64,000 nt of DNA, from the IMG/VR virus record IMGVR_UViG_3300045744_000007, positions 1-64,000 of that record. One strand, 5' to 3'. Positions within the stretch are counted from its first letter, which is position 1. The number at the start of each line of letters is the position of its first letter. The notes under the pieces were generated by a model. That model searched no databases and was not told where the DNA came from. It saw only the letters and a list, made by a program, of their open reading frames with translations. Source of the DNA: a virus. Taxonomy: Duplodnaviria; Heunggongvirae; Uroviricota; Caudoviricetes. The translations under genes were made by a program, and so were the position numbers. Of the stretch, positions 1 through 64,000 are shown piece after piece.

Positions 1-1
1 C

Positions 2-316
2 GGTCAGGCGCTTAGGTTCTACAACCAGCGGCGCGCTGGGAGGCTGGAGCAGTACCGAGCGTCGAGGGCTCCCGGGGCGAAGACGCTGAACCAGAGCCGG
101 GAACTGGAGGGCAAGGAAGCAAAGATCAGAGCAGGTGCCCGAGCCATGCTCGTGATCGCGCTCCGGAATCTCGTGAGGCACGATCGTGTCGAGGAGAGGA
201 TGGCTCCGGGACCGGGGAGATCTCCCAAGGAGCTTCGGCTCAAGGACCGGAGGCAGACTCCGTGTCCGAACTGTGGGTGCTTCCCGGACGGCTCGAAGCC
301 TGAGAGCGATGTCTGA
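2..316 (+). CDS. partial CDS, 5' end outside the window; Cys-containing hypothetical protein
   Basis: frame-2 open reading frame from window edge to TGA 314-316 with high GC3; CPNCGC motif. Confidence 0.4.
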   Translation, partial: GQALRFYNQRRAGRLEQYRASRAPGAKTLNQSRELEGKEAKIRAGARAMLVIALRNLVRHDRVEERMAPGPGRSPKELRLKDRRQTPCPNCGCFPDGSKPESDV

Positions 317-767
317 GCTTCACGAGGATCGGTGGGTCACATGGGAGGGGCACAACCTCAACTATGTGGCCCCCGAGCCGTTCCTCGTCTCGCTCATCAA
401 GTACCGGAAGCGACGTGACCGGCACATCGCGATGCGGTGGGAGGACGGGAACCTGATCGGGTCCCGGAACTGGTTCGATCGGGGGCAGAGGAGACTCATC
501 CTCGATCTGGACGTCCCGCACGTCTACGTGAAGTCCCCCAACCCGGAGCATGGGCACCTCTTCTTCGATGTGGAGATGTCGTGGTGGAGGTGGGCTCTGG
601 TGTTGGTCGCACTGCGCCTGGCGGGTCTCCTGGAGACCGGGTTCGTGGTCTGGAGTCTCCGGAGGGGTGAGAACTTCGTTCGTCGCCCTGGCGTCCCCAA
701 GGATCGGCCGCTTCCTCCCCCGCAGGAGTACGGCTGGGTGTTTCCGAAACGCCGAAGAAGTAGTTGA
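309..767 (+). CDS. hypothetical protein
   Basis: first ATG of track ORF 186..767; overlaps upstream stop (ATGTCTGA); GC3-rich. Confidence 0.5.
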   Translation: MSELHEDRWVTWEGHNLNYVAPEPFLVSLIKYRKRRDRHIAMRWEDGNLIGSRNWFDRGQRRLILDLDVPHVYVKSPNPEHGHLFFDVEMSWWRWALVLVALRLAGLLETGFVVWSLRRGENFVRRPGVPKDRPLPPPQEYGWVFPKRRRSS

Positions 768-1120
768 CGGTGGTAAACTCTGTCTTCATGTCAGATGTGG
801 AGACAGAGTCCCGCCTGCGGGATTCGTTCGTACCGGTTGAATGGATCAAGTTCGCCCTCGCTCCGGACGATGCCCTTGAGGCACTGACCGTCTTGGAAGT
901 CGTAGCGAGATTGCTGTCGAGAGCCCACCGGCGTCTGGCCGATGAAGCGCCCTCGACGGCAAAGGAACTGGTTCAGGCGTCCGTAGACGAGATCAATCGC
1001 GCCTACTCCGAGCTGATCAGATCGCAGGATCTCAGTGATCACGTCGTGAGTAGGGCGGCCCAACGAGTTGATTCGATCATGCGTGTCGTGAACGAGCGTG
1101 TTGATCGGGAGGGGAGGTAG
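764..1120 (+). CDS. hypothetical protein
   Basis: TTG start overlapping upstream TGA (TTGA); track ORF. Confidence 0.45.
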   Translation: MTVVNSVFMSDVETESRLRDSFVPVEWIKFALAPDDALEALTVLEVVARLLSRAHRRLADEAPSTAKELVQASVDEINRAYSELIRSQDLSDHVVSRAAQRVDSIMRVVNERVDREGR

Positions 1121-1123
1121 GCC

Positions 1124-1453
1124 ATGGGGATGACCGGGGACGGTAGTCAGAAGATCCGGAAGATGCTGCTGGCCGAGCAGCGAGCGGCGATGGACGGCTA
1201 CGACTTCGCGTACGAGTCGGTGGTCAAGGTGTTGGGGACGTACGCGCCCAAGCCGGTGGATGTCCCTCTGATCGCCTCGCATCGGGCGATGTACCGGGAG
1301 AAGTACCCGGCGCTGGAGAGCGTCCCTGAGGAGTACGTGGGGTGGTGTGTGCAGACCCACGGCCGGGTTCTGGGTTCGATCGAGTCTCAGAAGAACGACC
1401 CGCAGGACGTGATGGCTGTCCTCATCGACATGGTCAAGGACTACATCAAGTAG
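1124..1453 (+). CDS. hypothetical protein
   Basis: ATG with RBS GGGAGGGGAGG; GC3-rich. Confidence 0.65.
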   Translation: MGMTGDGSQKIRKMLLAEQRAAMDGYDFAYESVVKVLGTYAPKPVDVPLIASHRAMYREKYPALESVPEEYVGWCVQTHGRVLGSIESQKNDPQDVMAVLIDMVKDYIK

Positions 1454-1472
1454 TTCATGGAGAGGAGGGGAG

Positions 1473-2270
1473 TTGTCGAAGTGTCGATACTGTGGGGCCG
1501 AGATCGTCTGGGCGAAGCGTGACAACGGTGGCTGGTACCCGCCCTACGAGGGCATCGAGCCGCTGGACCTGAAGCTCGCGCCCGATCAGATCCTTCTCGC
1601 TCCATCGGCGGGGACGTACATCAAGATCTTCCACCCCGAGAACCTGGTCGTGGTGAAGGTCCACAACTGCCCTCAGAGGGAGCAGGCGTCTCCGACCAAG
1701 AGAGAAGTGCTCCTCGGTCCTGAGCTTGCTGCCCGGCTCAAGGCAGCACAGACGAGCGTGGTGAAGATCGGACCCGATATCCCGCCCTACTGGCTCAGGG
1801 GTGGACGTCTCTTCTGGTACCGGAACTGGAAGACGCCGACGCGTCTTCAAGTCATGCAGGTTCCGTGCGAGGCGTGCGACGCCCGAATCGGGGAACCGTG
1901 CGTCAGCAAGATGATCAAAACCTCGCGCCAGTACCTCACTGCCCCCCACTGGCAGCGGTCGAAGGCGGTCAAGGAGTGGGCGGTGACGCACGCCGACAAG
2001 GCCGTCAGGGAAGACCTTCAGGACCAGGCGAAGGCTCAGGCGCTCGCGAGCTTCTTCGCTGGTCCGGGGGCCGAACTCTTCGGAGTCGCTCCGTCACTCC
2101 CGGCAAAAGAGGAGCCTTCCGGCGCTCCGGACGAACCGCTCAGCGACGCAGGAGTACAGGCGAACTCAAGTGCAGTGTTTCCTGTACCCGACGGGGTAGA
2201 GACTGCCGAGCGCGAGTCAGGGAGTGGAGAGGGGGACGACGAGTGGTGGAAAGACCTGCTGGGAACCTGA
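1473..2270 (+). CDS. zinc-finger protein (two CxxC pairs)
   Basis: TTG start after RBS GGAGAGGAGGGGA; CRYCG...CEAC motifs. Confidence 0.6.
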   Translation: MSKCRYCGAEIVWAKRDNGGWYPPYEGIEPLDLKLAPDQILLAPSAGTYIKIFHPENLVVVKVHNCPQREQASPTKREVLLGPELAARLKAAQTSVVKIGPDIPPYWLRGGRLFWYRNWKTPTRLQVMQVPCEACDARIGEPCVSKMIKTSRQYLTAPHWQRSKAVKEWAVTHADKAVREDLQDQAKAQALASFFAGPGAELFGVAPSLPAKEEPSGAPDEPLSDAGVQANSSAVFPVPDGVETAERESGSGEGDDEWWKDLLGT

Positions 2271-2296
2271 AGGTTCTGACGAGCTTCGAGACCTTG

Positions 2297-2485
2297 ATGG
2301 AGCTGGCGCACACGGAGGGCCAGATTCGGAAGGCGCTCAAGAGACTGGAGCGCTACGGAGCCGATGCTCAGGTCGCGGCGCTTCGGGAGAAGCTTCAGGC
2401 TGCCGTCGAGGCCCACGAGAACTATCGGCAGCTCTGCCTTCAGTCCGATGGAATGCTGACTGGTTTCCGTGTTGGCGATCTCTGA
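2297..2485 (+). CDS. small coiled-coil protein
   Basis: ATG in frame of track ORF 1865..2485 downstream of previous stop. Confidence 0.4.
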   Translation: MELAHTEGQIRKALKRLERYGADAQVAALREKLQAAVEAHENYRQLCLQSDGMLTGFRVGDL

Positions 2486-2486
2486 G

Positions 2487-2515
2487 TTGACACAGGTCAA
2501 CTTTCGAGGTATCGT
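2487..2515 (+). promoter_or_regulatory. sigma70-like promoter TTGACA-N17-TATCGT (palindromic GTTGACacagGTCAAC at -35)
   Basis: hexamers with exact 17-bp spacer; member of 17-copy family. Confidence 0.6.
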
Positions 2516-2529
2516 GAATACGCCTATGT

Positions 2530-2564
2530 CTAGGCCCGTCCTCCTTCGGGGGTGCCGGGCCTAG
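2530..2564 (+). promoter_or_regulatory. leader hairpin CTAGGCCCG-N17-CGGGCCTAG between promoter and first gene
   Basis: 9-bp perfect stem in 5' UTR. Confidence 0.35.
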
Positions 2565-2588
2565 ACGACGTTCGGGAGGAGGTGGAAG

Positions 2589-3155
2589 TTGGTCAAGAAG
2601 CTGTCACTGGAGGAACTGGCGAATAGGGAGATCAGTATTCTCTACGTCGCTGGGTGCGTGGGAGTCGATGTTCCTGAGCTGGACGGTCTGAGATCGAATG
2701 TGAAGGTCTACTGCCCGTTCGGGGAGCTGTATCACAGTGATGGTGGAGACGAATCCGCACTGCGGCTGTACCCGGACACGAATACCGGGTGGTGCTTCGC
2801 AGAGCAGATGTTCTTCACGCCGACTTCCTTGTATGCCCGAGCAATGAATCTTCCTCGGCAGGAAGCAGCAAGGGAGCTGCTTGATCGGGTGAACTACCGT
2901 CCGCCATCGTTTGTGCACCTGTGGGCGGAGGTCAACGAAGCGAAAGTGGAGATCGACCGAGCTGCGCTCGGTGCGGCGCTACAGGAGTTCTGCGCGAGAG
3001 TTTCTCCAGCGTGGGAGACCAAGCAGTTCGAGGAAGACACGTCGGTAGTTCTGGGGAAGTGCCTGGATCTACTACTCAAGGTCGAGACGACTTCGGACGT
3101 CGAAGCCTGGCTGGGGACCTGTAAAAAGGTCATGGAAATGCAATTGGGAAGGTGA
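2589..3155 (+). CDS. CHC-type zinc-finger protein (DnaG-primase N-terminal-like, tentative)
   Basis: TTG start 5 nt after GGAGGAGG; motif YCPFGELYHSD...GWCF. Confidence 0.5.
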   Translation: MVKKLSLEELANREISILYVAGCVGVDVPELDGLRSNVKVYCPFGELYHSDGGDESALRLYPDTNTGWCFAEQMFFTPTSLYARAMNLPRQEAARELLDRVNYRPPSFVHLWAEVNEAKVEIDRAALGAALQEFCARVSPAWETKQFEEDTSVVLGKCLDLLLKVETTSDVEAWLGTCKKVMEMQLGR

Positions 3156-3160
3156 GGACC

Positions 3161-3445
3161 ATGTCGGTTATCGACAACGCAGTGATCCTGCCGGGGTACA
3201 AGACGGTTCCAGAAGTCGCCGCTCTTCTGGGGATGTCTCGGCAGGCCGTACACAAGAAGATCAACACTGGACGCGACCCCGAGCAGGGCGGTCTTGGGAC
3301 CGAGATCTACAAGATCGTCAACAGCTCGAACGCGCAGGAGGGCATTCTCACGCGGCCGATCTACCTGGTGCCTGAGGGGATCGTCAATCGCGCCATCGCG
3401 TACCAGCAGAGAGGTCGGGACGCCCGCCTCGCGGCCGTGGAGTAA
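3161..3445 (+). CDS. helix-turn-helix DNA-binding protein
   Basis: ATG after RBS GGGAAGGTGAGG; HTH TVPEVAALLGMSRQAVHKKI. Confidence 0.6.
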   Translation: MSVIDNAVILPGYKTVPEVAALLGMSRQAVHKKINTGRDPEQGGLGTEIYKIVNSSNAQEGILTRPIYLVPEGIVNRAIAYQQRGRDARLAAVE

Positions 3446-3455
3446 GCCTCTAGAG

Positions 3456-3484
3456 TTGACATCTGACAACCTTTGTCGTAACCT
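3456..3484 (+). promoter_or_regulatory. promoter TTGACA-N17-TAACCT with flanking inverted repeat ACATCTGA/TCAGATGT
   Basis: family motif; 8-bp inverted repeat brackets the -10. Confidence 0.5.
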
Positions 3485-3517
3485 GGGTTCAGATGTCAGC
3501 GAGAGGGGTGAGACAGC

Positions 3518-4279
3518 ATGGAGACGAAGATCTTGACCCGGGAGCAGGCCCGGCCCGTGGTCGAGTACGTGGAGGGTGAGCTTCGGGAGAAGAACCCCGG
3601 GCTCACCTTCTACGTCGCTGGAGCGTGGCGACGGGGCGCTGAGTTGATCGACTCGCTCCCGGTGGTGATCAAGTGCAAGGGCGTGGCCCTGATCGATGCG
3701 GCCGGTAACCCGACCGTGAATCTGCCTCCGGCTCTGGAGCACTTTCAGGAGTCGGGAGCGGGGATCTGGGAGGCGCACCTCCGGACCCCGTATGGGTTCA
3801 TTCGGGTCGAGTTCGTGATGACGAAGCCCGAGCAGATGGCCGCGACGCTCTGGTGGAAGACGGGGCCCGACGATCTCTGGGAGACGCTCAAGAACGCGGC
3901 GGCGCTGGACGGCTACGTCCTGAATTCGACCGGGCTCTGGATGGGTGGGCAGCAGGTCGATGACGGCTCGTCCGAGTACGCCATCGTTCGGAAGTTCCGG
4001 GACAACCTCTTCCTGGGGGTCGTGGACCCGGCCAAGCGGGAAGCGTGGGAGCCGTACCTCCGTCAGCTTCTCCGGTCGACTCAGCGGATCGCTCGTATCG
4101 AGGAGATCCCGTCGTCCCGGCCGCCGCACACGATCTACCAGGTGTGGGTGGACGGGGACGGTCGTGCCTTCCGGTGCGAGTGCCCGGCCTTCACCTACCG
4201 GGGGATCTGTAGGCACCTGGAGAAGGCTGAGGTCATCAGCGCGAGACTGGGTGCCGTCCCGGTCGAGGACCGGGTCTGA
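3518..4279 (+). CDS. hypothetical protein with C-terminal SWIM-type zinc finger
   Basis: ATG after GAGAGGGGTGAGACAGC; CECPAF...CRH motif. Confidence 0.6.
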   Translation: METKILTREQARPVVEYVEGELREKNPGLTFYVAGAWRRGAELIDSLPVVIKCKGVALIDAAGNPTVNLPPALEHFQESGAGIWEAHLRTPYGFIRVEFVMTKPEQMAATLWWKTGPDDLWETLKNAAALDGYVLNSTGLWMGGQQVDDGSSEYAIVRKFRDNLFLGVVDPAKREAWEPYLRQLLRSTQRIARIEEIPSSRPPHTIYQVWVDGDGRAFRCECPAFTYRGICRHLEKAEVISARLGAVPVEDRV

Positions 4280-4295
4280 GAGTCAGTTCTGGGGC

Positions 4296-4330
4296 GGAGG
4301 AGGGACTCACGGGTCCCTCCTCCCCTCGTA
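4296..4330 (+). terminator. stem-loop terminator GGAGGAGGGAC-loop-GTCCCTCCTCC
   Basis: 11-bp perfect stem after stop codon. Confidence 0.6.
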
Positions 4331-4349
4331 TTCAGGGAGAGGGAGACAG

Positions 4350-4688
4350 GTGGCGAACGAGCCCAAGAAGATGAAGAGCGAGCCCAAGGACAAGCGCTTC
4401 GGGCTGTACGAGTACGAGAAGCCGCTTGGGCCCGGCGAGATCCGGAGGGTGTTGGACGTGTTCCACACCTTGCTCTGGACCGGTCCCCGGGCTCGCTCCC
4501 TGCCTCCTCTCCTCAAGGACCTGACAGAAGAGCAGTTGGCTCAGATCCGGATTGCAGCCTTCCGGCTGTACTCCTCGGCCGACGACATGATCGAAGAGAA
4601 GTCGCGGGCTCGGAAGATTCGAGCGGTCCTGGATGGGAGGAGGAAGAAGAAGCATGACGAACAAGCAGCCGATTCACTGGCTTCCTAG
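4350..4688 (+). CDS. hypothetical protein
   Basis: GTG after AGGGAGAGGGAGACAG; in frame of track ORF 3945..4688. Confidence 0.5.
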   Translation: MANEPKKMKSEPKDKRFGLYEYEKPLGPGEIRRVLDVFHTLLWTGPRARSLPPLLKDLTEEQLAQIRIAAFRLYSSADDMIEEKSRARKIRAVLDGRRKKKHDEQAADSLAS

Positions 4689-4697
4689 GGAGGTGCC

Positions 4698-4913
4698 ATG
4701 GCGATCCAAGACGAGGCCGTGAAGGAGAAGTTCAGGTTCGTCGTGGAACGCGAGATCGACCGTCTCATCAGTGAGCTTGCTCGGTACGAGTCCGAGAGTG
4801 GTCTGTCCTGGAAGGACATCCGGGATGAGCTGAACGCTCTCGGCTATTACGAGCTGTCCGAGATGTGGGAGAACGACTGCTTGGAGAGGGAGGAAGAAGA
4901 TGCGCGCGGATGA
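4698..4913 (+). CDS. hypothetical acidic protein
   Basis: ATG after GGGAGGTG. Confidence 0.6.
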   Translation: MAIQDEAVKEKFRFVVEREIDRLISELARYESESGLSWKDIRDELNALGYYELSEMWENDCLEREEEDARG

Positions 4914-5205
4914 CGAACTGATCAAAGAGATCGACTCGGTGCTGGCGGGTGTGGGGTTCGAGTCCGACCCGGCGTTCATGGATTACGAGACGCCCTCCAA
5001 GGAGGAGCAGATTCGCCGGTCCAGCGAGGCTCTGAACCAGCGTGGTCCCGAGCTTCTGGAGGCGCGCGACTTCCTTTTTCCGCCTGTGCGGGTGGGCGCG
5101 GCAACGAGGTTCGCGCTCGCGAACGGGGGAACCAGCTTCCCTCAGCGGAGAGTCTCGGCCTGGCGGCGCTTCTGGACCCGCATCGGGAACTGGGTCACTG
5201 GCTGA
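4900..5205 (+). CDS. hypothetical protein
   Basis: ATG overlapping upstream gene; RBS GGGAGGAAGAAG. Confidence 0.6.
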   Translation: MRADDELIKEIDSVLAGVGFESDPAFMDYETPSKEEQIRRSSEALNQRGPELLEARDFLFPPVRVGAATRFALANGGTSFPQRRVSAWRRFWTRIGNWVTG

Positions 5206-5234
5206 GGTCGATCGCTGATCCAGTCCGACCGAGA

Positions 5235-5266
5235 GGGAGCCCCATGGGGCTCCCTTTTCATTTTGT
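5235..5266 (+). terminator. rho-independent terminator GGGAGCCCC-AT-GGGGCTCCC + TTTTCATTTT
   Basis: GC stem followed by T-run. Confidence 0.75.
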
Positions 5267-5274
5267 CGCACTGG

Positions 5275-5303
5275 TTGACACCAGTGAACTAGTGAGCTAC
5301 TGT
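5275..5303 (+). promoter_or_regulatory. promoter TTGACA-ccagtgaactagtgagc-TACTGT
   Basis: family motif with conserved spacer AGTGAACTAG. Confidence 0.65.
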
Positions 5304-5341
5304 TCTCGTCAGTAGGAAGAACTCGAACAAGGAGGCAGCGA

Positions 5342-6271
5342 ATGATTGCTCTGGTTTTTCTCGTCCTCGTGACGCTCGCCGTGCTGGGGGTCACCCTGGC
5401 CTCGGCCGTGTTCTACCGGCGGTCGAAGCGGAACTACGGGGAGGGGTCCGACGCCAAGTGGGTCCTGCTCCTGTCGAGCGCGATCGGGATCCCGATCCTG
5501 ATGCTGGCGTGGTTCCTCTCCTCGTTCACGATCGTGAGCGCCTCGGACGTGGGGGTGCCGATCGCCTTCGGGAAGGTTGGCACGGCGCTGGAGTCGGGTC
5601 CGCACTTCATCGCTCCGTGGACCGACGTGGAGACCTACCCCAAGAAGTCGAAGACGGTGGACGAGGTCGTGGAGACGATGGTCTCGACCTCGCAGGCTGG
5701 TTCGGTGAAGGTGAAGATCGCGCCGCGCTGGCACACGGACGAGAAGCACGCCGACGAGACGTGGCGTCAGACCCGGACCAGTGACGACGAGGAGCTGGAG
5801 AAGGGGATTATCCGGCCGACCGCCGTCAGCGCGGCGCAGGACATCATCAACACGAAGACCAACTCCGAGGCTCTGGTCCGGGCGGGCTTCGAGGAGCAGA
5901 TGAAGACGACGATGCAGGAGAAGCTCAGTGGCTTCGGCATCGTGGTGGACGCGGTGTACCTGAGGGGCCTGGAGCCGGGCGACGAGAAGACCAAGCTCTC
6001 AATCGCGGGACTCGCCAGTCAGCAGCAGGCCACGAATCAGGCCGTGGAGGCGGCGAGGACGGCCGAGAAGCTCAAGGAGGTCGCGAAGATCAACGCCGAG
6101 GCGGCCAAGGAGGCGGCGGCCAAGATCCCGCCGAACCTCTCTCCGGCCCAGGTGACGGTCCTCTGTGCCCAGATCTGGGAGCGGGCTGCCGCTGCCGCCG
6201 ACCGGTCCGGGAACGCGCTCTACACGGCTCCGTGTGGCAACACCTCGGGGCTGTTGGTCAACACCAAGTAA
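5342..6271 (+). CDS. SPFH/band-7 (stomatin/prohibitin-like) membrane protein
   Basis: RBS AAGGAGG; N-terminal TM helices then SPFH-like core and Ala/Lys-rich coiled coil. Confidence 0.65.
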   Translation: MIALVFLVLVTLAVLGVTLASAVFYRRSKRNYGEGSDAKWVLLLSSAIGIPILMLAWFLSSFTIVSASDVGVPIAFGKVGTALESGPHFIAPWTDVETYPKKSKTVDEVVETMVSTSQAGSVKVKIAPRWHTDEKHADETWRQTRTSDDEELEKGIIRPTAVSAAQDIINTKTNSEALVRAGFEEQMKTTMQEKLSGFGIVVDAVYLRGLEPGDEKTKLSIAGLASQQQATNQAVEAARTAEKLKEVAKINAEAAKEAAAKIPPNLSPAQVTVLCAQIWERAAAAADRSGNALYTAPCGNTSGLLVNTK

Positions 6272-6285
6272 GTCGTTCTGAGCGA

Positions 6286-6318
6286 GGCCCCTGGCGATCC
6301 CAGGGGCTTTTCGCTTTC
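6286..6318 (+). terminator. rho-independent terminator GCCCCTGG-loop-CCAGGGGC + TTTTCGCTTT
   Basis: stem plus T-run. Confidence 0.75.
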
Positions 6319-6327
6319 TCTAGCTAG

Positions 6328-6356
6328 TTGACACAAGACAACCCAGCCGCTAGGCT
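6328..6356 (+). promoter_or_regulatory. promoter TTGACA-N17-TAGGCT
   Basis: family motif after terminator. Confidence 0.6.
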
Positions 6357-6381
6357 TGTCGTACCGACCAAGGAGGAAGAC

Positions 6382-6603
6382 ATGGATGACACCGAGCGCC
6401 CGTCCCTCGCAGTGGAGATCTTCGAGATCCTTAATCGTTCCGACTCCCGGTTCGAGGCGCGCGACGAGATCGTCAAGCTGGTGGAGCGGGAGTTCGCACT
6501 CGGGGTCTCGGTGGGCCGGGGCCTGGAGCAGTCCGCCCGGCGCGACACCGTCGAGATCCCGACCGACTTCTACAACTTCCCCAACGATGGGGTGACCGAG
6601 TGA
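6382..6603 (+). CDS. hypothetical protein
   Basis: ATG after AAGGAGGAAGAC. Confidence 0.55.
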   Translation: MDDTERPSLAVEIFEILNRSDSRFEARDEIVKLVEREFALGVSVGRGLEQSARRDTVEIPTDFYNFPNDGVTE

Positions 6604-6914
6604 TGGCCGAGCACACCCACACCCTGATCGGGGGACTGTGCCGACTCGCTTGGAATCTCCCGGCCGACGCTGGCGTGGACGATGGGCATTCCGCGCTCTT
6701 CAAGGTCGCCCGGATGGCCGAGAACTCGGCCGAGGTCCGGGAGGAACTGGCGGGGCTCTTCGGGTCCTGGCTGGCGACGGAGCGGGAGTCCATCTCGCCT
6801 ACGCAGCACTGCACGGCTGAGGACTGCTACACGTTCTCGCACACGGCGTCCTACTGTGGCCGTCCTCAGCCTCGGAAGTGTGGCTGTGCCTACGACTACC
6901 CCGAGGAGCGGTGA
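6603..6914 (+). CDS. Cys-rich hypothetical protein
   Basis: ATG overlapping upstream stop (TGATG). Confidence 0.55.
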   Translation: MAEHTHTLIGGLCRLAWNLPADAGVDDGHSALFKVARMAENSAEVREELAGLFGSWLATERESISPTQHCTAEDCYTFSHTASYCGRPQPRKCGCAYDYPEER

Positions 6915-7087
6915 TGACTGGCTACGAGGAGCGCAGGGAGGAGAACGCGGCGGCCCGCGCAGAGTTCTGGGCGATGCTGGAGGGACACCCCTTCGAGCTG
7001 ATCGAGGTGCGGTACGACGACCGACCGCTCGCCTTCACGATCCGCTACGTGCCCGAGGAGGAGAGCGCTGATCCCACGTTCAGATGA
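6914..7087 (+). CDS. hypothetical protein
   Basis: ATG overlapping upstream stop; followed by terminator. Confidence 0.5.
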   Translation: MTGYEERREENAAARAEFWAMLEGHPFELIEVRYDDRPLAFTIRYVPEEESADPTFR

Positions 7088-7098
7088 AAGTTCAAGGA

Positions 7099-7126
7099 AA
7101 GGGCCCCTTTCGAGGGGCCCTCTTCC
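7099..7126 (+). terminator. stem-loop terminator GGGCCCCT-TTCG-AGGGGCCC
   Basis: 8-bp stem after stop. Confidence 0.6.
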
Positions 7127-7138
7127 GCATCTAGGGGT

Positions 7139-7423
7139 GTGGGGACACGGCGGCGAGACCCGAGGTCGGAGCACGACGCGCCTTGGGGGATCGGGTGGGC
7201 GAGTGTGGATGCGTACTGGGATCGGTACCTTCGGTGGTTCGCGTCCATGGACGTCGCCCCGGTGACGACCGGGAGGCACCGGTCCAAGAAGCTGGGACGG
7301 CATCTCTCGGGAGAGCTGGGCAACGTGCTCTTCGAGCGTTTGGCGATCTTCATGGTCGGGATGCTGATCGTCTCCATCTTGGCGTTTCTGTATTTCGGAA
7401 TTCAGGTTCTTCTTTTCCTCTAG
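7139..7423 (+). CDS. membrane protein (C-terminal TM helix)
   Basis: GTG start, GC3-rich; weak RBS. Confidence 0.4.
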   Translation: MGTRRRDPRSEHDAPWGIGWASVDAYWDRYLRWFASMDVAPVTTGRHRSKKLGRHLSGELGNVLFERLAIFMVGMLIVSILAFLYFGIQVLLFL

Positions 7424-7452
7424 TTGACTCACGTCAACCAGCCTGCTACTGT
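7424..7452 (+). promoter_or_regulatory. promoter TTGACT-N17-TACTGT (palindrome GTTGACtcacGTCAAC)
   Basis: family motif. Confidence 0.6.
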
Positions 7453-7488
7453 CTTCCCATCAGATCCACTTGGTGAGGGGAGACAGAG

Positions 7489-8106
7489 ATGCTGTTCAAG
7501 CGCTGGAAGAACGTGCTGGGGATGGTCCTGATCGGTGTCGTGTTCGCGGCGCTGTCCGGGTGTGGGATCGGGGGCGAGCGGTTCGAGCAGTCGTGGACCG
7601 GCGTGAGCGCCACGATCCACACCTACAACGAGAACGGTGCGGTGCTGGACAAGGTCCACGGCCGGTCGATCCGGATCACCCGGGACACCGAGTTCGACCA
7701 GCACGACAAGGACGGGAACGTCACGAAGCCCTCCTCGATGATGAGCATCTCCATCGGGAAGTACGAGATGACCCACGTCGGCTCCACGCTGGTGACGTAC
7801 GAGGACGGCCTCCGGAACGTGATGGACCAGTACGGGGCGACCTTCGACGTGGACAACAAGCAGTTCGGCGTGCCCTGGCTGAACAAGATCAAGTTCCAGT
7901 TCCAGAACTACTTCCTGGGGAAGAGCCGAATCATCGTGGTCCGGAGCCAGAACGGCACCCCGCTCGCGGTGTTCGGGGGGAACTCGGTGCAGAGCTTCTC
8001 GACCGAGGTCCCGAACTCGACCTGGTTCGAGATCGACGGGAAGATGCTGTTCGTCTACCGGGCCGACATGACCGCCTACGACATCCAGTTGATCGAGAGG
8101 GTCTGA
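7489..8106 (+). CDS. lipoprotein
   Basis: RBS GGTGAGGGGAGACAGAG; signal peptide with lipobox LSGC. Confidence 0.7.
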   Translation: MLFKRWKNVLGMVLIGVVFAALSGCGIGGERFEQSWTGVSATIHTYNENGAVLDKVHGRSIRITRDTEFDQHDKDGNVTKPSSMMSISIGKYEMTHVGSTLVTYEDGLRNVMDQYGATFDVDNKQFGVPWLNKIKFQFQNYFLGKSRIIVVRSQNGTPLAVFGGNSVQSFSTEVPNSTWFEIDGKMLFVYRADMTAYDIQLIERV

Positions 8107-8107
8107 G

Positions 8108-8278
8108 ATGGTCATCCCGACCTGGCTGTTCTGGCTGACCATCGTCGCGCTGGGATGTGACGCTCTCGGCCTCGCCTACCGGGCTCTGGCCGACAAGCCG
8201 CTCACTCGAGGGCAGCTTGCCATGGGTGCCCTCGGCTCGCTCTGCATGCTGTTGGCCTTCGGGCTCTTCAGTTGGTGA
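8108..8278 (+). CDS. small membrane protein (56 aa)
   Basis: ATG overlapping upstream stop; hydrophobic; GC3-rich; not in ORF track (<60 aa). Confidence 0.4.
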   Translation: MVIPTWLFWLTIVALGCDALGLAYRALADKPLTRGQLAMGALGSLCMLLAFGLFSW

Positions 8279-8345
8279 CCGGGTCATCGGACGCCCGTGA
8301 GACGCTGAAGGAGATGCTGGAGGCGGGACGGTCTGAGCGCAATGG

Positions 8346-8375
8346 TTGACCGAGGTTAACTCTCTGACTTAACCT
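8346..8375 (+). promoter_or_regulatory. weaker promoter TTGACC-N18-TAACCT
   Basis: partial match to family. Confidence 0.35.
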
Positions 8376-8393
8376 GCGGCCGACAGCCGAAGA

Positions 8394-8428
8394 GAGAGGA
8401 GGGCCTTCGGGTCCTCCTCTTCCTTTGC
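8394..8428 (+). terminator. stem-loop GAGGAGGGCC-TTCG-GGTCCTCCTC + TTCCTTT
   Basis: GC stem, weak T-run. Confidence 0.5.
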
Positions 8429-8444
8429 TCGGAAGGAGCAGTCA

Positions 8445-8717
8445 GTGCGGGAGATTGCGGGTAAGCGTGCGATTGCAGAGCTGCGGAGAGGACAGCAGGT
8501 CGATTTGGTGCTTTGGGGAAATCCGGCTTATCCGCCATTGGAGACCATTTCTGCGGTGTATGACCGAGCCGTCCGGATGAGCACGATCTACCGGCTCGAT
8601 TTTAAGGAGACGGCCACTGGCCGAACCTGGTCCCTGTTTAAACGGGACCGCCGCTGGACGTGGGGCCTGCGCATGGAACCCGTAGCGATCCTCGTAGGTG
8701 ATCTCGAGTACCTCTGA
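8445..8717 (+). CDS. hypothetical protein (atypical, lower GC3)
   Basis: GTG after GGAAGGAG; codon usage differs from neighbours. Confidence 0.5.
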   Translation: MREIAGKRAIAELRRGQQVDLVLWGNPAYPPLETISAVYDRAVRMSTIYRLDFKETATGRTWSLFKRDRRWTWGLRMEPVAILVGDLEYL

Positions 8718-8837
8718 CGCTTACTCAGGTCACGGCCCGATACCGGTTTCCCGCTGTCTACCTGGCTGGTTGTCTTCTGTCGCCCAATTCTGTAACTTGG
8801 AGTCAGGAGATGACAGCAGGCTACCTTGGGACAAACC

Positions 8838-9128
8838 GTGAATTTGACCGCTGGACGGCAGAGGGATTCTAAAACCAAAGAATTGGTCCGCCCCCAGGGG
8901 ACTTTGGCGATTCTCGCGTCGAAGCCAGCCCCTGAAGTTTCACTGGCGAAACTCAGTGATAAAGCCCTGACCCGGGACCAGTTCGCCTCGGGCCTGGTGA
9001 AGGTCGCGGAGACCGATCACTCCCCTCAGGGCTGGGTCGCGATCGGGTTGGTCGGCGCTGCGTTGGCTTCGCCTCTGGCTCTGCCGGTGCTGAACGTCAT
9101 CGGGACCTGGAGTGGGGTGGGCCGGTGA
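8838..9128 (+). CDS. hypothetical protein, start uncertain
   Basis: in-frame GTG of track ORF 8826..9128; 5' part low GC3. Confidence 0.3.
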   Translation: MNLTAGRQRDSKTKELVRPQGTLAILASKPAPEVSLAKLSDKALTRDQFASGLVKVAETDHSPQGWVAIGLVGAALASPLALPVLNVIGTWSGVGR

Positions 9129-9544
9129 GCGCGCCCCTGGAGCCCACGTCGGTCGTGCAGGTCAGCCAGCGGCCGCGCCGGTCGATCAACGCCTCGATGG
9201 TGATCGCGGCTGTGGGGGTTCTCCTCGTAGTCGCCTCCTTTCGTGCACACGAGGCGTCGTTCTTCCTTCGCCTTCCCTCCTTCGTGGGGGGAGCCCTTCT
9301 GGCCGTCGTCGGAGTGCAGAGTCAGCGGAGGGCGAAGCCCGATCAGCTCGGGACGGTGTTCGCTGTCCTGGACTCCGTCCCGACCGGACCGGGGGCGAAG
9401 GCCAACCTCCTGTTCATCGGAGCGGGTGCCTTCCTGGCCGCGCTCTTCCTGGCGCTGTCCGCGCCTGCGTACCTGACCCTGCTCGGGATGATCGCAGCCG
9501 TGCTGTTGATCGGGATGGGTTGGGGGTCGTTGCCTCGTGGCTGA
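9125..9544 (+). CDS. membrane protein
   Basis: GTG overlapping upstream stop (GTGA); multiple TM helices. Confidence 0.55.
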   Translation: MSAPLEPTSVVQVSQRPRRSINASMVIAAVGVLLVVASFRAHEASFFLRLPSFVGGALLAVVGVQSQRRAKPDQLGTVFAVLDSVPTGPGAKANLLFIGAGAFLAALFLALSAPAYLTLLGMIAAVLLIGMGWGSLPRG

Positions 9545-10400
9545 GCGTCCTGCTCTGTGGCCCGGGACGATCATCGCCGGGTCTGCTGGCCTCGCCGTCT
9601 ACTCCGGCTGGGTCGGGATGGGGGAGATGACGGGCTATGGGCCCGTGCACCTCCTCCCGGGGATCCTCCCAGAGTTCGTGGTCAACACGCAGATCTCCCT
9701 CCCCCTTGGGATGGAGGCGTATGGGATGTGGGCCTCCTACGTCTGGCTGCACCCCAAGACTCCGAAGAAGGCTCAGGTCTTCGCCCGGATCTCTGCGTTC
9801 CTCGCGCTGGCGCTGGGCGCACTGGGGCAGGTGGCGTACCACTTGCTCAAGGCCAACGGGTACACCAAGGCCCCCGATGTCGTGGTCGTGTTCGTCTCGG
9901 TGCTGCCAGTGGGCGTGGCCGGTCTCGCGATGATCCTTGTCCACATGGTGATCCATGGGGGCGGTTCTCTGGACGTGGTGATCCCCGGTTGGAGACGGGT
10001 CTTCTCGAAGATCAGGCTGCCCAAGGTCCGCGCTCCCGAGAGTGGCGACCCCGTCGTGGAGGAGAAGACGGAGGAGGCTCTTCCTGAGCCTGTGGAGGAG
10101 CCCAAGCCGTCGCCTGATCCCGTCCACCCCAAGCTGCCGAGGCAGTGGAAGCTTCAGGTGGTCGCTCCGGCTAAGCCGGTGGGTCTGGAGCTGAACCCGA
10201 AGCTGAGCGAGCGCCAGAAGACCCGGGTCCTGGAGCTGTTGCCTCAGGCGAGGCCGATCTGGGCCGCCCTGGAGCGCCCCTCGGCCCGTGCGCTGACTCA
10301 GGCGTTCGGGGGGATGAACTCGGCGGTCGCTTCCGAACTGGCAAGGATTCTGAGAACCGAAAACGAGGCAAGCAGTGCCCGCGAAGACCAAGTCGGCTAG
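9537..10400 (+). CDS. polytopic membrane protein with Pro/Glu-rich C-terminus
   Basis: GTG overlapping upstream gene; TM helices; lies directly upstream of FtsK-like gene. Confidence 0.6.
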   Translation: MAERPALWPGTIIAGSAGLAVYSGWVGMGEMTGYGPVHLLPGILPEFVVNTQISLPLGMEAYGMWASYVWLHPKTPKKAQVFARISAFLALALGALGQVAYHLLKANGYTKAPDVVVVFVSVLPVGVAGLAMILVHMVIHGGGSLDVVIPGWRRVFSKIRLPKVRAPESGDPVVEEKTEEALPEPVEEPKPSPDPVHPKLPRQWKLQVVAPAKPVGLELNPKLSERQKTRVLELLPQARPIWAALERPSARALTQAFGGMNSAVASELARILRTENEASSAREDQVG

Positions 10401-10443
10401 ACCTTCTTCCGTCCGCCTTCCCAACCGGAACGGGAAGCGGTCC

Positions 10444-12579
10444 ATGTTTGACCTCACCAGTGGGGTGTGGGACGAACGACTGGGCCCCTTCCTGCTTGCG
10501 GTGATCGTCGCTGCCCTCGGTCTGTTGTTCTGGGCTCTGTGGGGGAAGGCTCCCTGGGTCTACTACTTCGCCCCGGCGGTGATCCTGTGCGCGCCGATCC
10601 TGGCGCTGACGACGTGGATCCAGTCGAAGGGTCGCTCGACCTTCCAGAGGGGACACAACGCGGCCACGATGGGCCTCGCCATGCTCGGGATCGGGACGTG
10701 GCAGATCCTCGGGCCCGAGAAGACGTGGATCAACGTCTACGCCTTCCTCTCGGTCCTGTTCTGTATGTCCTGGGTTCCGGTGACCTTCGGCTTCGTGATG
10801 GGGCAGGGGGACGACCGGCACGACACGGAGGAGAAGTCCGACCACCCGCTCGACAAGATCATCGACGGGGCCAAGCTGGACGTGAAGAAGATCTCGGAGG
10901 ACGGCCCTCGAAAGGAGTGGTCGGTCGATCACCCCGGGCTGACGTCCAAGGCTGTGCAGGCGGCAGGAGAGACCGTCGCCTCGCTGGCTCGCCTGCCGGT
11001 CGGGGGGTGGAGAGCACGGTCGGACCCGGACGACACCGCGCGGACGATCGTGACGACCGTGAGCGAGGACCAGCTCCGGAAGTCGATCCCGTACCCGGGC
11101 CCGTCCCTGCCGGGGGGCACCTGTGCCGACCCCTGCCGGATCGGGAAGAGGGAGGACGGCTCCTGGCTGACGATCACCCGTCCGGGAAACCCGGCGAAAT
11201 CGCGTCCGTCGTGCTCTGTCCTGATCGGGGGAATGACTGGATCGGGGAAGACGGAAGGCGTTCTGTGCGAAGTCGCGGAATTGATGACGCGGCGGGACGT
11301 GGTGATCTGGTGGATCGACGTCAGGAAGGGTCGTCAGACGGTGCCGGACTTCCTGCCGGGGATCGAGTGGTTCGCGGAGACGGACGAGGAAGCGAAGAAC
11401 ATCGCTCGGGCGCTCCAGCCGGTGATCAAGGAACGAGCAGAGATGCTCGGGGAGCTGGGCTATCGGGAGTGGGTGCCGGAGTGCTGGGAGAAGCACCGCA
11501 TCCCGTACATCATCGTGCACCTGGAAGAGGCCACGACTCTTCTGGAGAGCCTCGGGACGGCATTCACCCGGGGAGCGGAGGCGGTGCGTTCTGCCGGGAT
11601 GAGTCTGTCGAACTCGCTTCAGCGTCCCTCGGCATCGAACATGCCGACCGACCTGAGATCGCAGTTCGGTATCGCCTGGTGCTTTGGGATGAAGACGGAG
11701 ATCGACGCCGGGATGGTTCTGTCGGAACCCACCCTGGAATCGGGAGCAGCTCCGTATGCCTGGACGAACAAGCGACCCGGGTACAACTACCTGGAAGCCA
11801 CTGAGGTGGACGAGTCCGAGTGGGCGATGCCGGGTCGAACGTTCCGGCTCAAGCCGGTCGAGTTGGCATGCGTCACGGCAGAGTTCGCGCGGTGCATGGC
11901 TCGTTCCGACCCTCGTACCGCTGCCGCTGCCGGTCAGGCGTTCCGGGACAAGGTCGTTCCCAACTTCGATGAGTGGCTGAGAGAGGCGCAGGAACGACAC
12001 GGGGACGCTGTTCTCGAAGCAGCCAGGAGAGGCAACGCGAGGTTGGAAGGGATGGCCCCTGAGCCGCCAAGGGTGGAACTGGAGCCTCGGCCCGTTCCGC
12101 CGACCCCGGACGAGGCATGGATGGAGCTGGACGAGGAGGAACTGCTGAGCGAGATGGGACTGGAGCCGGACGAGGTGGATCAGGACTTCGACTTCGAGGA
12201 GCTGGCCGATGCGCCTGACTTCCCGATCGGTCCGCGCCCGGAGCCGGGAGACCGGCGGTACTCCAGTACGGAGCGAGCGGAGGCGTTCATGAGCCTGCTC
12301 GCAGAGCTGTATCGGAAGGGCGAGACGGAGATCGAGGTCGCGAAGATCTCGGAGCTGTTCTCGGAGCGGCCCGAGGGTCGGGTGACGCCGCAGTGGACGT
12401 ACTGGCGTCTCAAGACCATCGAGGAGAGGTACGGCCTGGTGGCCTGTGTGCTGGAGCCGGACGGGAACCCTGCTGACCCCCGGCGCTACACGCTCAAGGA
12501 GGGGCTCGACCAGGTGCCCGCCCCCGACCCGGAGACGGAGTCGGACAGCCCGGCCTACTGGCGTCCTGAAGAGTTCTGA
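10444..12579 (+). CDS. FtsK/SpoIIIE-family DNA translocase ATPase
   Basis: ATG after GGGAAGCGG; N-terminal TM segments; Walker A GMTGSGKTEG; acidic linker; C-terminal wHTH-like region. Confidence 0.8.
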   Translation: MFDLTSGVWDERLGPFLLAVIVAALGLLFWALWGKAPWVYYFAPAVILCAPILALTTWIQSKGRSTFQRGHNAATMGLAMLGIGTWQILGPEKTWINVYAFLSVLFCMSWVPVTFGFVMGQGDDRHDTEEKSDHPLDKIIDGAKLDVKKISEDGPRKEWSVDHPGLTSKAVQAAGETVASLARLPVGGWRARSDPDDTARTIVTTVSEDQLRKSIPYPGPSLPGGTCADPCRIGKREDGSWLTITRPGNPAKSRPSCSVLIGGMTGSGKTEGVLCEVAELMTRRDVVIWWIDVRKGRQTVPDFLPGIEWFAETDEEAKNIARALQPVIKERAEMLGELGYREWVPECWEKHRIPYIIVHLEEATTLLESLGTAFTRGAEAVRSAGMSLSNSLQRPSASNMPTDLRSQFGIAWCFGMKTEIDAGMVLSEPTLESGAAPYAWTNKRPGYNYLEATEVDESEWAMPGRTFRLKPVELACVTAEFARCMARSDPRTAAAAGQAFRDKVVPNFDEWLREAQERHGDAVLEAARRGNARLEGMAPEPPRVELEPRPVPPTPDEAWMELDEEELLSEMGLEPDEVDQDFDFEELADAPDFPIGPRPEPGDRRYSSTERAEAFMSLLAELYRKGETEIEVAKISELFSERPEGRVTPQWTYWRLKTIEERYGLVACVLEPDGNPADPRRYTLKEGLDQVPAPDPETESDSPAYWRPEEF

Positions 12580-12709
12580 ACGACCAGGGCTGCCCGCGCG
12601 TATCCCCCAAGGCAGATACCGGTTTTTGGGTTCCTGAATCGGTCTTACGGGGCCGTCTGAAGCGCGCGTTTACGCACGATCGAGTAAATGGAGAGGGAGA
12701 GTACCTGTA

Positions 12710-13093
12710 GTGGCTAACGTCACGGCCGGTCAGCCGAAGCCGGTCTTCAAGCACCCGGCCGCCTTGCTGGAGATGCTGGAGTCCGGCTCCGGCTTCGTGG
12801 AATGGCTTCGTGTCAACAGAGCGTTTCACCACCAGTACGCGCCCTTCTATGGGGACGCGGCGTCCTTCGTGAAGCTGTGGATGGGGAAGGTCCCGATCCT
12901 GGGACAGAGCCAGGCGTCTGAATCCCAGCAAGCCGCGAACCGGCTGGCTCGGCAGCTCCGCAAGGTCGCACAGGCAGAGATGAACGTGGGATACGCCCTC
13001 AACCGAGCAGGGCGCATCTACGCCGAGAATTGGGGATCTCCGGAGATGCGGAGGAAGAAGACGACTGGTCGGGGATTCAACCCCGACGCCTAG
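12710..13093 (+). CDS. hypothetical protein
   Basis: GTG after GGAGAGGGAGAG. Confidence 0.55.
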   Translation: MANVTAGQPKPVFKHPAALLEMLESGSGFVEWLRVNRAFHHQYAPFYGDAASFVKLWMGKVPILGQSQASESQQAANRLARQLRKVAQAEMNVGYALNRAGRIYAENWGSPEMRRKKTTGRGFNPDA

Positions 13094-13103
13094 GAGGTAA
13101 GCG

Positions 13104-13415
13104 ATGAACGAGACGCGGGAACGAGCTGCATGGGTGGAGATCGGGGAACGACGACCGTTCCTCGTCTCCTTGGTGTTCCCGCGCTCGTCCATCGCCTACC
13201 TGTCGGCTCAGAGAACGATCGGTCGGAAGTGGCCCTACGCGACGCTGTTCGGTTCCCGGCTTCTCGTTCTCGGGATCCTGGGTGCCGTCGTTCTCGGGGT
13301 CTGGCACTGGGGCCTTCCCGTTCCGCTCTGGGAGCTGGAACTGGCCGGGGTGGTTCTGGTGGCCGTCATCGTTCTGGGGTGGGTCTGGAAGAACCGATAC
13401 CGGTGGTTGAGCTGA
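13104..13415 (+). CDS. membrane protein
   Basis: RBS TAGGAGGTAAGCG; TM helices. Confidence 0.6.
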   Translation: MNETRERAAWVEIGERRPFLVSLVFPRSSIAYLSAQRTIGRKWPYATLFGSRLLVLGILGAVVLGVWHWGLPVPLWELELAGVVLVAVIVLGWVWKNRYRWLS

Positions 13416-13421
13416 GGGAGA

Positions 13422-14057
13422 ATGTGTAATCGGCACACGCACCGTGCCGGGGGACTGTTCCTGGGATCGCTGTACGCCCACCAGCTTCCGGTAGTGGCGG
13501 GGATGGGCTCGGGAACGGCAGTGCTCGGGGTGATCGGGGTAGGGCTCTACACCTGCATCACAGCAGGAGGACGCTTCTCCCCGGACATGGACCAGTACCG
13601 GTGGTGGAAGAGGATGCGGGAGAAGCTGTCCTGGCTGGAACACCTCCCGGGGCCCAACCCCCTCTGGCATCGTCGCCTGGCGCACTGGTGGGGGTTCCCG
13701 GCTCTCCTCACCTATGGACTGGTCCGCCTGGTCCTGGGGGTGGGCTGGGGAACGCAGCAGGGGGCGACGCTGCTCTTCGTTCTAGGGGCACCGTTGCTGG
13801 GCTGGTGGAGTCACCTGCTCTACGACTTCATCGTGGGGGCCCGCTACTCGGGGTGGAACGGTCCGCCCCGGGCCCGGCCCAAGGACATGGACCCCCACCG
13901 GAGGGGAGCGGGGATCCCCATTTTCCCCTGGGGGATGAACATCGGGCTGGGCTACAAGAATGGGAGTCTGGTCGAACGAGGATTGTTGGCGTTTTCCCTG
14001 GTGGGAGTGGTCGCCAACGTGTTTCTCACCTGGCAAATGCACGCTGGAGTTGCGTGA
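13422..14057 (+). CDS. membrane-bound metal-dependent hydrolase-like protein (YdjM/DUF457-like, tentative)
   Basis: RBS GAGGGAGAATG; N-terminal HTHRAGG motif and TM helices. Confidence 0.5.
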   Translation: MCNRHTHRAGGLFLGSLYAHQLPVVAGMGSGTAVLGVIGVGLYTCITAGGRFSPDMDQYRWWKRMREKLSWLEHLPGPNPLWHRRLAHWWGFPALLTYGLVRLVLGVGWGTQQGATLLFVLGAPLLGWWSHLLYDFIVGARYSGWNGPPRARPKDMDPHRRGAGIPIFPWGMNIGLGYKNGSLVERGLLAFSLVGVVANVFLTWQMHAGVA

Positions 14058-14142
14058 GGAGAACTTCCTCTTCTACTCTGCATTTGGCGTTGGTGAGGTT
14101 GGACTGACTCGCTGTCTCCCCCCATCCAAGCCCCGACGCTGA

Positions 14143-14190
14143 GCTGAGAGGCCCTGAGCTATCCCCCGTGGCTCAGGGCCTCAGCTATAT
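14143..14190 (+). terminator. long stem-loop GCTGAGAGGCCCTGAGC / GCTCAGGGCCTCAGC
   Basis: 15-bp bulged stem after stop, before promoter. Confidence 0.55.
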
Positions 14191-14200
14191 CTAGGCCCAG

Positions 14201-14229
14201 TTGACACTGGTCAACCAGTGTGCTACTGT
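14201..14229 (+). promoter_or_regulatory. promoter TTGACA-N17-TACTGT (palindrome GTTGACactgGTCAAC)
   Basis: family motif after terminator. Confidence 0.65.
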
Positions 14230-14262
14230 CTTCCCAAGCGAGCCGACCAAGGGGAGACAGAC

Positions 14263-14526
14263 ATGGAACTGACCGATCTGGTCCCGCAGATCACCTATCG
14301 GGGTGAAGTGACGGTGTACTCCACCGGCGTGCCGCCGGTGATCTTGCACTTCACTTCCGACTCGAAGGACGAACTGAAGAAGGGCGTCTTCGAGGTTGCC
14401 GACTACCTGGCGAAGGAGATCGAGAAGAAGACGCCGGTGATCAGCCTCAAGACCCCGCAGAAGCGGTTCTACTTCACCACGTCCCAGATCGCGTACTTCG
14501 AGACGAGTGGGGTCGATCTCTGGTGA
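14263..14526 (+). CDS. hypothetical protein
   Basis: ATG after AAGGGGAGACAGAC, 34 nt downstream of promoter. Confidence 0.6.
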   Translation: MELTDLVPQITYRGEVTVYSTGVPPVILHFTSDSKDELKKGVFEVADYLAKEIEKKTPVISLKTPQKRFYFTTSQIAYFETSGVDLW

Positions 14527-14654
14527 AGACGCTGCGCGAGTGGGCTGCCTTCTACTACGACCACGTCTCTACGAACGGGATCGACAGGATGGGGACGGTC
14601 ATGCTCTTGATCCTCAACGTGGTGGTCGCCGTTGTGGGAATCTGGTGCTGGTGA
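14523..14654 (+). CDS. small membrane protein (43 aa)
   Basis: GTG overlapping stop; hydrophobic; GC3-rich. Confidence 0.4.
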   Translation: MKTLREWAAFYYDHVSTNGIDRMGTVMLLILNVVVAVVGIWCW

Positions 14655-14812
14655 TGGACGGCCTCCTTCTGCTGGTGATCGGCACCGTCCTCCTCCTGAT
14701 CGCGCTGTCCGTCATCGTGATCGTCTGGAGAGGGTTGATCCCGATGCATCGGAGATTCAACGAACTCCGCGACGAGGTTCGCTCCCGTATCGATCGCGAC
14801 TCCGACCGCTGA
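14654..14812 (+). CDS. small membrane protein
   Basis: ATG overlapping stop (TGATG); TM helix; followed by terminator. Confidence 0.5.
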   Translation: MDGLLLLVIGTVLLLIALSVIVIVWRGLIPMHRRFNELRDEVRSRIDRDSDR

Positions 14813-14831
14813 TTCGACGCAGAGCCCCGGC

Positions 14832-14885
14832 CTGACCTTCGGGTTGGGCCGGGGCTCTTGTCGTAGGTGTTTTCGGGCTACGAGC
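14832..14885 (+). terminator. stem-loop AGAGCCCCGGCC-loop-GGCCGGGGCTCT + T-rich tail
   Basis: 12-bp stem. Confidence 0.65.
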
Positions 14886-14920
14886 AGTAGTAACGTTCAG
14901 AGATCGAGGGAGGAGTTCGA

Positions 14921-15205
14921 GTGGCAAGCGTGCGATGCGCGGGGTGTGGCGAGCTGGGCTCCTCCCTGTGCCGGATGAACGCACACATCTCGACCTGTCA
15001 GGCGTACCTCACGCTCTGGAAGACCAGCCCTGAGAGGGCGCTGGGAGCCAGGGAGGAGTACGCCAGGTGGAAGGCCGAGGACCAGAGTCCGGCACAGGTG
15101 GCGATCCGGAGGTCGGATCAGATCGCGCAGAAGTTCGCTGATCTGGACGCTCGGAGAGTCGCGGCAGACGAACGTTGGGCTCCACGCCCGGACCCGTTGG
15201 ATTGA
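14921..15205 (+). CDS. Cys-rich hypothetical protein
   Basis: GTG after GAGGGAGGAG. Confidence 0.55.
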   Translation: MASVRCAGCGELGSSLCRMNAHISTCQAYLTLWKTSPERALGAREEYARWKAEDQSPAQVAIRRSDQIAQKFADLDARRVAADERWAPRPDPLD

Positions 15206-15218
15206 TGAGGAGAGAACT

Positions 15219-15593
15219 GTGACGGTGGAAGTGACCGAGCCCGGCCTCAAGCCCCGTGGTGAGGTGCTGGCAGAGACGCGCCAGAAGAAGATGGACGCCC
15301 TGTTCGGGAACGGCCGGAAGTACAAGGTGGTCAAGGAGGTCCACGTCCCGGAGGGCGAGCCTCGGTTCACCACGCCGCTCGGGAACAAGGGTCTGCATGG
15401 GTTCCACATCCAGCAGATCGACGGTCCGGCCGTCGATGACCCGGAGTTCAAGGATCTCGATCCTCGGGGCTTCATCGTCGGCAAGACGGTGCTCAAGCAG
15501 ATCGCAGATCTCTACCAGGGGGTCGAGCTTCCTCCGACCAAGCGCCGGAAGCGGAAGACGAGCGAGACGGCCGAAGAGACTGCTGCGGAGTAG
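15219..15593 (+). CDS. hypothetical protein
   Basis: GTG after GAGGAGAG; Lys/Arg-rich C-terminus. Confidence 0.6.
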   Translation: MTVEVTEPGLKPRGEVLAETRQKKMDALFGNGRKYKVVKEVHVPEGEPRFTTPLGNKGLHGFHIQQIDGPAVDDPEFKDLDPRGFIVGKTVLKQIADLYQGVELPPTKRRKRKTSETAEETAAE

Positions 15594-15609
15594 TCAGAGG
15601 GGCCGTAAG

Positions 15610-15652
15610 AGGGGCGCTTCCTAGCGACGGGAGCGCCCCTTGGCTTTTGTTG
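15610..15652 (+). terminator. rho-independent terminator AGGGGCGCT-loop-AGCGCCCCT + TGGCTTTTGTTG
   Basis: stem plus T-run. Confidence 0.7.
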
Positions 15653-15655
15653 TAG

Positions 15656-15684
15656 TTGACAAGAATCAACTAAGCTGATACGTT
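15656..15684 (+). promoter_or_regulatory. promoter TTGACA-N17-TACGTT
   Basis: family motif after terminator. Confidence 0.6.
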
Positions 15685-15735
15685 CGCTGTGGACCAGCCC
15701 GGCTTCGGGGAGACAAGCTCAGGGAGACAGCGATC

Positions 15736-16449
15736 GTGAATTTGCCTTCGCGGAGCGAGACCGACTCCGCTGTGAACGCCGCTCCGAAGGACCACGAAGA
15801 GTTCTACCGGCGGTATCGCGCCTACGTCCGGCGCTTGCTTCTGCTTCACGGAATCCCTCTGGGAGAGGTGGACGAGCAGGTCAATGATCTGTTCGCCCGC
15901 TGGATGACGACAGGGATGCTGGGGCGCTTCGATTGGAACTACGAGTCGGAGCGCAACCCGGGGGAGAAGGCTCGGTTCGAGCCGTACCTGAGCCAGCACG
16001 TCAAGCTGGCCGCTCGGGGGCGACGAGAGCAGATCCAGAAGCGCACGTCCCGGGAGCCGGTGATTCTGAATTCTCCGGCTGGGAGCCACGAGAAAACGAC
16101 GTGGGCCGACTTGTTGGACACCGGGACCCACGACCCGCGCTACTTCGATGTGGAGTATCAGCAGTTCGTGACAACGGTCCGCTCCTATTTGGAGACGATT
16201 CCTCGGCGTTCCCCCATGGATGTCCGTGATCTGCCGCTGCTTTTCATGCGAGTGGTGGCTCAGGTCGAGACGCTGGGGCGAATCGATAAGCACCTTCTGA
16301 TGGAAGGTCCCTGGGAACCGCACAAGGAGAGGGGCGAGTGGAAGACCACGATCAGCTCCTCTGTCATCCGGAATTGGCTGGTCGCTCTTCGGGAGTACGT
16401 GAAAGAGGCGATCGAGCTGTTCGACCTGACCAAGAAGGGAGCGTGGTGA
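15736..16449 (+). CDS. putative transcription regulator / sigma-factor-like protein (tentative)
   Basis: GTG after CAGGGAGACAGCGA; region-2-like EFYRRYRAYVRRLLL and C-terminal HTH-like segment. Confidence 0.5.
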   Translation: MNLPSRSETDSAVNAAPKDHEEFYRRYRAYVRRLLLLHGIPLGEVDEQVNDLFARWMTTGMLGRFDWNYESERNPGEKARFEPYLSQHVKLAARGRREQIQKRTSREPVILNSPAGSHEKTTWADLLDTGTHDPRYFDVEYQQFVTTVRSYLETIPRRSPMDVRDLPLLFMRVVAQVETLGRIDKHLLMEGPWEPHKERGEWKTTISSSVIRNWLVALREYVKEAIELFDLTKKGAW

Positions 16450-16450
16450 G

Positions 16451-16615
16451 ATGCAGTACGTGTATCGGCAGTCCGGAGACGAGACTCGGTTGGTGTGTTG
16501 TGACGACGATGGTGTCGATCACCCCGTCGCACTCGACGTTTCCGCGCTGTCCGAATCCGATCGGGAGGGCATTCAAACCGAGTTGAACACCCTCCTGGGA
16601 ATGACGGGATTCTGA
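16451..16615 (+). CDS. small hypothetical protein (54 aa)
   Basis: ATG after AAGGGAGCG; stop overlaps next GTG. Confidence 0.4.
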   Translation: MQYVYRQSGDETRLVCCDDDGVDHPVALDVSALSESDREGIQTELNTLLGMTGF

Positions 16616-17425
16616 GTGGTCTTCGGTCATCAGTTCGTCAGAGCGTCGTTGGAGAGAAACCTCCCACCCGTGACGCTGCTTCGGGGCCCGGTCTCAGTGG
16701 GGAAGTGGACGCTGGGGGAGTACCTCCTCCAGCATCACAAGGCCAAGCCATACGACACCTTGAAGATCGAGCACCTGAGCATCGAGGCCGTGCGAGAGCT
16801 GCATCGCTTCATGTCGAGGGCCCCGTTCGGGGAGTTCAAGTTCGCCTTGGTTCGGTTGGACAAGGCTCCTGAGGCCAGCATGAACGCGCTCCTCAAGTTG
16901 TTGGAGGAGCCGCCTCGGTGGGGGAAGTTCATCCTCGTCAGCTCCGGCCGCCCCCTCGACACGATCACGTCCCGCTCGCAGGTGCATCTTCTCGGCCTGC
17001 TCGAAGGCGAGGACATGGAGAAGGTGTTGGAGTCCCTGGACGTCCCGAAGGACTCCATCCCGGACCTGGTGGCGCTGTCGAGGGGGCAGGTCGCACCGCT
17101 CCTGGCTGTCGGGGGTGTGGACAAGGCCAGGGCCCTGTGCATGACCGTCCTCAAGGCGATCAAGGACGGGGACCAAGAGCTGTTGGACAAGGCTGCCCAG
17201 TCCTGGGATGCGACCGCGCATGAACTCCTGCGCCGATGGTGTGTAGAGGCAACGACAGGGAGATGGGGAGTGTTCGCCGGGACCGAGACCTTCGGTCTGG
17301 TGGAAGGCGATCCCCCCACCTTCCCGGTGAAGTTGCTGGCTGCGCTTCGGGTGGAAGCGAGAGCGAAGTTGGCGCTCAGAGCGTGTGTGGGTCCTCTGGT
17401 GGAAGCGAAGAGAGTGGGTGGGTGA
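16616..17425 (+). CDS. AAA+ clamp-loader subunit, DNA pol III delta'-like
   Basis: LLRGPVSVGKWTLGEYL P-loop-like; ALLKLLEEPP motif typical of HolB/DnaX family. Confidence 0.6.
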   Translation: MVFGHQFVRASLERNLPPVTLLRGPVSVGKWTLGEYLLQHHKAKPYDTLKIEHLSIEAVRELHRFMSRAPFGEFKFALVRLDKAPEASMNALLKLLEEPPRWGKFILVSSGRPLDTITSRSQVHLLGLLEGEDMEKVLESLDVPKDSIPDLVALSRGQVAPLLAVGGVDKARALCMTVLKAIKDGDQELLDKAAQSWDATAHELLRRWCVEATTGRWGVFAGTETFGLVEGDPPTFPVKLLAALRVEARAKLALRACVGPLVEAKRVGG

Positions 17426-17586
17426 TGTCGAAGCTGGTCTCGGTGATCGTCTTCTGCCCGTGCTGCTGTTCGAACATCGATCTGATCGAGGCAGACGGGA
17501 CGGACGTCGAGGTGAGCTGTGAGTGTGGGCAGACCTGGACGATGAAGCTGGACGAGGAGAGGCTCCTCGCCAACGGGATGCACTGA
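17425..17586 (+). CDS. zinc-ribbon protein
   Basis: ATG overlapping stop (GTGATG); CPCC...CEC motifs. Confidence 0.5.
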   Translation: MSKLVSVIVFCPCCCSNIDLIEADGTDVEVSCECGQTWTMKLDEERLLANGMH

Positions 17587-17816
17587 TGGGTCTGTTCGAT
17601 CAAGAGCGGCATCCCTCGGCCGACTGGGATCTGACGACTCGTCCGTTCAAGTCGAAGTTCGGGGGAGGGTCGTGTATCGCTTCGGGGGATCACCCGATCG
17701 AGAGAGGTGACTGGATCGCGATGGGGCGTCCCGTCGATCAGCCGATGTCGCCGCGTCGGGGCCCGCTCTGCGCCGACTGCACTACCCGGATCCAGAAACG
17801 GAAGAAGAGTGGCTAA
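17586..17816 (+). CDS. hypothetical protein
   Basis: ATG overlapping stop (TGATG). Confidence 0.5.
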   Translation: MGLFDQERHPSADWDLTTRPFKSKFGGGSCIASGDHPIERGDWIAMGRPVDQPMSPRRGPLCADCTTRIQKRKKSG

Positions 17817-17862
17817 CTACCATCAGTGGAGACGTGCCGCAGAGGGTGGGACCGTCAAGAGG

Positions 17863-18780
17863 GTGACCTGGGTCTGTGGTGAAGAGCTGGTCCTGGTGCA
17901 GGAGATCCTCGACTTCACCCGAGACACGCTTCAGCCCGCCCCGACAGATCACCTGACGTTCACGGCCGGGTCGACTCCCGATCGGGATATCTGGGCCGCG
18001 TGTGGTGAGTACCCGATGGACACCACCAAGCCCAGGCTGATCACGGTCAAGGAAGCGCAGAAGATCAAGAACTGGGCTCCGCTGATCGAGTGGATGTCGA
18101 ACTTGAGGTTGTTGCCGACGACCTACCTCCTCTTCATCAGTTCGGAGGAGGACTTCGCCTATACGAAGAAGCGGTCGAAGGACACCCCTTCGGAGATGGC
18201 CCCGCATCTGGTGGCGATCAAGTCGAAGGGCACGATCGTGCGCTGTGCTCCGCCATCGGAGGAGGACACGATCTCGTGGATGAAGCGGCAGCTTCCGGTG
18301 AACGACGACCTGGCGACGTACATCCTCACGCGGGCCGGGGGCGATCTCGGGATCGCGTTGAACATCGCGAGGAAGGCGAGAGTCTTTCAGGGTCGCCTCA
18401 CGCCGGAGATCGTGGATCTCCTGTGCTCGGGCCGGGCCAGTGACAGCTTCGTGGACTACCTGATCTTCCAGAAGAAGCCGGAGGCGTTCAAGGCCCTGGC
18501 CCTGCTGCCGGAGAAGGAGAACCTGAGAACGATCGGTCTCCTGGACTCGCGGTTGGACACGCTGGCCAAGCTGTACGAAGGAGTGAGGAAGGGTCAGGGG
18601 ATTCGAGAGCTGGCGATCAATGGGGTTCCGCCGTTCCTGGCGAAGTTCCTGATGCCGATCGCCAAGTTCTACGACCCTGGGACAGTGGCGTCCCGGAGAG
18701 GTGTTCTTGCCGCCGTTGACCATGAGGTCAGGCGTGGAGCCCGGGGAGGGACGATGGAAAGTCTGGTGGCGCTGTGGTAG
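17863..18780 (+). CDS. clamp-loader delta-like subunit (HolA-like, tentative)
   Basis: in-frame GTG after previous stop; position between delta' and replication genes; weak similarity pattern only. Confidence 0.45.
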   Translation: MTWVCGEELVLVQEILDFTRDTLQPAPTDHLTFTAGSTPDRDIWAACGEYPMDTTKPRLITVKEAQKIKNWAPLIEWMSNLRLLPTTYLLFISSEEDFAYTKKRSKDTPSEMAPHLVAIKSKGTIVRCAPPSEEDTISWMKRQLPVNDDLATYILTRAGGDLGIALNIARKARVFQGRLTPEIVDLLCSGRASDSFVDYLIFQKKPEAFKALALLPEKENLRTIGLLDSRLDTLAKLYEGVRKGQGIRELAINGVPPFLAKFLMPIAKFYDPGTVASRRGVLAAVDHEVRRGARGGTMESLVALW

Positions 18781-19241
18781 CCGATCAGGGGGCAATCAGT
18801 GCCCGGCGGGACGAGGTCGCGGCGCTGCCCCGTCCTTCGGTGTCGGAGGGTGCTCTCGACCTCAAGGAGGCCGTCGAGAGCGTCCGGGAGCTGGACGACC
18901 TCTGGAACGTCTACGCCCGGGAGTGGGTGTGGGTCTGGACGTCGACCAAGGTGGGGGAGGAGGGACGGGAGCAGTGCCTGTCCCACTTCGCAGACACCTA
19001 CGAGGGCCGGGTGGTCTACCCGGACGAGGTAAAGGTGATCCCGTCCTCGGAGGCTCACCCGGACCAGTGGCCCTGGAGGCTTGCGCTCCTGCTGCCCACG
19101 CTCAAGAGCGTGCACAAGCTCCGGTCGCAGGCTGAGGCACACGCCGTCGAGGAGGGGTTCGAGGACCCGAAGATCGTTTCCCGTAACTCGAAAGAGGATT
19201 TCGCGATCCGCAACTACGGGAAGAAGAAGCTCCTGCGGTAG
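18774..19241 (+). CDS. hypothetical protein
   Basis: GTG overlapping upstream stop. Confidence 0.5.
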   Translation: MVADQGAISARRDEVAALPRPSVSEGALDLKEAVESVRELDDLWNVYAREWVWVWTSTKVGEEGREQCLSHFADTYEGRVVYPDEVKVIPSSEAHPDQWPWRLALLLPTLKSVHKLRSQAEAHAVEEGFEDPKIVSRNSKEDFAIRNYGKKKLLR

Positions 19242-19292
19242 GGCAAGGCAGGGTTAGGAAGGGCGCGGCCAGGCTTGGCACGGCATGGAGAG
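19242..19292 (+). repeat. GG-periodic degenerate repeat tract (GGCAAGGC/AGGTTAGG-type units) ending GGCATGG
   Basis: GG dinucleotides every 4-5 nt on + strand. Confidence 0.5.
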
Positions 19293-19301
19293 GAGGAATC
19301 G

Positions 19302-19790
19302 ATGCTGGAGAGTGAGCTTCACTCGATCCGGACGGAGAAGGCGAAGCTGTTGGCGACGCGGCGTCGGGGCGTCCTCGTGAACACGAAAGGAGCGGGTGGT
19401 CTGGGTGTCGTTGCTCAGGCCGGTGTTCTGCTCGCCGGGGAGACCGGGAGAAGCGTGACGGTCTTCGGAGCCCCGGGGAGGCTCGAAGCCTGGGCGATGC
19501 ACTTCCCGACAGGAGCGGTCCGTCTCGTCTCAGCGGTGGCCCACGCCCGCCGACCTGAACTCCTGAGCCTGGACGATGTCCTTCTCGTGGACGGGGAAGG
19601 GCTCAGCACGAGCCGGGACTCTGCCTCTTGGCGGCACCTTGCTCCGGTGCTCCGGAACGTGGAGAACTGCCTTCTCTACCTCCTGAGTAGCTCCTGGCCG
19701 GGCTGCCTGCCGTTGGTCGAGCTGGTCACTCCGTTCGATCAGGTGGTGCTCATGGAGCACCAGCAGGCAACTCCGATCCTGAACTCGTAG
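19302..19790 (+). CDS. hypothetical protein
   Basis: ATG after GGAGAGGAGG. Confidence 0.55.
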   Translation: MLESELHSIRTEKAKLLATRRRGVLVNTKGAGGLGVVAQAGVLLAGETGRSVTVFGAPGRLEAWAMHFPTGAVRLVSAVAHARRPELLSLDDVLLVDGEGLSTSRDSASWRHLAPVLRNVENCLLYLLSSSWPGCLPLVELVTPFDQVVLMEHQQATPILNS

Positions 19791-19804
19791 ATACTTCTCG
19801 CCAG

Positions 19805-19909
19805 GTGAGGCAAGGCGAGGTATGCAAAGGCACGGTGTGGTCCGGCTCGGTGGGCTATGGCCTGCTCAGGCGTGGACAGGCATGGTCAGGCGTGGCGAGG
19901 TAGGGCATG
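19805..19909 (+). repeat. GG-periodic degenerate repeat tract ending GGGCATGG (start codon of next gene)
   Basis: units such as GGCAAGGC, GAGGTATG, CAGGCATGG. Confidence 0.5.
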
Positions 19910-20092
19910 GTTTCCAAGAAGCGACTGACCGCCCGAGAGGTGGTCCGTTGCGCTCGATGTGGCCGCCTGGCTGAACGACGATCTGCAATGCAATACGAGG
20001 GCCGTTGGTACGGCTCGAACTGTGTGCTAAAGGCACTGGCGACATCGAATGTGGACTTCGATAAGGAGTCCCAGGGAGGAGACAGCGAATGA
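19907..20092 (+). CDS. zinc-ribbon protein
   Basis: ATG at end of GG-repeat tract; CxxC...C motif. Confidence 0.5.
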   Translation: MVSKKRLTAREVVRCARCGRLAERRSAMQYEGRWYGSNCVLKALATSNVDFDKESQGGDSE

Positions 20093-20715
20093 CTGCGATT
20101 AGCAATGCTGCGAACACGGCTGAGGGCGCGATTTCCACGCAGATGCCTTGGGTGGTCGAGGTCGACATTCAGGGCACTTCCGATCTTCTGTTCCACCGGT
20201 ACTCCGTCGAGGCCGTGGCTGAGAAGGCCGCCGCCGCGAAGAACTCCGCCGCGAAGAAGACCGACGACACCGAGTCGTACCTGTACCGGGACGACGACGG
20301 CATCGTCTGCCTTCCTGGGGAGTACCTCCGGGGCGCGATCTGCTCCCCGGGTGGGGCCGCGAAGTACCGTCAGGACCCTCGGAGCCCGCGTAAGAGCGCG
20401 CTGGACCTCTACAAGGCCGGTGTGATCGCCCTGACGAACCTCGCCCCGATCGTGACGAGTGACGGGGAGCTGGCGAAGGACGCCGACTACATGGACCGGC
20501 GTCGGGTGGTCGTGCAGCGCAACGCTGTCTCCCGTGTCCGCCCGGCTTTCCACACGGGCTGGACGACGACGGTGCAGTTCCAGATCAACACCCCCGAGTA
20601 CATCTCGGACAAGGACTTCAAGGACGTGCTCGATCTCGCTGGTCGTCTCGTCGGGGTCGGGGACTTCCGTCCGACCTTCGGTCGGTTCACGGTCATGCGG
20701 TTCGAGATCATCTGA
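20089..20715 (+). CDS. hypothetical protein
   Basis: RBS GGGAGGAGACAGCGA; ATG overlapping stop. Confidence 0.6.
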   Translation: MTAISNAANTAEGAISTQMPWVVEVDIQGTSDLLFHRYSVEAVAEKAAAAKNSAAKKTDDTESYLYRDDDGIVCLPGEYLRGAICSPGGAAKYRQDPRSPRKSALDLYKAGVIALTNLAPIVTSDGELAKDADYMDRRRVVVQRNAVSRVRPAFHTGWTTTVQFQINTPEYISDKDFKDVLDLAGRLVGVGDFRPTFGRFTVMRFEII

Positions 20716-21070
20716 GCTTCGAGGCGCGGTAAGGCCGGGAACGGTGGGGCGTGCTTAGGCGGGGCACGGCTAGGAGCGGTGCGGTTCGGTTCGCCGGGGC
20801 GTGGCAAGGGCCGGGAACGGCGTGCCTAGGCGAGGTATGGCCGGGCGTGGACTGGAACGGCGAGGCAAGGAAGCAAGACGGCGGGGAGTGCGCTCACAGA
20901 TCGGCTCCCCGCCACGACCCGTGGTTAGGCCGGGCACGGCCAGGCTAGGTCTGGTGGGGTACGGCCTGGCGAGGAGCGGTGCGGTATGGGTTCGCCATGA
21001 CAAGGCGTGGTCAGGTTGGGCCGGGAAAGGCATGGCAGGGCAAGGTCTGGCAGGGCATGGATTTCAATAG
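20716..21070 (+). repeat. 355-bp GG-periodic degenerate repeat tract with embedded hairpin GGCGGGGAG...CTCCCCGCC, upstream of DNA polymerase gene
   Basis: dozens of NGGN units; ends GGCATGGATTTC. Confidence 0.55.
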
Positions 21071-21079
21071 GGAGACAGC

Positions 21080-23608
21080 GTGGCTGCTAAGAATTACGGT
21101 GCTATTCGAGACGAAGCTCAACTGGCCGCGCTGGTAGATAAGATCCTGGAATCCGGAGAGATCTTCGGGTTCGACATTGAAACTGGATACGATGGGCCCG
21201 ATCGGGATGGGGGATCTCTTCACCCCGATTGGCCGAAATGCAAAGTAGTCGGTATCTCGTTCACCAACTCCCTGGAGTGGGCGAGGTACGTCCCCCTGGC
21301 CCACGACTCAGGCCCCAACCTCGACCCGGTACGAGTGGCCGAGATCTTCTGGCCGTTGCTCAAGTCCGGTCGAGGCGTCGCGCACAACGCGAAGTTCGAG
21401 AGACGGCACCTGTCCCGGTTCTTCCGGGAGTTCCTGCCGGACAACGAAGAGGTCATCTCCGCAAACGGGTACTTCCCGGTCTTCTCCGACACGATGATCG
21501 AGGCGTACCTGGTCGCGGAATGGGAGAAGGTCGGTCTCAAGCCGATGACCAAGGCCCTCTTCGGGCACGACCAGGCTGAGTTGATCTCGCTCTTCCCCGG
21601 GATGAAGAAGGGGAAGAGCAAGGCTCTGAGGTTCAACGCGCTGGATCTGACCCCCGAGGTCATCAACTACGCCTGTGAGGACGCTCTCTGGGCGCTGGCG
21701 ATCCACCGGAAGCTCTACCCCCGGGTGAAGGACATGTTCCTTTACAAGGTGGAGATGGAAATCATGGAAGTCCTCTGCGAGATGGAGGACTTCGGGATCA
21801 AGTACGACTGGGCCGCGATGCGGGCCAAGCTGTCGGAGGCGGAGGCGTTCCTTCGGGCGATCGACGCCGAGATCCAGTCCGATCTCTCGGAGTGGGCAGG
21901 TAAGCCCGTCCTCATCAACTTGGGTTCTCCCAAGCAGGTGGGCGACATCCTGTATGGAACCCTGAACCTTCCGGTGGCGCAGTACACCGACTCAGGGGCT
22001 CCGAGTACCGGAGAAACGGCGCTCAAGAAGCTGGCTGACCAGTATCCGGTGGTCAAGCGCATCCTCGAATGGCGGGAAATCAAGACCCTCATCACGAGGT
22101 ACCTGGGGAAGTACGAGGACGACTACGCCTATGCCCCGGATGGGATGGTTCACCCGAACCACATGCAGGCGCTGGTCCCTTCGGGACGGTTCGCGGTCAA
22201 CGATTCTCCGTACCAGCAGACCCCGAAGGACTACTACTACGAGCTGCGTTCGGCTCAGATGATTACCGACGCTCACAAGGAAGCCCACCCCGACGTGGAT
22301 GGGAAGCCGTGCAAGTGCGAGGAGTGGGAGTCCAAGTACGAGCCCGGGTCGAGGTTCTTCCTGAACTTCCGGGACATGATCGTTGCTCCGAAGGGCTACT
22401 ACATCCTGGGCTACGACTACAGCCAGGTCGAGCTTCGGGTGATGGCCGGAGAGTCGGGGGAGCCGTCGCTTCTGGAGGCATTCAACTCCGGGGGAGATCC
22501 GCACACCACGACGGCATCCCTGATGCTGAACATCCCTCTCTCGAAGGTCTCCAAGGCCGAGCGCGCCATCGGGAAGACGATGAACTTCGCCCTCCTCTAT
22601 GGGATGGGAGTCAACTCGCTGGCTCAGCGGTTGGGCATCTCGAAGCAGGAGGGGCAGGAGCTGTACGACAAATACTTCTCCTCCTTCTCGTGCATCGATA
22701 CCTGGTCGAAGCGCTCGAAGGAGAGTGGCGTCGCCAAGGGCTACACCATCTCGAAGTTCGGTCGGAAGTTCACGATCTGGGACCTTCGGTCGGAGAGGGA
22801 CTGGCAGAGAGCCAAGGGCGAGCGGCTGTGCGTGAACGGCCCGATTCAGGGCGGCGCGGCTGACTACATGAAGATCTCTATGGTCCGGGCCCGGCGAGCC
22901 CTCAAGGCTGCTGGTCTGGCCGATCGGGTCCACCTGAACATGAACATCCACGACGCCCTGGAGTTCCTGGTCGAGGAGTCGGTGACGCCGGAGGAGGTCA
23001 TCCGAGTTCTGGCCCCGGCGGTCACCTTCGCGGTTCCCGGCTGGCCGAAGATCGAGGCCGACTGGCACATCGGGAGACGGTGGGGAACGCTGACCGACCT
23101 GATCGTGGACGAGCACGGCCACGTTCGGGCCAAGGGCCAGCACGCCAAGCCGAGCGCGCCGGAGATCTCGGAGGACGGTGAGCTGGAGGAGGTCGATCCG
23201 GACGCCGCTCTGGCCCGGGAGGCACTCCAGAAAGAGCGGTACGCCCCCGACAACAAGGAAGCCGTCATCGAGCACCAGGCGGCCGGTCTGGCGCTGAAAG
23301 AGCGGTACTACGACAAGGTCGAGGACGACGCTGCAGCAGCTCAGGCGCTCGCCAAGACGCTGATCGTGGAGCTGGGGGAGATGCCCCTGGAGAACGAGTT
23401 CGAGCGCTTCCGGGAGATGTCCTTCGCCAAGAACGGGTCCAACCGGCTCATCCTGCGCACGCCGGAGGGTGAGGCCGAGCTGAACTGGACGACGGGGCTG
23501 TCCCCCGACGACCGAGCTGAGATCAGCATGTTGTTCTCTGGGGCGAACGTGTATTGGTCTCCGGATTCAGTGGATGTGAAATCGATGCTCGGAGGGCTCG
23601 AGCTGTGA
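21080..23608 (+). CDS. polA: DNA polymerase I (family A) with 3'-5' exonuclease domain
   Basis: GTG after AGGGAGACAGC; motif A DYSQVELR, motif B/C region; N-terminal exo domain. Confidence 0.85.
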   Translation: MAAKNYGAIRDEAQLAALVDKILESGEIFGFDIETGYDGPDRDGGSLHPDWPKCKVVGISFTNSLEWARYVPLAHDSGPNLDPVRVAEIFWPLLKSGRGVAHNAKFERRHLSRFFREFLPDNEEVISANGYFPVFSDTMIEAYLVAEWEKVGLKPMTKALFGHDQAELISLFPGMKKGKSKALRFNALDLTPEVINYACEDALWALAIHRKLYPRVKDMFLYKVEMEIMEVLCEMEDFGIKYDWAAMRAKLSEAEAFLRAIDAEIQSDLSEWAGKPVLINLGSPKQVGDILYGTLNLPVAQYTDSGAPSTGETALKKLADQYPVVKRILEWREIKTLITRYLGKYEDDYAYAPDGMVHPNHMQALVPSGRFAVNDSPYQQTPKDYYYELRSAQMITDAHKEAHPDVDGKPCKCEEWESKYEPGSRFFLNFRDMIVAPKGYYILGYDYSQVELRVMAGESGEPSLLEAFNSGGDPHTTTASLMLNIPLSKVSKAERAIGKTMNFALLYGMGVNSLAQRLGISKQEGQELYDKYFSSFSCIDTWSKRSKESGVAKGYTISKFGRKFTIWDLRSERDWQRAKGERLCVNGPIQGGAADYMKISMVRARRALKAAGLADRVHLNMNIHDALEFLVEESVTPEEVIRVLAPAVTFAVPGWPKIEADWHIGRRWGTLTDLIVDEHGHVRAKGQHAKPSAPEISEDGELEEVDPDAALAREALQKERYAPDNKEAVIEHQAAGLALKERYYDKVEDDAAAAQALAKTLIVELGEMPLENEFERFREMSFAKNGSNRLILRTPEGEAELNWTTGLSPDDRAEISMLFSGANVYWSPDSVDVKSMLGGLEL

Positions 23609-23621
23609 GAGGGGAGACAAC

Positions 23622-23948
23622 TTGAGGGTCATGCTCGGGGACACGATCGAGAAGGTCGTGGGCACAGAGAAGCACTGGGTCAAGGTCGAGGTCGAGCTGG
23701 ACGAGACGGACCTGACTCGGTTGCTGGTCGAGGCGGGCTACGACAGGGGAATGAATCTCGGCCTGGCGCTGGAGGGGATCTCGTCTCGGGACGTCTTCAA
23801 CCTGTTGGTGACCGAGACGGAGATCCTCGTCGGTGCGGCCCTGGTGATGCAGAACGGGATCACTCCGGCTGAGTACCAGGAGGCCAGGGCGCGCCTGGAG
23901 GCCCGGAAGGAAAAGGCGCTCGCCAAGATCAAGTCGAAGCATGGATGA
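23622..23948 (+). CDS. hypothetical protein
   Basis: TTG/ATG after GAGAGGGGAGACAAC. Confidence 0.55.
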   Translation: MRVMLGDTIEKVVGTEKHWVKVEVELDETDLTRLLVEAGYDRGMNLGLALEGISSRDVFNLLVTETEILVGAALVMQNGITPAEYQEARARLEARKEKALAKIKSKHG

Positions 23949-24429
23949 GCCGCCTCTGAGCGCGCTGGAAGAGAAGCTGGCCGAGTGGATCGGGGAGGCG
24001 TTGGAGCTTCGCCACTCGGGTGAGGATCCGCCCTCGATCGGTTCGGACCCCCAAGACGTCCTGGACTCTCTTCTGCGGGTGCGAAAGCGCCTGGACCGGG
24101 TCGAGGGAATCCTCGCCGCAGTCGAGCGAGCCAAGGGGAGAGTGGCGAGGTCGCTGGCGGTGGCGAACTTCTCGAGTCAGGTGGCCTGGGACGAGGCGCT
24201 CAAGAACGTGAGACAGCGGGAGTACCAGGGCTCGAAGGAGCGGTACGCGGAGGCGAACCTGGCCTCGCTCGTGGAGAGGCGCAACGCGCACCAGATGGAG
24301 GTGCTCTTCGAGAGTGCCAGGACGGCTGCGGTGGTCGTCAGGGATGCCCACCGTGGCCTGAACGGGGTGCGGGAGGATCACCTGGCGATTCTTCGGGCGA
24401 TGAACATCGGGACGAGGCTGGAAACGTGA
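23941..24429 (+). CDS. hypothetical protein
   Basis: ATG overlapping stop (ATGGATGA). Confidence 0.55.
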   Translation: MDEPPLSALEEKLAEWIGEALELRHSGEDPPSIGSDPQDVLDSLLRVRKRLDRVEGILAAVERAKGRVARSLAVANFSSQVAWDEALKNVRQREYQGSKERYAEANLASLVERRNAHQMEVLFESARTAAVVVRDAHRGLNGVREDHLAILRAMNIGTRLET

Positions 24430-25067
24430 AGTGCCACGACTGTAAGAAGGTCTTCAACGCTGGCTCCGACTGGGAGCGACGGATCGAGATCTACCGGCAG
24501 ACGGACGGGACGTCGGTCGAGGTCGGGTTTGATCGGGAAGTGCGGGAGAAGCCAGCCGGTGCTCGTCTGCTCTGGATCGAGCACTACAAGTGCTTCCTGA
24601 TCCGGGTGAAGAAAGAGTCGCGGGCCGATGTGTCGAGGAAGCAGCACGTCGCCTCCTGGGACCAGGTGGACGACGACGTGCCTGGCACCCGGGCCCTGGC
24701 CGCCAAGATGGCCGAGACGCGCCAGATGGAGTTGGAAGCTGGCTACGGGAAGACGAGCTGGTCGGAGCTGGAGAAGGCTCGGGCGGCTGAGCATGGTGGG
24801 CCCTACGACCATGAGCACCCTCGGTTCGTCGCGCACTACCAGCTCGCCGCGCACCTGTACCACGCGCATGGAATCGAGCCGAACATCGACATGGCTCGGC
24901 AGAGAGTTCAGCATGACGAGTCCCACGCGGCGTTGTCACTGGCTCGTACGAGGGCGGCACGGGAGGCCGACCCCGGCCATGTCGAGAGAGGGCTCGGGAC
25001 GTCGGACTGGAGGGACCAAGAGGTGTGGGACGTTCAGGATCTGCCTGCTCCGGAGGAGCTTCAGTAG
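24426..25067 (+). CDS. Cys/His-containing hypothetical protein
   Basis: GTG overlapping stop (GTGA). Confidence 0.55.
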   Translation: MKCHDCKKVFNAGSDWERRIEIYRQTDGTSVEVGFDREVREKPAGARLLWIEHYKCFLIRVKKESRADVSRKQHVASWDQVDDDVPGTRALAAKMAETRQMELEAGYGKTSWSELEKARAAEHGGPYDHEHPRFVAHYQLAAHLYHAHGIEPNIDMARQRVQHDESHAALSLARTRAAREADPGHVERGLGTSDWRDQEVWDVQDLPAPEELQ

Positions 25068-25145
25068 GACTTCTGACCAGCCAAAGTCGTAGTTCTCTAT
25101 GGCCTAGCAAGGCCCGACAACACGAGAGACAAGCGAGCGAAACTG

Positions 25146-26135
25146 ATGGGTAGAACTGCGTTCCGGTCCGCCAACAAGGCTCCCTCGACGGGGACGAACA
25201 CCAGCGACATCCCGAAGCTTCGGCTGGTGAAGGACGAGAAGGCCAGGATCGTTCTCCTCGAAGACCCGGTGACCGTCTGGTACCACCGACTGCGCGCCCC
25301 CAAGGTGATCAATGGGGTCGTTCAGAAGGTCGAGAAGGAGTCGCGCAAAGGTGGTACCTACAGCGACTACGAGTGGGAGTTCATCTCCGCCCCCCGGTGC
25401 CTGGGTGACTCCGACACCCTCCAGAGAGACGGCTCCGACTCCGAGCACTGCCCGATGTGCGCGGCGGCCCGGGACGGGATCGTGGATGCGCCGAAGCGCC
25501 GCCACGCGATGACGATCGTGAAGTACGGCACGAAGAAGAACGGGGACGTCATCACGCCGTTCTCGGCCAGCGTGGTGGCCTGGGTCTTCGCGGATCAGCA
25601 GTTCGACCGGATCGTGAGCATCGCTGAGGAGCTGAAGAGCGGGGAAGACCTGCGGCGTCGGGACCTGGTCCTGGGGCCCTGTTCCGACGAGACGTTCCAG
25701 AAGTTCGACATCACGGCATCCGAGCGGTGCGCCTACCTGGAGCTGGGTCAGGCCCAGTACGTCACGGACCTCTTCGAGAACAACAAGTTCGAGGAGAAGG
25801 ATCTGCTCAACCTCGCCGCCTGGGAGTCCAGCCGGATGAAGGTCAACGACGACCTCGAGAAGATCCGTGACCGGTGGAACGTGGTGAACGGGGCCAGCCG
25901 TCCCGAGTCCAGCTCGGCCGCCGATTCCATGGCGCAGAACGACACCTCGCTCCAGTCGGATCTCTCCTCGCTCCTGGACACGCAGACCGGTGGCGTCGGC
26001 AAGAACGATGCCTGGAGCGAGCCTGCCGCCGCGAACGGGGGCTACGAGCCCTCGGGCATCGATGAGTTCGCGCCCAAGGAGACCGAGAAGAGTGAGTCGT
26101 CGGGGGCCATGTCCTTCGATGACCTGCTGGCGTGA
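25146..26135 (+). CDS. gp32-like single-stranded DNA-binding protein
   Basis: zinc motif H..CPMC, OB-fold-like core, acidic C-terminal tail ...FDDLLA as in T4 gp32. Confidence 0.55.
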   Translation: MGRTAFRSANKAPSTGTNTSDIPKLRLVKDEKARIVLLEDPVTVWYHRLRAPKVINGVVQKVEKESRKGGTYSDYEWEFISAPRCLGDSDTLQRDGSDSEHCPMCAAARDGIVDAPKRRHAMTIVKYGTKKNGDVITPFSASVVAWVFADQQFDRIVSIAEELKSGEDLRRRDLVLGPCSDETFQKFDITASERCAYLELGQAQYVTDLFENNKFEEKDLLNLAAWESSRMKVNDDLEKIRDRWNVVNGASRPESSSAADSMAQNDTSLQSDLSSLLDTQTGGVGKNDAWSEPAAANGGYEPSGIDEFAPKETEKSESSGAMSFDDLLA

Positions 26136-26722
26136 TCGTCACAGCAATCGACCTGGCGGCCCGGTTCTCAGCGTCCTGCACGCTGGGGCCGGGCCTCCGG
26201 CTGTTGGATTTCGGCGCTCCGTTGATGAACTCGCATGTCGAGTGGTTGGACGACGTGGTCGATAGCGTGGTCGTTCGCTCGATTGCGGGGGAGGACGTCT
26301 TCCTCGTCGTGGAGGACGTTCCTCTGTCTCTGCCCTTCACGGCGAAGCTGAAGGCCGCTCTCCAACTACAGGGCGAGATCGCGCACCAGATGCGGATTCG
26401 GAGTCTGCTCGATCGGGTCTACTTCGTTCAGCCGATGACGTGGCAGCGGCACTTCGAGGGGGTCTGGAGGGGCAAGGAGGCGGGCGCTCTGGCTGCGGCC
26501 GAGAAGCTGGGCTTCGCCCCACCTGACTACCTCAAGGAGTACGAGAGCCTCTTCGCCCACCTCAAGGGGAAGGAGAGGCAGGACATCAGGAACGCGCTCA
26601 AGAAGCAGGCGTCCGACGTGGTCGATGCCTTCCTGATGGCCGTCTGGGCACACGAGACCTACGCAGAGCACGGCACGCTCGAAATCAAGAACGTGATCAA
26701 GTACCTGGGGCAGTGGAACTAG
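26132..26722 (+). CDS. RuvC-like Holliday-junction resolvase
   Basis: N-terminal IVTAIDLA, central acidic residues, C-terminal DVVDAFLMAVWA resembling RuvC catalytic motifs. Confidence 0.55.
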   Translation: MIVTAIDLAARFSASCTLGPGLRLLDFGAPLMNSHVEWLDDVVDSVVVRSIAGEDVFLVVEDVPLSLPFTAKLKAALQLQGEIAHQMRIRSLLDRVYFVQPMTWQRHFEGVWRGKEAGALAAAEKLGFAPPDYLKEYESLFAHLKGKERQDIRNALKKQASDVVDAFLMAVWAHETYAEHGTLEIKNVIKYLGQWN

Positions 26723-26730
26723 GGGAGACA

Positions 26731-28002
26731 GTGGCAGCGAAAGAAGAACCGAAGAAGAAGCTCAGTGTCAGTGATGTGCTCAAGAAGGCGTCGAAGGACT
26801 ATGGCCTGAGGGTCGGTTCCCTCAACGACGTGGTGGAAGACGTGAAAGCCTTCAGCTCGGGGAACCTGGGGATCGACACGATCCTGGGTGTGGGAGGCAT
26901 TCCGCAGGGCCGGATGATCGAGGTGTTCGGTCCCCCGTCGTCGGGGAAGACCACGACGGCACTTCAGGCCGCCGTTCAGATGCAGAGAATCATCAAGGCC
27001 GGTGGGGATCCTCGTCTCGGTATCGCCCCCGACGACGTGATCCTGTACCTGGACTACGAGAACTCGATGGACCCGGTGTACGTGGCGAATTTGGGTCTGG
27101 ACGTCGAGCACCCGAGCTTCCTGATTACGCAGCCTGACACGCTGGAGGTGGGAGCCGATCTCGGGGCCGATCTCACCTCCACGGGGAAGTGTCGGCTCTC
27201 GATCTGGGACTCCGTCGCCTCGATGTCTCCCTCCAAGGCGCTGGAGGCCGAGTCCGGTCGGCAGGCCGTGGCTGAGCAGGCTCGCCTCATGAGCCAGTTC
27301 CTTCGGAAGTTCAACCCGATCCTGGCGAACAACAACTCCACTGCGATCTTCGTGAACCACCTCATGACGGAGATCCCGATGGGGCAGGGGGGACGTCCGG
27401 GGGTCAAGAAGGACACGACCCCGGGTGGGATGGCCCTTAAATACTTCTCCAGCGTGCGCCTCAAGTACCAGCAGATCGAGGTCGTGAAGGGGAAGATCGA
27501 GGACGAGCTGACCGGGGACGACTTCGAGGCTCCAGTGGCAACGAACGTCAAGGTGAGCGTCGTCAAGAACAAGGTCGGTCCGCCCTTCCGCTCCACGGTT
27601 GTCCGGGTTCGGTACGGGAAGGGCTTCGACAACTTCTGGACCGCGATGCAGGTGCTGACGGCTCGGAAGGTGATCCCGACGTCGCAGGGCTACTGGTACT
27701 TCGAGAAGCAGCCAGCCCTCGTCCACGAGGACATGGGGACGTCGAGCACCGGTCGGAGATACATCCGGGGGATGGAGACGCTCTTCGAGTTCGCAGACTC
27801 TCACCTGGACTGGAGAGAGGCCGTGATCAAGGAGGCGACGGCTCTGATCGGGGGCCAGACCGTTGTGCCTGAGCTGGCGACCGAAGAAACTCCTGAGCCG
27901 GACGCCCGGGAAGAGGAGCCGAACGCCGCTGACCTGGTCGAACTGCTCGAAGGACCAGCGGTCGAGGAGCCGAAGCCGGAGGAGCCGGACTACCTGGCTT
28001 AG
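26731..28002 (+). CDS. RecA/UvsX-family recombinase
   Basis: GTG after AGGGGAGACA; Walker A GPPSSGKTT; RecA core; acidic C-terminus. Confidence 0.8.
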   Translation: MAAKEEPKKKLSVSDVLKKASKDYGLRVGSLNDVVEDVKAFSSGNLGIDTILGVGGIPQGRMIEVFGPPSSGKTTTALQAAVQMQRIIKAGGDPRLGIAPDDVILYLDYENSMDPVYVANLGLDVEHPSFLITQPDTLEVGADLGADLTSTGKCRLSIWDSVASMSPSKALEAESGRQAVAEQARLMSQFLRKFNPILANNNSTAIFVNHLMTEIPMGQGGRPGVKKDTTPGGMALKYFSSVRLKYQQIEVVKGKIEDELTGDDFEAPVATNVKVSVVKNKVGPPFRSTVVRVRYGKGFDNFWTAMQVLTARKVIPTSQGYWYFEKQPALVHEDMGTSSTGRRYIRGMETLFEFADSHLDWREAVIKEATALIGGQTVVPELATEETPEPDAREEEPNAADLVELLEGPAVEEPKPEEPDYLA

Positions 28003-28010
28003 GAGGTTCC

Positions 28011-28208
28011 GTGACCGCCAGGGATGTGTTGGTGCTTCTCGTGGGGACGCAGGAGGCGGTCATCGCGCACCAGGAAGTGTGTGAGACCTGTCCTGAGGAT
28101 CTCTGCGCGTTCGGGGAGAGGCTGGCCCTGGGGCTGGCAGAGGCCCACCTTGTCGCCCTGGCCTACCTGGACCAGGTCCCCCCTCCGGTACTTCCCCTGG
28201 CGTCTTAG
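28011..28208 (+). CDS. small Cys-containing protein
   Basis: GTG after AGGAGG. Confidence 0.45.
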   Translation: MTARDVLVLLVGTQEAVIAHQEVCETCPEDLCAFGERLALGLAEAHLVALAYLDQVPPPVLPLAS

Positions 28209-28589
28209 ATGGCGATGGGGACTGACTGCGCCGTCCACAAGCACCGGGAGTGGGTGCCGCTGGAGGTGCATCACATCTGGCCCAAGGGTTATGGGGGGCC
28301 GGACACCAAGGAGAACAAGATCTCCATCTGTGCGAACGCGCACTCAGCAACCCACCTGCTGATGGAGAAGATGTTCCGGGGTCCGGTCCCTCCTGACTAC
28401 CTCAAGCACTTCGGGAGGGACGTGATCAACCTCGCTGAGCGAGGCTATCGAGACGTCCACGCCCACGCCCGTGCCCTGGCGTTGGAGTCCGAAGCTACCT
28501 CTGCCGGTGAAACGCGCTCGAACTCTGTAGAGAACGAGACGTCACGCGAGGGAGGAGACGACGACTATGCATACGCCGCTGACGATTGA
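28209..28589 (+). CDS. HNH endonuclease
   Basis: HHIWPKGYGG...N...H HNH motif with flanking Cys. Confidence 0.75.
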   Translation: MAMGTDCAVHKHREWVPLEVHHIWPKGYGGPDTKENKISICANAHSATHLLMEKMFRGPVPPDYLKHFGRDVINLAERGYRDVHAHARALALESEATSAGETRSNSVENETSREGGDDDYAYAADD

Positions 28590-29685
28590 CGATGTCCGGG
28601 ACCGGATGATCAGCCTGCCGAAGCTGGAGGAGGCCCTGGGGGCTACCGAGCCGGTGCAGGCGCTGCCCTTCAACGTCGGTCCGACCGTGAAGTTCGAGGT
28701 CGAGGAGAACTGGAACGCGCACCTGGAAGAGATGGACGATCAGGCCCCCGTGGGGGCCATGATCTCGGTCGGGAGCCAGGAGCTTCAGTTCAGCAAGGCC
28801 GCGTTCCTGGAGGCGACGAGCGCCTTCGGGATGCCCAAGGGTCTGGCTCAGCGGACGCCGGGCGATCTCCTGACCAGCCAGCTCAACTACTGGTTCGGGG
28901 AGGGTGAGGGCTTCGAGGGGCGGGAGTACAAGGTCCTTCGGATGAACGACCAGGCTCGTGCCTTCACGAAGGCCAGCCTGGTTCCGTTCTCCAACCTCAA
29001 GCTCCTGGAGGCGGGGGTCAACGCGCTGAGGTCGAAGTACGGCTCCGACGCCGAGATCGTGGCCGACTACAAGTTCGTGCACACGCTGCATCAGACCGAC
29101 TTCCGGCTGATCGTGCCCGAGTACGTGCGGGCGATCGACTCGGCCCACTCCACCCCGGAGACTCCGGACAACTGGAGTACGGGTCTGGCGATCCGGAACT
29201 CGCTGTCCGGTGTCGGTCCGACCGAGCTGTCGGGCTACCTCTTCCGGTACTGGTGCACGAACGGGGCGATCGACACCCTGACCGAGTCGGGGAAGTGGTC
29301 GCGGAGAGGCCGTCATCAGGATCCGGACGACGTCTACTCCTGGGCAGAGACGGTCGTGAACGAGGTTCTCGGTGGCCTGGAGCACTCCCTGGACAAGGTC
29401 AACGACCTGACGAAGATCACCCTGGAAGGCAACCTGGGTCAGGTGCGGGAGGCCCTTCGGGATGTCTTCACCCGCAACCGGATCACCGGCGCGCTTCAGG
29501 ACCGGATCACCATGAACATGGCGGACGAGTCCGACCTGTCGATGTACGCGGTGATGAACGCGATCACGGCGGTGGCGAACGATCCCGAGCTGTCGTACGG
29601 CCACGTTCAGCAGCTCATGGCTGCGGGTGGGGAGCTGGCTCACCTGGCCCACGACCGGTGTGGGAGCTGTCACCGCCTGATGTGA
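28567..29685 (+). CDS. hypothetical protein
   Basis: ATG after GGGAGGAGACGACGAC; 372-aa track ORF. Confidence 0.55.
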   Translation: MHTPLTIDDVRDRMISLPKLEEALGATEPVQALPFNVGPTVKFEVEENWNAHLEEMDDQAPVGAMISVGSQELQFSKAAFLEATSAFGMPKGLAQRTPGDLLTSQLNYWFGEGEGFEGREYKVLRMNDQARAFTKASLVPFSNLKLLEAGVNALRSKYGSDAEIVADYKFVHTLHQTDFRLIVPEYVRAIDSAHSTPETPDNWSTGLAIRNSLSGVGPTELSGYLFRYWCTNGAIDTLTESGKWSRRGRHQDPDDVYSWAETVVNEVLGGLEHSLDKVNDLTKITLEGNLGQVREALRDVFTRNRITGALQDRITMNMADESDLSMYAVMNAITAVANDPELSYGHVQQLMAAGGELAHLAHDRCGSCHRLM

Positions 29686-29692
29686 TGTCTGG

Positions 29693-29721
29693 TTGACGAG
29701 AGGCAACCCTCCTGGTATTGT
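29693..29721 (+). promoter_or_regulatory. promoter TTGACG-N17-TATTGT
   Basis: family motif. Confidence 0.55.
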
Positions 29722-29757
29722 TGATGTCAGTTGTCAACCGACCAGGAGGGAAGTCTC

Positions 29758-29865
29758 ATGGCTTCGCAGGCAGACATCGTCGCGCTCGCCAAGGCGGCCA
29801 AAAAGGCGGGGAACATCGCTCACGCGATGTTGCTGCTCGCAGTCGGCGGGAAGATGAGCAAGTAG
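29758..29865 (+). CDS. small protein (35 aa)
   Basis: ATG after CCAGGAGGGAAG downstream of promoter. Confidence 0.35.
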   Translation: MASQADIVALAKAAKKAGNIAHAMLLLAVGGKMSK

Positions 29866-30059
29866 TGGAGACCATCAGCAAGAGAGCGTTCTGGCTCACG
29901 TTCCTTCTGGCTGCCCTGTTCGTCGTGCTCATCGGGATCGTGTGCTGGAACAAGTACGCGCAGGACTCCGACTACTACCAGAAGATCGTGGACTGTGTGA
30001 AGGCTGGTCAGAAGGCCGAGGAGTGCGCTCGCGCCATGGACAGCCCGTACTCGCGCTGA
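29865..30059 (+). CDS. small membrane protein
   Basis: GTG overlapping stop; TM helix. Confidence 0.45.
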   Translation: METISKRAFWLTFLLAALFVVLIGIVCWNKYAQDSDYYQKIVDCVKAGQKAEECARAMDSPYSR

Positions 30060-30126
30060 CCATCTGAGAGGGCTGCTCTGCTTCGGTGGAGTGGCCCTCT
30101 GTCATTTCCGAGAGGAGGAAGACCCT

Positions 30127-30429
30127 GTGCCCAATCTTTCAGAGGAGCAACTAGATCTCTTTTTTGGCACTAATCCGAAGCAGAGGATTCAGTGGAGAAT
30201 CCCCTACTCGCAGCTCGGCAGTGGGTTCAAGTGGGACTGGACCATCCCTCACCGCCAGGTGCCCGTCCTGATCGACGGAATCATGGGAGAAGAGATTCTG
30301 ATCCGTCTGACCGACGTCGGCTTCGAGCAGAGCTGGGGATCGAAGCAAGAGATCGTGCTGAACTTCGAAGTCGTGTCCCAGGGGCCGCCGGTCACGGTCG
30401 CTCGCCTCATGCAGATCTTGGGGTCCTGA
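30127..30429 (+). CDS. hypothetical protein
   Basis: GTG after GAGAGGAGGAAG. Confidence 0.55.
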   Translation: MPNLSEEQLDLFFGTNPKQRIQWRIPYSQLGSGFKWDWTIPHRQVPVLIDGIMGEEILIRLTDVGFEQSWGSKQEIVLNFEVVSQGPPVTVARLMQILGS

Positions 30430-30569
30430 TGGCGAAGCAGCGTACGTTCCACGTTCACACTCTGCGTCCGTGTCGTCTTCACCCCGGCGACCTGACGTGT
30501 ATGGACGAGGACTGTGACTTCCAGTGTGGGCAGTGCGTGGCCGAGTACGAGGAGGCAACCTGGGACTAG
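30429..30569 (+). CDS. small Cys-rich protein
   Basis: ATG overlapping stop. Confidence 0.45.
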   Translation: MAKQRTFHVHTLRPCRLHPGDLTCMDEDCDFQCGQCVAEYEEATWD

Positions 30570-30598
30570 TTGACAGAAGTGAACCAGTGAGCTAAGCT
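30570..30598 (+). promoter_or_regulatory. promoter TTGACA-gaagtgaaccagtgagc-TAAGCT
   Basis: family motif; near-identical to 31712 copy. Confidence 0.65.
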
Positions 30599-30639
30599 TC
30601 TCTTCAAGCGAGTCAGACAAACTCAACTGGAGACAAGCC

Positions 30640-31554
30640 ATGTGGATCATGACCCCGTTCGGAATCCTGATGCCCGCCGTCCGCCCGGCCGACACGATCG
30701 AGCCCGGTGACGAGATGACGATGCAGGTCCGGTCCCGGCGCAAGAAGGATCTGGAGATCCTTCGGGACAAGTACATGGGCGACAAGCTCGGCCCGATCAT
30801 GCACACCCCGAAGTTCGACTACAACTACCGGGCCTACTGCCGTCCGGCCGACTTCGCCGCCGCCACTTCGCAGATGGTGCTCGACGTCGACTACCTGAAG
30901 TTCAAGCCGACGACGGAGTCCAAGTACGGGGACAAGAGCCTGCACGACGTCTACAACTCGATCTGGGGCACCGTGTGCCGTCTGGGCACCCCCTACGAGG
31001 GCCTGTACGGGAAGGGCACGTACGGGAGCAAGAAGTACAAGGGTCGCTACGGTGGCTCGTACACCTGGACCGAGTCCCTGGACGAGGTCGGTCGTCAGGT
31101 CGGTTCCACCCGGCGGGGGAAGTACATCAAGACCACCGCCCAGGACGGGTCGGAGAAGTGGATCTGGCACTCGTACGTGGAGGGTGACCGGGACGAGTAC
31201 GTGGACGACGAGTACGACATCGACTACGTGCCCGGTGGGGAGTCCGACGAGGTCGACGTCGATGCTGAGATCTCGGCGCTCGTGGACGAGTACCCCTCGC
31301 TCGCGGACGCGATCCGGGGCCTGGCCGCCGATCTCGACTCCGGGACGATCAAGGATCTCCACGATGAGCTGATCGACAAGGCCAAGGAAGACGCTCTTGC
31401 CGACATGGCCGAGGTGGGTCTGGACTGGCACTACGACGAGAGTGCCGACGAGTGGAGCCCGGAGGCCGTGAACGACAAGGCCAACCACCGGACCAAGAAG
31501 GGGAAGAAGAAGGCGGCCCGGAAGATGGAGCCGGAGTTCCTGGGTCCGCAGTGA
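30640..31554 (+). CDS. acidic hypothetical protein (N-terminal domain paralogous to 31794..32258)
   Basis: ATG after GGAGACAAGCC 40 nt downstream of promoter; MWIMTPFGILMP / DVDYLKFKP shared with paralog. Confidence 0.65.
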   Translation: MWIMTPFGILMPAVRPADTIEPGDEMTMQVRSRRKKDLEILRDKYMGDKLGPIMHTPKFDYNYRAYCRPADFAAATSQMVLDVDYLKFKPTTESKYGDKSLHDVYNSIWGTVCRLGTPYEGLYGKGTYGSKKYKGRYGGSYTWTESLDEVGRQVGSTRRGKYIKTTAQDGSEKWIWHSYVEGDRDEYVDDEYDIDYVPGGESDEVDVDAEISALVDEYPSLADAIRGLAADLDSGTIKDLHDELIDKAKEDALADMAEVGLDWHYDESADEWSPEAVNDKANHRTKKGKKKAARKMEPEFLGPQ

Positions 31555-31595
31555 GCTTCCACCAGTACAGCTACCACTTCACTCACAAGGGAGCG

Positions 31596-31715
31596 ATGTG
31601 GTGGGCGACGAGACAGGCCCGGCGAACCGGGTGGCGGTACCAGGTGAGATGCGTCCGACCGATCAATCCTCGGTACCCCAAGTCGAAGTTCGTGGTCAGG
31701 CCAGCAAGTAGTTGA
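31596..31715 (+). CDS. small basic protein (tentative)
   Basis: ATG after AAGGGAGCG. Confidence 0.3.
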   Translation: MWWATRQARRTGWRYQVRCVRPINPRYPKSKFVVRPASS

Positions 31716-31740
31716 CAGAAGTGAACCAGAGGGGTATCGT
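31712..31740 (+). promoter_or_regulatory. promoter TTGACA-gaagtgaaccagagggg-TATCGT
   Basis: family motif. Confidence 0.65.
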
Positions 31741-31793
31741 TCTTCTCAGCGAAGAGGAGGGCGATACCCCTCTCGGACTACTGGGAGACAGCG

Positions 31794-32258
31794 ATGTGGA
31801 TTTTCACCCCGGACGGCATCTTGATGCCGAGCCTCGTTCCGGAAGAGTTCGTCCGGGACGGTCTGGAACTGGCCGTGCGCTCGCGGCGTAGACGCGACTT
31901 AGAGAAGTTCCGGGAGCGGTACATGATAGACGCTCCGATGAGTCCCATCTACGAGATCGCCGGTACGGACTACGACTTCCGGTTTGACACCACCCGTGAG
32001 GCGTTCGCCAACGCTGCCGCTGCGCTCATGCGGGACATCGACTACATCAAGTTCAAGCCCGAGACGGAGAACGCCAAGAAGGGGCGTCACGACCGGGAGC
32101 TGCACCTGGTCTACAACCGGATCTGGCACATCGTGGCCCCCCTGGGGATGCCGTACGGACGTCCGTACCGGCGCTCGTTCGGGGAGAAGGTCTGGCTGTG
32201 GCAGGAGAACACCGAGCGGGCGTTCCGGCGTCTGAGGAGCAAGCTGAGCCGGGGGTAG
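31794..32258 (+). CDS. hypothetical protein (paralog of N-terminal domain of 30640..31554)
   Basis: ATG after GGGAGACAGCG, downstream of near-identical promoter. Confidence 0.65.
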   Translation: MWIFTPDGILMPSLVPEEFVRDGLELAVRSRRRRDLEKFRERYMIDAPMSPIYEIAGTDYDFRFDTTREAFANAAAALMRDIDYIKFKPETENAKKGRHDRELHLVYNRIWHIVAPLGMPYGRPYRRSFGEKVWLWQENTERAFRRLRSKLSRG

Positions 32259-32260
32259 GT

Positions 32261-32423
32261 AGTGCATTCCGGAGAGAGCAGTAGGGCGGCCAGGGCCCGA
32301 ACGATCGGTGCCCTGGCTCTCCTGTTCCTGGGAATTATCGGGTGCTTCATGGGGACGGCGTGGGGCCTTCTCGCGCTCCTGGGAGCCCTGGTCTGGGCAG
32401 TCAGTCAAGGAGGGAGACAGTAG
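32261..32423 (+). CDS. small membrane protein (tentative)
   Basis: GTG; hydrophobic; GC3-rich; not in track (<60 aa). Confidence 0.35.
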
Positions 32424-32807
32424 ATGACAGGTACGTATCAAGCCAGGGACGGTCGTGTGTTCACCGATGGCTACGTGCTGATCGATGGGTATGTGCGTGA
32501 TGCTCGGCGTGTCGAATACCCCGATGGGTCTGTAGTGATCGAAGACTTTGACCTGAGGGCTCTCTCTGACGATGTGGCCGAGACGTTCGGGGAGTTCCAG
32601 CCCAAGCGGAACCGCCCGCAGCCGCGACGGCCTGAGGTCGCGCGTTACCAGCTCACGTTGGAGATCGAGCGGGATCCCGACAACGAAGCTGATGCCTGGG
32701 CCCCGACTACCTTCGCGGTGGCACATGAGCTGGCAGAGCGGCTGGCAGGGAAAGACCTCGGCACCGGTTGGCGAGTCGCGGCCGTCGTGCACGGGGGTGC
32801 GGCGTGA
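32424..32807 (+). CDS. hypothetical protein
   Basis: ATG after CAAGGAGGGAGACAG. Confidence 0.6.
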   Translation: MTGTYQARDGRVFTDGYVLIDGYVRDARRVEYPDGSVVIEDFDLRALSDDVAETFGEFQPKRNRPQPRRPEVARYQLTLEIERDPDNEADAWAPTTFAVAHELAERLAGKDLGTGWRVAAVVHGGAA

Positions 32808-33067
32808 GTAATCTGCGCATCCCCTACGGGCCGACGATCCGGTTCTACTTCGATCCGAAGACCTTCCTCAACATCTCTTGGTACACGTACCTGGAGAACC
32901 TGAACGGGGTTCAGCGGTTCCTCTCCATCAAGTTCGTCCTCCTGTGCTTCGTCCTGGAGCCGGTCTTCTGCCTGGGCCAGACCAAGGAGTACAAGGAGGA
33001 GAGGGCCAGGTTCGAGAACGCGCTCAAGAAGAGGAAGGCGTACCTCAAGGAGACCGAGGAGGTCTAG
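32804..33067 (+). CDS. membrane protein
   Basis: GTG overlapping stop (GTGA). Confidence 0.5.
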   Translation: MSNLRIPYGPTIRFYFDPKTFLNISWYTYLENLNGVQRFLSIKFVLLCFVLEPVFCLGQTKEYKEERARFENALKKRKAYLKETEEV

Positions 33068-33264
33068 TGGCCCGCCACGACCAGAAGAAGAGCGAGAAGC
33101 TCTTCATCTGTGATCAGTGTAGGTACAACGCCTGCCCTCTTTGCCCGGACGTCCTCCTCGCCGCCATCGGACGTCCCGGTATCCGGTGCTTGTGTCGGAG
33201 AGAGCGCCACGCCAAGACGCTGGCTGACGCCTGGGTGAAGGGAGGGAAGTATCACCGTGGCTGA
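33067..33264 (+). CDS. zinc-ribbon protein
   Basis: GTG overlapping stop; CDQC...CPLC motifs. Confidence 0.45.
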   Translation: MARHDQKKSEKLFICDQCRYNACPLCPDVLLAAIGRPGIRCLCRRERHAKTLADAWVKGGKYHRG

Positions 33265-33553
33265 CATCGAACTGGGTTCGTGCGACGTGTGTAGGAAGGA
33301 GCCAGCGGTGGGCGTGGCCGCTGTTCCAGCGGTCCCGATCTCCGTCGCGTACGGCCGAGCCTGTCTGCAAGCCAACGCGCATCCGTACTTCGTCATCGTC
33401 GCGAACACCGCCAACATCGGGGGCCTCGACCAGGCGGCCGACTTCTGGGTGGCGATGGTGGAGGACACCCTCAAGCATCTGGAGATCCCCCGAGAGAAGT
33501 TCGACGCCGACGTGGAGCAGGCGATCCGAGAGGAGATGGAGCGGTATGGCTGA
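33257..33553 (+). CDS. hypothetical protein
   Basis: GTGGCTGACATC start, same start context as next gene. Confidence 0.5.
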   Translation: MADIELGSCDVCRKEPAVGVAAVPAVPISVAYGRACLQANAHPYFVIVANTANIGGLDQAADFWVAMVEDTLKHLEIPREKFDADVEQAIREEMERYG

Positions 33554-33737
33554 CATCAGTGCCCTCGAAGACATCCTGGGGGAGGGCTTTCACACCGCCT
33601 TCCGGAAGGCTGCTTACTCGGAAGAGGCGTCGAAGATCTGGAAGCTGATCGATCAGCTTCCAGAGGGAGAGTGGGACGCGGTGATCGAGTTCGTCGCCGC
33701 CTTTCTGAGGAGAGCCGACCTCGTGAAGACGTCCTGA
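33546..33737 (+). CDS. hypothetical protein
   Basis: ATGGCTGACATC start overlapping stop. Confidence 0.5.
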   Translation: MADISALEDILGEGFHTAFRKAAYSEEASKIWKLIDQLPEGEWDAVIEFVAAFLRRADLVKTS

Positions 33738-33751
33738 CCGAAGTACAGGCT

Positions 33752-34015
33752 GTGAACTGGTGGCGTCCCATCGACAAGATCGCGGACTGGCTCGTGGAAG
33801 AGCTGGATGCGCGGGCTCAGCTTCGAGGGGGCGTCATCATCTTTTTGGCGTCGTTCGTCTTCTACGCCTACATGCCGTTCAGTGGTGAGCCTCCGGTCAT
33901 CTACTTCATGAGCGGTCTGGCGCTGACTCTCACAGGCATCGGGATCGTCCTGAACGGGGAGATCCTGGAGAAGCAGGAGCGCCAGGAGCAGGCTCTTGAG
34001 GACCCAGAGGCGTAG
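33752..34015 (+). CDS. membrane protein, start uncertain
   Basis: in-frame GTG; TM helices. Confidence 0.4.
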   Translation: MNWWRPIDKIADWLVEELDARAQLRGGVIIFLASFVFYAYMPFSGEPPVIYFMSGLALTLTGIGIVLNGEILEKQERQEQALEDPEA

Positions 34016-34024
34016 GTTGTCTCC

Positions 34025-34270
34025 ATGCCGAGAGCGACCGACTCCGACCTGAATCGTGAGTCCGATGGGTTCATCGTCCTGGCACAGTTCGTGGACTGTG
34101 AGGAGTGTGGGGCGACGATCGAGGTTCGCTTCCAGACTCCGGCCCAGGATGAGGACGGCCTGGCAGATCTCGAACCAGGAGATTTGACTCAGGAAGTCGA
34201 ATGCACGAATTGTGGTCACGTCTTCGAAGCCGCCTACGATGGCTGGCTCATGCACGGCGAAGCTGGATGA
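34025..34270 (+). CDS. zinc-ribbon protein (two CxxC)
   Basis: CEEC...CTNC motifs. Confidence 0.5.
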   Translation: MPRATDSDLNRESDGFIVLAQFVDCEECGATIEVRFQTPAQDEDGLADLEPGDLTQEVECTNCGHVFEAAYDGWLMHGEAG

Positions 34271-34295
34271 CATCAGTCAACTAGTGTGATAGAGT
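34267..34295 (+). promoter_or_regulatory. promoter ATGACA-N17-TAGAGT
   Basis: family motif (-35 variant). Confidence 0.5.
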
Positions 34296-34301
34296 AGGCG
34301 C

Positions 34302-34496
34302 ATGACTAGAGACACGTTCATCTCGCTTGTGCGGCGTCGCGTTGCTCGGACGGGAGAGCGCTGGGGACAGGCCGCCTTCAACGCTCTCGCTGAGCTGGAT
34401 CCCGTGTTGGCCGAAGAGGTCAGATCCACTCGATTCGACCCCTTCTACGACAACAGTCGTGTGGCCGACATGCTCGATCATGTCGGGATCCTCTGA
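34302..34496 (+). CDS. hypothetical protein
   Basis: ATG 7 nt after promoter -10; short leader. Confidence 0.5.
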   Translation: MTRDTFISLVRRRVARTGERWGQAAFNALAELDPVLAEEVRSTRFDPFYDNSRVADMLDHVGIL

Positions 34497-34990
34497 TGGG
34501 TACCCGCATCGTCACGTACACCTTGCAGTTCAAGGTCGAGGTGGACGACTCCTTTGAGGGAGAAGAGCCCTGGGACGACATCCCGCAGTTTGAGGACGTC
34601 CAAGACCTGATCATGAAGAAGCTCGTGGAGTCTTCCCGGCCGAACCTGGCTGAGGAGAAGTACCGCTTCGTCTGGGACACCGTGTCCCCTACCGAGCAGG
34701 TCCGCTCGTTCGAGCACGGGCAGTGCCTGGAGTGTGCCAAGTACGTGCTACGGCGTCACCAGTCTGGCCGGGCCCGTCTGCATCGGCGGGAGATCCTGAC
34801 GGCTGAGGGTAGGCCGACCGGCCAGTTCGAGTGGTGCCCCGGGAGCAACAAGGACGTGAGGGAGCCGTCTCTGCGGGAGCGCTGCCGCGCCGGGGGCCAC
34901 CGCCCCGGTAGGGAGACGGAGTCCGGCACCCGGACCTGTGCCTGCCAGACGGTCGAGTACGACGAGGACGGGACGGTGATCACCGTATGA
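34496..34990 (+). CDS. Cys-rich hypothetical protein
   Basis: ATG overlapping stop (TGATG). Confidence 0.55.
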   Translation: MGTRIVTYTLQFKVEVDDSFEGEEPWDDIPQFEDVQDLIMKKLVESSRPNLAEEKYRFVWDTVSPTEQVRSFEHGQCLECAKYVLRRHQSGRARLHRREILTAEGRPTGQFEWCPGSNKDVREPSLRERCRAGGHRPGRETESGTRTCACQTVEYDEDGTVITV

Positions 34991-35130
34991 GTGAGCGAAT
35001 CCTTTGCCACGTCTGCTGCAACCTTCACATTCGGCCGTACTGCTGGCCGACGATGGTGACCGCACCGAATCGCTGGCGCTATTTGCAGGACTGGTATTGG
35101 TGGGTCCGCGTCGGGGGGTGGAGGAAGTGA
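34987..35130 (+). CDS. small Cys/Trp-rich protein (tentative)
   Basis: ATGA overlap; GC3 moderate. Confidence 0.3.
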   Translation: MSERILCHVCCNLHIRPYCWPTMVTAPNRWRYLQDWYWWVRVGGWRK

Positions 35131-35203
35131 TGACGGGCCTACTCAGGCCATAGCCACCTGAAGTGGGAGGGTCCCACGCTCAGGGGCGGCCGGGGAGGAA
35201 CCG

Positions 35204-35488
35204 GTGTCCCGTACCGACAAGACGAAGCCCTGGTGGGTCAGGGTTCGTGACCATCATCCACAGGTTGTTCATAACCATGTGGATGGAGCCTGCGATCTGC
35301 CTGACGACTTCAGGGAAGCACTGAACAACTTCCGTGGGTGCCACATTCGGGACTGGAAACTGACCTACCCCGGCAATTGCTGCTGGGGTTGTGGCTGCGA
35401 TCTGTGCACCGACCAGGAAGGCCGGAAGGCGAAGCGGCGCAAGGAGCGCCGCGAAACGAAGGTCCGACTTCGGAAGACTGTCTGGTAA
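35204..35488 (+). CDS. Cys-rich protein (paralog of 45682..46017)
   Basis: GTG after GGGGAGGAACC; both paralogs begin MSRTDKT. Confidence 0.55.
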   Translation: MSRTDKTKPWWVRVRDHHPQVVHNHVDGACDLPDDFREALNNFRGCHIRDWKLTYPGNCCWGCGCDLCTDQEGRKAKRRKERRETKVRLRKTVW

Positions 35489-35507
35489 GGCATCCTCCGA
35501 ACGGCTG

Positions 35508-35969
35508 ATGAGATCAACTGCCGAAGGATCTGGTGTGTCTGAGATCCTGCCCGTTCCTCTGAGCGAGGCAACCGACCGCCAGATCCTTTTGGCTGTCAGT
35601 AGGAACCAGGCCACGCTCATGTCGCTGGTTGAGGAGTTGACTCTCAGGATGGCCGATCTCGAAGCCGCAGTGGGGAACCTGACCACTGCCGTTCAGGGGG
35701 TGGCAGACCGGGTGAACGCAGCCCTGGAGCCGCTTCGTACCGCGCTGTCTGCGGCTCAGCAGCAGCTCACCGATTTTCAGGCCGCTGACGCGACCGAGGA
35801 CGCTGACTACCAGAACCAGATCTCGACCCTGGGGACGAACCTCCAGTCCGAGCTGGACAAGGCCAGTGCAGCGGCCGACCAGATCAACGCCGAGGTCGAC
35901 TCGCTGAACCAGATCGCAGCCGCTCCGGTTCAGCCCGAGCCGCAGCCAGAGCCTCCGGTGGAGCCGTAA
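35508..35969 (+). CDS. coiled-coil protein
   Basis: ATG in frame of track ORF; Ala/Gln-rich heptads; followed by terminator. Confidence 0.5.
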   Translation: MRSTAEGSGVSEILPVPLSEATDRQILLAVSRNQATLMSLVEELTLRMADLEAAVGNLTTAVQGVADRVNAALEPLRTALSAAQQQLTDFQAADATEDADYQNQISTLGTNLQSELDKASAAADQINAEVDSLNQIAAAPVQPEPQPEPPVEP

Positions 35970-35988
35970 GGCCCCGCCGCACGAAGCA

Positions 35989-36032
35989 GGGAGGCTCTGG
36001 TCCCGAAAGGGATCGGGGCCTCCTTCGTTTTC
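35989..36032 (+). terminator. terminator GGAGGC...GCCTCC + TTCGTTTT before tRNA-array promoter
   Basis: nested hairpins plus T-run. Confidence 0.6.
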
Positions 36033-36047
36033 CCAGGTCAGACAGGG

Positions 36048-36076
36048 GTTGACACAGGACATCCACTGCGATAGTG
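36048..36076 (+). promoter_or_regulatory. promoter TTGACA-N17-TAGTGT at head of tRNA array
   Basis: family motif after terminator. Confidence 0.6.
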
Positions 36077-36650
36077 TTCTTCTCGTCAGGCCGACCGGGA
36101 AACCGGTTGGAGGCTCAGATCGGTAGGTCTAGAGTCTGGAGGCACCGAGCAAGACCAGGAACAGCGAGCTGGTGAGCGCACGGGATGCGAGACCCGGATT
36201 CCAAACCCGGGTGAGTTGGGTTCGACTCCTACCACCAGTGCTGGGCGAAAGCCCAATAGCAAGGGGTCTCTACGGGGACTCACCTGAATCTTGATAAAAG
36301 AACAGTGTGCCGAATACCGGGGTACAGCCGTGTATAGCGTTCGCGCTAGAAGCGCCCGGTCCGTCGTGGGGAAGCCTTATACAAGACTCGCGACCCAACA
36401 GGACGCCTCAGTGCTCCTGTTGATACTGGAGGTGGGAGGACAAAGCCCTGCTTTCTCGGTCCCCGCAGAGAGTCGTGGGACTGAGTGGTGCCGAGTTGAG
36501 AGCCACACAAAGAGGTGCGAGTCCTCGCTCCAGGGCGGCTGGTCGTCGTACCGCAGCCTTAGAGCAGTGCGCCGGTGTGAGATTTCGATCTCCCCTTGTC
36601 GGAGAGGGAACCGAGTGAAGTCCGACGTACGACGACCAGCCCAATCTCTT

Positions 36651-36724
36651 CCGGATGTAGCTCAGCTTGGCAGAGCATCCGCTTTGGGAGCGGAGGGCCG
36701 CAGGTTCAAATCCTGCTATCCGGA
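36651..36724 (+). tRNA. tRNA-Pro (anticodon TGG)
   Basis: cloverleaf: acceptor CCGGATG/TATCCGG, D-arm TAGCTCAGCTTGG, anticodon loop TTTGGGA, T-arm GCAGGTTCAAATCCTGC. Confidence 0.8.
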
Positions 36725-36844
36725 CGTGTGTGGTGACACTACAGTGTCGGCCGTAGAGCGGCTAAGCCCTGAAAGAAAAGACATGGGTGTGCGCCTGGAA
36801 ACAGGAATCGGAATCGTACTCCGAGGCTTCCACACAGTAAGCAG

Positions 36845-36985
36845 GATCTGGTGTAATAGGAGAGGGTTACTTCACATTCGGAGTGAGAGGTCGCAGGTTC
36901 GAATCCTGCCCACCCGACTTCATCGGGTGGTAGCTCAGGTGGAAGAGCGCTAAACGTCACCTTCCCCGCCCTGGATATCAGATCC
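36845..36985 (+). ncRNA. chimeric tRNA-like RNA, family member A (141 nt; carries Arg-TCG anticodon arm, canonical T-arm, then 67-nt insert with a tRNA 5'-half-like segment)
   Basis: termini GATCTGGTGT / ATATCAGATC form 10-bp stem; conserved 5' motif GGTGTAATAGGAGAGGGTTACTTC and 3' motif CCTTCCCCGCCCTGGATATC. Confidence 0.5.
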
Positions 36986-36990
36986 TTCTC

Positions 36991-37062
36991 GCGTACGTGG
37001 TGTAGTTGGTAACACTTCAGACTTCCAATCTGACATCGCAGGTTCGAGTCCTGTCGTACGCT
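36991..37062 (+). tRNA. tRNA-Gly (TCC)
   Basis: acceptor GCGTACG/CGTACGC; anticodon loop CTTCCAA; T-arm GCAGGTTCGAGTCCTGT. Confidence 0.8.
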
Positions 37063-37065
37063 CTG

Positions 37066-37184
37066 TCCTCGGTGTAAAGAAGTGGGCTACTTCGGAAAAA
37101 ACTGATCACTCAGGAGATGGTTCAACCCCATCAACAGGGACTCATAATCCCTGCGTCGCCTGCTTCGACTTGGATATCGAGGAT
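37066..37184 (+). ncRNA. chimeric tRNA-like RNA, family member E (119 nt; T-arm-like hairpin then CAT anticodon arm)
   Basis: termini TCCTCGGTGT / ATATCGAGGA; motifs GGTGTAAAGAAGTGGGCTACTTC and CTTCGACTTGGATATC. Confidence 0.45.
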
Positions 37185-37270
37185 CCTTAGTGGATCTCCC
37201 CGGAGACGGTCACCGGGGACCCGGGCGATAAGTGGGGACACCGGGGCCCTGAGAGGGTGACCTCCTCTGC

Positions 37271-37343
37271 GCCTTCGTAGCTCATCTGGTAGAGCATTCC
37301 CCTCGTAAGGGAAAGGTGCTCGGTTCGAGTCCGAGCGAAGGCT
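37271..37343 (+). tRNA. tRNA-Thr (CGT)
   Basis: acceptor GCCTTCG/CGAAGGC; anticodon loop CTCGTAA; T-loop TTCGAGT. Confidence 0.8.
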
Positions 37344-37479
37344 CTGGGAAGAGGACCGGCTCCAACGTGGGTAGCGCCCGCACCGGAGATATGCCGGGTC
37401 AGGGGTAGATGGGTCCTAGGCAACCCAAGCTGCCGTGGATAATAGCCCGGGAATGGCTGACACTGTTCCTCTTCCTTCT

Positions 37480-37552
37480 GCCCGAGAAGCTCATGAGGAT
37501 GAGCGCCGACTTGGTAGGTCGGAGGTAGCGAGTTCGAATCTCGCCTGGGGCT
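37480..37552 (+). tRNA. tRNA-Thr (GGT)
   Basis: anticodon arm CCGAC-TTGGTAG-GTCGG; T-arm GCGAGTTCGAATCTCGC; one acceptor mismatch. Confidence 0.7.
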
Positions 37553-37555
37553 CTG

Positions 37556-37667
37556 GTCGTGGTGTAATAGGTGAGGGATACTTCTGACTCTTAATCAGAC
37601 GATCCGGTTCGACTCCGGCTAGGGCGTGGGCCTAGTCGTCTCCTTCGCCGCCTTGGATATCACGACT
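37556..37667 (+). ncRNA. chimeric tRNA-like RNA, family member B (112 nt; Lys-CTT anticodon arm, T-arm, extra hairpin)
   Basis: termini GTCGTGGTGT / ATATCACGAC; motifs GGTGTAATAGGTGAGGGATACTTC and CCTTCGCCGCCTTGGATATC. Confidence 0.5.
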
Positions 37668-37671
37668 TCTT

Positions 37672-37744
37672 TGCTCGCTAGGGTAATTGGCATCCCGGCT
37701 GATTCTGGGTCAGTAGATTCCAGGTTCGAATCCTGGGCGAGCAG
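37672..37744 (+). tRNA. tRNA-Gln (CTG)
   Basis: acceptor TGCTCGC/GCGAGCA; anticodon loop TTCTGGG; T-loop TTCGAAT. Confidence 0.75.
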
Positions 37745-37749
37745 CACTA

Positions 37750-37831
37750 GGGCCTAGGAACTAAGGGCCGTGAAGCCAACGGGTGCCTACGGGAGCGCGC
37801 TTCACGTCGGGTTCGACTCCCGATAGGTCCA
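37750..37831 (+). ncRNA. atypical tRNA-like element (acceptor + long hairpin + T-arm; no recognisable D/anticodon arms)
   Basis: acceptor GGGCCTA/TAGGTCC, T-arm TCGGGTTCGACTCCCGA, internal 8-bp stem CGTGAAGC/GCTTCACG. Confidence 0.35.
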
Positions 37832-37839
37832 CGTATCAT

Positions 37840-37912
37840 TGGCGAATGGGGTAATTGGTAGCCCGGTGGATTTTGGTTCCATACGATTCAGGTTCGAGTC
37901 CTGATTCGCCAG
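37840..37912 (+). tRNA. tRNA-Gln (TTG)
   Basis: acceptor TGGCGAA/TTCGCCA; anticodon loop TTTTGGT; T-arm TCAGGTTCGAGTCCTGA. Confidence 0.75.
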
Positions 37913-37915
37913 CCA

Positions 37916-37989
37916 GGAGCGGTGTAATTGACGAGGGTTACTTCTCAGCGGATGAAAACAACACCTTCGTCGCTTTGGATATCGCTCCC
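37916..37989 (+). ncRNA. chimeric tRNA-like RNA, family member C (74 nt minimal unit, no canonical T-loop)
   Basis: termini GGAGCGGTGT / ATATCGCTCC; motifs GGTGTAATTGACGAGGGTTACTTC and CCTTCGTCGCTTTGGATATC. Confidence 0.45.
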
Positions 37990-38154
37990 CAATCTTCCAT
38001 GGCAGACGGTAGAACAATAGTCTGCCCGTGTCGGGGCCCTGGCCTTCACAAAGGGCGCTCGACGGGACCAGGAGGGAAGTGAAGGCTCTCCTGGGGGCCG
38101 TGGTATACCGGAGAGCGATCTAGACGCTCAGGCGGACACTGGACGGCCCATCCT

Positions 38155-38227
38155 GCGGTTGTAGCTCAGTCGGTAGAGCGTCACCTTCCCAAGGTGAATG
38201 TCGCCGGTTCGATCCCGGTCAACCGCT
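38155..38227 (+). tRNA. tRNA-Gly (CCC)
   Basis: acceptor GCGGTTG/CAACCGC; anticodon loop TTCCCAA; T-loop TTCGATC. Confidence 0.8.
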
Positions 38228-38399
38228 CGTGGGCCCTCATAAGCCCAAGATGGGTCATCTTGACCGTTCTGGACCCCGAACTAACTAGAACGCTCTCAAG
38301 AATCCTCGTCGGCCGACGAGGTAGACGTACAGTGAGGTCAGTGTGCTCTCGAAAGCACGGCGGTTGGCTATCCGCCCGAACACCGCTCCTGTGCGTCGT

Positions 38400-38472
38400 G
38401 CGATTGAAGCTCAGTCGGTTGAGCGCCTGCTTGCCAAGTAGGAGGTCGGGGGTTCGAGTCCCCCCAGTCGCT
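38400..38472 (+). tRNA. tRNA-Gly (GCC)
   Basis: acceptor GCGATTG/CAGTCGC; anticodon loop TTGCCAA; T-arm GGGGGTTCGAGTCCCCC. Confidence 0.8.
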
Positions 38473-38534
38473 CTGGATCTGGTGGGCGTAATCGAAACCT
38501 CGGTCTCCGAGGGAGTAGGTCTGCCGGGTCCCCT

Positions 38535-38608
38535 GGCTTCCAAGCTCAGGCTGGGAGAGCGCCCGTCTGAAAAGCGGGAGGTTCAGGGTTCGACCCCCTG
38601 GGGAGCCA
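38535..38608 (+). tRNA. tRNA-Phe (GAA)
   Basis: acceptor GGCTTCC/GGGAGCC; anticodon loop CTGAAAA; T-loop TTCGACC. Confidence 0.8.
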
Positions 38609-38698
38609 CAACCCACCGACTTGACGCCTGGGCCCAGGCGTAAGCGGCCCGCAGCTTGAGTGGGAGTGCCGGTATGGTGTGCGGGTATCCGGCGTTAA

Positions 38699-38772
38699 CC
38701 GCTACAGTCCATCTGGTTGGTGGAACCTGCCTGATAAGCAGGTCGCGCGAGGTTCAACTCCTCGGTAGCGGA
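38699..38772 (+). tRNA. tRNA-Ile (GAT)
   Basis: acceptor CCGCTAC/GTAGCGG; anticodon arm CCTGC-CTGATAA-GCAGG; T-loop TTCAACT. Confidence 0.7.
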
Positions 38773-38834
38773 CTCCTCGCCCCCATCTCGGGCCGCGAGA
38801 AAGCACGGGGGTGGGTCTAGCACCTCCGTGCACT

Positions 38835-38907
38835 GGCCTCGTGTCTGCTGGCATGGCAACCCGGGTTTTCACCCCGGGGCGCAGGGGTTCGATTCCCCTC
38901 GAGGTCA
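38835..38907 (+). tRNA. tRNA-Glu (TTC)
   Basis: acceptor GGCCTCG/CGAGGTC; anticodon arm CCGGG-TTTTCAC-CCCGG; T-loop TTCGATT. Confidence 0.75.
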
Positions 38908-38988
38908 CGCAAGGAAAGACCCCTTGCAGTGCTGGTGACGGTGCGGGGTCAGGGCATCACTGGATCTGGTGCCCTCCCCATCATGGGG

Positions 38989-39017
38989 TTGACCCGGGAC
39001 ACCTCATGAGGTAGTCT
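38989..39017 (+). promoter_or_regulatory. internal tRNA-array promoter TTGACC-N17-TAGTCT (within GTTGAC...GTCAAC inverted repeat)
   Basis: family motif. Confidence 0.5.
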
Positions 39018-39071
39018 GGTGTCAACCCGGTCGGGGATCTGGGAACCAGCCCCGGAGCTGCCGACCGGTAC

Positions 39072-39144
39072 AAGGGCCATAACGGTGATTCGACGGAGTA
39101 GGACCGCATGTCGGAACTCCTTCGGACGAGGGTTCGACTCCCTC
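39072..39144 (+). ncRNA. atypical tRNA-like element (acceptor GGGCCAT/ATGGTCC + T-arm, arms not canonical)
   Basis: T-arm GAGGGTTCGACTCCCTC followed by ATGGTCCA; 5' arm assignment uncertain. Confidence 0.3.
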
Positions 39145-39355
39145 ATGGTCCACGCAAGATCCGACCAAGTAAGGGAGTAAGTGAACGTGCTCTACGCACT
39201 CTTCTCGACCTTCGGCTTCTCCTGGGAGGCTCCGTACCTCGCTGGGAGCCGCTGGGGATGATGAGTCTCTTCGAGGCTCTCATCTGGGGTCTCATCAAGG
39301 CTCCCAGCGGTAACAGTTGGGAGTAGCAGTACCGGGAGCAATGGCGCTCCCTCCT

Positions 39356-39430
39356 GGTCCCTTGGTCTTGTCTGGAGTAGACGCCGGGTTCTCAGCTCGG
39401 AGATCGTGGGTTCGAATCCCGCAGGGACTA
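39356..39430 (+). tRNA. tRNA-Glu (CTC)
   Basis: acceptor GGTCCCT/AGGGACT; D-arm GTCTTGTCTGGAGTAGAC; anticodon loop TTCTCAG; T-loop TTCGAAT. Confidence 0.75.
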
Positions 39431-39518
39431 CTTCGAGGCTCTGGGTGGTACGTGGGCAAGCTGGCTCTTCGGAGGCTGTCCAGCTTGGACGTCAGAGTGT
39501 AAGTTAAACCACCGACGA

Positions 39519-39593
39519 CGCGGAGTAGGGGAGTTCGGTGTCCCCGCTGGGCTCATAACCCAGAGATCGCGGGTTCAAATCCCGTCTCCGCTA
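39519..39593 (+). tRNA. initiator tRNA-fMet (CAT)
   Basis: C1:T72 unpaired end, anticodon stem with three G-C pairs (CTGGG/CCCAG), loop CTCATAA; T-loop TTCAAAT. Confidence 0.75.
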
Positions 39594-39594
39594 C

Positions 39595-39660
39595 GCCGAA
39601 CATCGGAAATCGTGCGAGTCTCATAAGCTTGCTGGCCTGGTTCGATTCCAGGGTTCGGTA
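39595..39660 (+). ncRNA. truncated tRNA-like with CAT anticodon loop immediately after tRNA-fMet (possible Met/Ile2 tRNA with reduced D-arm or pseudogene)
   Basis: acceptor GCCGAAC/GTTCGGT, anticodon arm CGAGT-CTCATAA-GCTTG, T-arm CCTGGTTCGATTCCAGG; D-arm only ~10 nt. Confidence 0.35.
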
Positions 39661-39784
39661 CGAAATCCAGGGTGACCGTATCCGTCCATTAATCCGGCCG
39701 GTAAGTGGGGAGAGGTTCCTGGTAGGTGGTGCAGACAGCATCTCTAAAAGGCGGGGTCGCTCCCTTACCCTCTGTCTGCGTTAC

Positions 39785-39857
39785 ACCCCTCTAGCTCAGT
39801 TGGTAGAGCAGCTGACTCTTAATCAGCGAGTCGTGGGTTCGAGTCCCTCGGGGGGTA
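39785..39857 (+). tRNA. tRNA-Lys (CTT)
   Basis: anticodon arm GCTGA-CTCTTAA-TCAGC; D-arm TAGCTCAGTTGGTAGAGCA; T-loop TTCGAGT. Confidence 0.75.
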
Positions 39858-39871
39858 CGCAAGAAGTTCAT

Positions 39872-39943
39872 TGCTCAGTAGCACAACGGCAGTGCGGCTC
39901 CCTGTTAAGGAGATGGTTACAGGTTCGAATCCTGTCTGAGCAG
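39872..39943 (+). tRNA. tRNA-Asn (GTT)
   Basis: acceptor TGCTCAG/CTGAGCA; anticodon loop CTGTTAA; T-arm ACAGGTTCGAATCCTGT. Confidence 0.75.
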
Positions 39944-39947
39944 CGCA

Positions 39948-40114
39948 AGTGCGGTGTAGAGTGAGAGGGTTACTTCTGCCAACCAGTAGGCCGTGGGTTC
40001 GAGTCCCACCGCGCAGGCCCTCGGGACTGGTGTAGCTCAGAGGAAGAGCGACTGGAATCTACCGGATCAGGCGAGAGCCCCCGGGTCTCCTTCTCCGAAT
40101 TGGATATCGCACTT
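39948..40114 (+). ncRNA. chimeric tRNA-like RNA, family member D (167 nt; T-arm plus tRNA 5'-half-like segment)
   Basis: termini AGTGCGGTGT / ATATCGCACT; motifs GGTGTAGAGTGAGAGGGTTACTTC and CCTTCTCCGAATTGGATATC. Confidence 0.45.
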
Positions 40115-40118
40115 ACAT

Positions 40119-40192
40119 GGGGATGTAGCTCCAATTGGTAGAGCAACTGCTTTGCAAGCAGACGGTTGCCGGTTCGAATCCGGCCATCTCCA
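40119..40192 (+). tRNA. tRNA-Ala (TGC)
   Basis: acceptor GGGGATG/CATCTCC; anticodon loop TTTGCAA; T-arm GCCGGTTCGAATCCGGC. Confidence 0.8.
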
Positions 40193-40316
40193 CTGGATTC
40201 CTATCTGATCGCGACAGACCCTAGAGTTGCTGGAAACGCTGCGCATGAGAGGCGTCTTGTGTGTGGGGTGGGCCAGACTCTTCGAGGTGGCGGCCCCAAG
40301 CTGCTAGGAATCCAGC
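40192..40316 (+). repeat. long-range inverted repeat CTGGATTCCTA ... TAGGAATCCAG enclosing ~100 nt
   Basis: 11-bp arms between tRNA-Ala and tRNA-Asp. Confidence 0.4.
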
Positions 40317-40319
40317 CAT

Positions 40320-40394
40320 GCCGACGTAACTCAGTCTGGTTAGAGTGCCACCCTGTCAAGGTGGAAGTCGCGGGTTCGAGTCCCGTCGTTGGCG
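40320..40394 (+). tRNA. tRNA-Asp (GTC)
   Basis: acceptor GCCGACG/CGTTGGC; anticodon arm CCACC-CTGTCAA-GGTGG; T-loop TTCGAGT. Confidence 0.8.
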
Positions 40395-40446
40395 CTGGAG
40401 GGATCGGTACGGCCAGGAGAGGTTCGATTCCTCTCGTCCCTCCTCT

Positions 40447-40518
40447 TGCCCGGTTAGCTCAGCGGGAGAGCACTGGTTTCACACACCAGGTGTCGGAGGT
40501 TCGACTCCTCCACTGGGT
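40447..40518 (+). tRNA. tRNA-Val (CAC)
   Basis: anticodon arm CTGGT-TTCACAC-ACCAG; T-arm GGAGGTTCGACTCCTCC. Confidence 0.75.
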
Positions 40519-40943
40519 ACTCCGTCCGGGGAGTGGACGGGTTGCGTGAAGGTAGCAAGAACGGTCGGGGTTTACGGGTCTCCGCTCGAAGGCTGGTCAT
40601 GATCTCCTCTGCTGAAACACGGGAGGGAGCCAGACCTGCCTCGACCGCATGGAAGTGCTCCCATTGGCGTGGGAACCGGTCCCGAAAACCGGAGCGGGTA
40701 ACACCGTTGGGGGTTCGAATCCCTCCGCTTCCGCAAGCTGACGTTCCGCGGTTCGATTCCGTGGGGACTGGTTCGAATCCAGTGAGTCGGTTGCTCCCGA
40801 CGTTCCGGATGGCCCGGGGAGGTTCCAACGTCAGCCTTAGTTGTAGCCCGAAAGGCCCCGGGAACGGCCTGGAGGGTGAAAGGTGTCCAGTGCTGCCACC
40901 AGGGCCGTTAGCCCGTCGTGGGTTCCTCAGTGAGTGGCACCGA

Positions 40944-41016
40944 GCCGTCTTAGCCCAATGGCAGAGGCACAGTCTTGAGGAGGCTGACAGTGTGGGTTCG
41001 AATCCCACAGACGGTA
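40944..41016 (+). tRNA. class-I-shaped tRNA with Leu anticodon GAG (atypical: short variable arm)
   Basis: D-arm GCCCAATGGCAGAGGC; anticodon loop TTGAGGA; 5-nt variable loop; T-arm GTGGGTTCGAATCCCAC; A73. Confidence 0.55.
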
Positions 41017-41115
41017 CTCGCCGGTGTCAACGGGGTCAGACTGAGCGATCGTGAACCCCGAAGGCTGCTCATGATCCAGTCTTCCAGTGGGGAGGTAGAC
41101 CTGCATCGGCGTACT

Positions 41116-41187
41116 GCCTCCGTAGCTCAGAGGAAGAGCAGCGAGCTTTTAACTCGCGGGTCGGGATGTCGGAATTCCCCGGGGGCA
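41116..41187 (+). tRNA. tRNA-Lys (TTT) with non-canonical T-loop
   Basis: anticodon arm GCGAG-CTTTTAA-CTCGC; T-loop GTCGGAA lacks TTC. Confidence 0.5.
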
Positions 41188-41192
41188 CATGC

Positions 41193-41265
41193 GGCGCTCT
41201 AGCCCAATGGCAGAGGCGACGGTCTCAAAAGCCGTTCAGTGAGGGTTCGAATCCCTCGGGCGCTA
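41193..41265 (+). tRNA. class-I-shaped tRNA with Leu anticodon CAA (atypical)
   Basis: same D-arm GCCCAATGGCAGAGGC; anticodon loop CTCAAAA; 5-nt variable loop; A73. Confidence 0.55.
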
Positions 41266-41395
41266 CTGACTCTCTCCAGTCGCGAGGAGAGAGGTGGGAA
41301 CAGCTTCGAGCTGATTCGGTGGGACGGGGCAGGCAATCCCGTCCAGTAGACGGAGACGCGCCGCCGCCTTGCCTGAATAGACAGGCTCCAGTCGT

Positions 41396-41479
41396 GGAAG
41401 GTATCCGAACTGGCGAGGAGCCTCGTTGGAAGCGAGGTGCGGAGCAATCCGTTGTGGGTTCGAGCCCCACACCTTCCGC
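41396..41479 (+). tRNA. tRNA-Ser (GGA), class II
   Basis: anticodon arm CCTCG-TTGGAAG-CGAGG; long variable arm; T-arm GTGGGTTCGAGCCCCAC. Confidence 0.75.
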
Positions 41480-41581
41480 AACCGGTTGTCCGGGACTGCC
41501 GTGCGATGGTCAGGCTGAGATGACTGCCGATCGCGTGGAAGGGCTCTGACCGTCTCAGCGGTCAACACCCATCCCGGAATT

Positions 41582-41664
41582 GGAAGCGTGGCAGAGTGGT
41601 AATGCAGCGCCCTGCTAAGGCGTAACGGGTAACACCGTCGCAGGTTCGATCCCTGCCGCTTCCG
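41582..41664 (+). tRNA. tRNA-Ser (GCT), class II
   Basis: acceptor GGAAGCG/CGCTTCC; anticodon loop CTGCTAA; long variable arm; T-loop TTCGATC. Confidence 0.8.
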
Positions 41665-41764
41665 CGCGCTGGAGATCCGGCTTTCCTAAGCTGACGCCAG
41701 CCGGACCCTGGCTACAGGGAAGAGTCAGAGAGAACGAGGAAAATACAAAACCTGTAGTCGCTAG

Positions 41765-41839
41765 CCGACTTAGCCCAATCTGGTAGAGGCGTCCGGTTCA
41801 GGGCCGGAATGTTGAGAGTTCGAATCTCTCAGTCGGTAC
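41765..41839 (+). tRNA. class-I-shaped tRNA with Leu anticodon CAG (atypical)
   Basis: D-arm GCCCAATCTGGTAGAGGC; anticodon arm TCCGG-TTCAGGG-CCGGA; 5-nt variable loop; A73. Confidence 0.55.
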
Positions 41840-41897
41840 GTGAGGCTCAAGAAGCGGGCCCACACCCTCAGATGTCATGAACACAGAAGGGTGACAA

Positions 41898-42320
41898 TTG
41901 AAGCTTCGTATGATTGCTGCGCTCTCCGCAGCGCTGATCGGTATCGGGGTCGCCTCCGCTCCGGCTCAGGCCACCGTCACGAACTACCGATCCACCGGGA
42001 CCTGCACGCTGGCCGGGACGGTTTGGAACCTCACGGATCTGTACCACCGTGACTCCGCGACCGGGAACGTCCAGTCCTTCGGCTTCGCCTTCTCCCGGAA
42101 GTCCGGGACGGGGAAGATCTCGGAGTTGCAGATCACCTGGTCCGGCTCCTCGCCCTCGACCCTGTGGTACGGGATCTGGCCGACCGGGATCACGTCCATC
42201 GGTGACACCTCGTTCACCGCGACTCCGTCGTGGCAGGCCAGCCAGTCGGTCTACTACAACATCACCTCCCCGAGTTCCTCGGGGAACCAGACGACCACCT
42301 GTGCGGTGAACGTCACCTGA
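41898..42320 (+). CDS. secreted protein (signal peptide), paralog A
   Basis: TTG after AGAAGGGTGACAA; signal peptide ...ASAPAQA; YRSTGTC..VGTVWN..LYHRDS core shared with next gene. Confidence 0.65.
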   Translation: MKLRMIAALSAALIGIGVASAPAQATVTNYRSTGTCTLAGTVWNLTDLYHRDSATGNVQSFGFAFSRKSGTGKISELQITWSGSSPSTLWYGIWPTGITSIGDTSFTATPSWQASQSVYYNITSPSSSGNQTTTCAVNVT

Positions 42321-42760
42321 TGCGATTCTCGAAGCTCCGTCTGGGCATCGCCGCGTTTCTGGCCGCGCTCGTCGCTCTGCCCGTCCTCACTGCCGACGCT
42401 GAGGCGGCAGTGGTGGACTACCGATCCACCGGGACCTGCTCGGTCGTGGGGACCGTCTGGAACATGACGAGTCTCTACCACCGTGACTCGACCACCGGGA
42501 GCGTGAAGTCCTACGGCTTCAACGTCTCCCGGAAGTCCGGCACCGGGACGCTCCGGTCGGTCTACGTCGACTGGTACAACCATGGGATCCTCGGGGAGTA
42601 CCTCTATCCGGAGACCGGTTCGTCCAACACGAACACTGGCGACCAGATCTATGGCTGGGCCACCCCGGACTGGGAGGCGTCTCAGCAGCTCATCTTCAAG
42701 ATCTCGTCCCCGAGTTCGGGCGGCACCCGGACGTCGACCTGTCTGATGACGATCACCTGA
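42320..42760 (+). CDS. secreted protein (signal peptide), paralog B
   Basis: ATG overlapping stop; signal peptide ...TADAEAA; same conserved core. Confidence 0.65.
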   Translation: MRFSKLRLGIAAFLAALVALPVLTADAEAAVVDYRSTGTCSVVGTVWNMTSLYHRDSTTGSVKSYGFNVSRKSGTGTLRSVYVDWYNHGILGEYLYPETGSSNTNTGDQIYGWATPDWEASQQLIFKISSPSSGGTRTSTCLMTIT

Positions 42761-42850
42761 CGTCTCTGAATGCGCGGCGCTTCTCTTGCCCTCCTGTTTA
42801 GAGAAGCCCGGCTACTGGGGTGGGCCCGCCCAGGCGCAACACGGGCCATC

Positions 42851-42924
42851 CGGAATGTGGCGCAGCTTGGTAGCGCACTCGGTTCGGGACCGAGAGGCCG
42901 CAGGTTCAAATCCTGCCATTCCGA
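42851..42924 (+). tRNA. tRNA-Pro (CGG)
   Basis: acceptor CGGAATG/CATTCCG; anticodon loop TTCGGGA; T-arm GCAGGTTCAAATCCTGC. Confidence 0.8.
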
Positions 42925-42974
42925 CTGTTCTCTGGGAGGTCCGCAGCTTCCCCGTAGTGGCTCCCAGAGAACTT

Positions 42975-43046
42975 GCCTGGTTAGCTCAGCGGAAGAGCGC
43001 CTGTATGACATACAGGAGGTCCGGGGTTCGACACCCTGACTAGGCA
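42975..43046 (+). tRNA. tRNA-Val (GAC)
   Basis: anticodon arm CCTGT-ATGACAT-ACAGG; T-loop TTCGACA. Confidence 0.75.
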
Positions 43047-43048
43047 CT

Positions 43049-43122
43049 GTGTCTGAAGCTGAAGTGGTCGAAGCGCCGGGATGTGGCCCCGGAGGTAGGG
43101 AGTTCGAGTCTCCTCAGACACC
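43049..43122 (+). tRNA. tRNA-His (GTG)
   Basis: acceptor GTGTCTG/CAGACAC; anticodon arm CCGGG-ATGTGGC-CCCGG; T-loop TTCGAGT. Confidence 0.75.
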
Positions 43123-43126
43123 CCAC

Positions 43127-43155
43127 TTGACTAGTTGACACGAGTGAACTAGACT
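43127..43155 (+). promoter_or_regulatory. promoter TTGACT-agttgacacgagtgaac-TAGACT driving leaderless gene
   Basis: family motif; ATG 7 nt downstream. Confidence 0.6.
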
Positions 43156-43162
43156 CTCCTGC

Positions 43163-43423
43163 ATGAGAGACACAGTCCACTACAAGGTCATCTTCGAGGT
43201 GCGCGAGAAGTACAACATGACTCAGGATCTGGCCCAGGTGGGCTGGGCGAAGTTCGGCAACTTCAACCGGCTCTCGGCCAGAACGTACGAGGTTTCCGGA
43301 ACGAGATGTCTCGACCCGAACCTCTGGCAGTTTCCTGAGGTGCTCATGCACTACGTGCAGTCCGTCTTCAGCGAGATCAAGATCGACATCCTCGAGTTCT
43401 CGATGAAGGTCGAGATCGACTAA
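43163..43423 (+). CDS. hypothetical protein (leaderless)
   Basis: ATG 7 nt downstream of -10 TAGACT. Confidence 0.55.
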   Translation: MRDTVHYKVIFEVREKYNMTQDLAQVGWAKFGNFNRLSARTYEVSGTRCLDPNLWQFPEVLMHYVQSVFSEIKIDILEFSMKVEID

Positions 43424-43701
43424 TGGACACCAAGAAGATCCGATACAGGGCCGTCTTCAAGACCACTCGGCCGCTGGAGCAGGACGAGGCCAAGGCGCTC
43501 TGGGAGCGCTTCGGGGACTTCCATCGAGTCAGCGCCAACAAGTACGCAGTCTCCTCGGAGAGCCTCGCTCCTAGTTGGGCCGTGTTGTCGGTCCTGGCCC
43601 ACGACGTTTGGGTGCGGGTTCTCGATGTCATCGGGCACGTCGCTTTCAAGAACGTGTCGATCCTGGTGGAAGAGGTCGAGGAGGATGACGTTTCAGTCTG
43701 A
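43423..43701 (+). CDS. hypothetical protein (paralog of 43163..43423)
   Basis: ATG overlapping TAA; shared Y.VIF...R..W..FG.F.R.S pattern. Confidence 0.55.
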   Translation: MDTKKIRYRAVFKTTRPLEQDEAKALWERFGDFHRVSANKYAVSSESLAPSWAVLSVLAHDVWVRVLDVIGHVAFKNVSILVEEVEEDDVSV

Positions 43702-43885
43702 GGACGTGTTCACCTTCTGCTTCACGATCGGTGTGGCGCTGTCCCGGCCGCCCCAGGTGGACGAGTACCGGAAGGTCATCCTCACGGCTCCGAACGAGCT
43801 GGAAGCCTGGCAGACCGCTTGCCTGATGGCATCAGCAGGAGCGGTCATGCCGGTGTCCTCGGTGCTGGAGTACGTTGAATTCTGA
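43685..43885 (+). CDS. small protein, start uncertain
   Basis: ATG in frame of track ORF 43625..43885. Confidence 0.35.
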   Translation: MTFQSEDVFTFCFTIGVALSRPPQVDEYRKVILTAPNELEAWQTACLMASAGAVMPVSSVLEYVEF

Positions 43886-44000
43886 GAGAAAGCTGACGGG
43901 TGTGACGAGCCTGGCAGAGCTGTGGACGAGGAGCACGGGACGTCGCCTAACTCTTCTCGTCGCGACAGCACAAGCAGTTGCAGGATGTTGCGGTGCCTGC

Positions 44001-44042
44001 AATGGCTATGGACGAGGGGCTACGCCCCCGGGCCCTCGTCCA
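44001..44042 (+). repeat. 14-bp perfect inverted repeat GCTATGGACGAGGG ... CCCTCGTCCATAGC
   Basis: strong hairpin upstream of tRNA-Tyr. Confidence 0.5.
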
Positions 44043-44047
44043 TAGCC

Positions 44048-44130
44048 GCTCGCGTGGAAACAACCTGGTGGTTGAGGCGGTCTGTAAAACCGTTGCTACG
44101 GCACGGCAGGTTCGATCCCTGCTCCACGCA
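44048..44130 (+). tRNA. tRNA-Tyr (GTA), class II
   Basis: acceptor GCGTGGA/TCCACGC; anticodon loop CTGTAAA; 12-nt variable arm; T-loop TTCGATC. Confidence 0.7.
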
Positions 44131-44303
44131 CGTCAAGGGCACTAGCTCTTGGAAGTGGGACTGGTAGGCGTCCGGAAGGTCGCTGAGCCAGGTTCCTGCG
44201 GGATGCGACCTCCTGTCGGTGGAGGCTTTCGGATGCCAGTACGAGGCTGAGTGGTTGCACCCGCTCAGTAGCGCCGGTCGAGACGGCAATCTCGACCGGA
44301 CAC

Positions 44304-44375
44304 CGCACTGTGGGAGAACGGCGATCCAGCAGACTGCAAATCTGTTCCATGCCGGTTCGAGTCCGGCCAGTGCGT
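44304..44375 (+). tRNA. tRNA-Cys (GCA)
   Basis: acceptor CGCACTG/CAGTGCG; anticodon loop CTGCAAA; T-arm GCCGGTTCGAGTCCGGC. Confidence 0.75.
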
Positions 44376-44388
44376 CTCAGAGCACTAG

Positions 44389-44417
44389 TTGACAAGAAGC
44401 AACCAGGCTGCTAGAGT
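44389..44417 (+). promoter_or_regulatory. promoter TTGACA-N17-TAGAGT driving leaderless gene
   Basis: family motif; ATG 7 nt downstream. Confidence 0.6.
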
Positions 44418-44424
44418 TCTGGTC

Positions 44425-44736
44425 ATGGGAGACAACGAGAACAGCCAGAGCGGCGGGGCCCTCCAGAACAACGTGGTCTACGCCTTTGCAGTCGGTGACA
44501 AGCTGATCGGGTCCTTCGTCCGGACCGGTGAGCCGATGAACCGGACCTATCACGTCAGCAACGGGGACGGGGAGGAGATCGGGCACGTCACGCGGTACCG
44601 GTACGTTGAGGCCATCCTCATGGTCCTGCTCCGGGACGCGATGATCGACACGGTGGTGGAAGAGGTCGAGGCCCCCAAGCTCATCGCGGATCTGGAGAAG
44701 TTCCTCGCCAACCCCATGGAGGGCTCCGATGGGTGA
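44425..44736 (+). CDS. hypothetical protein (leaderless)
   Basis: ATG 7 nt downstream of -10 TAGAGT. Confidence 0.5.
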   Translation: MGDNENSQSGGALQNNVVYAFAVGDKLIGSFVRTGEPMNRTYHVSNGDGEEIGHVTRYRYVEAILMVLLRDAMIDTVVEEVEAPKLIADLEKFLANPMEGSDG

Positions 44737-45250
44737 GGTGATCCGGAAGGACTTCTACAACGATCCCGACGCTCCGGTGGTGACCGACAAGAAGATCGGC
44801 TACGCCGCGAACGTGTACGTCCGGCATGGTCACTACGTCCTGGTCCAGCAACGGTCGGACAACGGCCAGTGGGCCCTCCCGGGGGGAATGCAGGACCCGG
44901 GCGAGTCCATCACCGAGACGGCGGTCAGGGAGTGTTTCGAGGAGACGGGGATCGAGGTCGAGATCAAGAGGCTGATCGGGGTCTACTCGGACCCGAAGCA
45001 CATCGTCGCCTACTACCGGGACGGTGAACTGCTCGGGGCGAGCCAGGAGGCTTCCATGCTCTTCTACGCGTACCCGATCGGGTCGCTGGAGACGAGGGCC
45101 AGTTCCGAGTCTTCGATCGTGGGCTGGTGTCCTGAGGAGCTGGTTCTCGACCTGGACATGGCTCCTTCGATGAAGAGGAGAATCGAGGACGCACTGAGTC
45201 CCCGCTGGCACAACGTTCCGATTCTTTTCCCGCCGGTAGGTGCATCGTGA
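44729..45250 (+). CDS. NUDIX hydrolase
   Basis: Nudix box GGMQDPGESITETAVRECFEETGIEVE. Confidence 0.75.
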   Translation: MGEVIRKDFYNDPDAPVVTDKKIGYAANVYVRHGHYVLVQQRSDNGQWALPGGMQDPGESITETAVRECFEETGIEVEIKRLIGVYSDPKHIVAYYRDGELLGASQEASMLFYAYPIGSLETRASSESSIVGWCPEELVLDLDMAPSMKRRIEDALSPRWHNVPILFPPVGAS

Positions 45251-45438
45251 AGACTTGGGTTTCGTTGGTGCTGATCCTCGTCGGAGCTACGGTCTTCGTG
45301 TTCGGTGGGGCGTACTTGGGTGTGAAGTGGCAGACGAAGCAGGACGAGCAGACTTGTTCTGCCCTTCACGGAGAGCGCATCAAGTACGTGAAGTCTCGCG
45401 CGCTCTGCCTGGATTCGGAAGGCCGAATTCTCAACTGA
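45247..45438 (+). CDS. small membrane protein
   Basis: GTG overlapping stop; TM helix; followed by hairpin. Confidence 0.5.
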   Translation: MKTWVSLVLILVGATVFVFGGAYLGVKWQTKQDEQTCSALHGERIKYVKSRALCLDSEGRILN

Positions 45439-45447
45439 AAGACCGGG

Positions 45448-45466
45448 CCGAAAGGCCCGTAACTCC
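45448..45466 (+). terminator. small hairpin GGGCCGAAAGGCCC after gene
   Basis: 5-bp GC stem, GAAA loop. Confidence 0.4.
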
Positions 45467-45536
45467 GCTTAGCTCAGTTGGAGAGAGCGCCACGCTACGA
45501 ACGTGGAGGCCGGGGGTTCGAGTCCCTCAGCGGAGG
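45462..45536 (+). tRNA. tRNA-Arg (ACG)
   Basis: acceptor CTCCGCT/AGCGGAG; anticodon arm CCACG-CTACGAA-CGTGG; T-loop TTCGAGT. Confidence 0.8.
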
Positions 45537-45537
45537 C

Positions 45538-45606
45538 TCAAGGCAAGGTTGGCTTAGGCGCGGCCAGGCAAGGTCTGGCTGGGTGCGGTTAGGTAGGGCA
45601 TGGGTT
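45538..45606 (+). repeat. GG-periodic repeat tract ending GGCATGGG
   Basis: same unit family. Confidence 0.5.
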
Positions 45607-45681
45607 CCACTGGAAAATAGAGAAAGGAGCGCGTCGTGCTATAGGCGCGAACCGTTCGCGCTGAGAGGAGATCTCAGCGAA

Positions 45682-46017
45682 ATGAGCCGAACTGACAAGA
45701 CCAGCCCTAGTTTCGTCAAGGCGTTGCGGCGCGAGGGCGCGACGATTAGCCACGACCACCGGGACGGGGTCTGCAACCTGGGAGTTCACTCCTGGTGGGG
45801 ACCGCGTCGGGATGCCGACTGGGGCTATCACTGCGACATCTACGTCGATGCGTACTCCTACCCGGGAAGCAAGGAGTGGCCGCGCCCCCGGTCGGTGAAG
45901 TGGGAGACGAAGAAGTGGCACCGTGCCGCCCGTAGATCGGCGAACGTCGAGCTGGCGAGGGGCGAGGAGCCTGAGCCGCTCAGGACCCGGAGGCGTGTGC
46001 TCTGGGACACCTACTGA
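45682..46017 (+). CDS. Cys/His-rich protein (paralog of 35204..35488)
   Basis: ATG; begins MSRTDKT. Confidence 0.55.
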   Translation: MSRTDKTSPSFVKALRREGATISHDHRDGVCNLGVHSWWGPRRDADWGYHCDIYVDAYSYPGSKEWPRPRSVKWETKKWHRAARRSANVELARGEEPEPLRTRRRVLWDTY

Positions 46018-46026
46018 AAGTAAGTA

Positions 46027-46099
46027 CGGCCTGTAGCTCAGAGGAAGAGCTGCGCTTTCCTAAAGCGCGAGTCGGAGGTTCGAATCCTCTCAGGCCGAC
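46027..46099 (+). tRNA. tRNA-Arg (CCT)
   Basis: acceptor CGGCCTG/CAGGCCG; anticodon loop TTCCTAA; T-loop TTCGAAT. Confidence 0.8.
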
Positions 46100-46186
46100 G
46101 CAAGGCAAGGTCGGGCTCGGTGAGGTCCGGCTAGGCGTGGCGCGCTACGGTGGGGCGCGGTATGGAATGGCGAGGCATGGGTTTCA
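46100..46186 (+). repeat. GG-periodic repeat tract ending GGCATGGG
   Basis: same unit family, between tRNAs. Confidence 0.5.
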
Positions 46187-46259
46187 CGGCCACTGGTCCA
46201 ATGGATAGGGCACCTGGCTTCTACCCAGGATGGTGGGGGTTCGAATCCCTCGTGGCCGA
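46187..46259 (+). tRNA. tRNA-Arg (TCT)
   Basis: acceptor CGGCCAC/GTGGCCG; anticodon arm CCTGG-CTTCTAC-CCAGG; T-loop TTCGAAT. Confidence 0.8.
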
Positions 46260-46261
46260 CG

Positions 46262-46362
46262 TGAGTGGTATGGCGGGGCTAGGTTAGGCACGGCCTGGTC
46301 GGGAGTGGCCCGGTATGGCTAGGTTAGGTCTGGCGTGGAGGGGCGCGGTATGGAACACCCCG
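46262..46362 (+). repeat. GG-periodic repeat tract ending GGTATGGAACAC
   Basis: same unit family. Confidence 0.5.
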
Positions 46363-46372
46363 GAGGTTGACG

Positions 46373-46600
46373 TTGGACTGCACGGTCGAGAAGCGTCGTC
46401 GTCCGGTCGGGGGAAACTGGGCTTACGCTCAGCCCTGGCGAGTTGTCTGCCCTGAGTGTGCTCAGCACATCAAGGGGAAGGATTTCCATAGCCCGCCACC
46501 AGGCTTCAGTTTTCACACCGTCTTCCACACCCGGAAGCAAGCAAAGGACGCCCTCCACGCGCACTACGTGGAGGTTCACGGCGGGCCCCGGAAGGCGTAA
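46373..46600 (+). CDS. Cys/His-containing small protein
   Basis: TTG 9 nt after GGAGG; CPECAQH motif. Confidence 0.45.
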   Translation: MDCTVEKRRRPVGGNWAYAQPWRVVCPECAQHIKGKDFHSPPPGFSFHTVFHTRKQAKDALHAHYVEVHGGPRKA

Positions 46601-46721
46601 GCCTGGGAGATCGGACCTGGCTCGGGCATAGGCTGCGCACCGCTCACGAATGCGATCGGTCGGCTGACGTGCGCTGGCGAGCTAAGGCCGGGGAGGTTCG
46701 ACTCCTTCCCCCGCCACACAG

Positions 46722-46750
46722 TTGACAAGAGTGAACTAGCGAGCTAGTAT
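46722..46750 (+). promoter_or_regulatory. promoter TTGACA-agagtgaactagcgagc-TAGTAT driving leaderless gene
   Basis: family motif; ATG 7 nt downstream. Confidence 0.6.
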
Positions 46751-46757
46751 TTCACTC

Positions 46758-46979
46758 ATGGAAACCACGCCGAACCTGCTCCAGCAGGCCAAGGGACAGG
46801 CCGCGAAGGCTGTCTCCAAGCAAGTGTGTGTCGAGGGCGAGGACGTCTACTTCCTGGAGGACACCAAGGCCAGGAAGCCCGGACACATCTACTCCCGGGC
46901 CGGTCTTCGGGAGTACGGAACCAGTGGTTGTTGTGAGTACCACTTCGATCTGTTCTTCGGGGAACCCGAGGAAGAGTAA
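46758..46979 (+). CDS. hypothetical protein (leaderless)
   Basis: ATG 7 nt downstream of -10 TAGTAT. Confidence 0.5.
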   Translation: METTPNLLQQAKGQAAKAVSKQVCVEGEDVYFLEDTKARKPGHIYSRAGLREYGTSGCCEYHFDLFFGEPEEE

Positions 46980-46981
46980 GG

Positions 46982-47040
46982 CGGGGCTTGGCTAGGTCGG
47001 GTAGGCCAGGGTTGGGCATTGGAACGGCATGGCATGGAAG
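46982..47040 (+). repeat. GG-periodic repeat tract ending GGCATGGAAG
   Basis: same unit family. Confidence 0.5.
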
Positions 47041-47044
47041 TCAT

Positions 47045-47119
47045 CTCCTCGTAGCGCAGTACGGATAGCGCGTCCCCCTCCGGAGGGGAAGGTCGCAGGT
47101 TCAAATCCTGCCGAGGAGG
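47045..47119 (+). tRNA. tRNA-Arg (CCG)
   Basis: acceptor CTCCTCG/CGAGGAG; anticodon loop CTCCGGA; T-arm GCAGGTTCAAATCCTGC. Confidence 0.8.
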
Positions 47120-47121
47120 CT

Positions 47122-47200
47122 TGCGGTGAGGCACGCCTAGGCAAGCTCAGGTAAGGCATGGCCGGGAACGGCTAGGCAAGGTTGGGCGAGGCATGGAATT
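47122..47200 (+). repeat. GG-periodic repeat tract ending GGCATGGAATTC upstream of rsr
   Basis: same unit family. Confidence 0.5.
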
Positions 47201-47270
47201 CGGTGCACTGTTCTAGATAATTACACCGCCCGGTGTAAAAGCATTGTGGATATCGGGAGGAGACACAGAA

Positions 47271-48896
47271 ATGGCAAAGATCAACGTCAAGAAGACCACG
47301 GCCCCGCTGAGAGGTCCGATCCGTTCCCTGAGCACGTTCCCGGACACGGCGACCTTCGAGGGTGCGAACGCCTATAGGCGTGACGCGAAGTCCGACCTGT
47401 TCCTGCTCGGAGCCTCGCTGTTCTCGGGTGAGGGCTCGTTCTACGAGACGGCAGAGGTTCGGGACGAGCGGTTCGTCACGCTCGTGAGAGAGGTCGCATC
47501 CCAGGACCCGGTGTGGATCGGGAAGTTCCTGGAGTGGCTGCGGTCGGTGGGCAACATCCGGACCGCCTCCATCATCGGGGCGATCGAGGCTGGTCGTGTG
47601 ATCAGCAAGATGTTCGCCAACGGTCAGGCGACCACCGAGGTCTCGGCGCGTTCCGTGCTGGCTTCGGTGTTGCAGAGGGCCGATGAGCCAGGTGAGGCCG
47701 TCGCCTACTGGAACGCCCACTACAGCGACGAGAAGCGGCCGAAGTGGTTCCGGCGTGCTCTGGGCGACGGTGCGGCGAAGCTCTACAGTGAGTACAGCGT
47801 CCTCAAGTACGACACCGACGCGTACAGCGTCCGGTTCGCGGACGTGCTGGCCGTGGCTGAGCCGGTGGGCGAGAAGGACCGGCCGCTCTACCTGTGGATC
47901 ATGAACCGGGGCAAGAAGGCCAACCGGCACCCGGAGCACGGACTGTTCTCCAACCCTCGGGTGGGGGACTTCTCCGAGGCTCTGCCGATGGCCGTGTTCG
48001 CTGAGCGGTTGAACAAGATGCCGAAGGACGAGGCTCGGGCGCTGTTGCTCAGTGGTCGGGAGTCGGAAGTTGCCAAGAAGGGCGGCCTCACCTGGGAGCA
48101 GTTGTCGGGCTTCGGGGCGATGGACAAGGCTGCCTGGGAGGCCGTGATTCCGAACATGGGATTCATGGGCCTGTTGAGGAACCTGCGGAACTTCGACCGG
48201 GCCGGGATCTCGAAGGCGAGCCAGGACTACGTGATCAACTACCTGACCGACCCGGCCAAGGTGGCGAAGTCGCGTCAGCTCCCGTTCCGGTTCCTGTCGG
48301 CGTACCTCGCTGCCGGGGACTCGGACACCTGGCGGGCTCCGTTGGGCGAGGCGCTGGACCTGGCGACGTCGAACATCCCGGACGAGCTGGGGGGTTCGAC
48401 CTTCATCGTCCTGGACACCAGTGCCTCGATGTTGGATCCGTTGTCCGAGAAGGGCTCGGTGTCGATGCACATGGCGGGGGCGGTCTTCGCCGCTGCGCTG
48501 GCGAAGAAGGCGAAGGGAGCGGTCCGGTTCGTGGAGTTCGCCACCACGGCCAAGGAGATCAAGCTGTCTCCGACCGCTTCGGTGCTCAAGCTGGCGTCTG
48601 ACTCCGTCGCTCGGAGTGGGCATGTGGGGCACGGAACCGACCTGGCCGGGGCGCTGCGGCTCTACCAGGGGGAGTCGAGAGTGATCATCTTCAGCGACTT
48701 TCAGACCAGCAGCTACGTCTACACCTCGAAGATCACGGCTCCGACGTATGGGTTCAATCTGGCAGGCTACGAGCCGACGATCGTGCCTGGTGGGAACTCG
48801 AACTGGGTCGAGCTGGGTGGCTTGTCCGACAGCACCTTCAAGATCATCCCGATCTTGGAGGAGCGCAAGCAGGGCAAGTGGCCGTGGGAGGCGTAG
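47271..48896 (+). CDS. rsr: Ro60/Rsr-like RNA-binding protein (TROVE-like helical domain + vWA domain)
   Basis: ATG after GGGAGGAGACACAG; ~540 aa, N-terminal alpha-helical region and C-terminal vWA with MIDAS DTSAS (FIVLDTSASM); architecture and size match bacterial Rsr. Confidence 0.55.
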   Translation: MAKINVKKTTAPLRGPIRSLSTFPDTATFEGANAYRRDAKSDLFLLGASLFSGEGSFYETAEVRDERFVTLVREVASQDPVWIGKFLEWLRSVGNIRTASIIGAIEAGRVISKMFANGQATTEVSARSVLASVLQRADEPGEAVAYWNAHYSDEKRPKWFRRALGDGAAKLYSEYSVLKYDTDAYSVRFADVLAVAEPVGEKDRPLYLWIMNRGKKANRHPEHGLFSNPRVGDFSEALPMAVFAERLNKMPKDEARALLLSGRESEVAKKGGLTWEQLSGFGAMDKAAWEAVIPNMGFMGLLRNLRNFDRAGISKASQDYVINYLTDPAKVAKSRQLPFRFLSAYLAAGDSDTWRAPLGEALDLATSNIPDELGGSTFIVLDTSASMLDPLSEKGSVSMHMAGAVFAAALAKKAKGAVRFVEFATTAKEIKLSPTASVLKLASDSVARSGHVGHGTDLAGALRLYQGESRVIIFSDFQTSSYVYTSKITAPTYGFNLAGYEPTIVPGGNSNWVELGGLSDSTFKIIPILEERKQGKWPWEA

Positions 48897-48899
48897 GTA

Positions 48900-49012
48900 C
48901 TCACTGAAAGGCACGGCCTGCTGTGGTGTGGCCTGCTGAGGTACGCCTCGGCGTGGTTCGGTATGCCCAGGCTCGGTCCGGTCTGGCTCGCTCGGGTAAG
49001 GCATGGGATAGA
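48900..49012 (+). repeat. GG-periodic repeat tract ending GGCATGGGATAGACC downstream of rsr
   Basis: same unit family. Confidence 0.5.
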
Positions 49013-49077
49013 CCTACGGGCCTGCTCTTCGGAGTGGGCCCGTAGGCGTTTTGTCACTCAGACCCGTATGTACTCCT

Positions 49078-50013
49078 ATGGCCTTGCGACGAGTGGCGAT
49101 CAGGAACTTTCAGAGCTTGGTCGAGGCCGATCTGGAGCTGGGCCGCTTCACTGTCGTCGTAGGCCCGTCCAGTTCGGGGAAGAGCGCCTTCATCCGGGCA
49201 CTCCGGACGTTGGCGACGAATCCTCGGGGCTCTTCCTTCGTGACGCAGGGAGCCAAGAGCGCGTCGATCGGGGTCGACACGGAGGATGGTGAAGTCTCCT
49301 GGTCGAGGTCGGGGAACTCAGTCACCTACAGGGTGAACGACGAGGCGTACTCGAAGCTGAATGGTGACGTCCCGGAGTCCGTCCTCGGGATGCTGGGGAT
49401 CACGGACCCGGAGCTGCATATAGCGGGACAGTTCGATCGGCCCTACCTGCTCAGTGCGTCAGCGGGTGAGATCGCTCGGACGCTCGGGGCGCTGACGAAC
49501 GTCTCGACCATCCTCGAAGCGGCCCGAGAAGCCGCTCGGAGAGGACGAGAAGTCTCCGGCGTCCTCAGGACACGGCGACTGGACCTGGAGCGCCTCAAGG
49601 AGGAGCTGACCGAGTTCGTCGGCTTCAAGGAGAGGCTGGCGGCACAGGACGAGGCGGAGGCCGTGCTGGCGCGAGCCAAGGCCGTCCAAGCGAAGTTGGA
49701 CCGGCTGTCTCAGCTTCGGGGTGAGCTGGAGAGGGCAGAGACGGCACTGGCGGTAGCCAAGTCTCGGTTGTTCGACCTGCCGGATGCCACGAGGGCGCGG
49801 AGTCTCGTAGAGACTTACCAGCGGCTCTCAGGAATCAAGATCGATCTGAAGAGGCTCAGTGTAACTGCCGCCAAGGCCGGGGGCGAGGCGGAGCAGTTGA
49901 GTCTAGACATCAAGAACATCGAGCAAGAACGATTGGATCTCCTACACGAGCTGGGGACTTGTCCGGTCTGTGGGAGCGATACGAAGGAGCTGATGCATGA
50001 AGTACAGAGTTGA
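49078..50013 (+). CDS. SbcC/Rad50-like ATPase, N-terminal half (Walker A + coiled coil + CPVC zinc hook)
   Basis: VVVGPSSSGKSAF Walker A; long coiled coil; terminal CPVCGSD hook motif. Confidence 0.6.
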   Translation: MALRRVAIRNFQSLVEADLELGRFTVVVGPSSSGKSAFIRALRTLATNPRGSSFVTQGAKSASIGVDTEDGEVSWSRSGNSVTYRVNDEAYSKLNGDVPESVLGMLGITDPELHIAGQFDRPYLLSASAGEIARTLGALTNVSTILEAAREAARRGREVSGVLRTRRLDLERLKEELTEFVGFKERLAAQDEAEAVLARAKAVQAKLDRLSQLRGELERAETALAVAKSRLFDLPDATRARSLVETYQRLSGIKIDLKRLSVTAAKAGGEAEQLSLDIKNIEQERLDLLHELGTCPVCGSDTKELMHEVQS

Positions 50014-50033
50014 GCGCGAGGTGGTCAAGAGTC

Positions 50034-50300
50034 GTGAGCGCTGAGCTGACGGCCGAGGACTGCGAGAAGCTCTACCTGACGAACCGGAGAGGTAAGACGC
50101 ATCTGTACTGGCCGAACGCCACGTACCCATCGCAGTTCAAGGTCGCACTGTGTGGAACCGTGCCGGAGTGGGGGAAGGACTGGCTCGGCCTGAACTCCGA
50201 GAAGGAGAAGAACGTCGCGCTGTCCCGCCGGATCTGTGGGGGCTGTGAGCGGTCTCTCAGGAAGATCAATCGTGATAGGGGGATCAGTGGAACGTCCTGA
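50034..50300 (+). CDS. Cys-rich small protein
   Basis: in-frame GTG after GAGGTGG. Confidence 0.45.
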   Translation: MSAELTAEDCEKLYLTNRRGKTHLYWPNATYPSQFKVALCGTVPEWGKDWLGLNSEKEKNVALSRRICGGCERSLRKINRDRGISGTS

Positions 50301-50553
50301 GTGGACCAAGGGTGCGTTGACGGTCGGGAATCTCAAGAAGCGCCTGGAGAACGCAGACGACTCCTGGGTCATTGCCTTTCCGATCGACGCTGAAGGCAAT
50401 GACTTCAAGTACGTGGTCTGTACTTCTACCGGCCACCTCTATCGCTACCCGGATGGGGACTTCACGGCACCTGACGTGGACGACGAAGACGAGGACTGGG
50501 ACGAGGACGACCCGGAGGTTGTCCCAGTGCTGTTCATGGAGCCGTACAACTGA
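50287..50553 (+). CDS. hypothetical protein with acidic C-terminus
   Basis: GTG after AGGGGGATCA. Confidence 0.45.
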   Translation: MERPEWTKGALTVGNLKKRLENADDSWVIAFPIDAEGNDFKYVVCTSTGHLYRYPDGDFTAPDVDDEDEDWDEDDPEVVPVLFMEPYN

Positions 50554-50708
50554 TGATGGATTGGTTCCAGCCGCCACTTCCTCTGAAAGAGAGTTGGCCT
50601 GAGCCCTTTGAGCCGGTGGAGTGGGAGGTTTTTCTTCGTGCCCGCGAGATAGCTCTCAAGGCTCAGCAGTGGAGCTGGATTACCTGGTGGCCTGGTCCCG
50701 ACTACTGA
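50553..50708 (+). CDS. small Trp-rich protein (tentative)
   Basis: ATG overlapping stop; not in track (<60 aa). Confidence 0.3.
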   Translation: MMDWFQPPLPLKESWPEPFEPVEWEVFLRAREIALKAQQWSWITWWPGPDY

Positions 50709-50724
50709 AGAGAAGGAGGAGAGC

Positions 50725-51744
50725 TTGAGTAGGTATCTCCTCGTTGGCGATATTCATCTGAGTGACCGGCCGCCCTCGGCGTGCACAGACACCTACCTGG
50801 ACGACCTCTTCGCCATCCTGGAGCACACGGTCCGGTTGGAGTCCGAGCTGGACGTGGCCGGGGTGATCTGGTCGGGAGACGTCTTCCACCACAAGCAGCC
50901 GTCCCGGACGTCGCACCGAACTGTGCAGCGCGCCATGGAGCTGGTGCAGGCGTACAAGCGGCTCTGGATCGTGCCGGGGAACCACGACATGCTCCACGAC
51001 CGGTTCGACTCTGTGGAGGCCACGCAGCCGCTCGGGGTCTTGCTCCGGGCCGGGGCCGAACTCCTGAACGGGTGGGAGAAGACGGGAGAGCACCCCATCT
51101 ATGGGGTTCCGTGGCTTCAGGAGTGGACCGAGGCGGCCGTCACCGAGGCGACCCGTGACTGGCACAAGAGACTCTTGGCTGAGGGTTGGCGGCAGATCAA
51201 GGAAGTTCCTGCGCCGTTCCTTCTTGTGTCGCACGCTCCGCTCTATCCCCCGTCGCTGGAGCTGCCTTACGAGTATTACCCGCTCCGAGACGAAGCGGAA
51301 GGAGACAACAAGTACGCCCGTCTCGGCTGGTCACGCCTGATGGGGAACCAGGGGTTCTGCTACTACGGTCACGTTCATGACGCGCATGGGACCTACGAGG
51401 TCGATGGCGTGATCTACTGCAACCAAGGCGCGATCACGCGAGGCTCTCTCGCAGAGTCGGACAAGAAGCGCGCCATCGCTGTGACGACCTGGAGTCCAGA
51501 GGAAGGCTTCGTTCGGGTCGACGTGCCGCATAAGCCTGCGGACGAGATCTATCGGGTCATGGAGATCCGAGCCAAGGAAGAGCAGCAGATTGCTCTCGAC
51601 TCCTTCCTGGACTCGATCGGCCAGACCCGGGTTGAGGTCACGTCGATCGAGGACGTGATCGAGCAGATCAGAGGCATGGGGCTGGGGGACGAGTTGGTCA
51701 CCCTGGTCACCGAACTGTTGGAGGAAGCTCGCGTTGGGCATTGA
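50725..51744 (+). CDS. sbcD: SbcD/Mre11-family nuclease (calcineurin-like phosphoesterase)
   Basis: TTG after GAAGGAGGAGAG; motifs GDIHL, GNHD, H..GH..D of metallophosphoesterases. Confidence 0.8.
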   Translation: MSRYLLVGDIHLSDRPPSACTDTYLDDLFAILEHTVRLESELDVAGVIWSGDVFHHKQPSRTSHRTVQRAMELVQAYKRLWIVPGNHDMLHDRFDSVEATQPLGVLLRAGAELLNGWEKTGEHPIYGVPWLQEWTEAAVTEATRDWHKRLLAEGWRQIKEVPAPFLLVSHAPLYPPSLELPYEYYPLRDEAEGDNKYARLGWSRLMGNQGFCYYGHVHDAHGTYEVDGVIYCNQGAITRGSLAESDKKRAIAVTTWSPEEGFVRVDVPHKPADEIYRVMEIRAKEEQQIALDSFLDSIGQTRVEVTSIEDVIEQIRGMGLGDELVTLVTELLEEARVGH

Positions 51745-51745
51745 G

Positions 51746-52195
51746 ATGATCTGCCTCGGCTGTTTGGACAAGCCGGTTCATCTACATGAGCCGAACAATC
51801 AGGGCGTGGTTCTGGTCGACGCTTCTCTTTTGTTGGGCCAGACCATCTATGGGGACAGCGCTCCGGGAGTGGTGGAGCTGACCGAAATGCTTTACGTCCT
51901 GGGACCGGTTCACGTCATCGGGACGTCAGCCTTCCCATTCTCTGAGTGGAAGAAGACCGTTCGCTTCCTGGGGGAGCAGAGGATCAAGGTAGATGCCCTG
52001 ATCCTTCCCAAGGAGAGCGACGACCCGTCAAGCTTCAAGGCTCTCTACGTCGAAGAACTGAAGGAGCGTGGCGTTTCGGTGCGCTTCGCTCTGGATGGAG
52101 ATCCGGCCGCCTACGAGAGCTACCAAGAACTCGGGGTGCCCTGTTCTCTGATTCGGCGTGCTCCGATTCTTCAGCCGGTAGGAGTTGCTGGGTGA
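51746..52195 (+). CDS. hypothetical protein
   Basis: ATG overlapping stop. Confidence 0.45.
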   Translation: MICLGCLDKPVHLHEPNNQGVVLVDASLLLGQTIYGDSAPGVVELTEMLYVLGPVHVIGTSAFPFSEWKKTVRFLGEQRIKVDALILPKESDDPSSFKALYVEELKERGVSVRFALDGDPAAYESYQELGVPCSLIRRAPILQPVGVAG

Positions 52196-53058
52196 CGTTC
52201 GACTCGAAGCTGTCCCTGAGCTGGTCAGGGCTCCGGGCGTTCGAGGAGTGCCACAACCGCTCCCGTCTCATCCGGGCAGGGAAGCGCGCGAAGCTGCAAG
52301 ATGTGCGGGGTTTCTTCCATGGCACGGTGGTCGACCGTGTGATGCGGGAGTGGCTGGAGGATCCAGACCTTCCCGCTGGCGCGATGAAGAAGCTCGTTCC
52401 AGAGATCTTGGAGCGCGAAGAGCAGGCAGCCAAGGACAACGGGGACGGGGTCGTGCGGTGGAAGTACGCCGACGACAAGGCTGAGGTGACGGCCTGGTGC
52501 ATCGAGCTGGTGACGCGCCTGGAGCCGATCCTGCACCAGTACGTGACGCCGTACGACTACGAACCGGCCAGGAGGTTCAAGACGCCGCTGACGATCCCGG
52601 GCTTGTATGGGAGCCCGGTGGTCGTGTGGTTGGTCGGGGAGACCGACCTGCTGGTCCGGCCGGACAAGTACGAGGTCTTCGACCTCAAGGGGACGGCCGA
52701 CGAGAACTACTGGCGCAAGACGTTGGGTCAGCTCGTGTTCTACGACCTCGATATCGAGGCCGAGTTCGGGGAGCCGTGCTCGCGGGTCGGGCTGATTCAG
52801 CCGATGTGCAAGGAGATGGTGAAGACCTGGACCGTCACCGAGCAGCAACGGCGGGAGATGGTTCAGCGGATCACCGCCTTCGCTCATGGGGTCTGGAAGA
52901 AGGACGCCACCTACGCGGAGGACCGGGAGGCGTGCAAGTTCTGCCCGACCAAGCACGCCTGTGACCGGTTCAAGCCGCGCTTCGTGACGCCGGAGCGCCG
53001 GTTGTCGATCGAGGCCATGAGAGCTGCCGTGCAGTCTCCGCCAGTGCCAGAGTCGTAG
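52192..53058 (+). CDS. PD-(D/E)XK nuclease with C-terminal Cys cluster (Cas4/RecB-like)
   Basis: GTG overlapping stop; ECHNRSR..., D..D..EVFDLKG motif pattern; CKFCP..C cluster. Confidence 0.6.
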   Translation: MTFDSKLSLSWSGLRAFEECHNRSRLIRAGKRAKLQDVRGFFHGTVVDRVMREWLEDPDLPAGAMKKLVPEILEREEQAAKDNGDGVVRWKYADDKAEVTAWCIELVTRLEPILHQYVTPYDYEPARRFKTPLTIPGLYGSPVVVWLVGETDLLVRPDKYEVFDLKGTADENYWRKTLGQLVFYDLDIEAEFGEPCSRVGLIQPMCKEMVKTWTVTEQQRREMVQRITAFAHGVWKKDATYAEDREACKFCPTKHACDRFKPRFVTPERRLSIEAMRAAVQSPPVPES

Positions 53059-53066
53059 GTATCTGG

Positions 53067-53315
53067 GTGGGAGACGCACTGAGCCGGTTGACTGACCTAG
53101 AGAACCGGATTGAAGTCTTGCGCGCTGAGCAGGCGAAGGCGCGGGCTGTTCAAGAGGCAGCGCAGGCCCGTCGTGATGAGGTCTGGAATCAGCTCGGTAG
53201 CGAGTTCCAGATCCTTGACGAGGCCGCCCTGGAGGCGCGAGTCGTGTCGTTGGAGTCCGAGTTGAACGCTGAGCTGGACTCCGTCCAAGAAGCTTTGAGG
53301 AGGAGCATTGGCTGA
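53067..53315 (+). CDS. coiled-coil protein
   Basis: GTG; heptad-rich. Confidence 0.45.
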   Translation: MGDALSRLTDLENRIEVLRAEQAKARAVQEAAQARRDEVWNQLGSEFQILDEAALEARVVSLESELNAELDSVQEALRRSIG

Positions 53316-54528
53316 GGGATCGGTTCTGGACGGTCTGGCCCCGATCGAGGTGGAGGAGGTTGGCCCGAAGACGGAGGTCGATCCGGACGCCGGGGATGTG
53401 ATTCTCGAGTTCACGATCAAGCGCTTCCTGGCTGCTGGCCTCTTCAGCAAGGCTGCGTCGGTGGTGCCGAGCAAGGAACTGATGCCCGTTCTCAAGAACT
53501 TCTGGGTTGAGGCCGACGAGGATTCCCTGCGGGTGGTGGCGACCGACCTGGAGCTGAGCATCATCTCCTCGACGCAGATGGTCACGATCCTGAAGCCGGG
53601 CTCGGCCATCTTCCCGGCCGACAAGATCCGGGACATCGTTCGTGAGTGCGCCGATGACGAGATGCAGTTCACCGTGCGCTCCAGTGAGGGGAAGCCTTCG
53701 GCCACGATCCGGGTGGGGAAGGCGAGCTGGGTCCTGCGGTTGTCTCCCTCGGATGACTTCCCGGCACTGTCGGAGGTCGGGGACGTCGAGCTGGAGAAGG
53801 TCAACCGGTTGGACTTCCTGAACGCCCTGTTGGGAGTGCGGTACGCCGCTTCCCGGGACGCCAACCGGACCAACCTTCAGATGATTCAGATCAAGGACGA
53901 GAAGGTCACGGCCAGCGACGGGACGCGGATCCAGCAGGTGCGTCTCAAGGGCTTCACGAGGCACCTTCAGATCCCGATCGGGGCAGTGGACGACCTGGTG
54001 AAGCTCCTCCAGACCACGGAGCTGGAGACGATCGGGATCGGGGAGACCGACTCCTTCCTGGTGTTCGCGGTGGGGAACGACTTCTTCTTGGCGAACACGC
54101 TCTCCGACGACTTCCCGGAGAACATGGAGTCACTGATCCTCAAGAGCCTGATGAACAACACGCAGAAGCTCGTGGTCGACCACGAGGAGCTGTGGGACGC
54201 GGTGCGGCGGGTGAGGATCAACGCCGACCCGGAGACCAGTGCGGTCGTCTTGGACATCAAGCCGGGCTCGGTGACGGTCCGGAGTCGGGACAAGCTCGGG
54301 AACACCTCGACCGAGAAGATCAACGCAGGCTGGGATGGTCCGGAGCGTCGAGTCGCGGTGAACCACAAGTTCCTGGGTGAGCTGATCTCGATGTCGGACG
54401 CTAAGGCGTGTGAGTTCTACCTGTCTTCCGACCTGAAGGCCAAGAAGTCCTCGCTCATGATCAAGGACGAAGCGAGGGGTAGTTTCGGTTCGATCAATCA
54501 GATGCACCCTGACTTGGCCGGGATGTGA
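53308..54528 (+). CDS. dnaN: DNA polymerase III beta sliding clamp-like protein
   Basis: TTG after GAGGAGG; ~400 aa; N-terminal LEFTIKRFLAAGL...TDLELSII resembles DnaN domain I. Confidence 0.6.
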   Translation: MAEGSVLDGLAPIEVEEVGPKTEVDPDAGDVILEFTIKRFLAAGLFSKAASVVPSKELMPVLKNFWVEADEDSLRVVATDLELSIISSTQMVTILKPGSAIFPADKIRDIVRECADDEMQFTVRSSEGKPSATIRVGKASWVLRLSPSDDFPALSEVGDVELEKVNRLDFLNALLGVRYAASRDANRTNLQMIQIKDEKVTASDGTRIQQVRLKGFTRHLQIPIGAVDDLVKLLQTTELETIGIGETDSFLVFAVGNDFFLANTLSDDFPENMESLILKSLMNNTQKLVVDHEELWDAVRRVRINADPETSAVVLDIKPGSVTVRSRDKLGNTSTEKINAGWDGPERRVAVNHKFLGELISMSDAKACEFYLSSDLKAKKSSLMIKDEARGSFGSINQMHPDLAGM

Positions 54529-54531
54529 GTC

Positions 54532-54840
54532 ATGAGCGAGTTCTGCCAGCACACGGATCGAACGGGGAAGCGATGCGTCCTGGGGAAGCATTCCAATTCC
54601 AACCACGAGATGCAGCCAGCTTCCTCGTCGTCGGTAAGGACGATCGTGAGGCAAGAGGAGTTGGAGCGACGCCTGACAGACTCTCCGGTGGAGAAGGTGG
54701 TGAAGGCCCTGGACGAGGTGACCGGGAATGCCCCTGCTCCGGACTCCTCTGCGTCGAGAACCGAGATGTGGGCGACGGAGAGACGGACCGGTGTGGAGAC
54801 TGTGGACGTGAGTGCCTCGGAGACTTCCACGAAGCCCTGA
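54532..54840 (+). CDS. hypothetical protein
   Basis: ATG 4 nt after stop. Confidence 0.5.
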   Translation: MSEFCQHTDRTGKRCVLGKHSNSNHEMQPASSSSVRTIVRQEELERRLTDSPVEKVVKALDEVTGNAPAPDSSASRTEMWATERRTGVETVDVSASETSTKP

Positions 54841-54850
54841 GAGAGACGCT

Positions 54851-55504
54851 GTGACCCTGGCTCGCCTCAAGGAGCTGGAGTCGGGGGTCAAGGACGCAAG
54901 GCGCGCACTGGACCAGTTGCAGGGCCGAGCCTCGGCACTGGGACAGGCTGGTAAGCGAGTGGAGTCCGAGATCTCCGACCTGGAGATGAAAGCAGTAAAC
55001 CTGGAGAAGGCGACGGCGCTTCTCACGAAGATCGGAGAAGACCGGCAGTCCGCCGCTCAGGAGCAGGTCGAGACGCTGGTGACCAGAGGATTGCAGACGA
55101 TCTTCGGTGAGGATCTGAGCTTTCATCTGGTCACCGCGCCGCGAGGCAAGACCGCCGGGACGGAATTCGTCGTCCGGACGACTCTTTCTGACGGCTCCAC
55201 GATCGACACTCCGGTGCTGGAGGCCAGAGGGGGTGGTCTCGCCGCAACGGTGGGCTTTCTACTTCGACTCGTGGTCATCCTTCTGAGCGAGTCGAAATCC
55301 TCCCTGTTGGTCCTGGACGAGACCTTCGCGATGGTCTCGGACGAGTATCTGGGGAGACTCTCGGAGTTCATCCGGGAGATCGTGGACAGCACTGGAGTGC
55401 AGATAGTCATGGTGACGCACCAGCCAGCGTTCACCGAGCACGGAGACGTGGTCTATCGATTCGGGCTCAAGGACGGTAAGACCGTCGTGAGCCGAGAAGG
55501 CTGA
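54851..55504 (+). CDS. SbcC/Rad50-like ATPase, C-terminal half (Walker B, D-loop, H-loop)
   Basis: GTG after GAGAGAG; coiled coil then LLVLDETFAMVSDE and VMVTHQ motifs. Confidence 0.6.
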   Translation: MTLARLKELESGVKDARRALDQLQGRASALGQAGKRVESEISDLEMKAVNLEKATALLTKIGEDRQSAAQEQVETLVTRGLQTIFGEDLSFHLVTAPRGKTAGTEFVVRTTLSDGSTIDTPVLEARGGGLAATVGFLLRLVVILLSESKSSLLVLDETFAMVSDEYLGRLSEFIREIVDSTGVQIVMVTHQPAFTEHGDVVYRFGLKDGKTVVSREG

Positions 55505-55558
55505 ACCGAGCCAGGGCCCAGCTCAAAGAAGAGGGTCCACCGAACGAGGGAGACATCG

Positions 55559-58500
55559 ATGGCGAATCGAACGCCGACCTTCATTGACGAGTTCGTCCGA
55601 GCGAACCAGCATCGCTTCGATATGCCGGTCCAGTACCTCGGGGACGAGCCGAACTCGTATCGGAAGGACTGGGATACCTCGACCGTCCGAGCCCTGCTCG
55701 CCGCCTCCTGGCCGTATCAGGCGGCAGCCGGGAACCAGTCGATCCCAGCGGTCTACAAGGCGATCAACATCGGTGAGAGCGTGAGGGGAGGTAGGCCGTT
55801 CCTGTGCGATCGGTACTACCTCCCCGCCACCCCTCGTGACCTCAAGACGTTCGAGCGCGAGGGCGTGCCGGTCTTCGGGATCGAGTCCAAGCACCAGATG
55901 CGGGACTTCGACGTGGTGATGACCTCGATCTCCTACCCGGTGCTGAGCCTGAGCTTCGTCAAGCTGCTCAAGATGAGCGACATGCCGGTTCGTCGGCGTG
56001 AGCGGGTGGTGCGTGAGGACTACCCGATGGTCATGGTCGGGGGACAGAGCTATGGGGCACCAGAAGTCCTGGCTCCGATCATCGACTGCTTCTGGCTGGG
56101 GGAGGTCGAGGAGGAGCCCGACAACCCTGGGATCGGGACGGTGTTCGCGAGGATCGAGCAGTTCAAGATGGAGGGCCGGTGGCAAACCGACCGGTTGGGA
56201 TGTTACCGAGATCTGGCTCGCGAATTCAATTTCCTGTATTTCCCTGAGTTCGTTGACGTCCAGTACGAATACGAGGACCGGTCGGCCTTCGGTGTCGGGG
56301 TGGAGATCGACTCCCGGGGCCAGAAAGGCATCGGCCTCAACGAGGACGGATCGGTTCGTCTGTCCAAGCAGGTCTACTCGTTCAAGTCGAACCTGACCGG
56401 GCTTCGGATGCCGTTCCTCAAGCGGATCGTGAAGGACTTCAACAAGGTCGAGCCGCTCACCAACCCGCCGCTTCTGTACTCCGACCCTGGGATGGGAGCC
56501 GGTGACCTGGAGGTGGCACGAGGCTGCCCGGCATGGTGCACCTTCTGTGCGCTGACCTACCGGACCAAGCCCTACCGGGAGCGGGATGTCGCCTTCATGG
56601 CGAAGTACGCGCAGGACTTCATCAAGAACATGGGGTCCACGCACCTGACGCCCTTCAGCCCGGACCTGCCGATGTACCCGCGTCGGAAGGAACTGATCAA
56701 GACGCTGCTGGAGCAGGCGTCCGACGAGGTCGACGCGGGCGCGATGCGAGTGGACGACTTCATTGCCGACTCGGACTTCATCACCTTGCAGGTCTATGGG
56801 GGGATGGACGGGGTCACGCTCGGGGTCGAGGGCAACTCCCAGCGGATGCGCGACCTGGTGGGCAAGGGGACGTCGGACAAGGACGTGGAGGAGGCCGTCG
56901 CTCGGGCCATCCATGCAGGGGTCAAGAAGATCAAGCTGTTCATGATCTCGAACCTGCCGGGTGAGAACGAGGGCGACGTGATGAGGGTGTTGCAGCTCGC
57001 TCGGAACCTGGCCGACATCAGGGACCAGTCGGGGCAGCCCAACGTCCGGATCCAGTTCTCCTGGACGCCTCTGATGATCGAGGCCAACACGCCGTTCCAG
57101 TGGTTCCCGGCCCCGTCGAGTACGCGTGCTCTGGGAGATGTGTGGGAGGAGTTCCGCGCTCTCAAGATCGCGTTCAAGCTCGGGGGCAAGAGTGAGAAGA
57201 ACAAGTCCACGTTCTTCCAGCTCTGCCAGCGGGCGTCGCGGGAGGTCGGTGAGGCCCTGGTCGACGCCATGATTGAGCTGGACACCGCGTGCTGGGGAGG
57301 GGTCCCCAAGACGAGCGAGAACAAGCTCGGGATGCACGACACGATCCTGCTCAAGCTGGCCGAGCATGGTTTCCTGAACGGCCTGGAGGACTGCTTCGAT
57401 GAGCGGACCAAGTCCGACATGTTCGGGTGGGAGTTCATCGATCAGGGGATCAGCCCGGAGCTTCTGTGGGTGACGTACCAGCAGATGTTGGAGTTCGTGG
57501 AGAACACCGACGCGCACACCTACGACGAGAACTTCGATGACTCGTATCACGGCAGTGAGTGGATCGCCCGGTGCGATACGCAGTGCATGGGGAAGACCTG
57601 TGGGGTGTGCGACCACAAGGACCTGAAGCTGCGCCGGGAGTACATCGTCGCGAGCCGGAACGACTACCAGGTGACGCCGTCCGATCTTCGACCGATCGAC
57701 CAGCGGTCGGAGGTCATGAGGATCCGGGCCAAGCTGGTGAAGTCCGACCGGTACCGGCAGATCATGAACGATCACTGGCGGTTCAATCTGCGGCGCGCAG
57801 CGAACCAGGCGTTCGACGCCCTGGGGTTCCCTGGCTTCCTTTCCAAGAGGTCGATCCGGTTCGTCTCCGACGACATCAAGTACCGGGACTGGACCAGTGG
57901 TGTGGACTACGTCGAGTTCGCGCTGACCAGAAAGATGTCTGTCCCTGAGGTGAAGGCTCTGCTGGACGAGATGAACGCTCGCCTGCTCGCCGTGCCGGGG
58001 GAGGAGGAGACCCGCTGGTTCAAGATCACGGACTGGCAGAGGTTCTCGGCTTCCGCCCCGAACATGAGGACGGACATCGACTACTCCCTCTGGGAGCTGG
58101 AGCTGAACGACGACCCGGGGAAGGTGTTGGGGAAGCTGGCGATCTGGGACGAAGCCGAGGAAGTGAGTATGACCCTCAAGCAGGAGGGTGGTTACTACTC
58201 GGCTGGTCCTGAGGTGGTCAACGCCAAGGAGTACGTCAAGGACATGTGGCTGGTGAAGGACGGCCATCGGCTGTTCCTTCGGATGCTTCTCAAGGGACGA
58301 CCGAGTCCCTACAACATCTATGCCGCACTGATGCAGAAAGCGTCGTGGTTGGAGGCTGCCGCCATCCCGGCGCGTCGGATCGATGCGTTCGTGGAGATGG
58401 ACGAGGACCAGTACGACTTCTTCCGGGTGGCGTGCGAATCGTGTGAGAAGGTCATCCCGGTCAACGTCCTGGACAAGCCGTACGACCTGAACTACTGCCC

Positions 58501-58561
58501 GGTGTGTAAGGACCGAGTCGAGGGAAAGACCCTCGCTCCCTTGGAGATGGCGAGTCGGTGA
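55559..58561 (+). CDS. radical SAM enzyme, large (1000 aa), B12-binding-type
   Basis: RBS GAGGGAGACATCG; CPAWCTFC CxxxCxxC cluster near residue 320; N-terminal region resembling B12-binding Rossmann. Confidence 0.7.
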   Translation: MANRTPTFIDEFVRANQHRFDMPVQYLGDEPNSYRKDWDTSTVRALLAASWPYQAAAGNQSIPAVYKAINIGESVRGGRPFLCDRYYLPATPRDLKTFEREGVPVFGIESKHQMRDFDVVMTSISYPVLSLSFVKLLKMSDMPVRRRERVVREDYPMVMVGGQSYGAPEVLAPIIDCFWLGEVEEEPDNPGIGTVFARIEQFKMEGRWQTDRLGCYRDLAREFNFLYFPEFVDVQYEYEDRSAFGVGVEIDSRGQKGIGLNEDGSVRLSKQVYSFKSNLTGLRMPFLKRIVKDFNKVEPLTNPPLLYSDPGMGAGDLEVARGCPAWCTFCALTYRTKPYRERDVAFMAKYAQDFIKNMGSTHLTPFSPDLPMYPRRKELIKTLLEQASDEVDAGAMRVDDFIADSDFITLQVYGGMDGVTLGVEGNSQRMRDLVGKGTSDKDVEEAVARAIHAGVKKIKLFMISNLPGENEGDVMRVLQLARNLADIRDQSGQPNVRIQFSWTPLMIEANTPFQWFPAPSSTRALGDVWEEFRALKIAFKLGGKSEKNKSTFFQLCQRASREVGEALVDAMIELDTACWGGVPKTSENKLGMHDTILLKLAEHGFLNGLEDCFDERTKSDMFGWEFIDQGISPELLWVTYQQMLEFVENTDAHTYDENFDDSYHGSEWIARCDTQCMGKTCGVCDHKDLKLRREYIVASRNDYQVTPSDLRPIDQRSEVMRIRAKLVKSDRYRQIMNDHWRFNLRRAANQAFDALGFPGFLSKRSIRFVSDDIKYRDWTSGVDYVEFALTRKMSVPEVKALLDEMNARLLAVPGEEETRWFKITDWQRFSASAPNMRTDIDYSLWELELNDDPGKVLGKLAIWDEAEEVSMTLKQEGGYYSAGPEVVNAKEYVKDMWLVKDGHRLFLRMLLKGRPSPYNIYAALMQKASWLEAAAIPARRIDAFVEMDEDQYDFFRVACESCEKVIPVNVLDKPYDLNYCPVCKDRVEGKTLAPLEMASR

Positions 58562-59247
58562 CGAGAAATCTGCGGGTGATCGTTCCAACGAGGGAACGAC
58601 CAAGGAATGCAGCTCGCCTGCTCAAGGCGTTCGAGAGCACGATCGGGGATGACACCAGGGTCATCTTCGCGGTGGACGAGGACGACCCCAAGCTGGGGGA
58701 CTACCTGCGGTTGGACGCGGAGGTCAGGGTTCGTCCGACCAAGACGATGGTCGACGCCTTGAACCGGACCGCCCTGGAGATTGCGGGTGTCTACTTCGCG
58801 CTCGGGTTTATGGGGGACGACCATCTCCCCCGTACGAAGAGCTGGGACGTGGCCTATCTGGACTACCTGGAGGAGGTGGGGGTCGGGATCGTCTATGGGA
58901 ACGACCTTCTTCAGGGCGATGCGTTGCCGACGCAGTGCGCGATGACGGCCAACATCGTGACCGTCCTGGGGCAGATGGCTCCGCCTCAGCTCTCGCATCT
59001 CTACGTGGATGACTACTGGCTCGCTCTCGGAACTCGCACCGGCTGTATCTGTTATATGCAGGGAGTCCAGATCGAGCACATGCATCCTGGAGCAGGAAAG
59101 GCAGTTCCTGATTCTGGTTACGCGAGAGTGAATGGCTTCGACGTGACCGATAAGGCGGCCTGGTCGCAGTACCAGGAAGAGGGTCGTCTGGACGCTGACG
59201 TGCTTCAGGTGAAGATGCTTCAGAAGTTCCGGGAGCCGGGCGAGTGA
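58558..59247 (+). CDS. GT-A fold glycosyltransferase
   Basis: VIVPTRERP N-terminus and AVDEDD DxD-like motif. Confidence 0.55.
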   Translation: MTRNLRVIVPTRERPRNAARLLKAFESTIGDDTRVIFAVDEDDPKLGDYLRLDAEVRVRPTKTMVDALNRTALEIAGVYFALGFMGDDHLPRTKSWDVAYLDYLEEVGVGIVYGNDLLQGDALPTQCAMTANIVTVLGQMAPPQLSHLYVDDYWLALGTRTGCICYMQGVQIEHMHPGAGKAVPDSGYARVNGFDVTDKAAWSQYQEEGRLDADVLQVKMLQKFREPGE

Positions 59248-60119
59248 GGCAGACTGCGCTCGTGACCGGATCGAGTGGGTTCCTCGGTCGGCACTTCTCT
59301 GACGAGCTTCGGAGTCGCGATTTCAACGTGGTCGAGTGCGACACGGCCGTGGGGGTCAACGCTCTCGACCTGTTCCGGCGAGACGTCGAGCCCAACCGCT
59401 ACGACCTGGTTGTCCACTGTGCCGCCGTCGAGCCGCATCGAGCCGCCATCGACTCTCTCCCGGACCACCTGGCCGCCAACCTCCAACTGGACTCGGCCAT
59501 GTTCCGGTGGGCGCTCAGGACGCGTCAGCGTCGGGTGCTCTACATCTCCAGCTCGGCCGTGTACCCGGTGCGCTACCAGCAGTGGGTGTCTCACGCCAAG
59601 CTCCGGGAAGAGCACACCGACGCTGACGAGGTGCCGTTCGATGACTACGGTTGGCTAAAGCTGACCGGGGAGCGGATGGCGAAGATGCTGAACGGGGCAG
59701 GAGTGCCCGTGCACGTCGTGAGGCCGTTCTCCGGCTATGGGGAGGACCAGAGCACCAACTTCCCGTTCGGTGCCTTCAGGGAGCGAGCCAAGGCCCGGCA
59801 GGACCCCTTCGAGATCTGGGGAGACGCGACTCAGGTACGGGACTGGATCCATGTCTCCGACGTGGTGAAGGGGGCTCTGGCAATCGTGGATGCCGACGAG
59901 AGGCGGCCGGTGAACCTCTGTACCGGCACCGGGACCAGCATGCTCGGCCTGTCGGATCTGTTCACCCGAGCGGCTGGGTACCAGCCTGAGGTCAAGGTGC
60001 TCAAGAACAAGCCGATGGGTGTCTCCTATCGAGTGGGAAACCCCTACCGGATGCTTCGGCACTATGTGCCGGAAGTGTCCATCGAGGCAGGGGTCGAGAG
60101 GGCGATGAGTAGTGCTTGA
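59244..60119 (+). CDS. NAD-dependent epimerase/dehydratase (SDR family)
   Basis: VTGSSGFLGRHF Rossmann motif; Y..K catalytic pattern. Confidence 0.75.
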   Translation: MRQTALVTGSSGFLGRHFSDELRSRDFNVVECDTAVGVNALDLFRRDVEPNRYDLVVHCAAVEPHRAAIDSLPDHLAANLQLDSAMFRWALRTRQRRVLYISSSAVYPVRYQQWVSHAKLREEHTDADEVPFDDYGWLKLTGERMAKMLNGAGVPVHVVRPFSGYGEDQSTNFPFGAFRERAKARQDPFEIWGDATQVRDWIHVSDVVKGALAIVDADERRPVNLCTGTGTSMLGLSDLFTRAAGYQPEVKVLKNKPMGVSYRVGNPYRMLRHYVPEVSIEAGVERAMSSA

Positions 60120-60441
60120 TCTCGACACGGTCGACGTGGCCGAACTCCGGGACTGTGAGGACCGGGAGTGTCTGGAGGAGAACGGTCCGAAGACGGCCGA
60201 ACCCGAGCAAGACGGAGACCACAAATACTGGGCCTGCACGGTCTGTGGGTTCGAGTTCGGGTGGGTGAAGATCGATAGTCAGCCCATCTCGGCCAGTGCC
60301 GAAGGACACTGCGCGGTGGGTGTCCCGGCTGAGCTGAGACGTGCAGCGAGTGGGGTTGCGGAGGGAGCCGCAGCGAAGCTGGAGAGAGGCTCCACCAAGG
60401 TTCCGCTGGGTCTCACGATCAAGAAGAGGCCCGGCCTCTAG
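60112..60441 (+). CDS. Cys-rich hypothetical protein
   Basis: GTG overlapping stop; CEDREC...CTVCG motifs. Confidence 0.5.
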   Translation: MLDLDTVDVAELRDCEDRECLEENGPKTAEPEQDGDHKYWACTVCGFEFGWVKIDSQPISASAEGHCAVGVPAELRRAASGVAEGAAAKLERGSTKVPLGLTIKKRPGL

Positions 60442-60460
60442 CTTCCGTGGAGGTTCGGCC

Positions 60461-61396
60461 TTGTCGTTCCTGGATTACCCCACACGCCTTCGGCCGTCTC
60501 CTCCGGCACAGCCCCATCTCAGACTGGTAGACCACCTTCAGACGCGCCGTCCGTTCGCTCAGACGGTCGACTATCTGACCGGGGTCACGTACCCGATGTA
60601 CGACAACGACAAGATCGGGGATTGTGGGCTCGCGGCACCAGGGCATCAGATTCAGTCCTGGAGCTTCTTCGGTAACGGGAACCTCTTCACCCCGGAGCCA
60701 GAAGCCATTATCGAGGCGTACAGCGCAGTAAGTGGTTATGACCCCAAGACGGGGGCGAACGACACTGGCGTTGTCTTGCAGGACGTCTTGTCGTACTGGA
60801 GGAAGACCGGGATCGGTGGCAACACCATCACCGTGTTCGCCTCTGTGGACGTGTCGCAGCCCGACGAGATCGACGCGGCGATCGAGGCGTTCGGGTCACT
60901 GTTGGTGGGAGTGAACCTCCCCAAGACGGCGGCGAAGCAGTTGGACGATGGGCAGCCCTGGGACTACGTGAGAGGGAGTGGTGACGGCGCACCTGGTTCC
61001 TGGGGTGGGCACGCGATCCACGTCGGGGCGTTCGATCGTGTCCATGGTGTGAGGGCGTGTACGACCTGGGGCGCGATCCAGCTCATGAGCGACTCGTTCT
61101 GGAAGCACTACGCCTTCGAGGCGTGGGTGGCCGTGAGCACGCTCTGGGTGGACACGAACAAGGACGGGATCGGGGCTATCGACCTTCGCTCGCTGGGTCA
61201 GGCGTTCGTTGACTTGGTGCCCGGAGCGAGCAACCCATTCCCGGACGTGCCGAACCCGGTAGTTGACATGAAGGCAAAGACAGAGGCGGACCTGCTGCCC
61301 GAGGCTCAGGCGTGGGTGGGCAGGAAGTGGCACACGACCTCGGCCAACAGGAGTCTTCGGGCCGTACTGGAGCCGTGGATCGGCGCGCGTATCTGA
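60461..61396 (+). CDS. putative Cys-His peptidase (NlpC/P60- or papain-like, tentative)
   Basis: TTG 7 nt after GGAGG; GDCGLAA...GGHAIHVG Cys/His pattern. Confidence 0.4.
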   Translation: MSFLDYPTRLRPSPPAQPHLRLVDHLQTRRPFAQTVDYLTGVTYPMYDNDKIGDCGLAAPGHQIQSWSFFGNGNLFTPEPEAIIEAYSAVSGYDPKTGANDTGVVLQDVLSYWRKTGIGGNTITVFASVDVSQPDEIDAAIEAFGSLLVGVNLPKTAAKQLDDGQPWDYVRGSGDGAPGSWGGHAIHVGAFDRVHGVRACTTWGAIQLMSDSFWKHYAFEAWVAVSTLWVDTNKDGIGAIDLRSLGQAFVDLVPGASNPFPDVPNPVVDMKAKTEADLLPEAQAWVGRKWHTTSANRSLRAVLEPWIGARI

Positions 61397-61412
61397 ATAG
61401 GGAGAGACAGCG

Positions 61413-61676
61413 ATGGCGGTGAGTCGGAAGTACGGGAAGGTCACCTTCGAGCGGGGGACGATCGAGGAGGCCGAGCCCGTCTTCGTGGTGAGGGCAAGAG
61501 ATCTGGCTGGTCCTTCGGTGGTCCGGCAGTACAAGTGGCTGTGCGAGGCGCTCAAGTCGCCCGACTCCCACCTGTACGACCTGGACGCACTCCGGACCGA
61601 GATGTGGGCGTGGCAGGCGAAGCACGCACGTAAGATCCCCGGCCTCCCTCTGGTGGGGGAGGGCGAGAGTGCCTGA
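61413..61676 (+). CDS. hypothetical protein
   Basis: RBS AGGGAGAGACAGCG. Confidence 0.55.
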   Translation: MAVSRKYGKVTFERGTIEEAEPVFVVRARDLAGPSVVRQYKWLCEALKSPDSHLYDLDALRTEMWAWQAKHARKIPGLPLVGEGESA

Positions 61677-62802
61677 GATGTTGGCGCTCAAGTACCGTCC
61701 CAAGACCTTCCGGGACGTGGTGGGGCAGAAGGTCACACGGGTCACGCTCGAAGCGATGGTGAGGAAGGAGCAGGTCCCGACCGGCCTGCTCTTCTCCGGT
61801 ATCCGGGGCGCTGGCAAGACGACGATGGGCCGGATCCTGGCCGCCGCCCTGAACTGTGAGCACGAGGACCCCGGAGTCCGTCCCTGCCTGGAGTGTGACG
61901 CCTGTGAGGCTGTCCACTCCGGTTCGTCCATGGCCGTGATCGAGCTGGACGCAGCCTCGAACGGGAACGTGGGGGCGATCCGGGACCTCACGCAGTCTCT
62001 GCGGTACAGCGTGAACGGGAAGACCCGGGTGGTGCTGCTGGACGAGGCGCACTCCATGTCGACGGAGGCGAACAACGCTCTGCTCAAGACGCTGGAGGAG
62101 CCTCCGCCGGACACGGTGTTCGTGCTGTTGACCACGGAGCCCGGCCGGATCCTGGGGACGGTGGTGTCCCGGCTCATGGAGTTCGACTTCGTGAGGATCG
62201 GGATTGATGACGTGGTCGGGCGACTGACCTACATCTGCCAGCAGGAGAAGTTCGACCTCGACCCTGAGCTGCTGGTCCTGATCGCAGAGCGGGCTCAGGG
62301 TGGACTCCGGAACGCGATCATGTCGCTGGACCAGATCAGCCGTGTCGGGATCACGACAGTGGAGGAGTACCGGGAGTTCGTCGGTGACCTCGACTTCGCG
62401 CCCGACCTGGCCCGAGCGATGATCTCCGGCTCGGTTTCGGAGTCTCTCGGGATCCTGGATCGGGTGCTGTCCCGGGTGGGCGACATCAGTGACGTCTCGG
62501 GGCAGATCATCCGGTGCTTCACGGACCTGATGCAGCTCAAGGAGGGTGGAGAGCTGTCCTGGCAGGGCGTTGCCCTGGAGTCGAGGAAGAGCCTCGTGGG
62601 GCGGGTCGAGGTGGAGAAGCTCTTCGCCACCCTTCAGGTCTTTTGGGCCTTCAAGACTCAGATCCGGGTGGGTGAGGACCAGCGGGCGGCTCTGGAGTTG
62701 GCTGTGGTGATGGGGATCAAGGCGCTGGGTGGGGTCACGTCGAAGCCTGCCGCTGTTGCTCCTCGGAGGATGTCCATCAGGGAGCTGGCAGCCGCTCAAT
62801 GA
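61669..62802 (+). CDS. clamp-loader ATPase, DNA pol III tau/gamma-like (DnaX family)
   Basis: LKYRPKTF..., Walker A GIRGAGKTT, zinc module CEHE..C..CDAC, Walker B LLDEAH, sensor motifs. Confidence 0.7.
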   Translation: MPEMLALKYRPKTFRDVVGQKVTRVTLEAMVRKEQVPTGLLFSGIRGAGKTTMGRILAAALNCEHEDPGVRPCLECDACEAVHSGSSMAVIELDAASNGNVGAIRDLTQSLRYSVNGKTRVVLLDEAHSMSTEANNALLKTLEEPPPDTVFVLLTTEPGRILGTVVSRLMEFDFVRIGIDDVVGRLTYICQQEKFDLDPELLVLIAERAQGGLRNAIMSLDQISRVGITTVEEYREFVGDLDFAPDLARAMISGSVSESLGILDRVLSRVGDISDVSGQIIRCFTDLMQLKEGGELSWQGVALESRKSLVGRVEVEKLFATLQVFWAFKTQIRVGEDQRAALELAVVMGIKALGGVTSKPAAVAPRRMSIRELAAAQ

Positions 62803-63539
62803 AGCTTGTGATTACGGCCTTTCAGCGGCCCGGCTACTTCGAGCGTGTCTTGAAGAGCTGGGCCGCTGCGAGAGGTCTACACCGCCTGTCGGGGATCGAG
62901 ATCGCCTTGGAGCCCTCGCATCACCTGAACGAGATGACCTATCTGGCGAACTCGATCATCCCCGAGGCCAACGTCCATCTGAACCCGACGCGGCTCGGTG
63001 TTCTGGAGAACCCGTATCAGGCGTTCCACCGTGCATTCCTTGGCGAACCGGACGACTCCTTCGTGATCCTGGGAGAGGACGACTGTGTCGTCTCCACAGA
63101 CGTGATCGAGTATTTCGAGTGGGCGTCGAGGCGATTCGCGGGGGACCCGTCCGTGCTGGGGGTGTGCGCGTTCTCCTGGAGTCAGCCGGTCCGTGCCGCT
63201 CGGTACGTGAAGCTGGAGTCCGGCTTCTGCCCGATCGTGTGGGGGACGTGGAAGAACCGGTGGGAGACGGTGCTCGGCCCCACCTGGGACCACGACTACT
63301 CGACAGGGAACCCTCCTGGCTTTCAGGCCGGGTGGGACTGGAACATCAACCTTCGGGTGATGGGGGATCGGAAGTTTGTCTGGCCGGTGCAGTCGAGGTC
63401 GAACCACATCGGTAAGTGGGGAGGGACGCACACGCAGCCGGACACCTTCCCCTCGTCCCAGGCTCCGAGCTTCAAGGAAGTTGTGCCGATTCAGGACTAT
63501 GCCGTGACGGAGGCTCAGAACTACAAAGTGACGCAGTAA
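62799..63539 (+). CDS. GT-A fold glycosyltransferase-like protein
   Basis: ATGA overlap; VILGEDDCVVSTD DxD-like region. Confidence 0.5.
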   Translation: MKLVITAFQRPGYFERVLKSWAAARGLHRLSGIEIALEPSHHLNEMTYLANSIIPEANVHLNPTRLGVLENPYQAFHRAFLGEPDDSFVILGEDDCVVSTDVIEYFEWASRRFAGDPSVLGVCAFSWSQPVRAARYVKLESGFCPIVWGTWKNRWETVLGPTWDHDYSTGNPPGFQAGWDWNINLRVMGDRKFVWPVQSRSNHIGKWGGTHTQPDTFPSSQAPSFKEVVPIQDYAVTEAQNYKVTQ

Positions 63540-63568
63540 CCTGCGTGAGCCGTGACGCGATCCCGCCT

Positions 63569-63997
63569 ATGGATGATCTGGACGCCGCGTTCACGCTGCC
63601 AGAGACGGTTGCTGATCCTGGCTTGCGGCGTCTCTACGAAGTGCTGATCACGAGGATGCGGAGAGAGTGCGCGCACCTCCCGCAGACCACGTTGACGACG
63701 CTGCTGATCGAGCGAATTGCGTATAACTACATCGTGCTTCGGTGGAAGGAATCGAGGCCGATGGGTGACGCTGAAGGATTCGCGCACTCGACTGCCCAGA
63801 AGGAATACAACACTTTCTGGTTGGCGATGACTCAGGAGCTGAACAAGGTCGCACGCCAGACGGATAAGGCATTCCGGGACGAATTGGTTGGTGTGCTTTC
63901 CTCGGCAGTGTTTAGGGCCCTGTCGGACGAGGAACCTGAGGTCAGTAAGAGAGTCAGGGCGCGGGTCGCCGCGAGCCTGGAGAACGCCGGTTTCTGA
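63569..63997 (+). CDS. hypothetical protein
   Basis: ATG in frame of track ORF 63416..63997, downstream of previous stop. Confidence 0.4.
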   Translation: MDDLDAAFTLPETVADPGLRRLYEVLITRMRRECAHLPQTTLTTLLIERIAYNYIVLRWKESRPMGDAEGFAHSTAQKEYNTFWLAMTQELNKVARQTDKAFRDELVGVLSSAVFRALSDEEPEVSKRVRARVAASLENAGF

Positions 63998-64000
63998 GAG

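What the first reader, a model, noticed from the sequence alone, without database searches (positions are those of the whole stretch)
19242..49012. GG-periodic degenerate repeat tracts at ten intergenic sites, each terminating in GGCATGG next to a gene start
Ten tracts of 50-355 bp (19242, 19805, 20716, 45538, 46100, 46262, 46982, 47122, 48900 and the 20.7-21.07 kb giant) consist of units such as GGCAAGGC, AGGTATGG, TAGGCGCGG and CAGGCATGG. GG recurs every 4-5 nt on the coding strand. Tracts end with (G)GGCATGG(A/G/T)TT, sometimes using that ATG as the start codon (19907). They sit upstream of the DNA polymerase, sbcC-N, rsr and several small genes, and between Arg tRNAs. The many closely spaced GG runs could form two-quartet G-quadruplexes in DNA or mRNA, or could be a tandem array of binding sites for a phage regulator.
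Basis: seen in the sequence. Interest (0 to 1): 0.6.

Follow-up and report, generated by a model that had tools for sequence, protein, structure and literature searches.

The report
Phage VIPR guide-RNA arrays (GGYNN repeats)
The GG-periodic tracts are arrays of five-base GGYNN repeats that encode guide RNAs for a small CRISPR-like phage protein (a VIPR system, first described in 2026 preprints), and in this phage some guides are unusually wedged between arginine tRNA genes.

The parts
19237..19293 (+). vrRNA candidate A1. It has 11-12 GGYNN units, ends in GGCATGG at 19282-19288, and runs into the SD of ORF19302.
   Evidence: A syntenic array is present in relative L138 with the same terminal GGCAT unit but different NN bases.
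19302..19790 (+). ORF19302 (162 aa), a lineage-restricted gene conserved in the locus. It is a possible accessory (vap-like) gene of unknown fold.
   Evidence: No Pfam, PADLOC or PHROG hit. Apart from the window's own protein there is one database homolog, P0122 at 62% identity; a C-terminal fragment is also seen upstream of the array in L137 by inspection. It is syntenic in L138.
19804..19915 (+). vrRNA candidate A2. It has 21-22 units, 3 of them degenerate GCNNN, and ends in GGGCATGG + TTTCC. It may be two guides.
   Evidence: A syntenic array is present in L138.
19907..20092 (+). ORF19907 (61 aa, with a CxxC motif plus a third Cys). Its ATG is the ATG of the terminal GGCATGG, and its stop overlaps the vipr start (ATGA). 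It is a candidate accessory gene.
   Evidence: A homolog in L137 is 58% identical (E 3e-25) and also overlaps vipr. Pfam gives only weak hits to DUF6011 and L32p.
20089..20715 (+). vipr: a 208-aa stand-alone RAMP (Cas7-like) protein. It is predicted to polymerise on the GGYNN repeats, one protomer per unit.
20723..20870 (+). vrRNA candidates A3 and A4. These are two in-register runs, 20723-20814 (19 units) and 20809-20870 (13 units), offset by 1 nt, directly downstream of the vipr stop.
   Evidence: The position matches the downstream arrays of SUSP1 and L137.
20880..20913 (+). Hairpin GGCGGGGAG...CTCCCCGCC that separates the two halves of the 'giant' tract. It has no T-run. It may be a processing or boundary element.
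   Evidence: Read directly from the sequence. Function not tested.
20923..21070 (+). vrRNA candidates A5 (20923-20989 plus tail GGGTTCGCC) and A6 (21004-21060 plus tail ATTTCAATA). They end 10 nt before the PolA start at 21080.
45463..45537 (+). tRNA-Arg(ACG), with no encoded CCA. Its 3' end lies 4 nt before array B1.
45542..45613 (+). vrRNA candidate B1. It has 12-13 units and ends in GGGCATGG + GTTCCACTGG.
46027..46099 (+). tRNA-Arg(CCT), with no encoded CCA. Array B2 follows directly.
46104..46186 (+). vrRNA candidate B2. It has 16 units and a tail GGCATGG-GTTTCAC that ends exactly at the 5' end of the next tRNA (46187).
46187..46260 (+). tRNA-Arg(TCT), flanked on both sides by arrays B2 and B3.
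46267..46353 (+). vrRNA candidate B3. It has 17-18 units, ends in GGTATGG, and is followed by an SD-like GGAGG and ORF46367.
46980..47037 (+). vrRNA candidate B4. It has about 11 units with register slips, ends in GGCATGGCATGG, and lies 7 nt before tRNA-Arg(CCG).
47045..47120 (+). tRNA-Arg(CCG), flanked by arrays B4 and B5.
47125..47203 (+). vrRNA candidate B5. It has 14-15 units and ends in GGCATGG + AATTCGG, upstream of the Ro60-like gene.
48910..49006 (+). vrRNA candidate B6. It has 20 unit positions, 5 of them degenerate, and ends in GGCATGG. It lies in the 3' region after the Ro60-like stop codon (48896).
49013..49046 (+). Intrinsic terminator (15-bp stem followed by TTTTGT) that closes the distal guide cluster.

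Best explanation
The tracts are genes for VIPR guide RNAs (vrRNAs). Each is a run of pentanucleotide units G-G-Y-N-N transcribed from the + strand.

How it most likely works:
- The phage's own Vipr protein (ORF 20089-20715), a minimal Cas7-like RAMP, polymerises along each RNA with one protomer per unit. It flips out and holds the invariant GGY.
- This leaves the two variable bases of every unit exposed.
- The concatenated NN dinucleotides then base-pair with double-stranded DNA that carries the same dinucleotides separated by one skipped base, (xNN)n. The skipped base is typically the codon wobble position.
- Binding silences transcription of the target, most likely a competing phage, prophage or satellite in the same host.

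This phage carries about 12-13 guides in two clusters. Six or seven surround vipr at 19.2-21.1 kb. Six lie 25 kb away at 45.5-49.0 kb.

In the distal cluster, four guides start 1-6 nt after the discriminator base of a CCA-less tRNA-Arg gene, and two end 6-7 nt before the next tRNA. The most likely maturation route there is excision by the host tRNA-processing enzymes: RNase Z-type cleavage at tRNA 3' ends and RNase P at tRNA 5' ends.

Shown here: the repeat anatomy, strand bias and statistics; the RAMP fold; homology to SUSP1 Vipr and conservation of GGY-reading residues; genome-wide co-occurrence of arrays and Vipr genes; conservation of the frame but not the NN bases in syntenic arrays.

Taken from the two preprints: filament formation, the 1-nt-skip code and silencing.

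Inferred only: that these particular RNAs are expressed and loaded, the tRNA-enzyme processing, and the identity of the targets.
For: - Unit and register. There are 160 GG-bearing units with Y at position 3 in 87% and unbiased N4 and N5. Twelve runs lie on the + strand and none on the - strand, against 0.01 expected.
- Literature. VIPR vrRNAs are '9-16 YNNGG tandem repeats' with conserved GGY and hypervariable NN. They flank a ~20 kDa RAMP gene in phages (Discussion).
- Homology. tblastn finds phiSUSP1 at the published locus. That locus shows 1 upstream and 3 downstream arrays as published. Pairwise E is 1.3e-12.
- Residues. SUSP1 H17, K33, R138, D177, W178 and R179 map to window H36, K51, R151, D192, F193 and R194. 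All are invariant in a 25-member family alignment. P. fulva Vipr has Tyr at the W178 position, so an aromatic swap is within the family's range.
- Independent association. A DNA-pattern-only scan returned more than 120 viral contigs at 39-70% GC, each with arrays essentially on one strand. Of 120, 54 encode a homolog by tblastn and 78 by HMM, beside the arrays.
- Hypervariability. L138 has flanking genes 68-70% identical in DNA, and L137 has a Vipr 74% identical. Both carry arrays at the same positions. In 3'-anchored register against L138, G1 matches 21/23 and G2 15/23, but N4 only 9/23 and N5 6/23.
- No self-target of 80% or better in the window, as the paper reports for its own systems.
- Structure. 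The repeat regions are mostly no more structured than shuffles.
- tRNA arrangement. Distances between tRNAs and arrays are 5-7 nt (29 nt for the detector's truncated run of B4; 7 nt by inspection).
Against: - No natural target was found. Eight exact 10-11-unit core scans of IMG/VR, JGI metagenomes and GTDB genomes returned nothing.
- An 8-unit core scan gave 3 hits that extended at chance level.
- Mismatch-tolerant scans of 1.2 Mb of fetched loci showed no advantage for the 1-nt skip.
- These scans required exact cores, whereas the paper used an 80% NN-match threshold, so the negative result is weak.
- No vap1 homolog is present.
- The 3' 'tail' is only a short motif (GGCATGG-N-TTYC in 5 guides, GGCATGG alone in others) with no pseudoknot.
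- Several tracts exceed 16 units or contain degenerate GCNNN units, so individual guide boundaries are uncertain and some guides may be decaying.
- There are no expression data.
- Several arrays sit in 5' UTRs and overlap an SD or start codon. A cis role is therefore not excluded.
Confidence: 0.88

Rival explanations
1. Cis-acting RNA operators. Vipr, or another factor, coats the GGYNN tracts within the mRNAs' 5' UTRs and controls translation or stability of the adjacent genes (ORF19302, ORF19907/vipr, PolA, the Ro60-like gene). This would replace or add to trans guide function.
For: Several tracts end within 0-25 nt of an SD or start codon. At 19907 the terminal GGCATGG supplies the start ATG. 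The arrays are co-oriented with all flanking genes. No separate promoter was found in 18.5-21.3 kb.
Against: In SUSP1, arrays in the same position are processed to ~100-nt RNAs that co-purify with Vipr and act in trans. The NN bases differ between syntenic arrays of relatives, which an operator would not require. Two arrays are bounded by tRNAs and one by a terminator, with no downstream ORF.
Confidence: 0.07
2. Two-quartet G-quadruplex-forming elements in DNA or RNA that modulate transcription, translation or replication.
For: (GGNNN)n formally fits a G2-L3 quadruplex motif. The G-richness is confined to the non-template/coding strand.
Against: - A G4 needs only four G-runs and has no requirement for a pyrimidine at position 3, yet Y is 87% conserved.
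- The register is kept for up to 143 units in relatives.
- Arrays co-occur with a RAMP gene in 78 of 120 loci.
- The published structure shows the guanines flipped out and held by protein in the syn conformation, not stacked in tetrads.
- G4 stability was not computed here.
Confidence: 0.02
3. Double-stranded DNA iteron or operator arrays bound by a conventional phage transcription factor (HTH, RHH or sigma-like), or a replication-origin/R-loop element upstream of the polymerase gene.
For: The largest tract lies directly upstream of PolA. Short tandem DNA repeats upstream of genes are typical of RHH and omega-type repressors (own knowledge).
Against: - The strand asymmetry is absolute, 12 runs against 0.
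- A 5-bp period is too short for a folded DNA-binding domain on one face of the helix.
- Twelve dispersed sites, including between tRNAs and after a stop codon, do not fit an origin.
- No DNA-binding domain was detected in the neighbouring ORFs.
- The associated conserved protein is an RNA-binding RAMP.
Confidence: 0.02

Closest known systems
VIPR systems (Vipr + vrRNA), type II exemplars Escherichia phage SUSP1 and the Pseudomonas fulva prophage (bioRxiv 10.64898/2026.04.26.720920 and 10.64898/2026.04.26.720927)
   Same: - The repeat unit (GGY/NN, period 5) is the same.
- The arrays lie in the long intergenic regions on both sides of a ~20-23 kDa stand-alone RAMP gene.
- The context is a phage genome.
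- The G-loop GVGD(W/F)RPxFGRF and all GGY-contacting residues are the same.
- There is no CRISPR array or cas genes, and no self-targeting.
   Different: - Vipr is alignable to SUSP1 Vipr by BLAST only over the C-terminal ~76 aa (38% identity there).
- There is no vap1 homolog. Instead a 61-aa Cys-containing ORF is translationally coupled upstream of vipr, and a 162-aa lineage-restricted ORF is present.
- The tail is a short GGCATGG-N-TTYC motif rather than a ~40-nt pseudoknot.
- Some tracts have 17-22 units.
- A second guide cluster lies 25 kb from vipr, interleaved with tRNA genes.
- The genome is a high-GC (62%) virus resembling phages of Actinobacteria (closest GenBank relative: Microbacterium phage Magritte).
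- The VIPR type (I-VII) could not be assigned without the paper's phylogeny.
Hammerhead-ribozyme-interspersed vrRNA arrays (VIPR types I and V, fig. S19 of the discovery preprint), and engineered polycistronic tRNA-gRNA arrays (own knowledge: Xie et al. 2015)
   Same: Guides alternate with a self-contained RNA-processing module, so that a single transcript can be cut into individual guides.
   Different: Here the spacer modules are four functional-looking tRNA-Arg genes (Rfam 61.7-64.1 bits). Cleavage would be carried out by host RNase P and RNase Z rather than by a ribozyme. This natural arrangement is not mentioned in the text of either VIPR preprint. It was not seen in 120 other array-bearing loci.
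Class 1 CRISPR backbone filaments (Cas7/Csm3/Cmr4 on crRNA)
   Same: The RAMP fold, G-loop and thumb are shared. One protomer binds per fixed RNA increment, and a thumb periodically interrupts guide-target pairing.
   Different: - The period is 5 nt with three bases sequestered and two pairing, against 6 nt with one base flipped.
- The guide is itself a degenerate tandem repeat rather than a spacer between repeats.
- There is no adaptation module, no Cas5, Cas6 or large subunit, and no PAM.
TRAP (trp RNA-binding attenuation protein) binding sites: 9-11 (G/U)AG triplets with 2-3-nt spacers (own knowledge)
   Same: A conserved triplet plus a two-base spacer is repeated with a period of about 5 nt on RNA, with one protein subunit per repeat.
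   Different: The protein fold is unrelated (a beta-sandwich ring against an RRM/RAMP helical filament). TRAP spacers carry no information, whereas here the spacers are the information. This was my working hypothesis before the literature search and is rejected as a membership claim.

Membership tests
VIPR system | Sequence homology to an experimentally characterised Vipr | tested here: met
   tblastn hits phiSUSP1 at 28501-28722, E 1e-5. This is the 195-aa CDS flanked by arrays. Pairwise E is 1.3e-12.
VIPR system | Residues that read G1, G2 and Y3 and the target backbone (SUSP1 H17, R138, D177, W178, R179, K33) | tested here: met
   They map to H36, R151, D192, F193, R194 and K51. All are invariant in 25 family members, with the aromatic retained at position 193.
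VIPR system | Tandem YNNGG (GGY/NN) repeats, at least 4 and typically 9-16 units, in the intergenic regions flanking vipr and on the same strand | tested here: met
   There are 12 runs of 9-19 hit units, all on the + strand. Six or seven lie within 900 nt of vipr.
VIPR system | GGY conserved while NN is hypervariable between related systems | tested here: met
   For syntenic arrays in L138, G1 matches 21/23, G2 15/23, N4 9/23 and N5 6/23. L137 arrays occupy the same positions with no nucleotide similarity. The sample is small (two relatives).
VIPR system | An invariant, structured 3' tail after the last repeat | tested here: inconclusive
   Only a short motif is present. GGCATGG closes 8 tracts, and GGYATGG-N(0-1)-TTYYS closes 5. 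Related ends occur in L130 and DSL-LC04. No conserved hairpin or pseudoknot was found. The P. fulva system also lacks the pseudoknot.
VIPR system | An adjacent accessory gene (vap1-6) | tested here: inconclusive
   There is no vap1 homolog. The candidates are ORF19907, conserved and overlapping vipr in L137 (E 3e-25), and ORF19302, conserved in L138. Neither has a recognisable DNA-binding or nuclease domain. The sequences of vap2-6 were not available to compare.
VIPR system | Natural DNA targets that match the NN bases under the 1-nt-skip rule (>= 80% NN match), with none in the system's own genome | tested here: inconclusive
   No self-target was found (best 0.57-0.68). No external target was found in eight exact-core scans, one 8-unit scan or 1.2 Mb of loci. 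The tools cannot run the paper's mismatch-tolerant nhmmer search on whole collections.
VIPR system | vrRNAs expressed as discrete ~100-nt RNAs that co-purify with Vipr | not testable with these tools
   This needs sRNA-seq and pull-down experiments.
G-quadruplex element | Four or more G-runs sufficient for the element, with no constraint on loop bases and no dedicated protein partner | tested here: not met
   Position 3 is constrained to Y in 87% of units. Arrays reach 10-143 units. A RAMP gene partner is present in 78 of 120 loci.
TRAP-type triplet-repeat RNA operator | A TRAP-fold ring protein encoded in the genome or host, with spacer bases free of information | tested here: not met
   The associated protein has a RAMP fold. 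The NN spacers are the specificity determinants in the homologous system.

The most novel reading that the evidence does not exclude
This phage has a previously undescribed vrRNA array architecture: guides interleaved with four tRNA-Arg genes in a satellite cluster 25 kb from vipr. In this reading the guides are matured by the host's universal tRNA-processing enzymes (RNase Z-type cleavage after the discriminator base, RNase P at the next tRNA's 5' end). It would be a natural counterpart of the engineered polycistronic tRNA-gRNA design and of the hammerhead-interspersed VIPR arrays. Guide production would then be coupled to expression of the phage's tRNA operon, and the system would not need a dedicated processing nuclease.
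Probability: 0.5. Interest if true: 0.6.

Novelty: new member of a known kind. Interest (0 to 1): 0.5.

Why it matters
- VIPR was described only in 2026 and is proposed to be an ancestor-like relative of CRISPR RAMP effectors, with a non-contiguous guide code.
- This window extends VIPR to a large, tRNA-rich, high-GC uncultivated phage whose closest GenBank relative is Microbacterium phage Magritte (36.5% PolA identity).
- One phage can carry a dozen or more guides split between the vipr locus and a remote tRNA operon.
- The window gives a concrete, testable case for tRNA-enzyme-dependent guide maturation.
- The system is invisible to Pfam, PADLOC and Rfam, and TRF reports only one partial match. 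Gene callers place spurious ORFs on the arrays.
- A trivial pattern, (GGYNN)7GGCATGG, recovers well over 100 viral contigs, and 65% of them carry a Vipr gene in the fetched stretch. Such a pattern scan is therefore a practical annotation route.

Tried and rejected
- **TRAP-like or CsrA-like sponge or operator.** This was my first hypothesis, from the period-5 triplet-plus-spacer pattern. I dropped it once the associated protein proved to be a RAMP and the literature explained the unit.
- **R-loop, switch-region-like or origin element upstream of PolA.** Rejected because the 12 sites are dispersed, some between tRNAs.
- **Close relatives in GenBank phages.** Megablast found none. The best PolA relative, Microbacterium phage Magritte, is syntenic but has no arrays in the 42 kb examined.
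- **IMG/VR PolA relatives.** Only 22% identity and no arrays.
- **Ro60-anchored metagenome scan.** No relatives found.
- **Target prediction.** Nine collection scans and two local scans were all negative or at chance level.
- **vap identification.** No vap1 homolog. ORF19302 has one database homolog. I did not fold the candidates.
- **Rfam.** Only tRNAs at gathering threshold and at E <= 1 around the distal cluster.
- **Tandem Repeats Finder.** It detects only one fragment of one array.
- **Supplements of the discovery paper.** Not held, so type assignment and a check of its locus figures for tRNAs were not possible.

Full report
**1. The observation**

All ten tracts are present at the stated coordinates.

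Splitting the sequence at each GG run shows a strict 5-nt register:
- Spacings of 4+6 or 3+7 are GGG or GGGG runs.
- Spacings of 10 are a single degenerate unit.

Among 160 GG-bearing units:
- Position 3 is C or T in 139 (87%).
- Positions 4 and 5 show no strong preference.
- Degenerate units are nearly always GCNNN.

The unit is therefore G-G-Y-N-N, not an 8-9-mer.

The arrays are absolutely strand-specific. Twelve runs with at least 9 in-register GG units lie on the + strand and none on the - strand. In 200 first-order Markov simulations the mean was 0.01 such runs, and no run exceeded 9 units.

The 'giant' tract is four runs split by a hairpin at 20880-20913.

GGCATGG closes eight tracts. 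An extended GGYATGG-N(0-1)-TTYYS closes five.

Not every tract abuts a gene start. Two run into tRNA 5' ends. One follows the Ro60-like stop codon and ends at a strong intrinsic terminator at 49013-49046.

**2. What it is**

The window has no close relative among GenBank phages. Its PolA is 36.5% identical to that of Microbacterium phage Magritte. Magritte is syntenic (PolA, tRNA cluster, Ro-like gene) but has no arrays.

I scanned IMG/VR with a pattern that uses no protein information, (GGYNN)7GGCATGG. Each carried several arrays, essentially on one strand. In AT-rich contigs the arrays are unmistakable; L025, for example, has 15 perfect GGCNN units directly before an SD and ATG.

[quoted passage not shown] According to that paper:
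- A ~20 kDa phage-encoded RAMP, Vipr, acts with vrRNAs of '9-16 YNNGG tandem repeats'.
- GGY is conserved and NN is hypervariable.
- The repeats are followed by a 3' tail.
- The NN dinucleotides recognise dsDNA with one skipped base per unit.
- Natural targets are competing phages and satellites.

A companion cryo-EM preprint adds the structural mechanism:
- One Vipr protomer binds per repeat, forming a right-handed filament.
- The GGY bases are flipped out and held by defined residues.

**3. Membership tests**

ORF 20089-20715 (208 aa) lies between the tracts.

- *Family size and annotation.* It belongs to a family of about 6,400 proteins of 200-235 aa with no Pfam domain. PADLOC finds nothing, and PHROGs assigns phrog_4652, 'unknown function'.
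- *Homology to the model system.* tblastn against GenBank phages finds phiSUSP1, the paper's model. The hit is the 195-aa CDS with one array upstream and three downstream, exactly as published. Pairwise E is 1.3e-12.
- *GGY-reading residues.* In a family alignment, the residues that read G1, G2 and Y3 and the target backbone in SUSP1 are H17, K33, R138, D177, W178 and R179. They map to H36, K51, R151, D192, F193 and R194 in the window. All are invariant in the family. P. fulva Vipr has Tyr at the W178 position, so an aromatic substitution is normal.
- *Co-occurrence.* Of the 120 pattern-derived loci, 54 encode a homolog by tblastn and 78 by HMM, next to the arrays. The window has exactly one copy.
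- *Hypervariability.* Two true relatives keep the arrays in place.
  - L138 has flanking genes 68-70% identical at the DNA level. Its arrays sit in the same two intergenic positions and have the same terminal GGCAT unit. In register, G1 matches 21/23 and G2 15/23, but N4 only 9/23 and N5 6/23.
  - L137 has a Vipr 74% identical. It conserves the layout 'ORF19302 C-terminus, array, small ORF overlapping vipr, array', with no nucleotide similarity in the arrays.
- *Structure of the repeat RNA.* The repeat regions are mostly not more structured than shuffled controls (z from +0.3 to -1.7, with one at -3.4).

**4. What did not fit or could not be shown**

- There is no vap1 homolog. The candidate accessory genes are ORF19907 and ORF19302.
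  - ORF19907 is 61 aa with a CxxC motif plus a third Cys. Its start is the ATG of the terminal GGCATGG, and its stop overlaps the vipr start. It is conserved in L137 with E 3e-25.
  - ORF19302 is 162 aa and has one database homolog.
  - Neither has a recognisable domain.
- The 3' tail is short and unstructured, unlike the SUSP1 pseudoknot. The P. fulva system also lacks a pseudoknot. Related GGGTTYC ends occur in L130 and phage DSL-LC04.
- No natural target was recovered.
  - There is no self-target in the window, which agrees with the paper's control.
  - Eight exact 10-11-unit scans of IMG/VR, JGI metagenomes and GTDB genomes were empty.
  - An 8-unit core gave three hits that extended at chance level.
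  - A mismatch-tolerant scan of 1.2 Mb of fetched loci gave no advantage to the 1-nt skip.
  - These scans required exact cores, so the negative result is weak.

**5. What is different here**

Six guides form a second cluster 25 kb from vipr.

Four of them begin 1-6 nt after the discriminator base of the four tRNA-Arg genes (anticodons ACG, CCT, TCT and CCG). None of these genes encodes CCA. Two guides end 6-7 nt before the next tRNA.

The other 29 tRNAs in the window have no arrays. None of the 120 other array-bearing loci shows a genuine tRNA-array junction. The word tRNA does not occur in the text of either VIPR preprint. The papers describe plain, staggered, hammerhead-interspersed and single-guide architectures.

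By analogy with the ribozyme-interspersed arrays, I infer that RNase Z-type and RNase P cleavage release these guides. This is an inference from anatomy only.

**6. Verdict**

The feature is real and highly non-random. It is best explained as the guide-RNA genes of a VIPR system whose Vipr gene lies among them (confidence about 0.88).

The 'binding-site array for a phage protein' idea is right in spirit, but the sites are on RNA and the partner is a RAMP.

The kind of system is already described, in 2026 preprints. This is a new member in a novel high-GC, tRNA-rich phage. It has a probably new tRNA-interleaved, dispersed array architecture and unassigned accessory genes.

Noticed in passing
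window 46580-46717: A tRNA-like element lies about 550 nt upstream of the TROVE/Ro60+VWA gene (47271-48896). It has a perfect T-arm (GGGGAGG-TTCGACT-CCTTCCCC), a 3' GCCACA, and a ~44-nt insertion. ARAGORN calls it only at a relaxed threshold, and Rfam has no hit. It may be a YrlA-like Y RNA partner of the Ro60-like protein, or a tRNA pseudogene.
   Followed up: partly
L130 2052-2888; L136 1909-2049; L132 (phage DSL-LC04 OR003939) 3986-4603: Public gene calls place spurious ORFs on vrRNA arrays: a '278-aa hypothetical protein' in L130 and a 46-aa ORF in the window's own giant tract. The DSL-LC04 Vipr homolog (53% identical) is annotated 'helix-turn-helix transcriptional regulator'.
   Followed up: partly
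L015 6301-7012; L061 2181-2482; L087 3221-3507; L033 1489-1755: Contigs whose Vipr is 52-55% identical to the window's carry very long uninterrupted in-register arrays: 143, 61, 58 and 54 units. This is far beyond the 9-16 units of a single vrRNA. They may be the 'staggered/overlapping' architecture of the paper, or something else.
   Followed up: no
window 49051-50013: The ORF immediately after the last array and its terminator has an N-terminal ABC/OLD-type ATPase domain. Its best PADLOC matches are HEC-01A, LmuB, AriA, Old and GajA (E 1e-12 to 1e-7). Whether it is linked to the VIPR guides or is an unrelated defence or repair gene is unknown.
   Followed up: no
window 46722-46750: This is the only strong sigma-70-like promoter in the distal cluster (TTGACA-17-TAGTAT). 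It lies just upstream of ORF46758, and so upstream of guides B4 and B5 and tRNA-Arg(CCG).
   Followed up: no
window 36651-47120: There are 33 tRNA genes covering most amino acids, all on the + strand, as in Microbacterium phage Magritte. Only the four Arg isoacceptors, grouped at the 3' end of the tRNA region, are associated with arrays.
   Followed up: partly
window 20880-20913: A GC-rich hairpin (GGCGGGGAG/CTCCCCGCC, 16-nt loop) without a T-run sits in the middle of the giant tract between guides A4 and A5. It may be a processing or boundary signal.
   Followed up: no
L136 (Logan SRR23978790 contig, 20.7 kb): A second public assembly carries a 100% identical copy of window 19089-21715. The same phage was therefore sampled independently of the 97-kb JGI contig.
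   Followed up: partly

Follow-up and report, generated by a model that had tools for sequence, protein, structure and literature searches.

The DNA analysed here (the window: 64,000 nt of the Caudoviricetes record IMGVR_UViG_3300045744_000007) encodes three tRNAs in which leucine anticodons are mounted on bodies with short variable loops. Such a combination raises a question: do these tRNAs carry leucine, or something else? We put the probability at roughly 0.85 that they are functional type I tRNA-Leu isoacceptors, and that their structural family is that of the type I tRNA-Leu genes on Actinomycetota chromosomes; this judgment is drawn from sequence comparison. The short variable loop is a trait of a pre-existing bacterial tRNA-Leu lineage, and it represents neither a phage innovation nor a new code. 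For all three genes tRNA-Leu is a sound annotation, and there is no sign of an altered code. Type I tRNA-Leu on actinobacterial chromosomes, charged with leucine by the host, was already known; the window supplies a further phage example. The features are as follows.

36651..47120, + strand: tRNA array holding the three leucine tRNAs (33 tRNAs called by ARAGORN, plus candidates found only by Rfam)
40944..41016, + strand: type I tRNA-Leu(GAG), codons CUC and CUU, C74 at 41017 (ARAGORN, Rfam, R1 covariance model, positional parse)
41193..41265, + strand: type I tRNA-Leu(CAA), codon UUG, C74 at 41266 (ARAGORN, Rfam, R1 covariance model, positional parse)
41764..41838, + strand: type I tRNA-Leu(CAG), codon CUG, C74 at 41839 (ARAGORN, Rfam, R1 covariance model, positional parse)

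A first-pass annotation of this DNA had described tRNAs with the leucine anticodons GAG, CAA and CAG on short-variable-loop bodies, and had proposed ARAGORN as a means of checking them. ARAGORN called all three tRNA-Leu; its intervals, which include C74, are 40944-41017 for Leu(gag), 41193-41266 for Leu(caa) and 41764-41839 for Leu(cag). Rfam agreed: full-length matches to RF00005 scored 55.1 bits for GAG, 55.4 for CAA and 54.7 for CAG (E about 1e-9; gathering score 29). Our positional parse confirmed these assignments and, with ARAGORN, moved the start of the third tRNA from 41765, as originally given, to 41764.

Parsed in order from the acceptor stem to the discriminator base, the GAG gene reads GCCGTCT TA GCCCAATGGCAGAGGC A CAGTC TTGAGGA GGCTG ACAGT GTGGGTTCGAATCCCAC AGACGGT A; the CAA gene, GGCGCTC TA GCCCAATGGCAGAGGC G ACGGT CTCAAAA GCCGT TCAGT GAGGGTTCGAATCCCTC GGGCGCT A; and the CAG gene, GCCGACT TA GCCCAATCTGGTAGAGGC G TCCGG TTCAGGG CCGGA ATGTT GAGAGTTCGAATCTCTC AGTCGGT A. 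The anticodon loops all have seven nucleotides, U33 and a purine at position 37 (TTGAGGA for GAG, CTCAAAA for CAA and TTCAGGG for CAG). Leu(CAA) has A36-A37-A38, and the other two have G37. The 5-nt variable loops (ACAGT, TCAGT and ATGTT in the GAG, CAA and CAG genes, respectively) and the discriminator A73, both reported in the first-pass annotation, were borne out in all three. The parse also placed T8, A14, A15 and T48 in every gene, along with a G1.U72 wobble pair at the top of the acceptor stem. The three therefore share a leucine-type core consisting of U8:A14, a 3-bp D stem with a C13/A22 mismatch, an AAU(N)GG(C/U)AGA D loop and A15:U48. G18G19 and the T loop, TTCGAAT (GTTCGAAT from G53), are canonical. 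Of the CCA end, only C74 is encoded, in 3/3.

It had also been claimed that one D-arm is common to the three tRNAs. This is correct for the GAG and CAA tRNAs, whose D-arms (TAGCCCAATGGCAGAGGC) are identical; the D-arm of the CAG tRNA (GCCCAATCTGGTAGAGGC) departs from it by a 2-nt insertion, which lengthens the D loop, and by one C-to-T change.

Class II tRNAs have a variable arm of at least 10 nt that forms a stem-loop; here, the loops are 5 nt long and the tRNAs total 73–75 nt. We asked whether some alternative fold could present a different anticodon. In single-sequence folding, no other triplet was placed in a 7-nt loop closed by a 5-bp stem. The minimum-free-energy folds obtained by this thermodynamic method lie 3–4 kcal/mol below the cloverleaf, with the D and anticodon regions rearranged; such lower-energy folds are usual for unmodified tRNA sequences and carry no weight against the comparative evidence.

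Part of that comparative evidence is a covariance model, R1, which was built from 43 chromosomal type I genes alone; their anticodons are mostly UAA and UAG, with one CAA. When R1 was run against the window, the three leucine tRNAs occupied the first three ranks, at 83.6 bits (GAG), 81.5 bits (CAA) and 61.5 bits (CAG). tRNA-Arg(tct) came next, at 55.2 bits; no other tRNA of the window exceeded 48. The margin of the CAG tRNA over tRNA-Arg(tct), 6 bits, is small. By global identity to the tRNAs that we collected, the closest sequences to the window genes were type I leucine tRNAs (79–84%); the best non-leucine tRNAs reached 72–76%.

The chromosomal family itself is widespread. At least 120 bacterial contigs contain the 18-mer TAGCCCAATGGCAGAGGC. 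Almost all come from Actinomycetota, complete chromosomes among them; the carriers include Microbacterium, Arthrobacter, Nonomuraea, Nocardioides, Micromonospora and the acI and Ilumatobacteraceae lineages. Among the matches listed, all 119 genomic tRNAs bearing the 18-mer have a leucine anticodon (95 UAA, 18 UAG, 3 CAA, 2 CAG and 1 AAG), and all are 73–77 nt long. The tRNA is the only one in its 8-kb stretch at 109 of the 119 listed bacterial loci with a tRNA call. In IMCC26103, which has a 1.46-Mb genome, the lone tRNA-Leu(UAA) adjoins UDG, ppx, DUF501, ftsB/DivIC, eno (enolase) and mazG, a housekeeping neighbourhood. An alignment of 43 distinct chromosomal members bore out the cloverleaf, with 99.4% of pair cells paired and compensatory changes in 15 of 20 pairs; no shuffled alignment reached the observed covariation score, and slid controls paired at 37–50%. 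The invariance of the D stem, and the conservation of the D-arm generally, is circular in this sample because the sequences were gathered with the D-arm motif.

The window tRNAs resemble the chromosomal tRNA-Leu(UAA/UAG) genes in C13/A22, A15:U48, an xxAGU variable loop, A73 and a length of 73–74 nt, and two of the three carry the identical D-arm. They differ in setting and in decoding: the chromosomal genes, among the matches listed, are lone and read UUA/UUG or CUA-type codons, whereas the phage copies sit in an array and read the abundant CUG, CUC and UUG. The term "phage-specific", which the first-pass annotation had applied to these isoacceptors, is thus not apt, as the same scaffold is the lone chromosomal tRNA-Leu gene of many Actinomycetota. 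The accompanying statement that bacterial tRNA-Leu is normally class II is incomplete, given the short-armed tRNA-Leu on many chromosomes of this phylum.

Can a tRNA of this type be charged with leucine? The answer is available from Streptomyces coelicolor, whose tRNA-Leu set comprises four type II members and a single type I tRNA-Leu(CAA) with the variable loop A44-C45-A46-G47-C48 (Fan et al. 2019, NAR 47:6369, PMC6614811). Experiments demonstrated that the single S. coelicolor LeuRS (ScoLeuRS) leucylates both types; charging of type I requires U8:A14 and the five-nucleotide variable loop, the enzyme reads C74 rather than A73, and the ability to charge type I is conferred by the leucine-specific domain of LeuRS (PMC6614811). 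The type I tRNA of S. coelicolor was not a substrate for E. coli LeuRS, nor was human mitochondrial tRNA-Leu(UUR) for ScoLeuRS (PMC6614811). Because the E. coli enzyme failed, charging hinges on which LeuRS the host possesses. The elements important to ScoLeuRS (U8:A14, the 5-nt variable loop and C74) are present in 3/3 window tRNAs. The first-pass reading, in which LeuRS charges the three as leucine isoacceptors although they have no long arm, is therefore well supported at the level of sequence, with some details amended. One of these is A73, which had been put forward as the LeuRS identity element; in the system that was tested, the three features just named matter instead.

The likeness to the S. 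coelicolor tRNA-Leu(CAA) extends to a 5-nt variable loop (ACAGC there, ACAGT and TCAGT in the GAG and CAA genes of the window), U8:A14, G18G19, A73 followed by C74, and a LeuRS that ignores the anticodon. In contrast to it, the window genes are phage-encoded, include the anticodons GAG and CAG besides CAA, have U48 instead of C48 and all begin with G1.U72; on the S. coelicolor side, the sequence comparison covers the variable loop.

Other precedents are more distant. A short-loop tRNA-Leu(TAG) is mentioned in passing in a Mycobacterium tRNA gene cluster (Behra et al. 2019, PMC6582537). Like the window genes it is cluster-encoded and short-looped, and its actinobacterium also has normal long-armed isoacceptors; it differs in lying in a bacterial genome, and we liken it to ours by its description (PMC6582537). 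A study of the MenT-type nucleotidyltransferase MenT3 gives only tRNA-Leu-2, -3 and -5 as the long-looped tRNA-Leu of M. tuberculosis (PMC11541572), from which the remaining ones would be short. Animal mitochondrial type I tRNA-Leu also has a short variable loop and A73, and its LeuRS dispenses with the arm. The D and T loops of the mitochondrial tRNAs are degenerate, while those of the window are canonical; the resemblance is convergent and does not denote membership in that group. According to a 2023 review, tRNA-Leu is long-armed everywhere but in animal mitochondria (PMC9976931). This rule fails for a large part of the Actinomycetota and for many phages, and scans that flag class I tRNAs with leucine anticodons as anomalies will raise false alarms in both.

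The array that holds the three genes lies between replication/recombination genes and a Ro60/TROVE gene, an arrangement accompanied in the window by genes for DNA polymerase I, RecA, a beta clamp, clamp-loader subunits, a PD-(D/E)XK nuclease and a radical-SAM protein. Arrays like this one are typical of large actinophages. The first-pass annotation had found no class II leucine tRNA in the array, and this holds for the window, which is part of its source contig: neither ARAGORN nor Rfam detected a long-armed tRNA with a leucine anticodon in it. The long-armed tRNAs present are of serine and tyrosine types, namely Ser(gga), Ser(gct), Tyr(gta) and a Ser(cga)-like candidate at 40651-40732. The last, found only by Rfam as a tRNA-Sec-like match, was considered as the missing class II leucine tRNA and discarded; it has a serine-type acceptor stem, G73 and the anticodon CGA. 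Some members of the array are aberrant: a Lys(UUU) with an odd T loop, the Ser(CGA)-like gene with C33, and a tmRNA-like stub.

When the region was compared with phage records at near-identity DNA level, no relative emerged; the sole match was to the tRNA-Lys of Rhodococcus phage Dorin, at 88.6% identity. The host is presumably actinobacterial, judging only from the GC content of the window (62.5%), a distant kinship with Microbacterium phage Magritte (see below) and this Rhodococcus-phage-like tRNA-Lys. No phage LeuRS was found in the window, where the ORFs of at least 700 aa encode DNA polymerase I, the radical-SAM protein and one product without Pfam matches.

We compared the three anticodons with the codon usage of the phage, which was counted over 8,817 codons in 22 + strand ORFs with a third-position GC of at least 0.76 (six of these have Pfam matches identifying them as real genes). 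CTG accounted for 52.6% of leucine codons, CTC for 28.0%, TTG for 10.8%, CTT for 7.5% and CTA for 1.1%; TTA was absent (0%). The anticodons CAG, GAG and CAA together cover 98.9% of the leucine codons in these ORFs. RecA allowed the identity of the encoded residue to be examined. With the standard code, 20 leucine codons of the window's recA could be aligned with E. coli RecA, and at 17 of them the E. coli residue is L, I, V or M; in columns that are at least 80% conserved among 119 homologues, the leucine codons fall opposite Leu in 9 of 10 cases. Both samples are small. We gave the E. coli comparison more weight because the 119 homologues may include related phages.

From these data, a route to decoding can be proposed. 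The leucine tRNAs would be transcribed from the phage array during infection and processed. As C74 alone is encoded, the host CCA-adding enzyme would then finish the CCA end. By homology to the S. coelicolor case, the host LeuRS would leucylate all three, the premise being that LeuRS is blind to the anticodon and that the actinobacterial enzyme takes tRNA-Leu with a 5-nt variable loop. The charged tRNAs would decode CUG (CAG), CUC and CUU (GAG) and UUG (CAA), assignments that match the codons observed.

The type I scaffold is also common among phages. The 18-mer TAGCCCAATGGCAGAGGC is present in at least 120 IMG/VR contigs and, among the IMG/VR matches listed, 109 of 111 viral tRNAs carrying it have a leucine anticodon; all are 73–77 nt long. 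In a blastn search with the first window tRNA, 84 phage records matched, and all of the annotated features listed were tRNA-Leu. The matched phages infect Streptomyces, Mycobacterium, Rhodococcus, Gordonia, Thermobifida, Lactobacillus, Prochlorococcus and Myxococcus, and a gut phage was among them; the short-armed form was confirmed in phages P-RSM6, Bacchae, Mx1, Phass-1 and Jay2Jay. A15:U48 occurs in 103 of 107 family members and C13/A22 in 104 of 107, figures that come from motif-selected sequences among the matches listed, such that D-arm conservation is partly by construction. IMG/VR was also searched for Ro60 relatives, as a way of sampling arrays independently of the leucine motif, and no match was obtained. 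Throughout the type I family, position 37 is G next to NAG anticodons and A next to NAA, the pattern of ordinary leucine tRNAs, and the window tRNAs conform. Among the matches listed, the share of tRNAs with G1.U72 is 55% for viral type I leucine tRNAs, 25% for their chromosomal counterparts and 13% for the other class I tRNAs at the same loci. Our literature search found no description of type I tRNA-Leu in phages, which is not proof of absence.

The best match in phage records, over the whole DNA polymerase I, was Microbacterium phage Magritte (OR553905; 36.5% amino-acid identity). Magritte shares with the window the order DNA polymerase I, RecA, tRNA array and Ro-like protein, and its array likewise has the three leucine anticodons gag, caa and cag. 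Its Leu(cag) is, like that of the window, type I, with 74 nt, the D-arm GCCCAATGGTAGAGGC and G1.U72. However, Leu(caa) and Leu(gag) of Magritte, at 85 and 84 nt, are class II, whereas the window is type I at all three. Both bodies can therefore serve the same anticodons in related phages. In the stretch of Streptomyces phage Jay2Jay (NC_029098) that we examined, the Ro gene lies within the tRNA array, a tmRNA follows the array, and there are two tRNA-Leu(tag) of 75–76 nt.

How did the scaffold come to carry further anticodons? In the genome sample, CAG/AAG type I leucine tRNAs occurred only within multi-tRNA arrays and never alone among the matches listed; the scaffold may thus have acquired these two anticodons in phages or mobile arrays. 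Phages may have spread it to further leucine anticodons in this way; such a spread is possible because LeuRS ignores the anticodon.

The foregoing leaves room for a stronger proposal: the short arm could be an adaptation of phages for evading host enzymes that grip the long variable arm, rather than a mere inheritance from the host. We regard this as unlikely, although several observations lean toward it. Among the matches listed, 144 of 155 leucine tRNAs at the IMG/VR loci are short, a figure biased because the loci were chosen by the type I D-arm motif. GC is below 45% at 67 of the 120 motif-bearing viral loci among the matches listed; the low-GC acI actinobacteria also bear the chromosomal type I gene, and low GC is therefore no proof of a non-actinobacterial host. 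Type I leucine tRNAs occur in the gut phage and in phages of Prochlorococcus, Lactobacillus and Myxococcus, hosts that are not known to have any tRNA-Leu but class II. The restriction of the genomic CAG/AAG forms to arrays, and the count of three type I anticodons in the window against one in Magritte, point the same way. Arm-directed enzymes do exist: MenT3 anchors on the long variable loop (PMC11541572) and Schlafens cleave type II tRNAs (PMC13191261). Yet MenT3 favours tRNA-Ser over tRNA-Leu (PMC11541572), and an actinobacterial host with a native type I tRNA-Leu explains the window data with no need of a defence story. Similarly improbable, in our estimation, is the broader idea that phages favour type I tRNA-Leu as a portable scaffold, which has displaced class II leucine tRNAs in many unrelated phage lineages, those infecting Prochlorococcus, Lactobacillus and Myxococcus included. 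If it were true, an armless tRNA-Leu would be invisible to arm-dependent host enzymes that target tRNAs while still being acceptable to LeuRS, and the window phage, with type I at all three leucine anticodons, would represent an end point of class II replacement.

A second alternative, that the three are decaying pseudogenes or non-translational tRNA-like elements (decoys, processing punctuation or integration-site remnants), is very improbable. The array does have the aberrant members described above, and G1.U72 weakens the top of the acceptor stem. That pair, however, is also found in the quarter of listed chromosomal members noted earlier, and in the three leucine tRNAs the stems are intact, the conserved tertiary positions are all present, the Rfam and R1 scores are high, and the anticodon set matches the leucine codon usage of the phage almost exactly.

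Least credible of all is that a synthetase other than LeuRS charges the three tRNAs, placing a residue other than leucine at leucine codons, as the first-pass annotation had allowed. The class I body, unusual for leucine in most bacteria, and the unusual G1.U72 in all three might invite this interpretation. We reject it because the tRNAs lack G3:U70, the mark of AlaRS (3:70 is C:G in 3/3), lack the long arm and G73 of SerRS substrates (they have short variable loops and A73) and lack an enlarged, 8-nt anticodon loop (all have 7 nt). Natural missense or recoding tRNAs are known, for example Ashbya mitochondrial tRNA-Ala(UAG), yeast mitochondrial tRNA-Thr(UAG) and CUG-clade tRNA-Ser(CAG); the window tRNAs differ from these in being without the identity elements just listed. 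The codons they would read make up 98.9% of leucine codons, or about 9% of all codons, and mischarging would therefore harm every protein; the RecA alignments, with leucine codons opposite L, I, V or M at most positions and opposite Leu in most conserved columns, also speak against it. Going by general identity rules (reviewed in PMC9976931), the anticodon bases on which most other synthetases rely are absent here. Finally, IMCC26103 has this scaffold as its lone motif-site gene, a tRNA-Leu(UAA), and a type I tRNA-Leu is a proven leucine acceptor in S. coelicolor (PMC6614811).

A G1·U72 wobble closes the acceptor stem of all three Leu tRNAs in the window (40944/41015 for GAG, 41193/41264 for CAA and 41764/41837 for CAG). 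This wobble was found in 55% of the viral type I tRNA-Leu genes, that is, those with a short (5-nt) variable loop, in 25% of the chromosomal type I tRNA-Leu genes, and in 13% of the other class I tRNAs of the same loci. At the 3' end, nearly all of the tRNAs in the array (36651-47120, plus strand) terminate in a single C rather than in CCA, the full CCA being encoded only by Gln(ttg) and His(gtg); a CCA-adding enzyme is therefore needed to complete the array tRNAs. The LeuRS of S. coelicolor has been reported to read base C74.

Two of the Leu tRNAs flank a tRNA that was detected with Rfam and received no ARAGORN call:

41116-41187, plus strand, tRNA-Lys(UUU), Rfam score 47 bits

It carries an aberrant T arm (GGGA UGUCGGAAU UCCC) and is 88.6% identical to the tRNA-Lys annotated in Rhodococcus phage Dorin; this was the region's only DNA-level match among phage records. 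Also absent from the ARAGORN calls was a class II candidate:

40651-40732, plus strand, candidate class II tRNA (acceptor stem of Ser type, G73)

The anticodon of this candidate, CGA, is situated in the loop CCCGAAA, which places a C at position 33, a position occupied near-universally by U in tRNAs. The candidate would read UCG, which is the top Ser codon of the window phage (38%).

Further observations on body types and arrays concern loci outside the window:

Jay2Jay NC_029098, 95284-95355 (19456-19527 of locus L241), annotated tRNA-Tyr(gta) of 72 nt with a short variable loop
Actinobacteria bacterium IMCC26103, CP015604 (locus L123, 1630-1647), chromosomal type I tRNA-Leu(UAA)

The short tRNA-Tyr of Jay2Jay adjoins an ordinary 83-nt tRNA-Tyr and may be a second actinophage example in which a class I body carries a class II isotype. 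The IMCC26103 gene adjoins the group eno, ftsB, DUF501 and ppx; near this same group lies Streptomyces bldA, a type II tRNA-Leu(UAA), so that the two body types may be positional counterparts. A stretch of the Chloroflexaceae MAG contig JAAUSQ010000001 (16001-24000) carries 24 tRNA genes within 8 kb, among them three short Leu tRNAs (caa, taa and cag) and one tRNA called with the four-base anticodon tcta; this is probably a tRNA array of phage or mobile origin that was binned into a genome.

Among the array tRNAs is an RNA resembling tmRNA:

39074-39155, plus strand, tmRNA-like RNA of 82 nt, Rfam tmRNA score 40 bits against a gathering score of 47

The match falls short of the gathering score and is confined to both ends of the Rfam tmRNA model. 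The RNA has a T arm and an acceptor stem (GGGCCAU/AUGGUCC) with G3:U70, with neither a tag reading frame nor pseudoknots, and ARAGORN returned no tmRNA call over the window. In Streptomyces phage Jay2Jay, a complete tmRNA of 283 nt is encoded downstream of the tRNA array.

Y RNA-like matches and a Ro gene were located as well:

36886-36951, plus strand, YrlA-like Y RNA match, 34.6 bits (below the gathering score)
39985-40053, plus strand, YrlA-like Y RNA match, 24.6 bits (below the gathering score)
47244-48896, plus strand, Ro60/TROVE protein gene, at the end of the tRNA array

The fold of the match at 36886-36951 comprises a T arm, closing stem and D arm and is that of a permuted tRNA mimic. 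As in the window, a Ro gene accompanies the tRNA array in both Jay2Jay and the Microbacterium phage Magritte.
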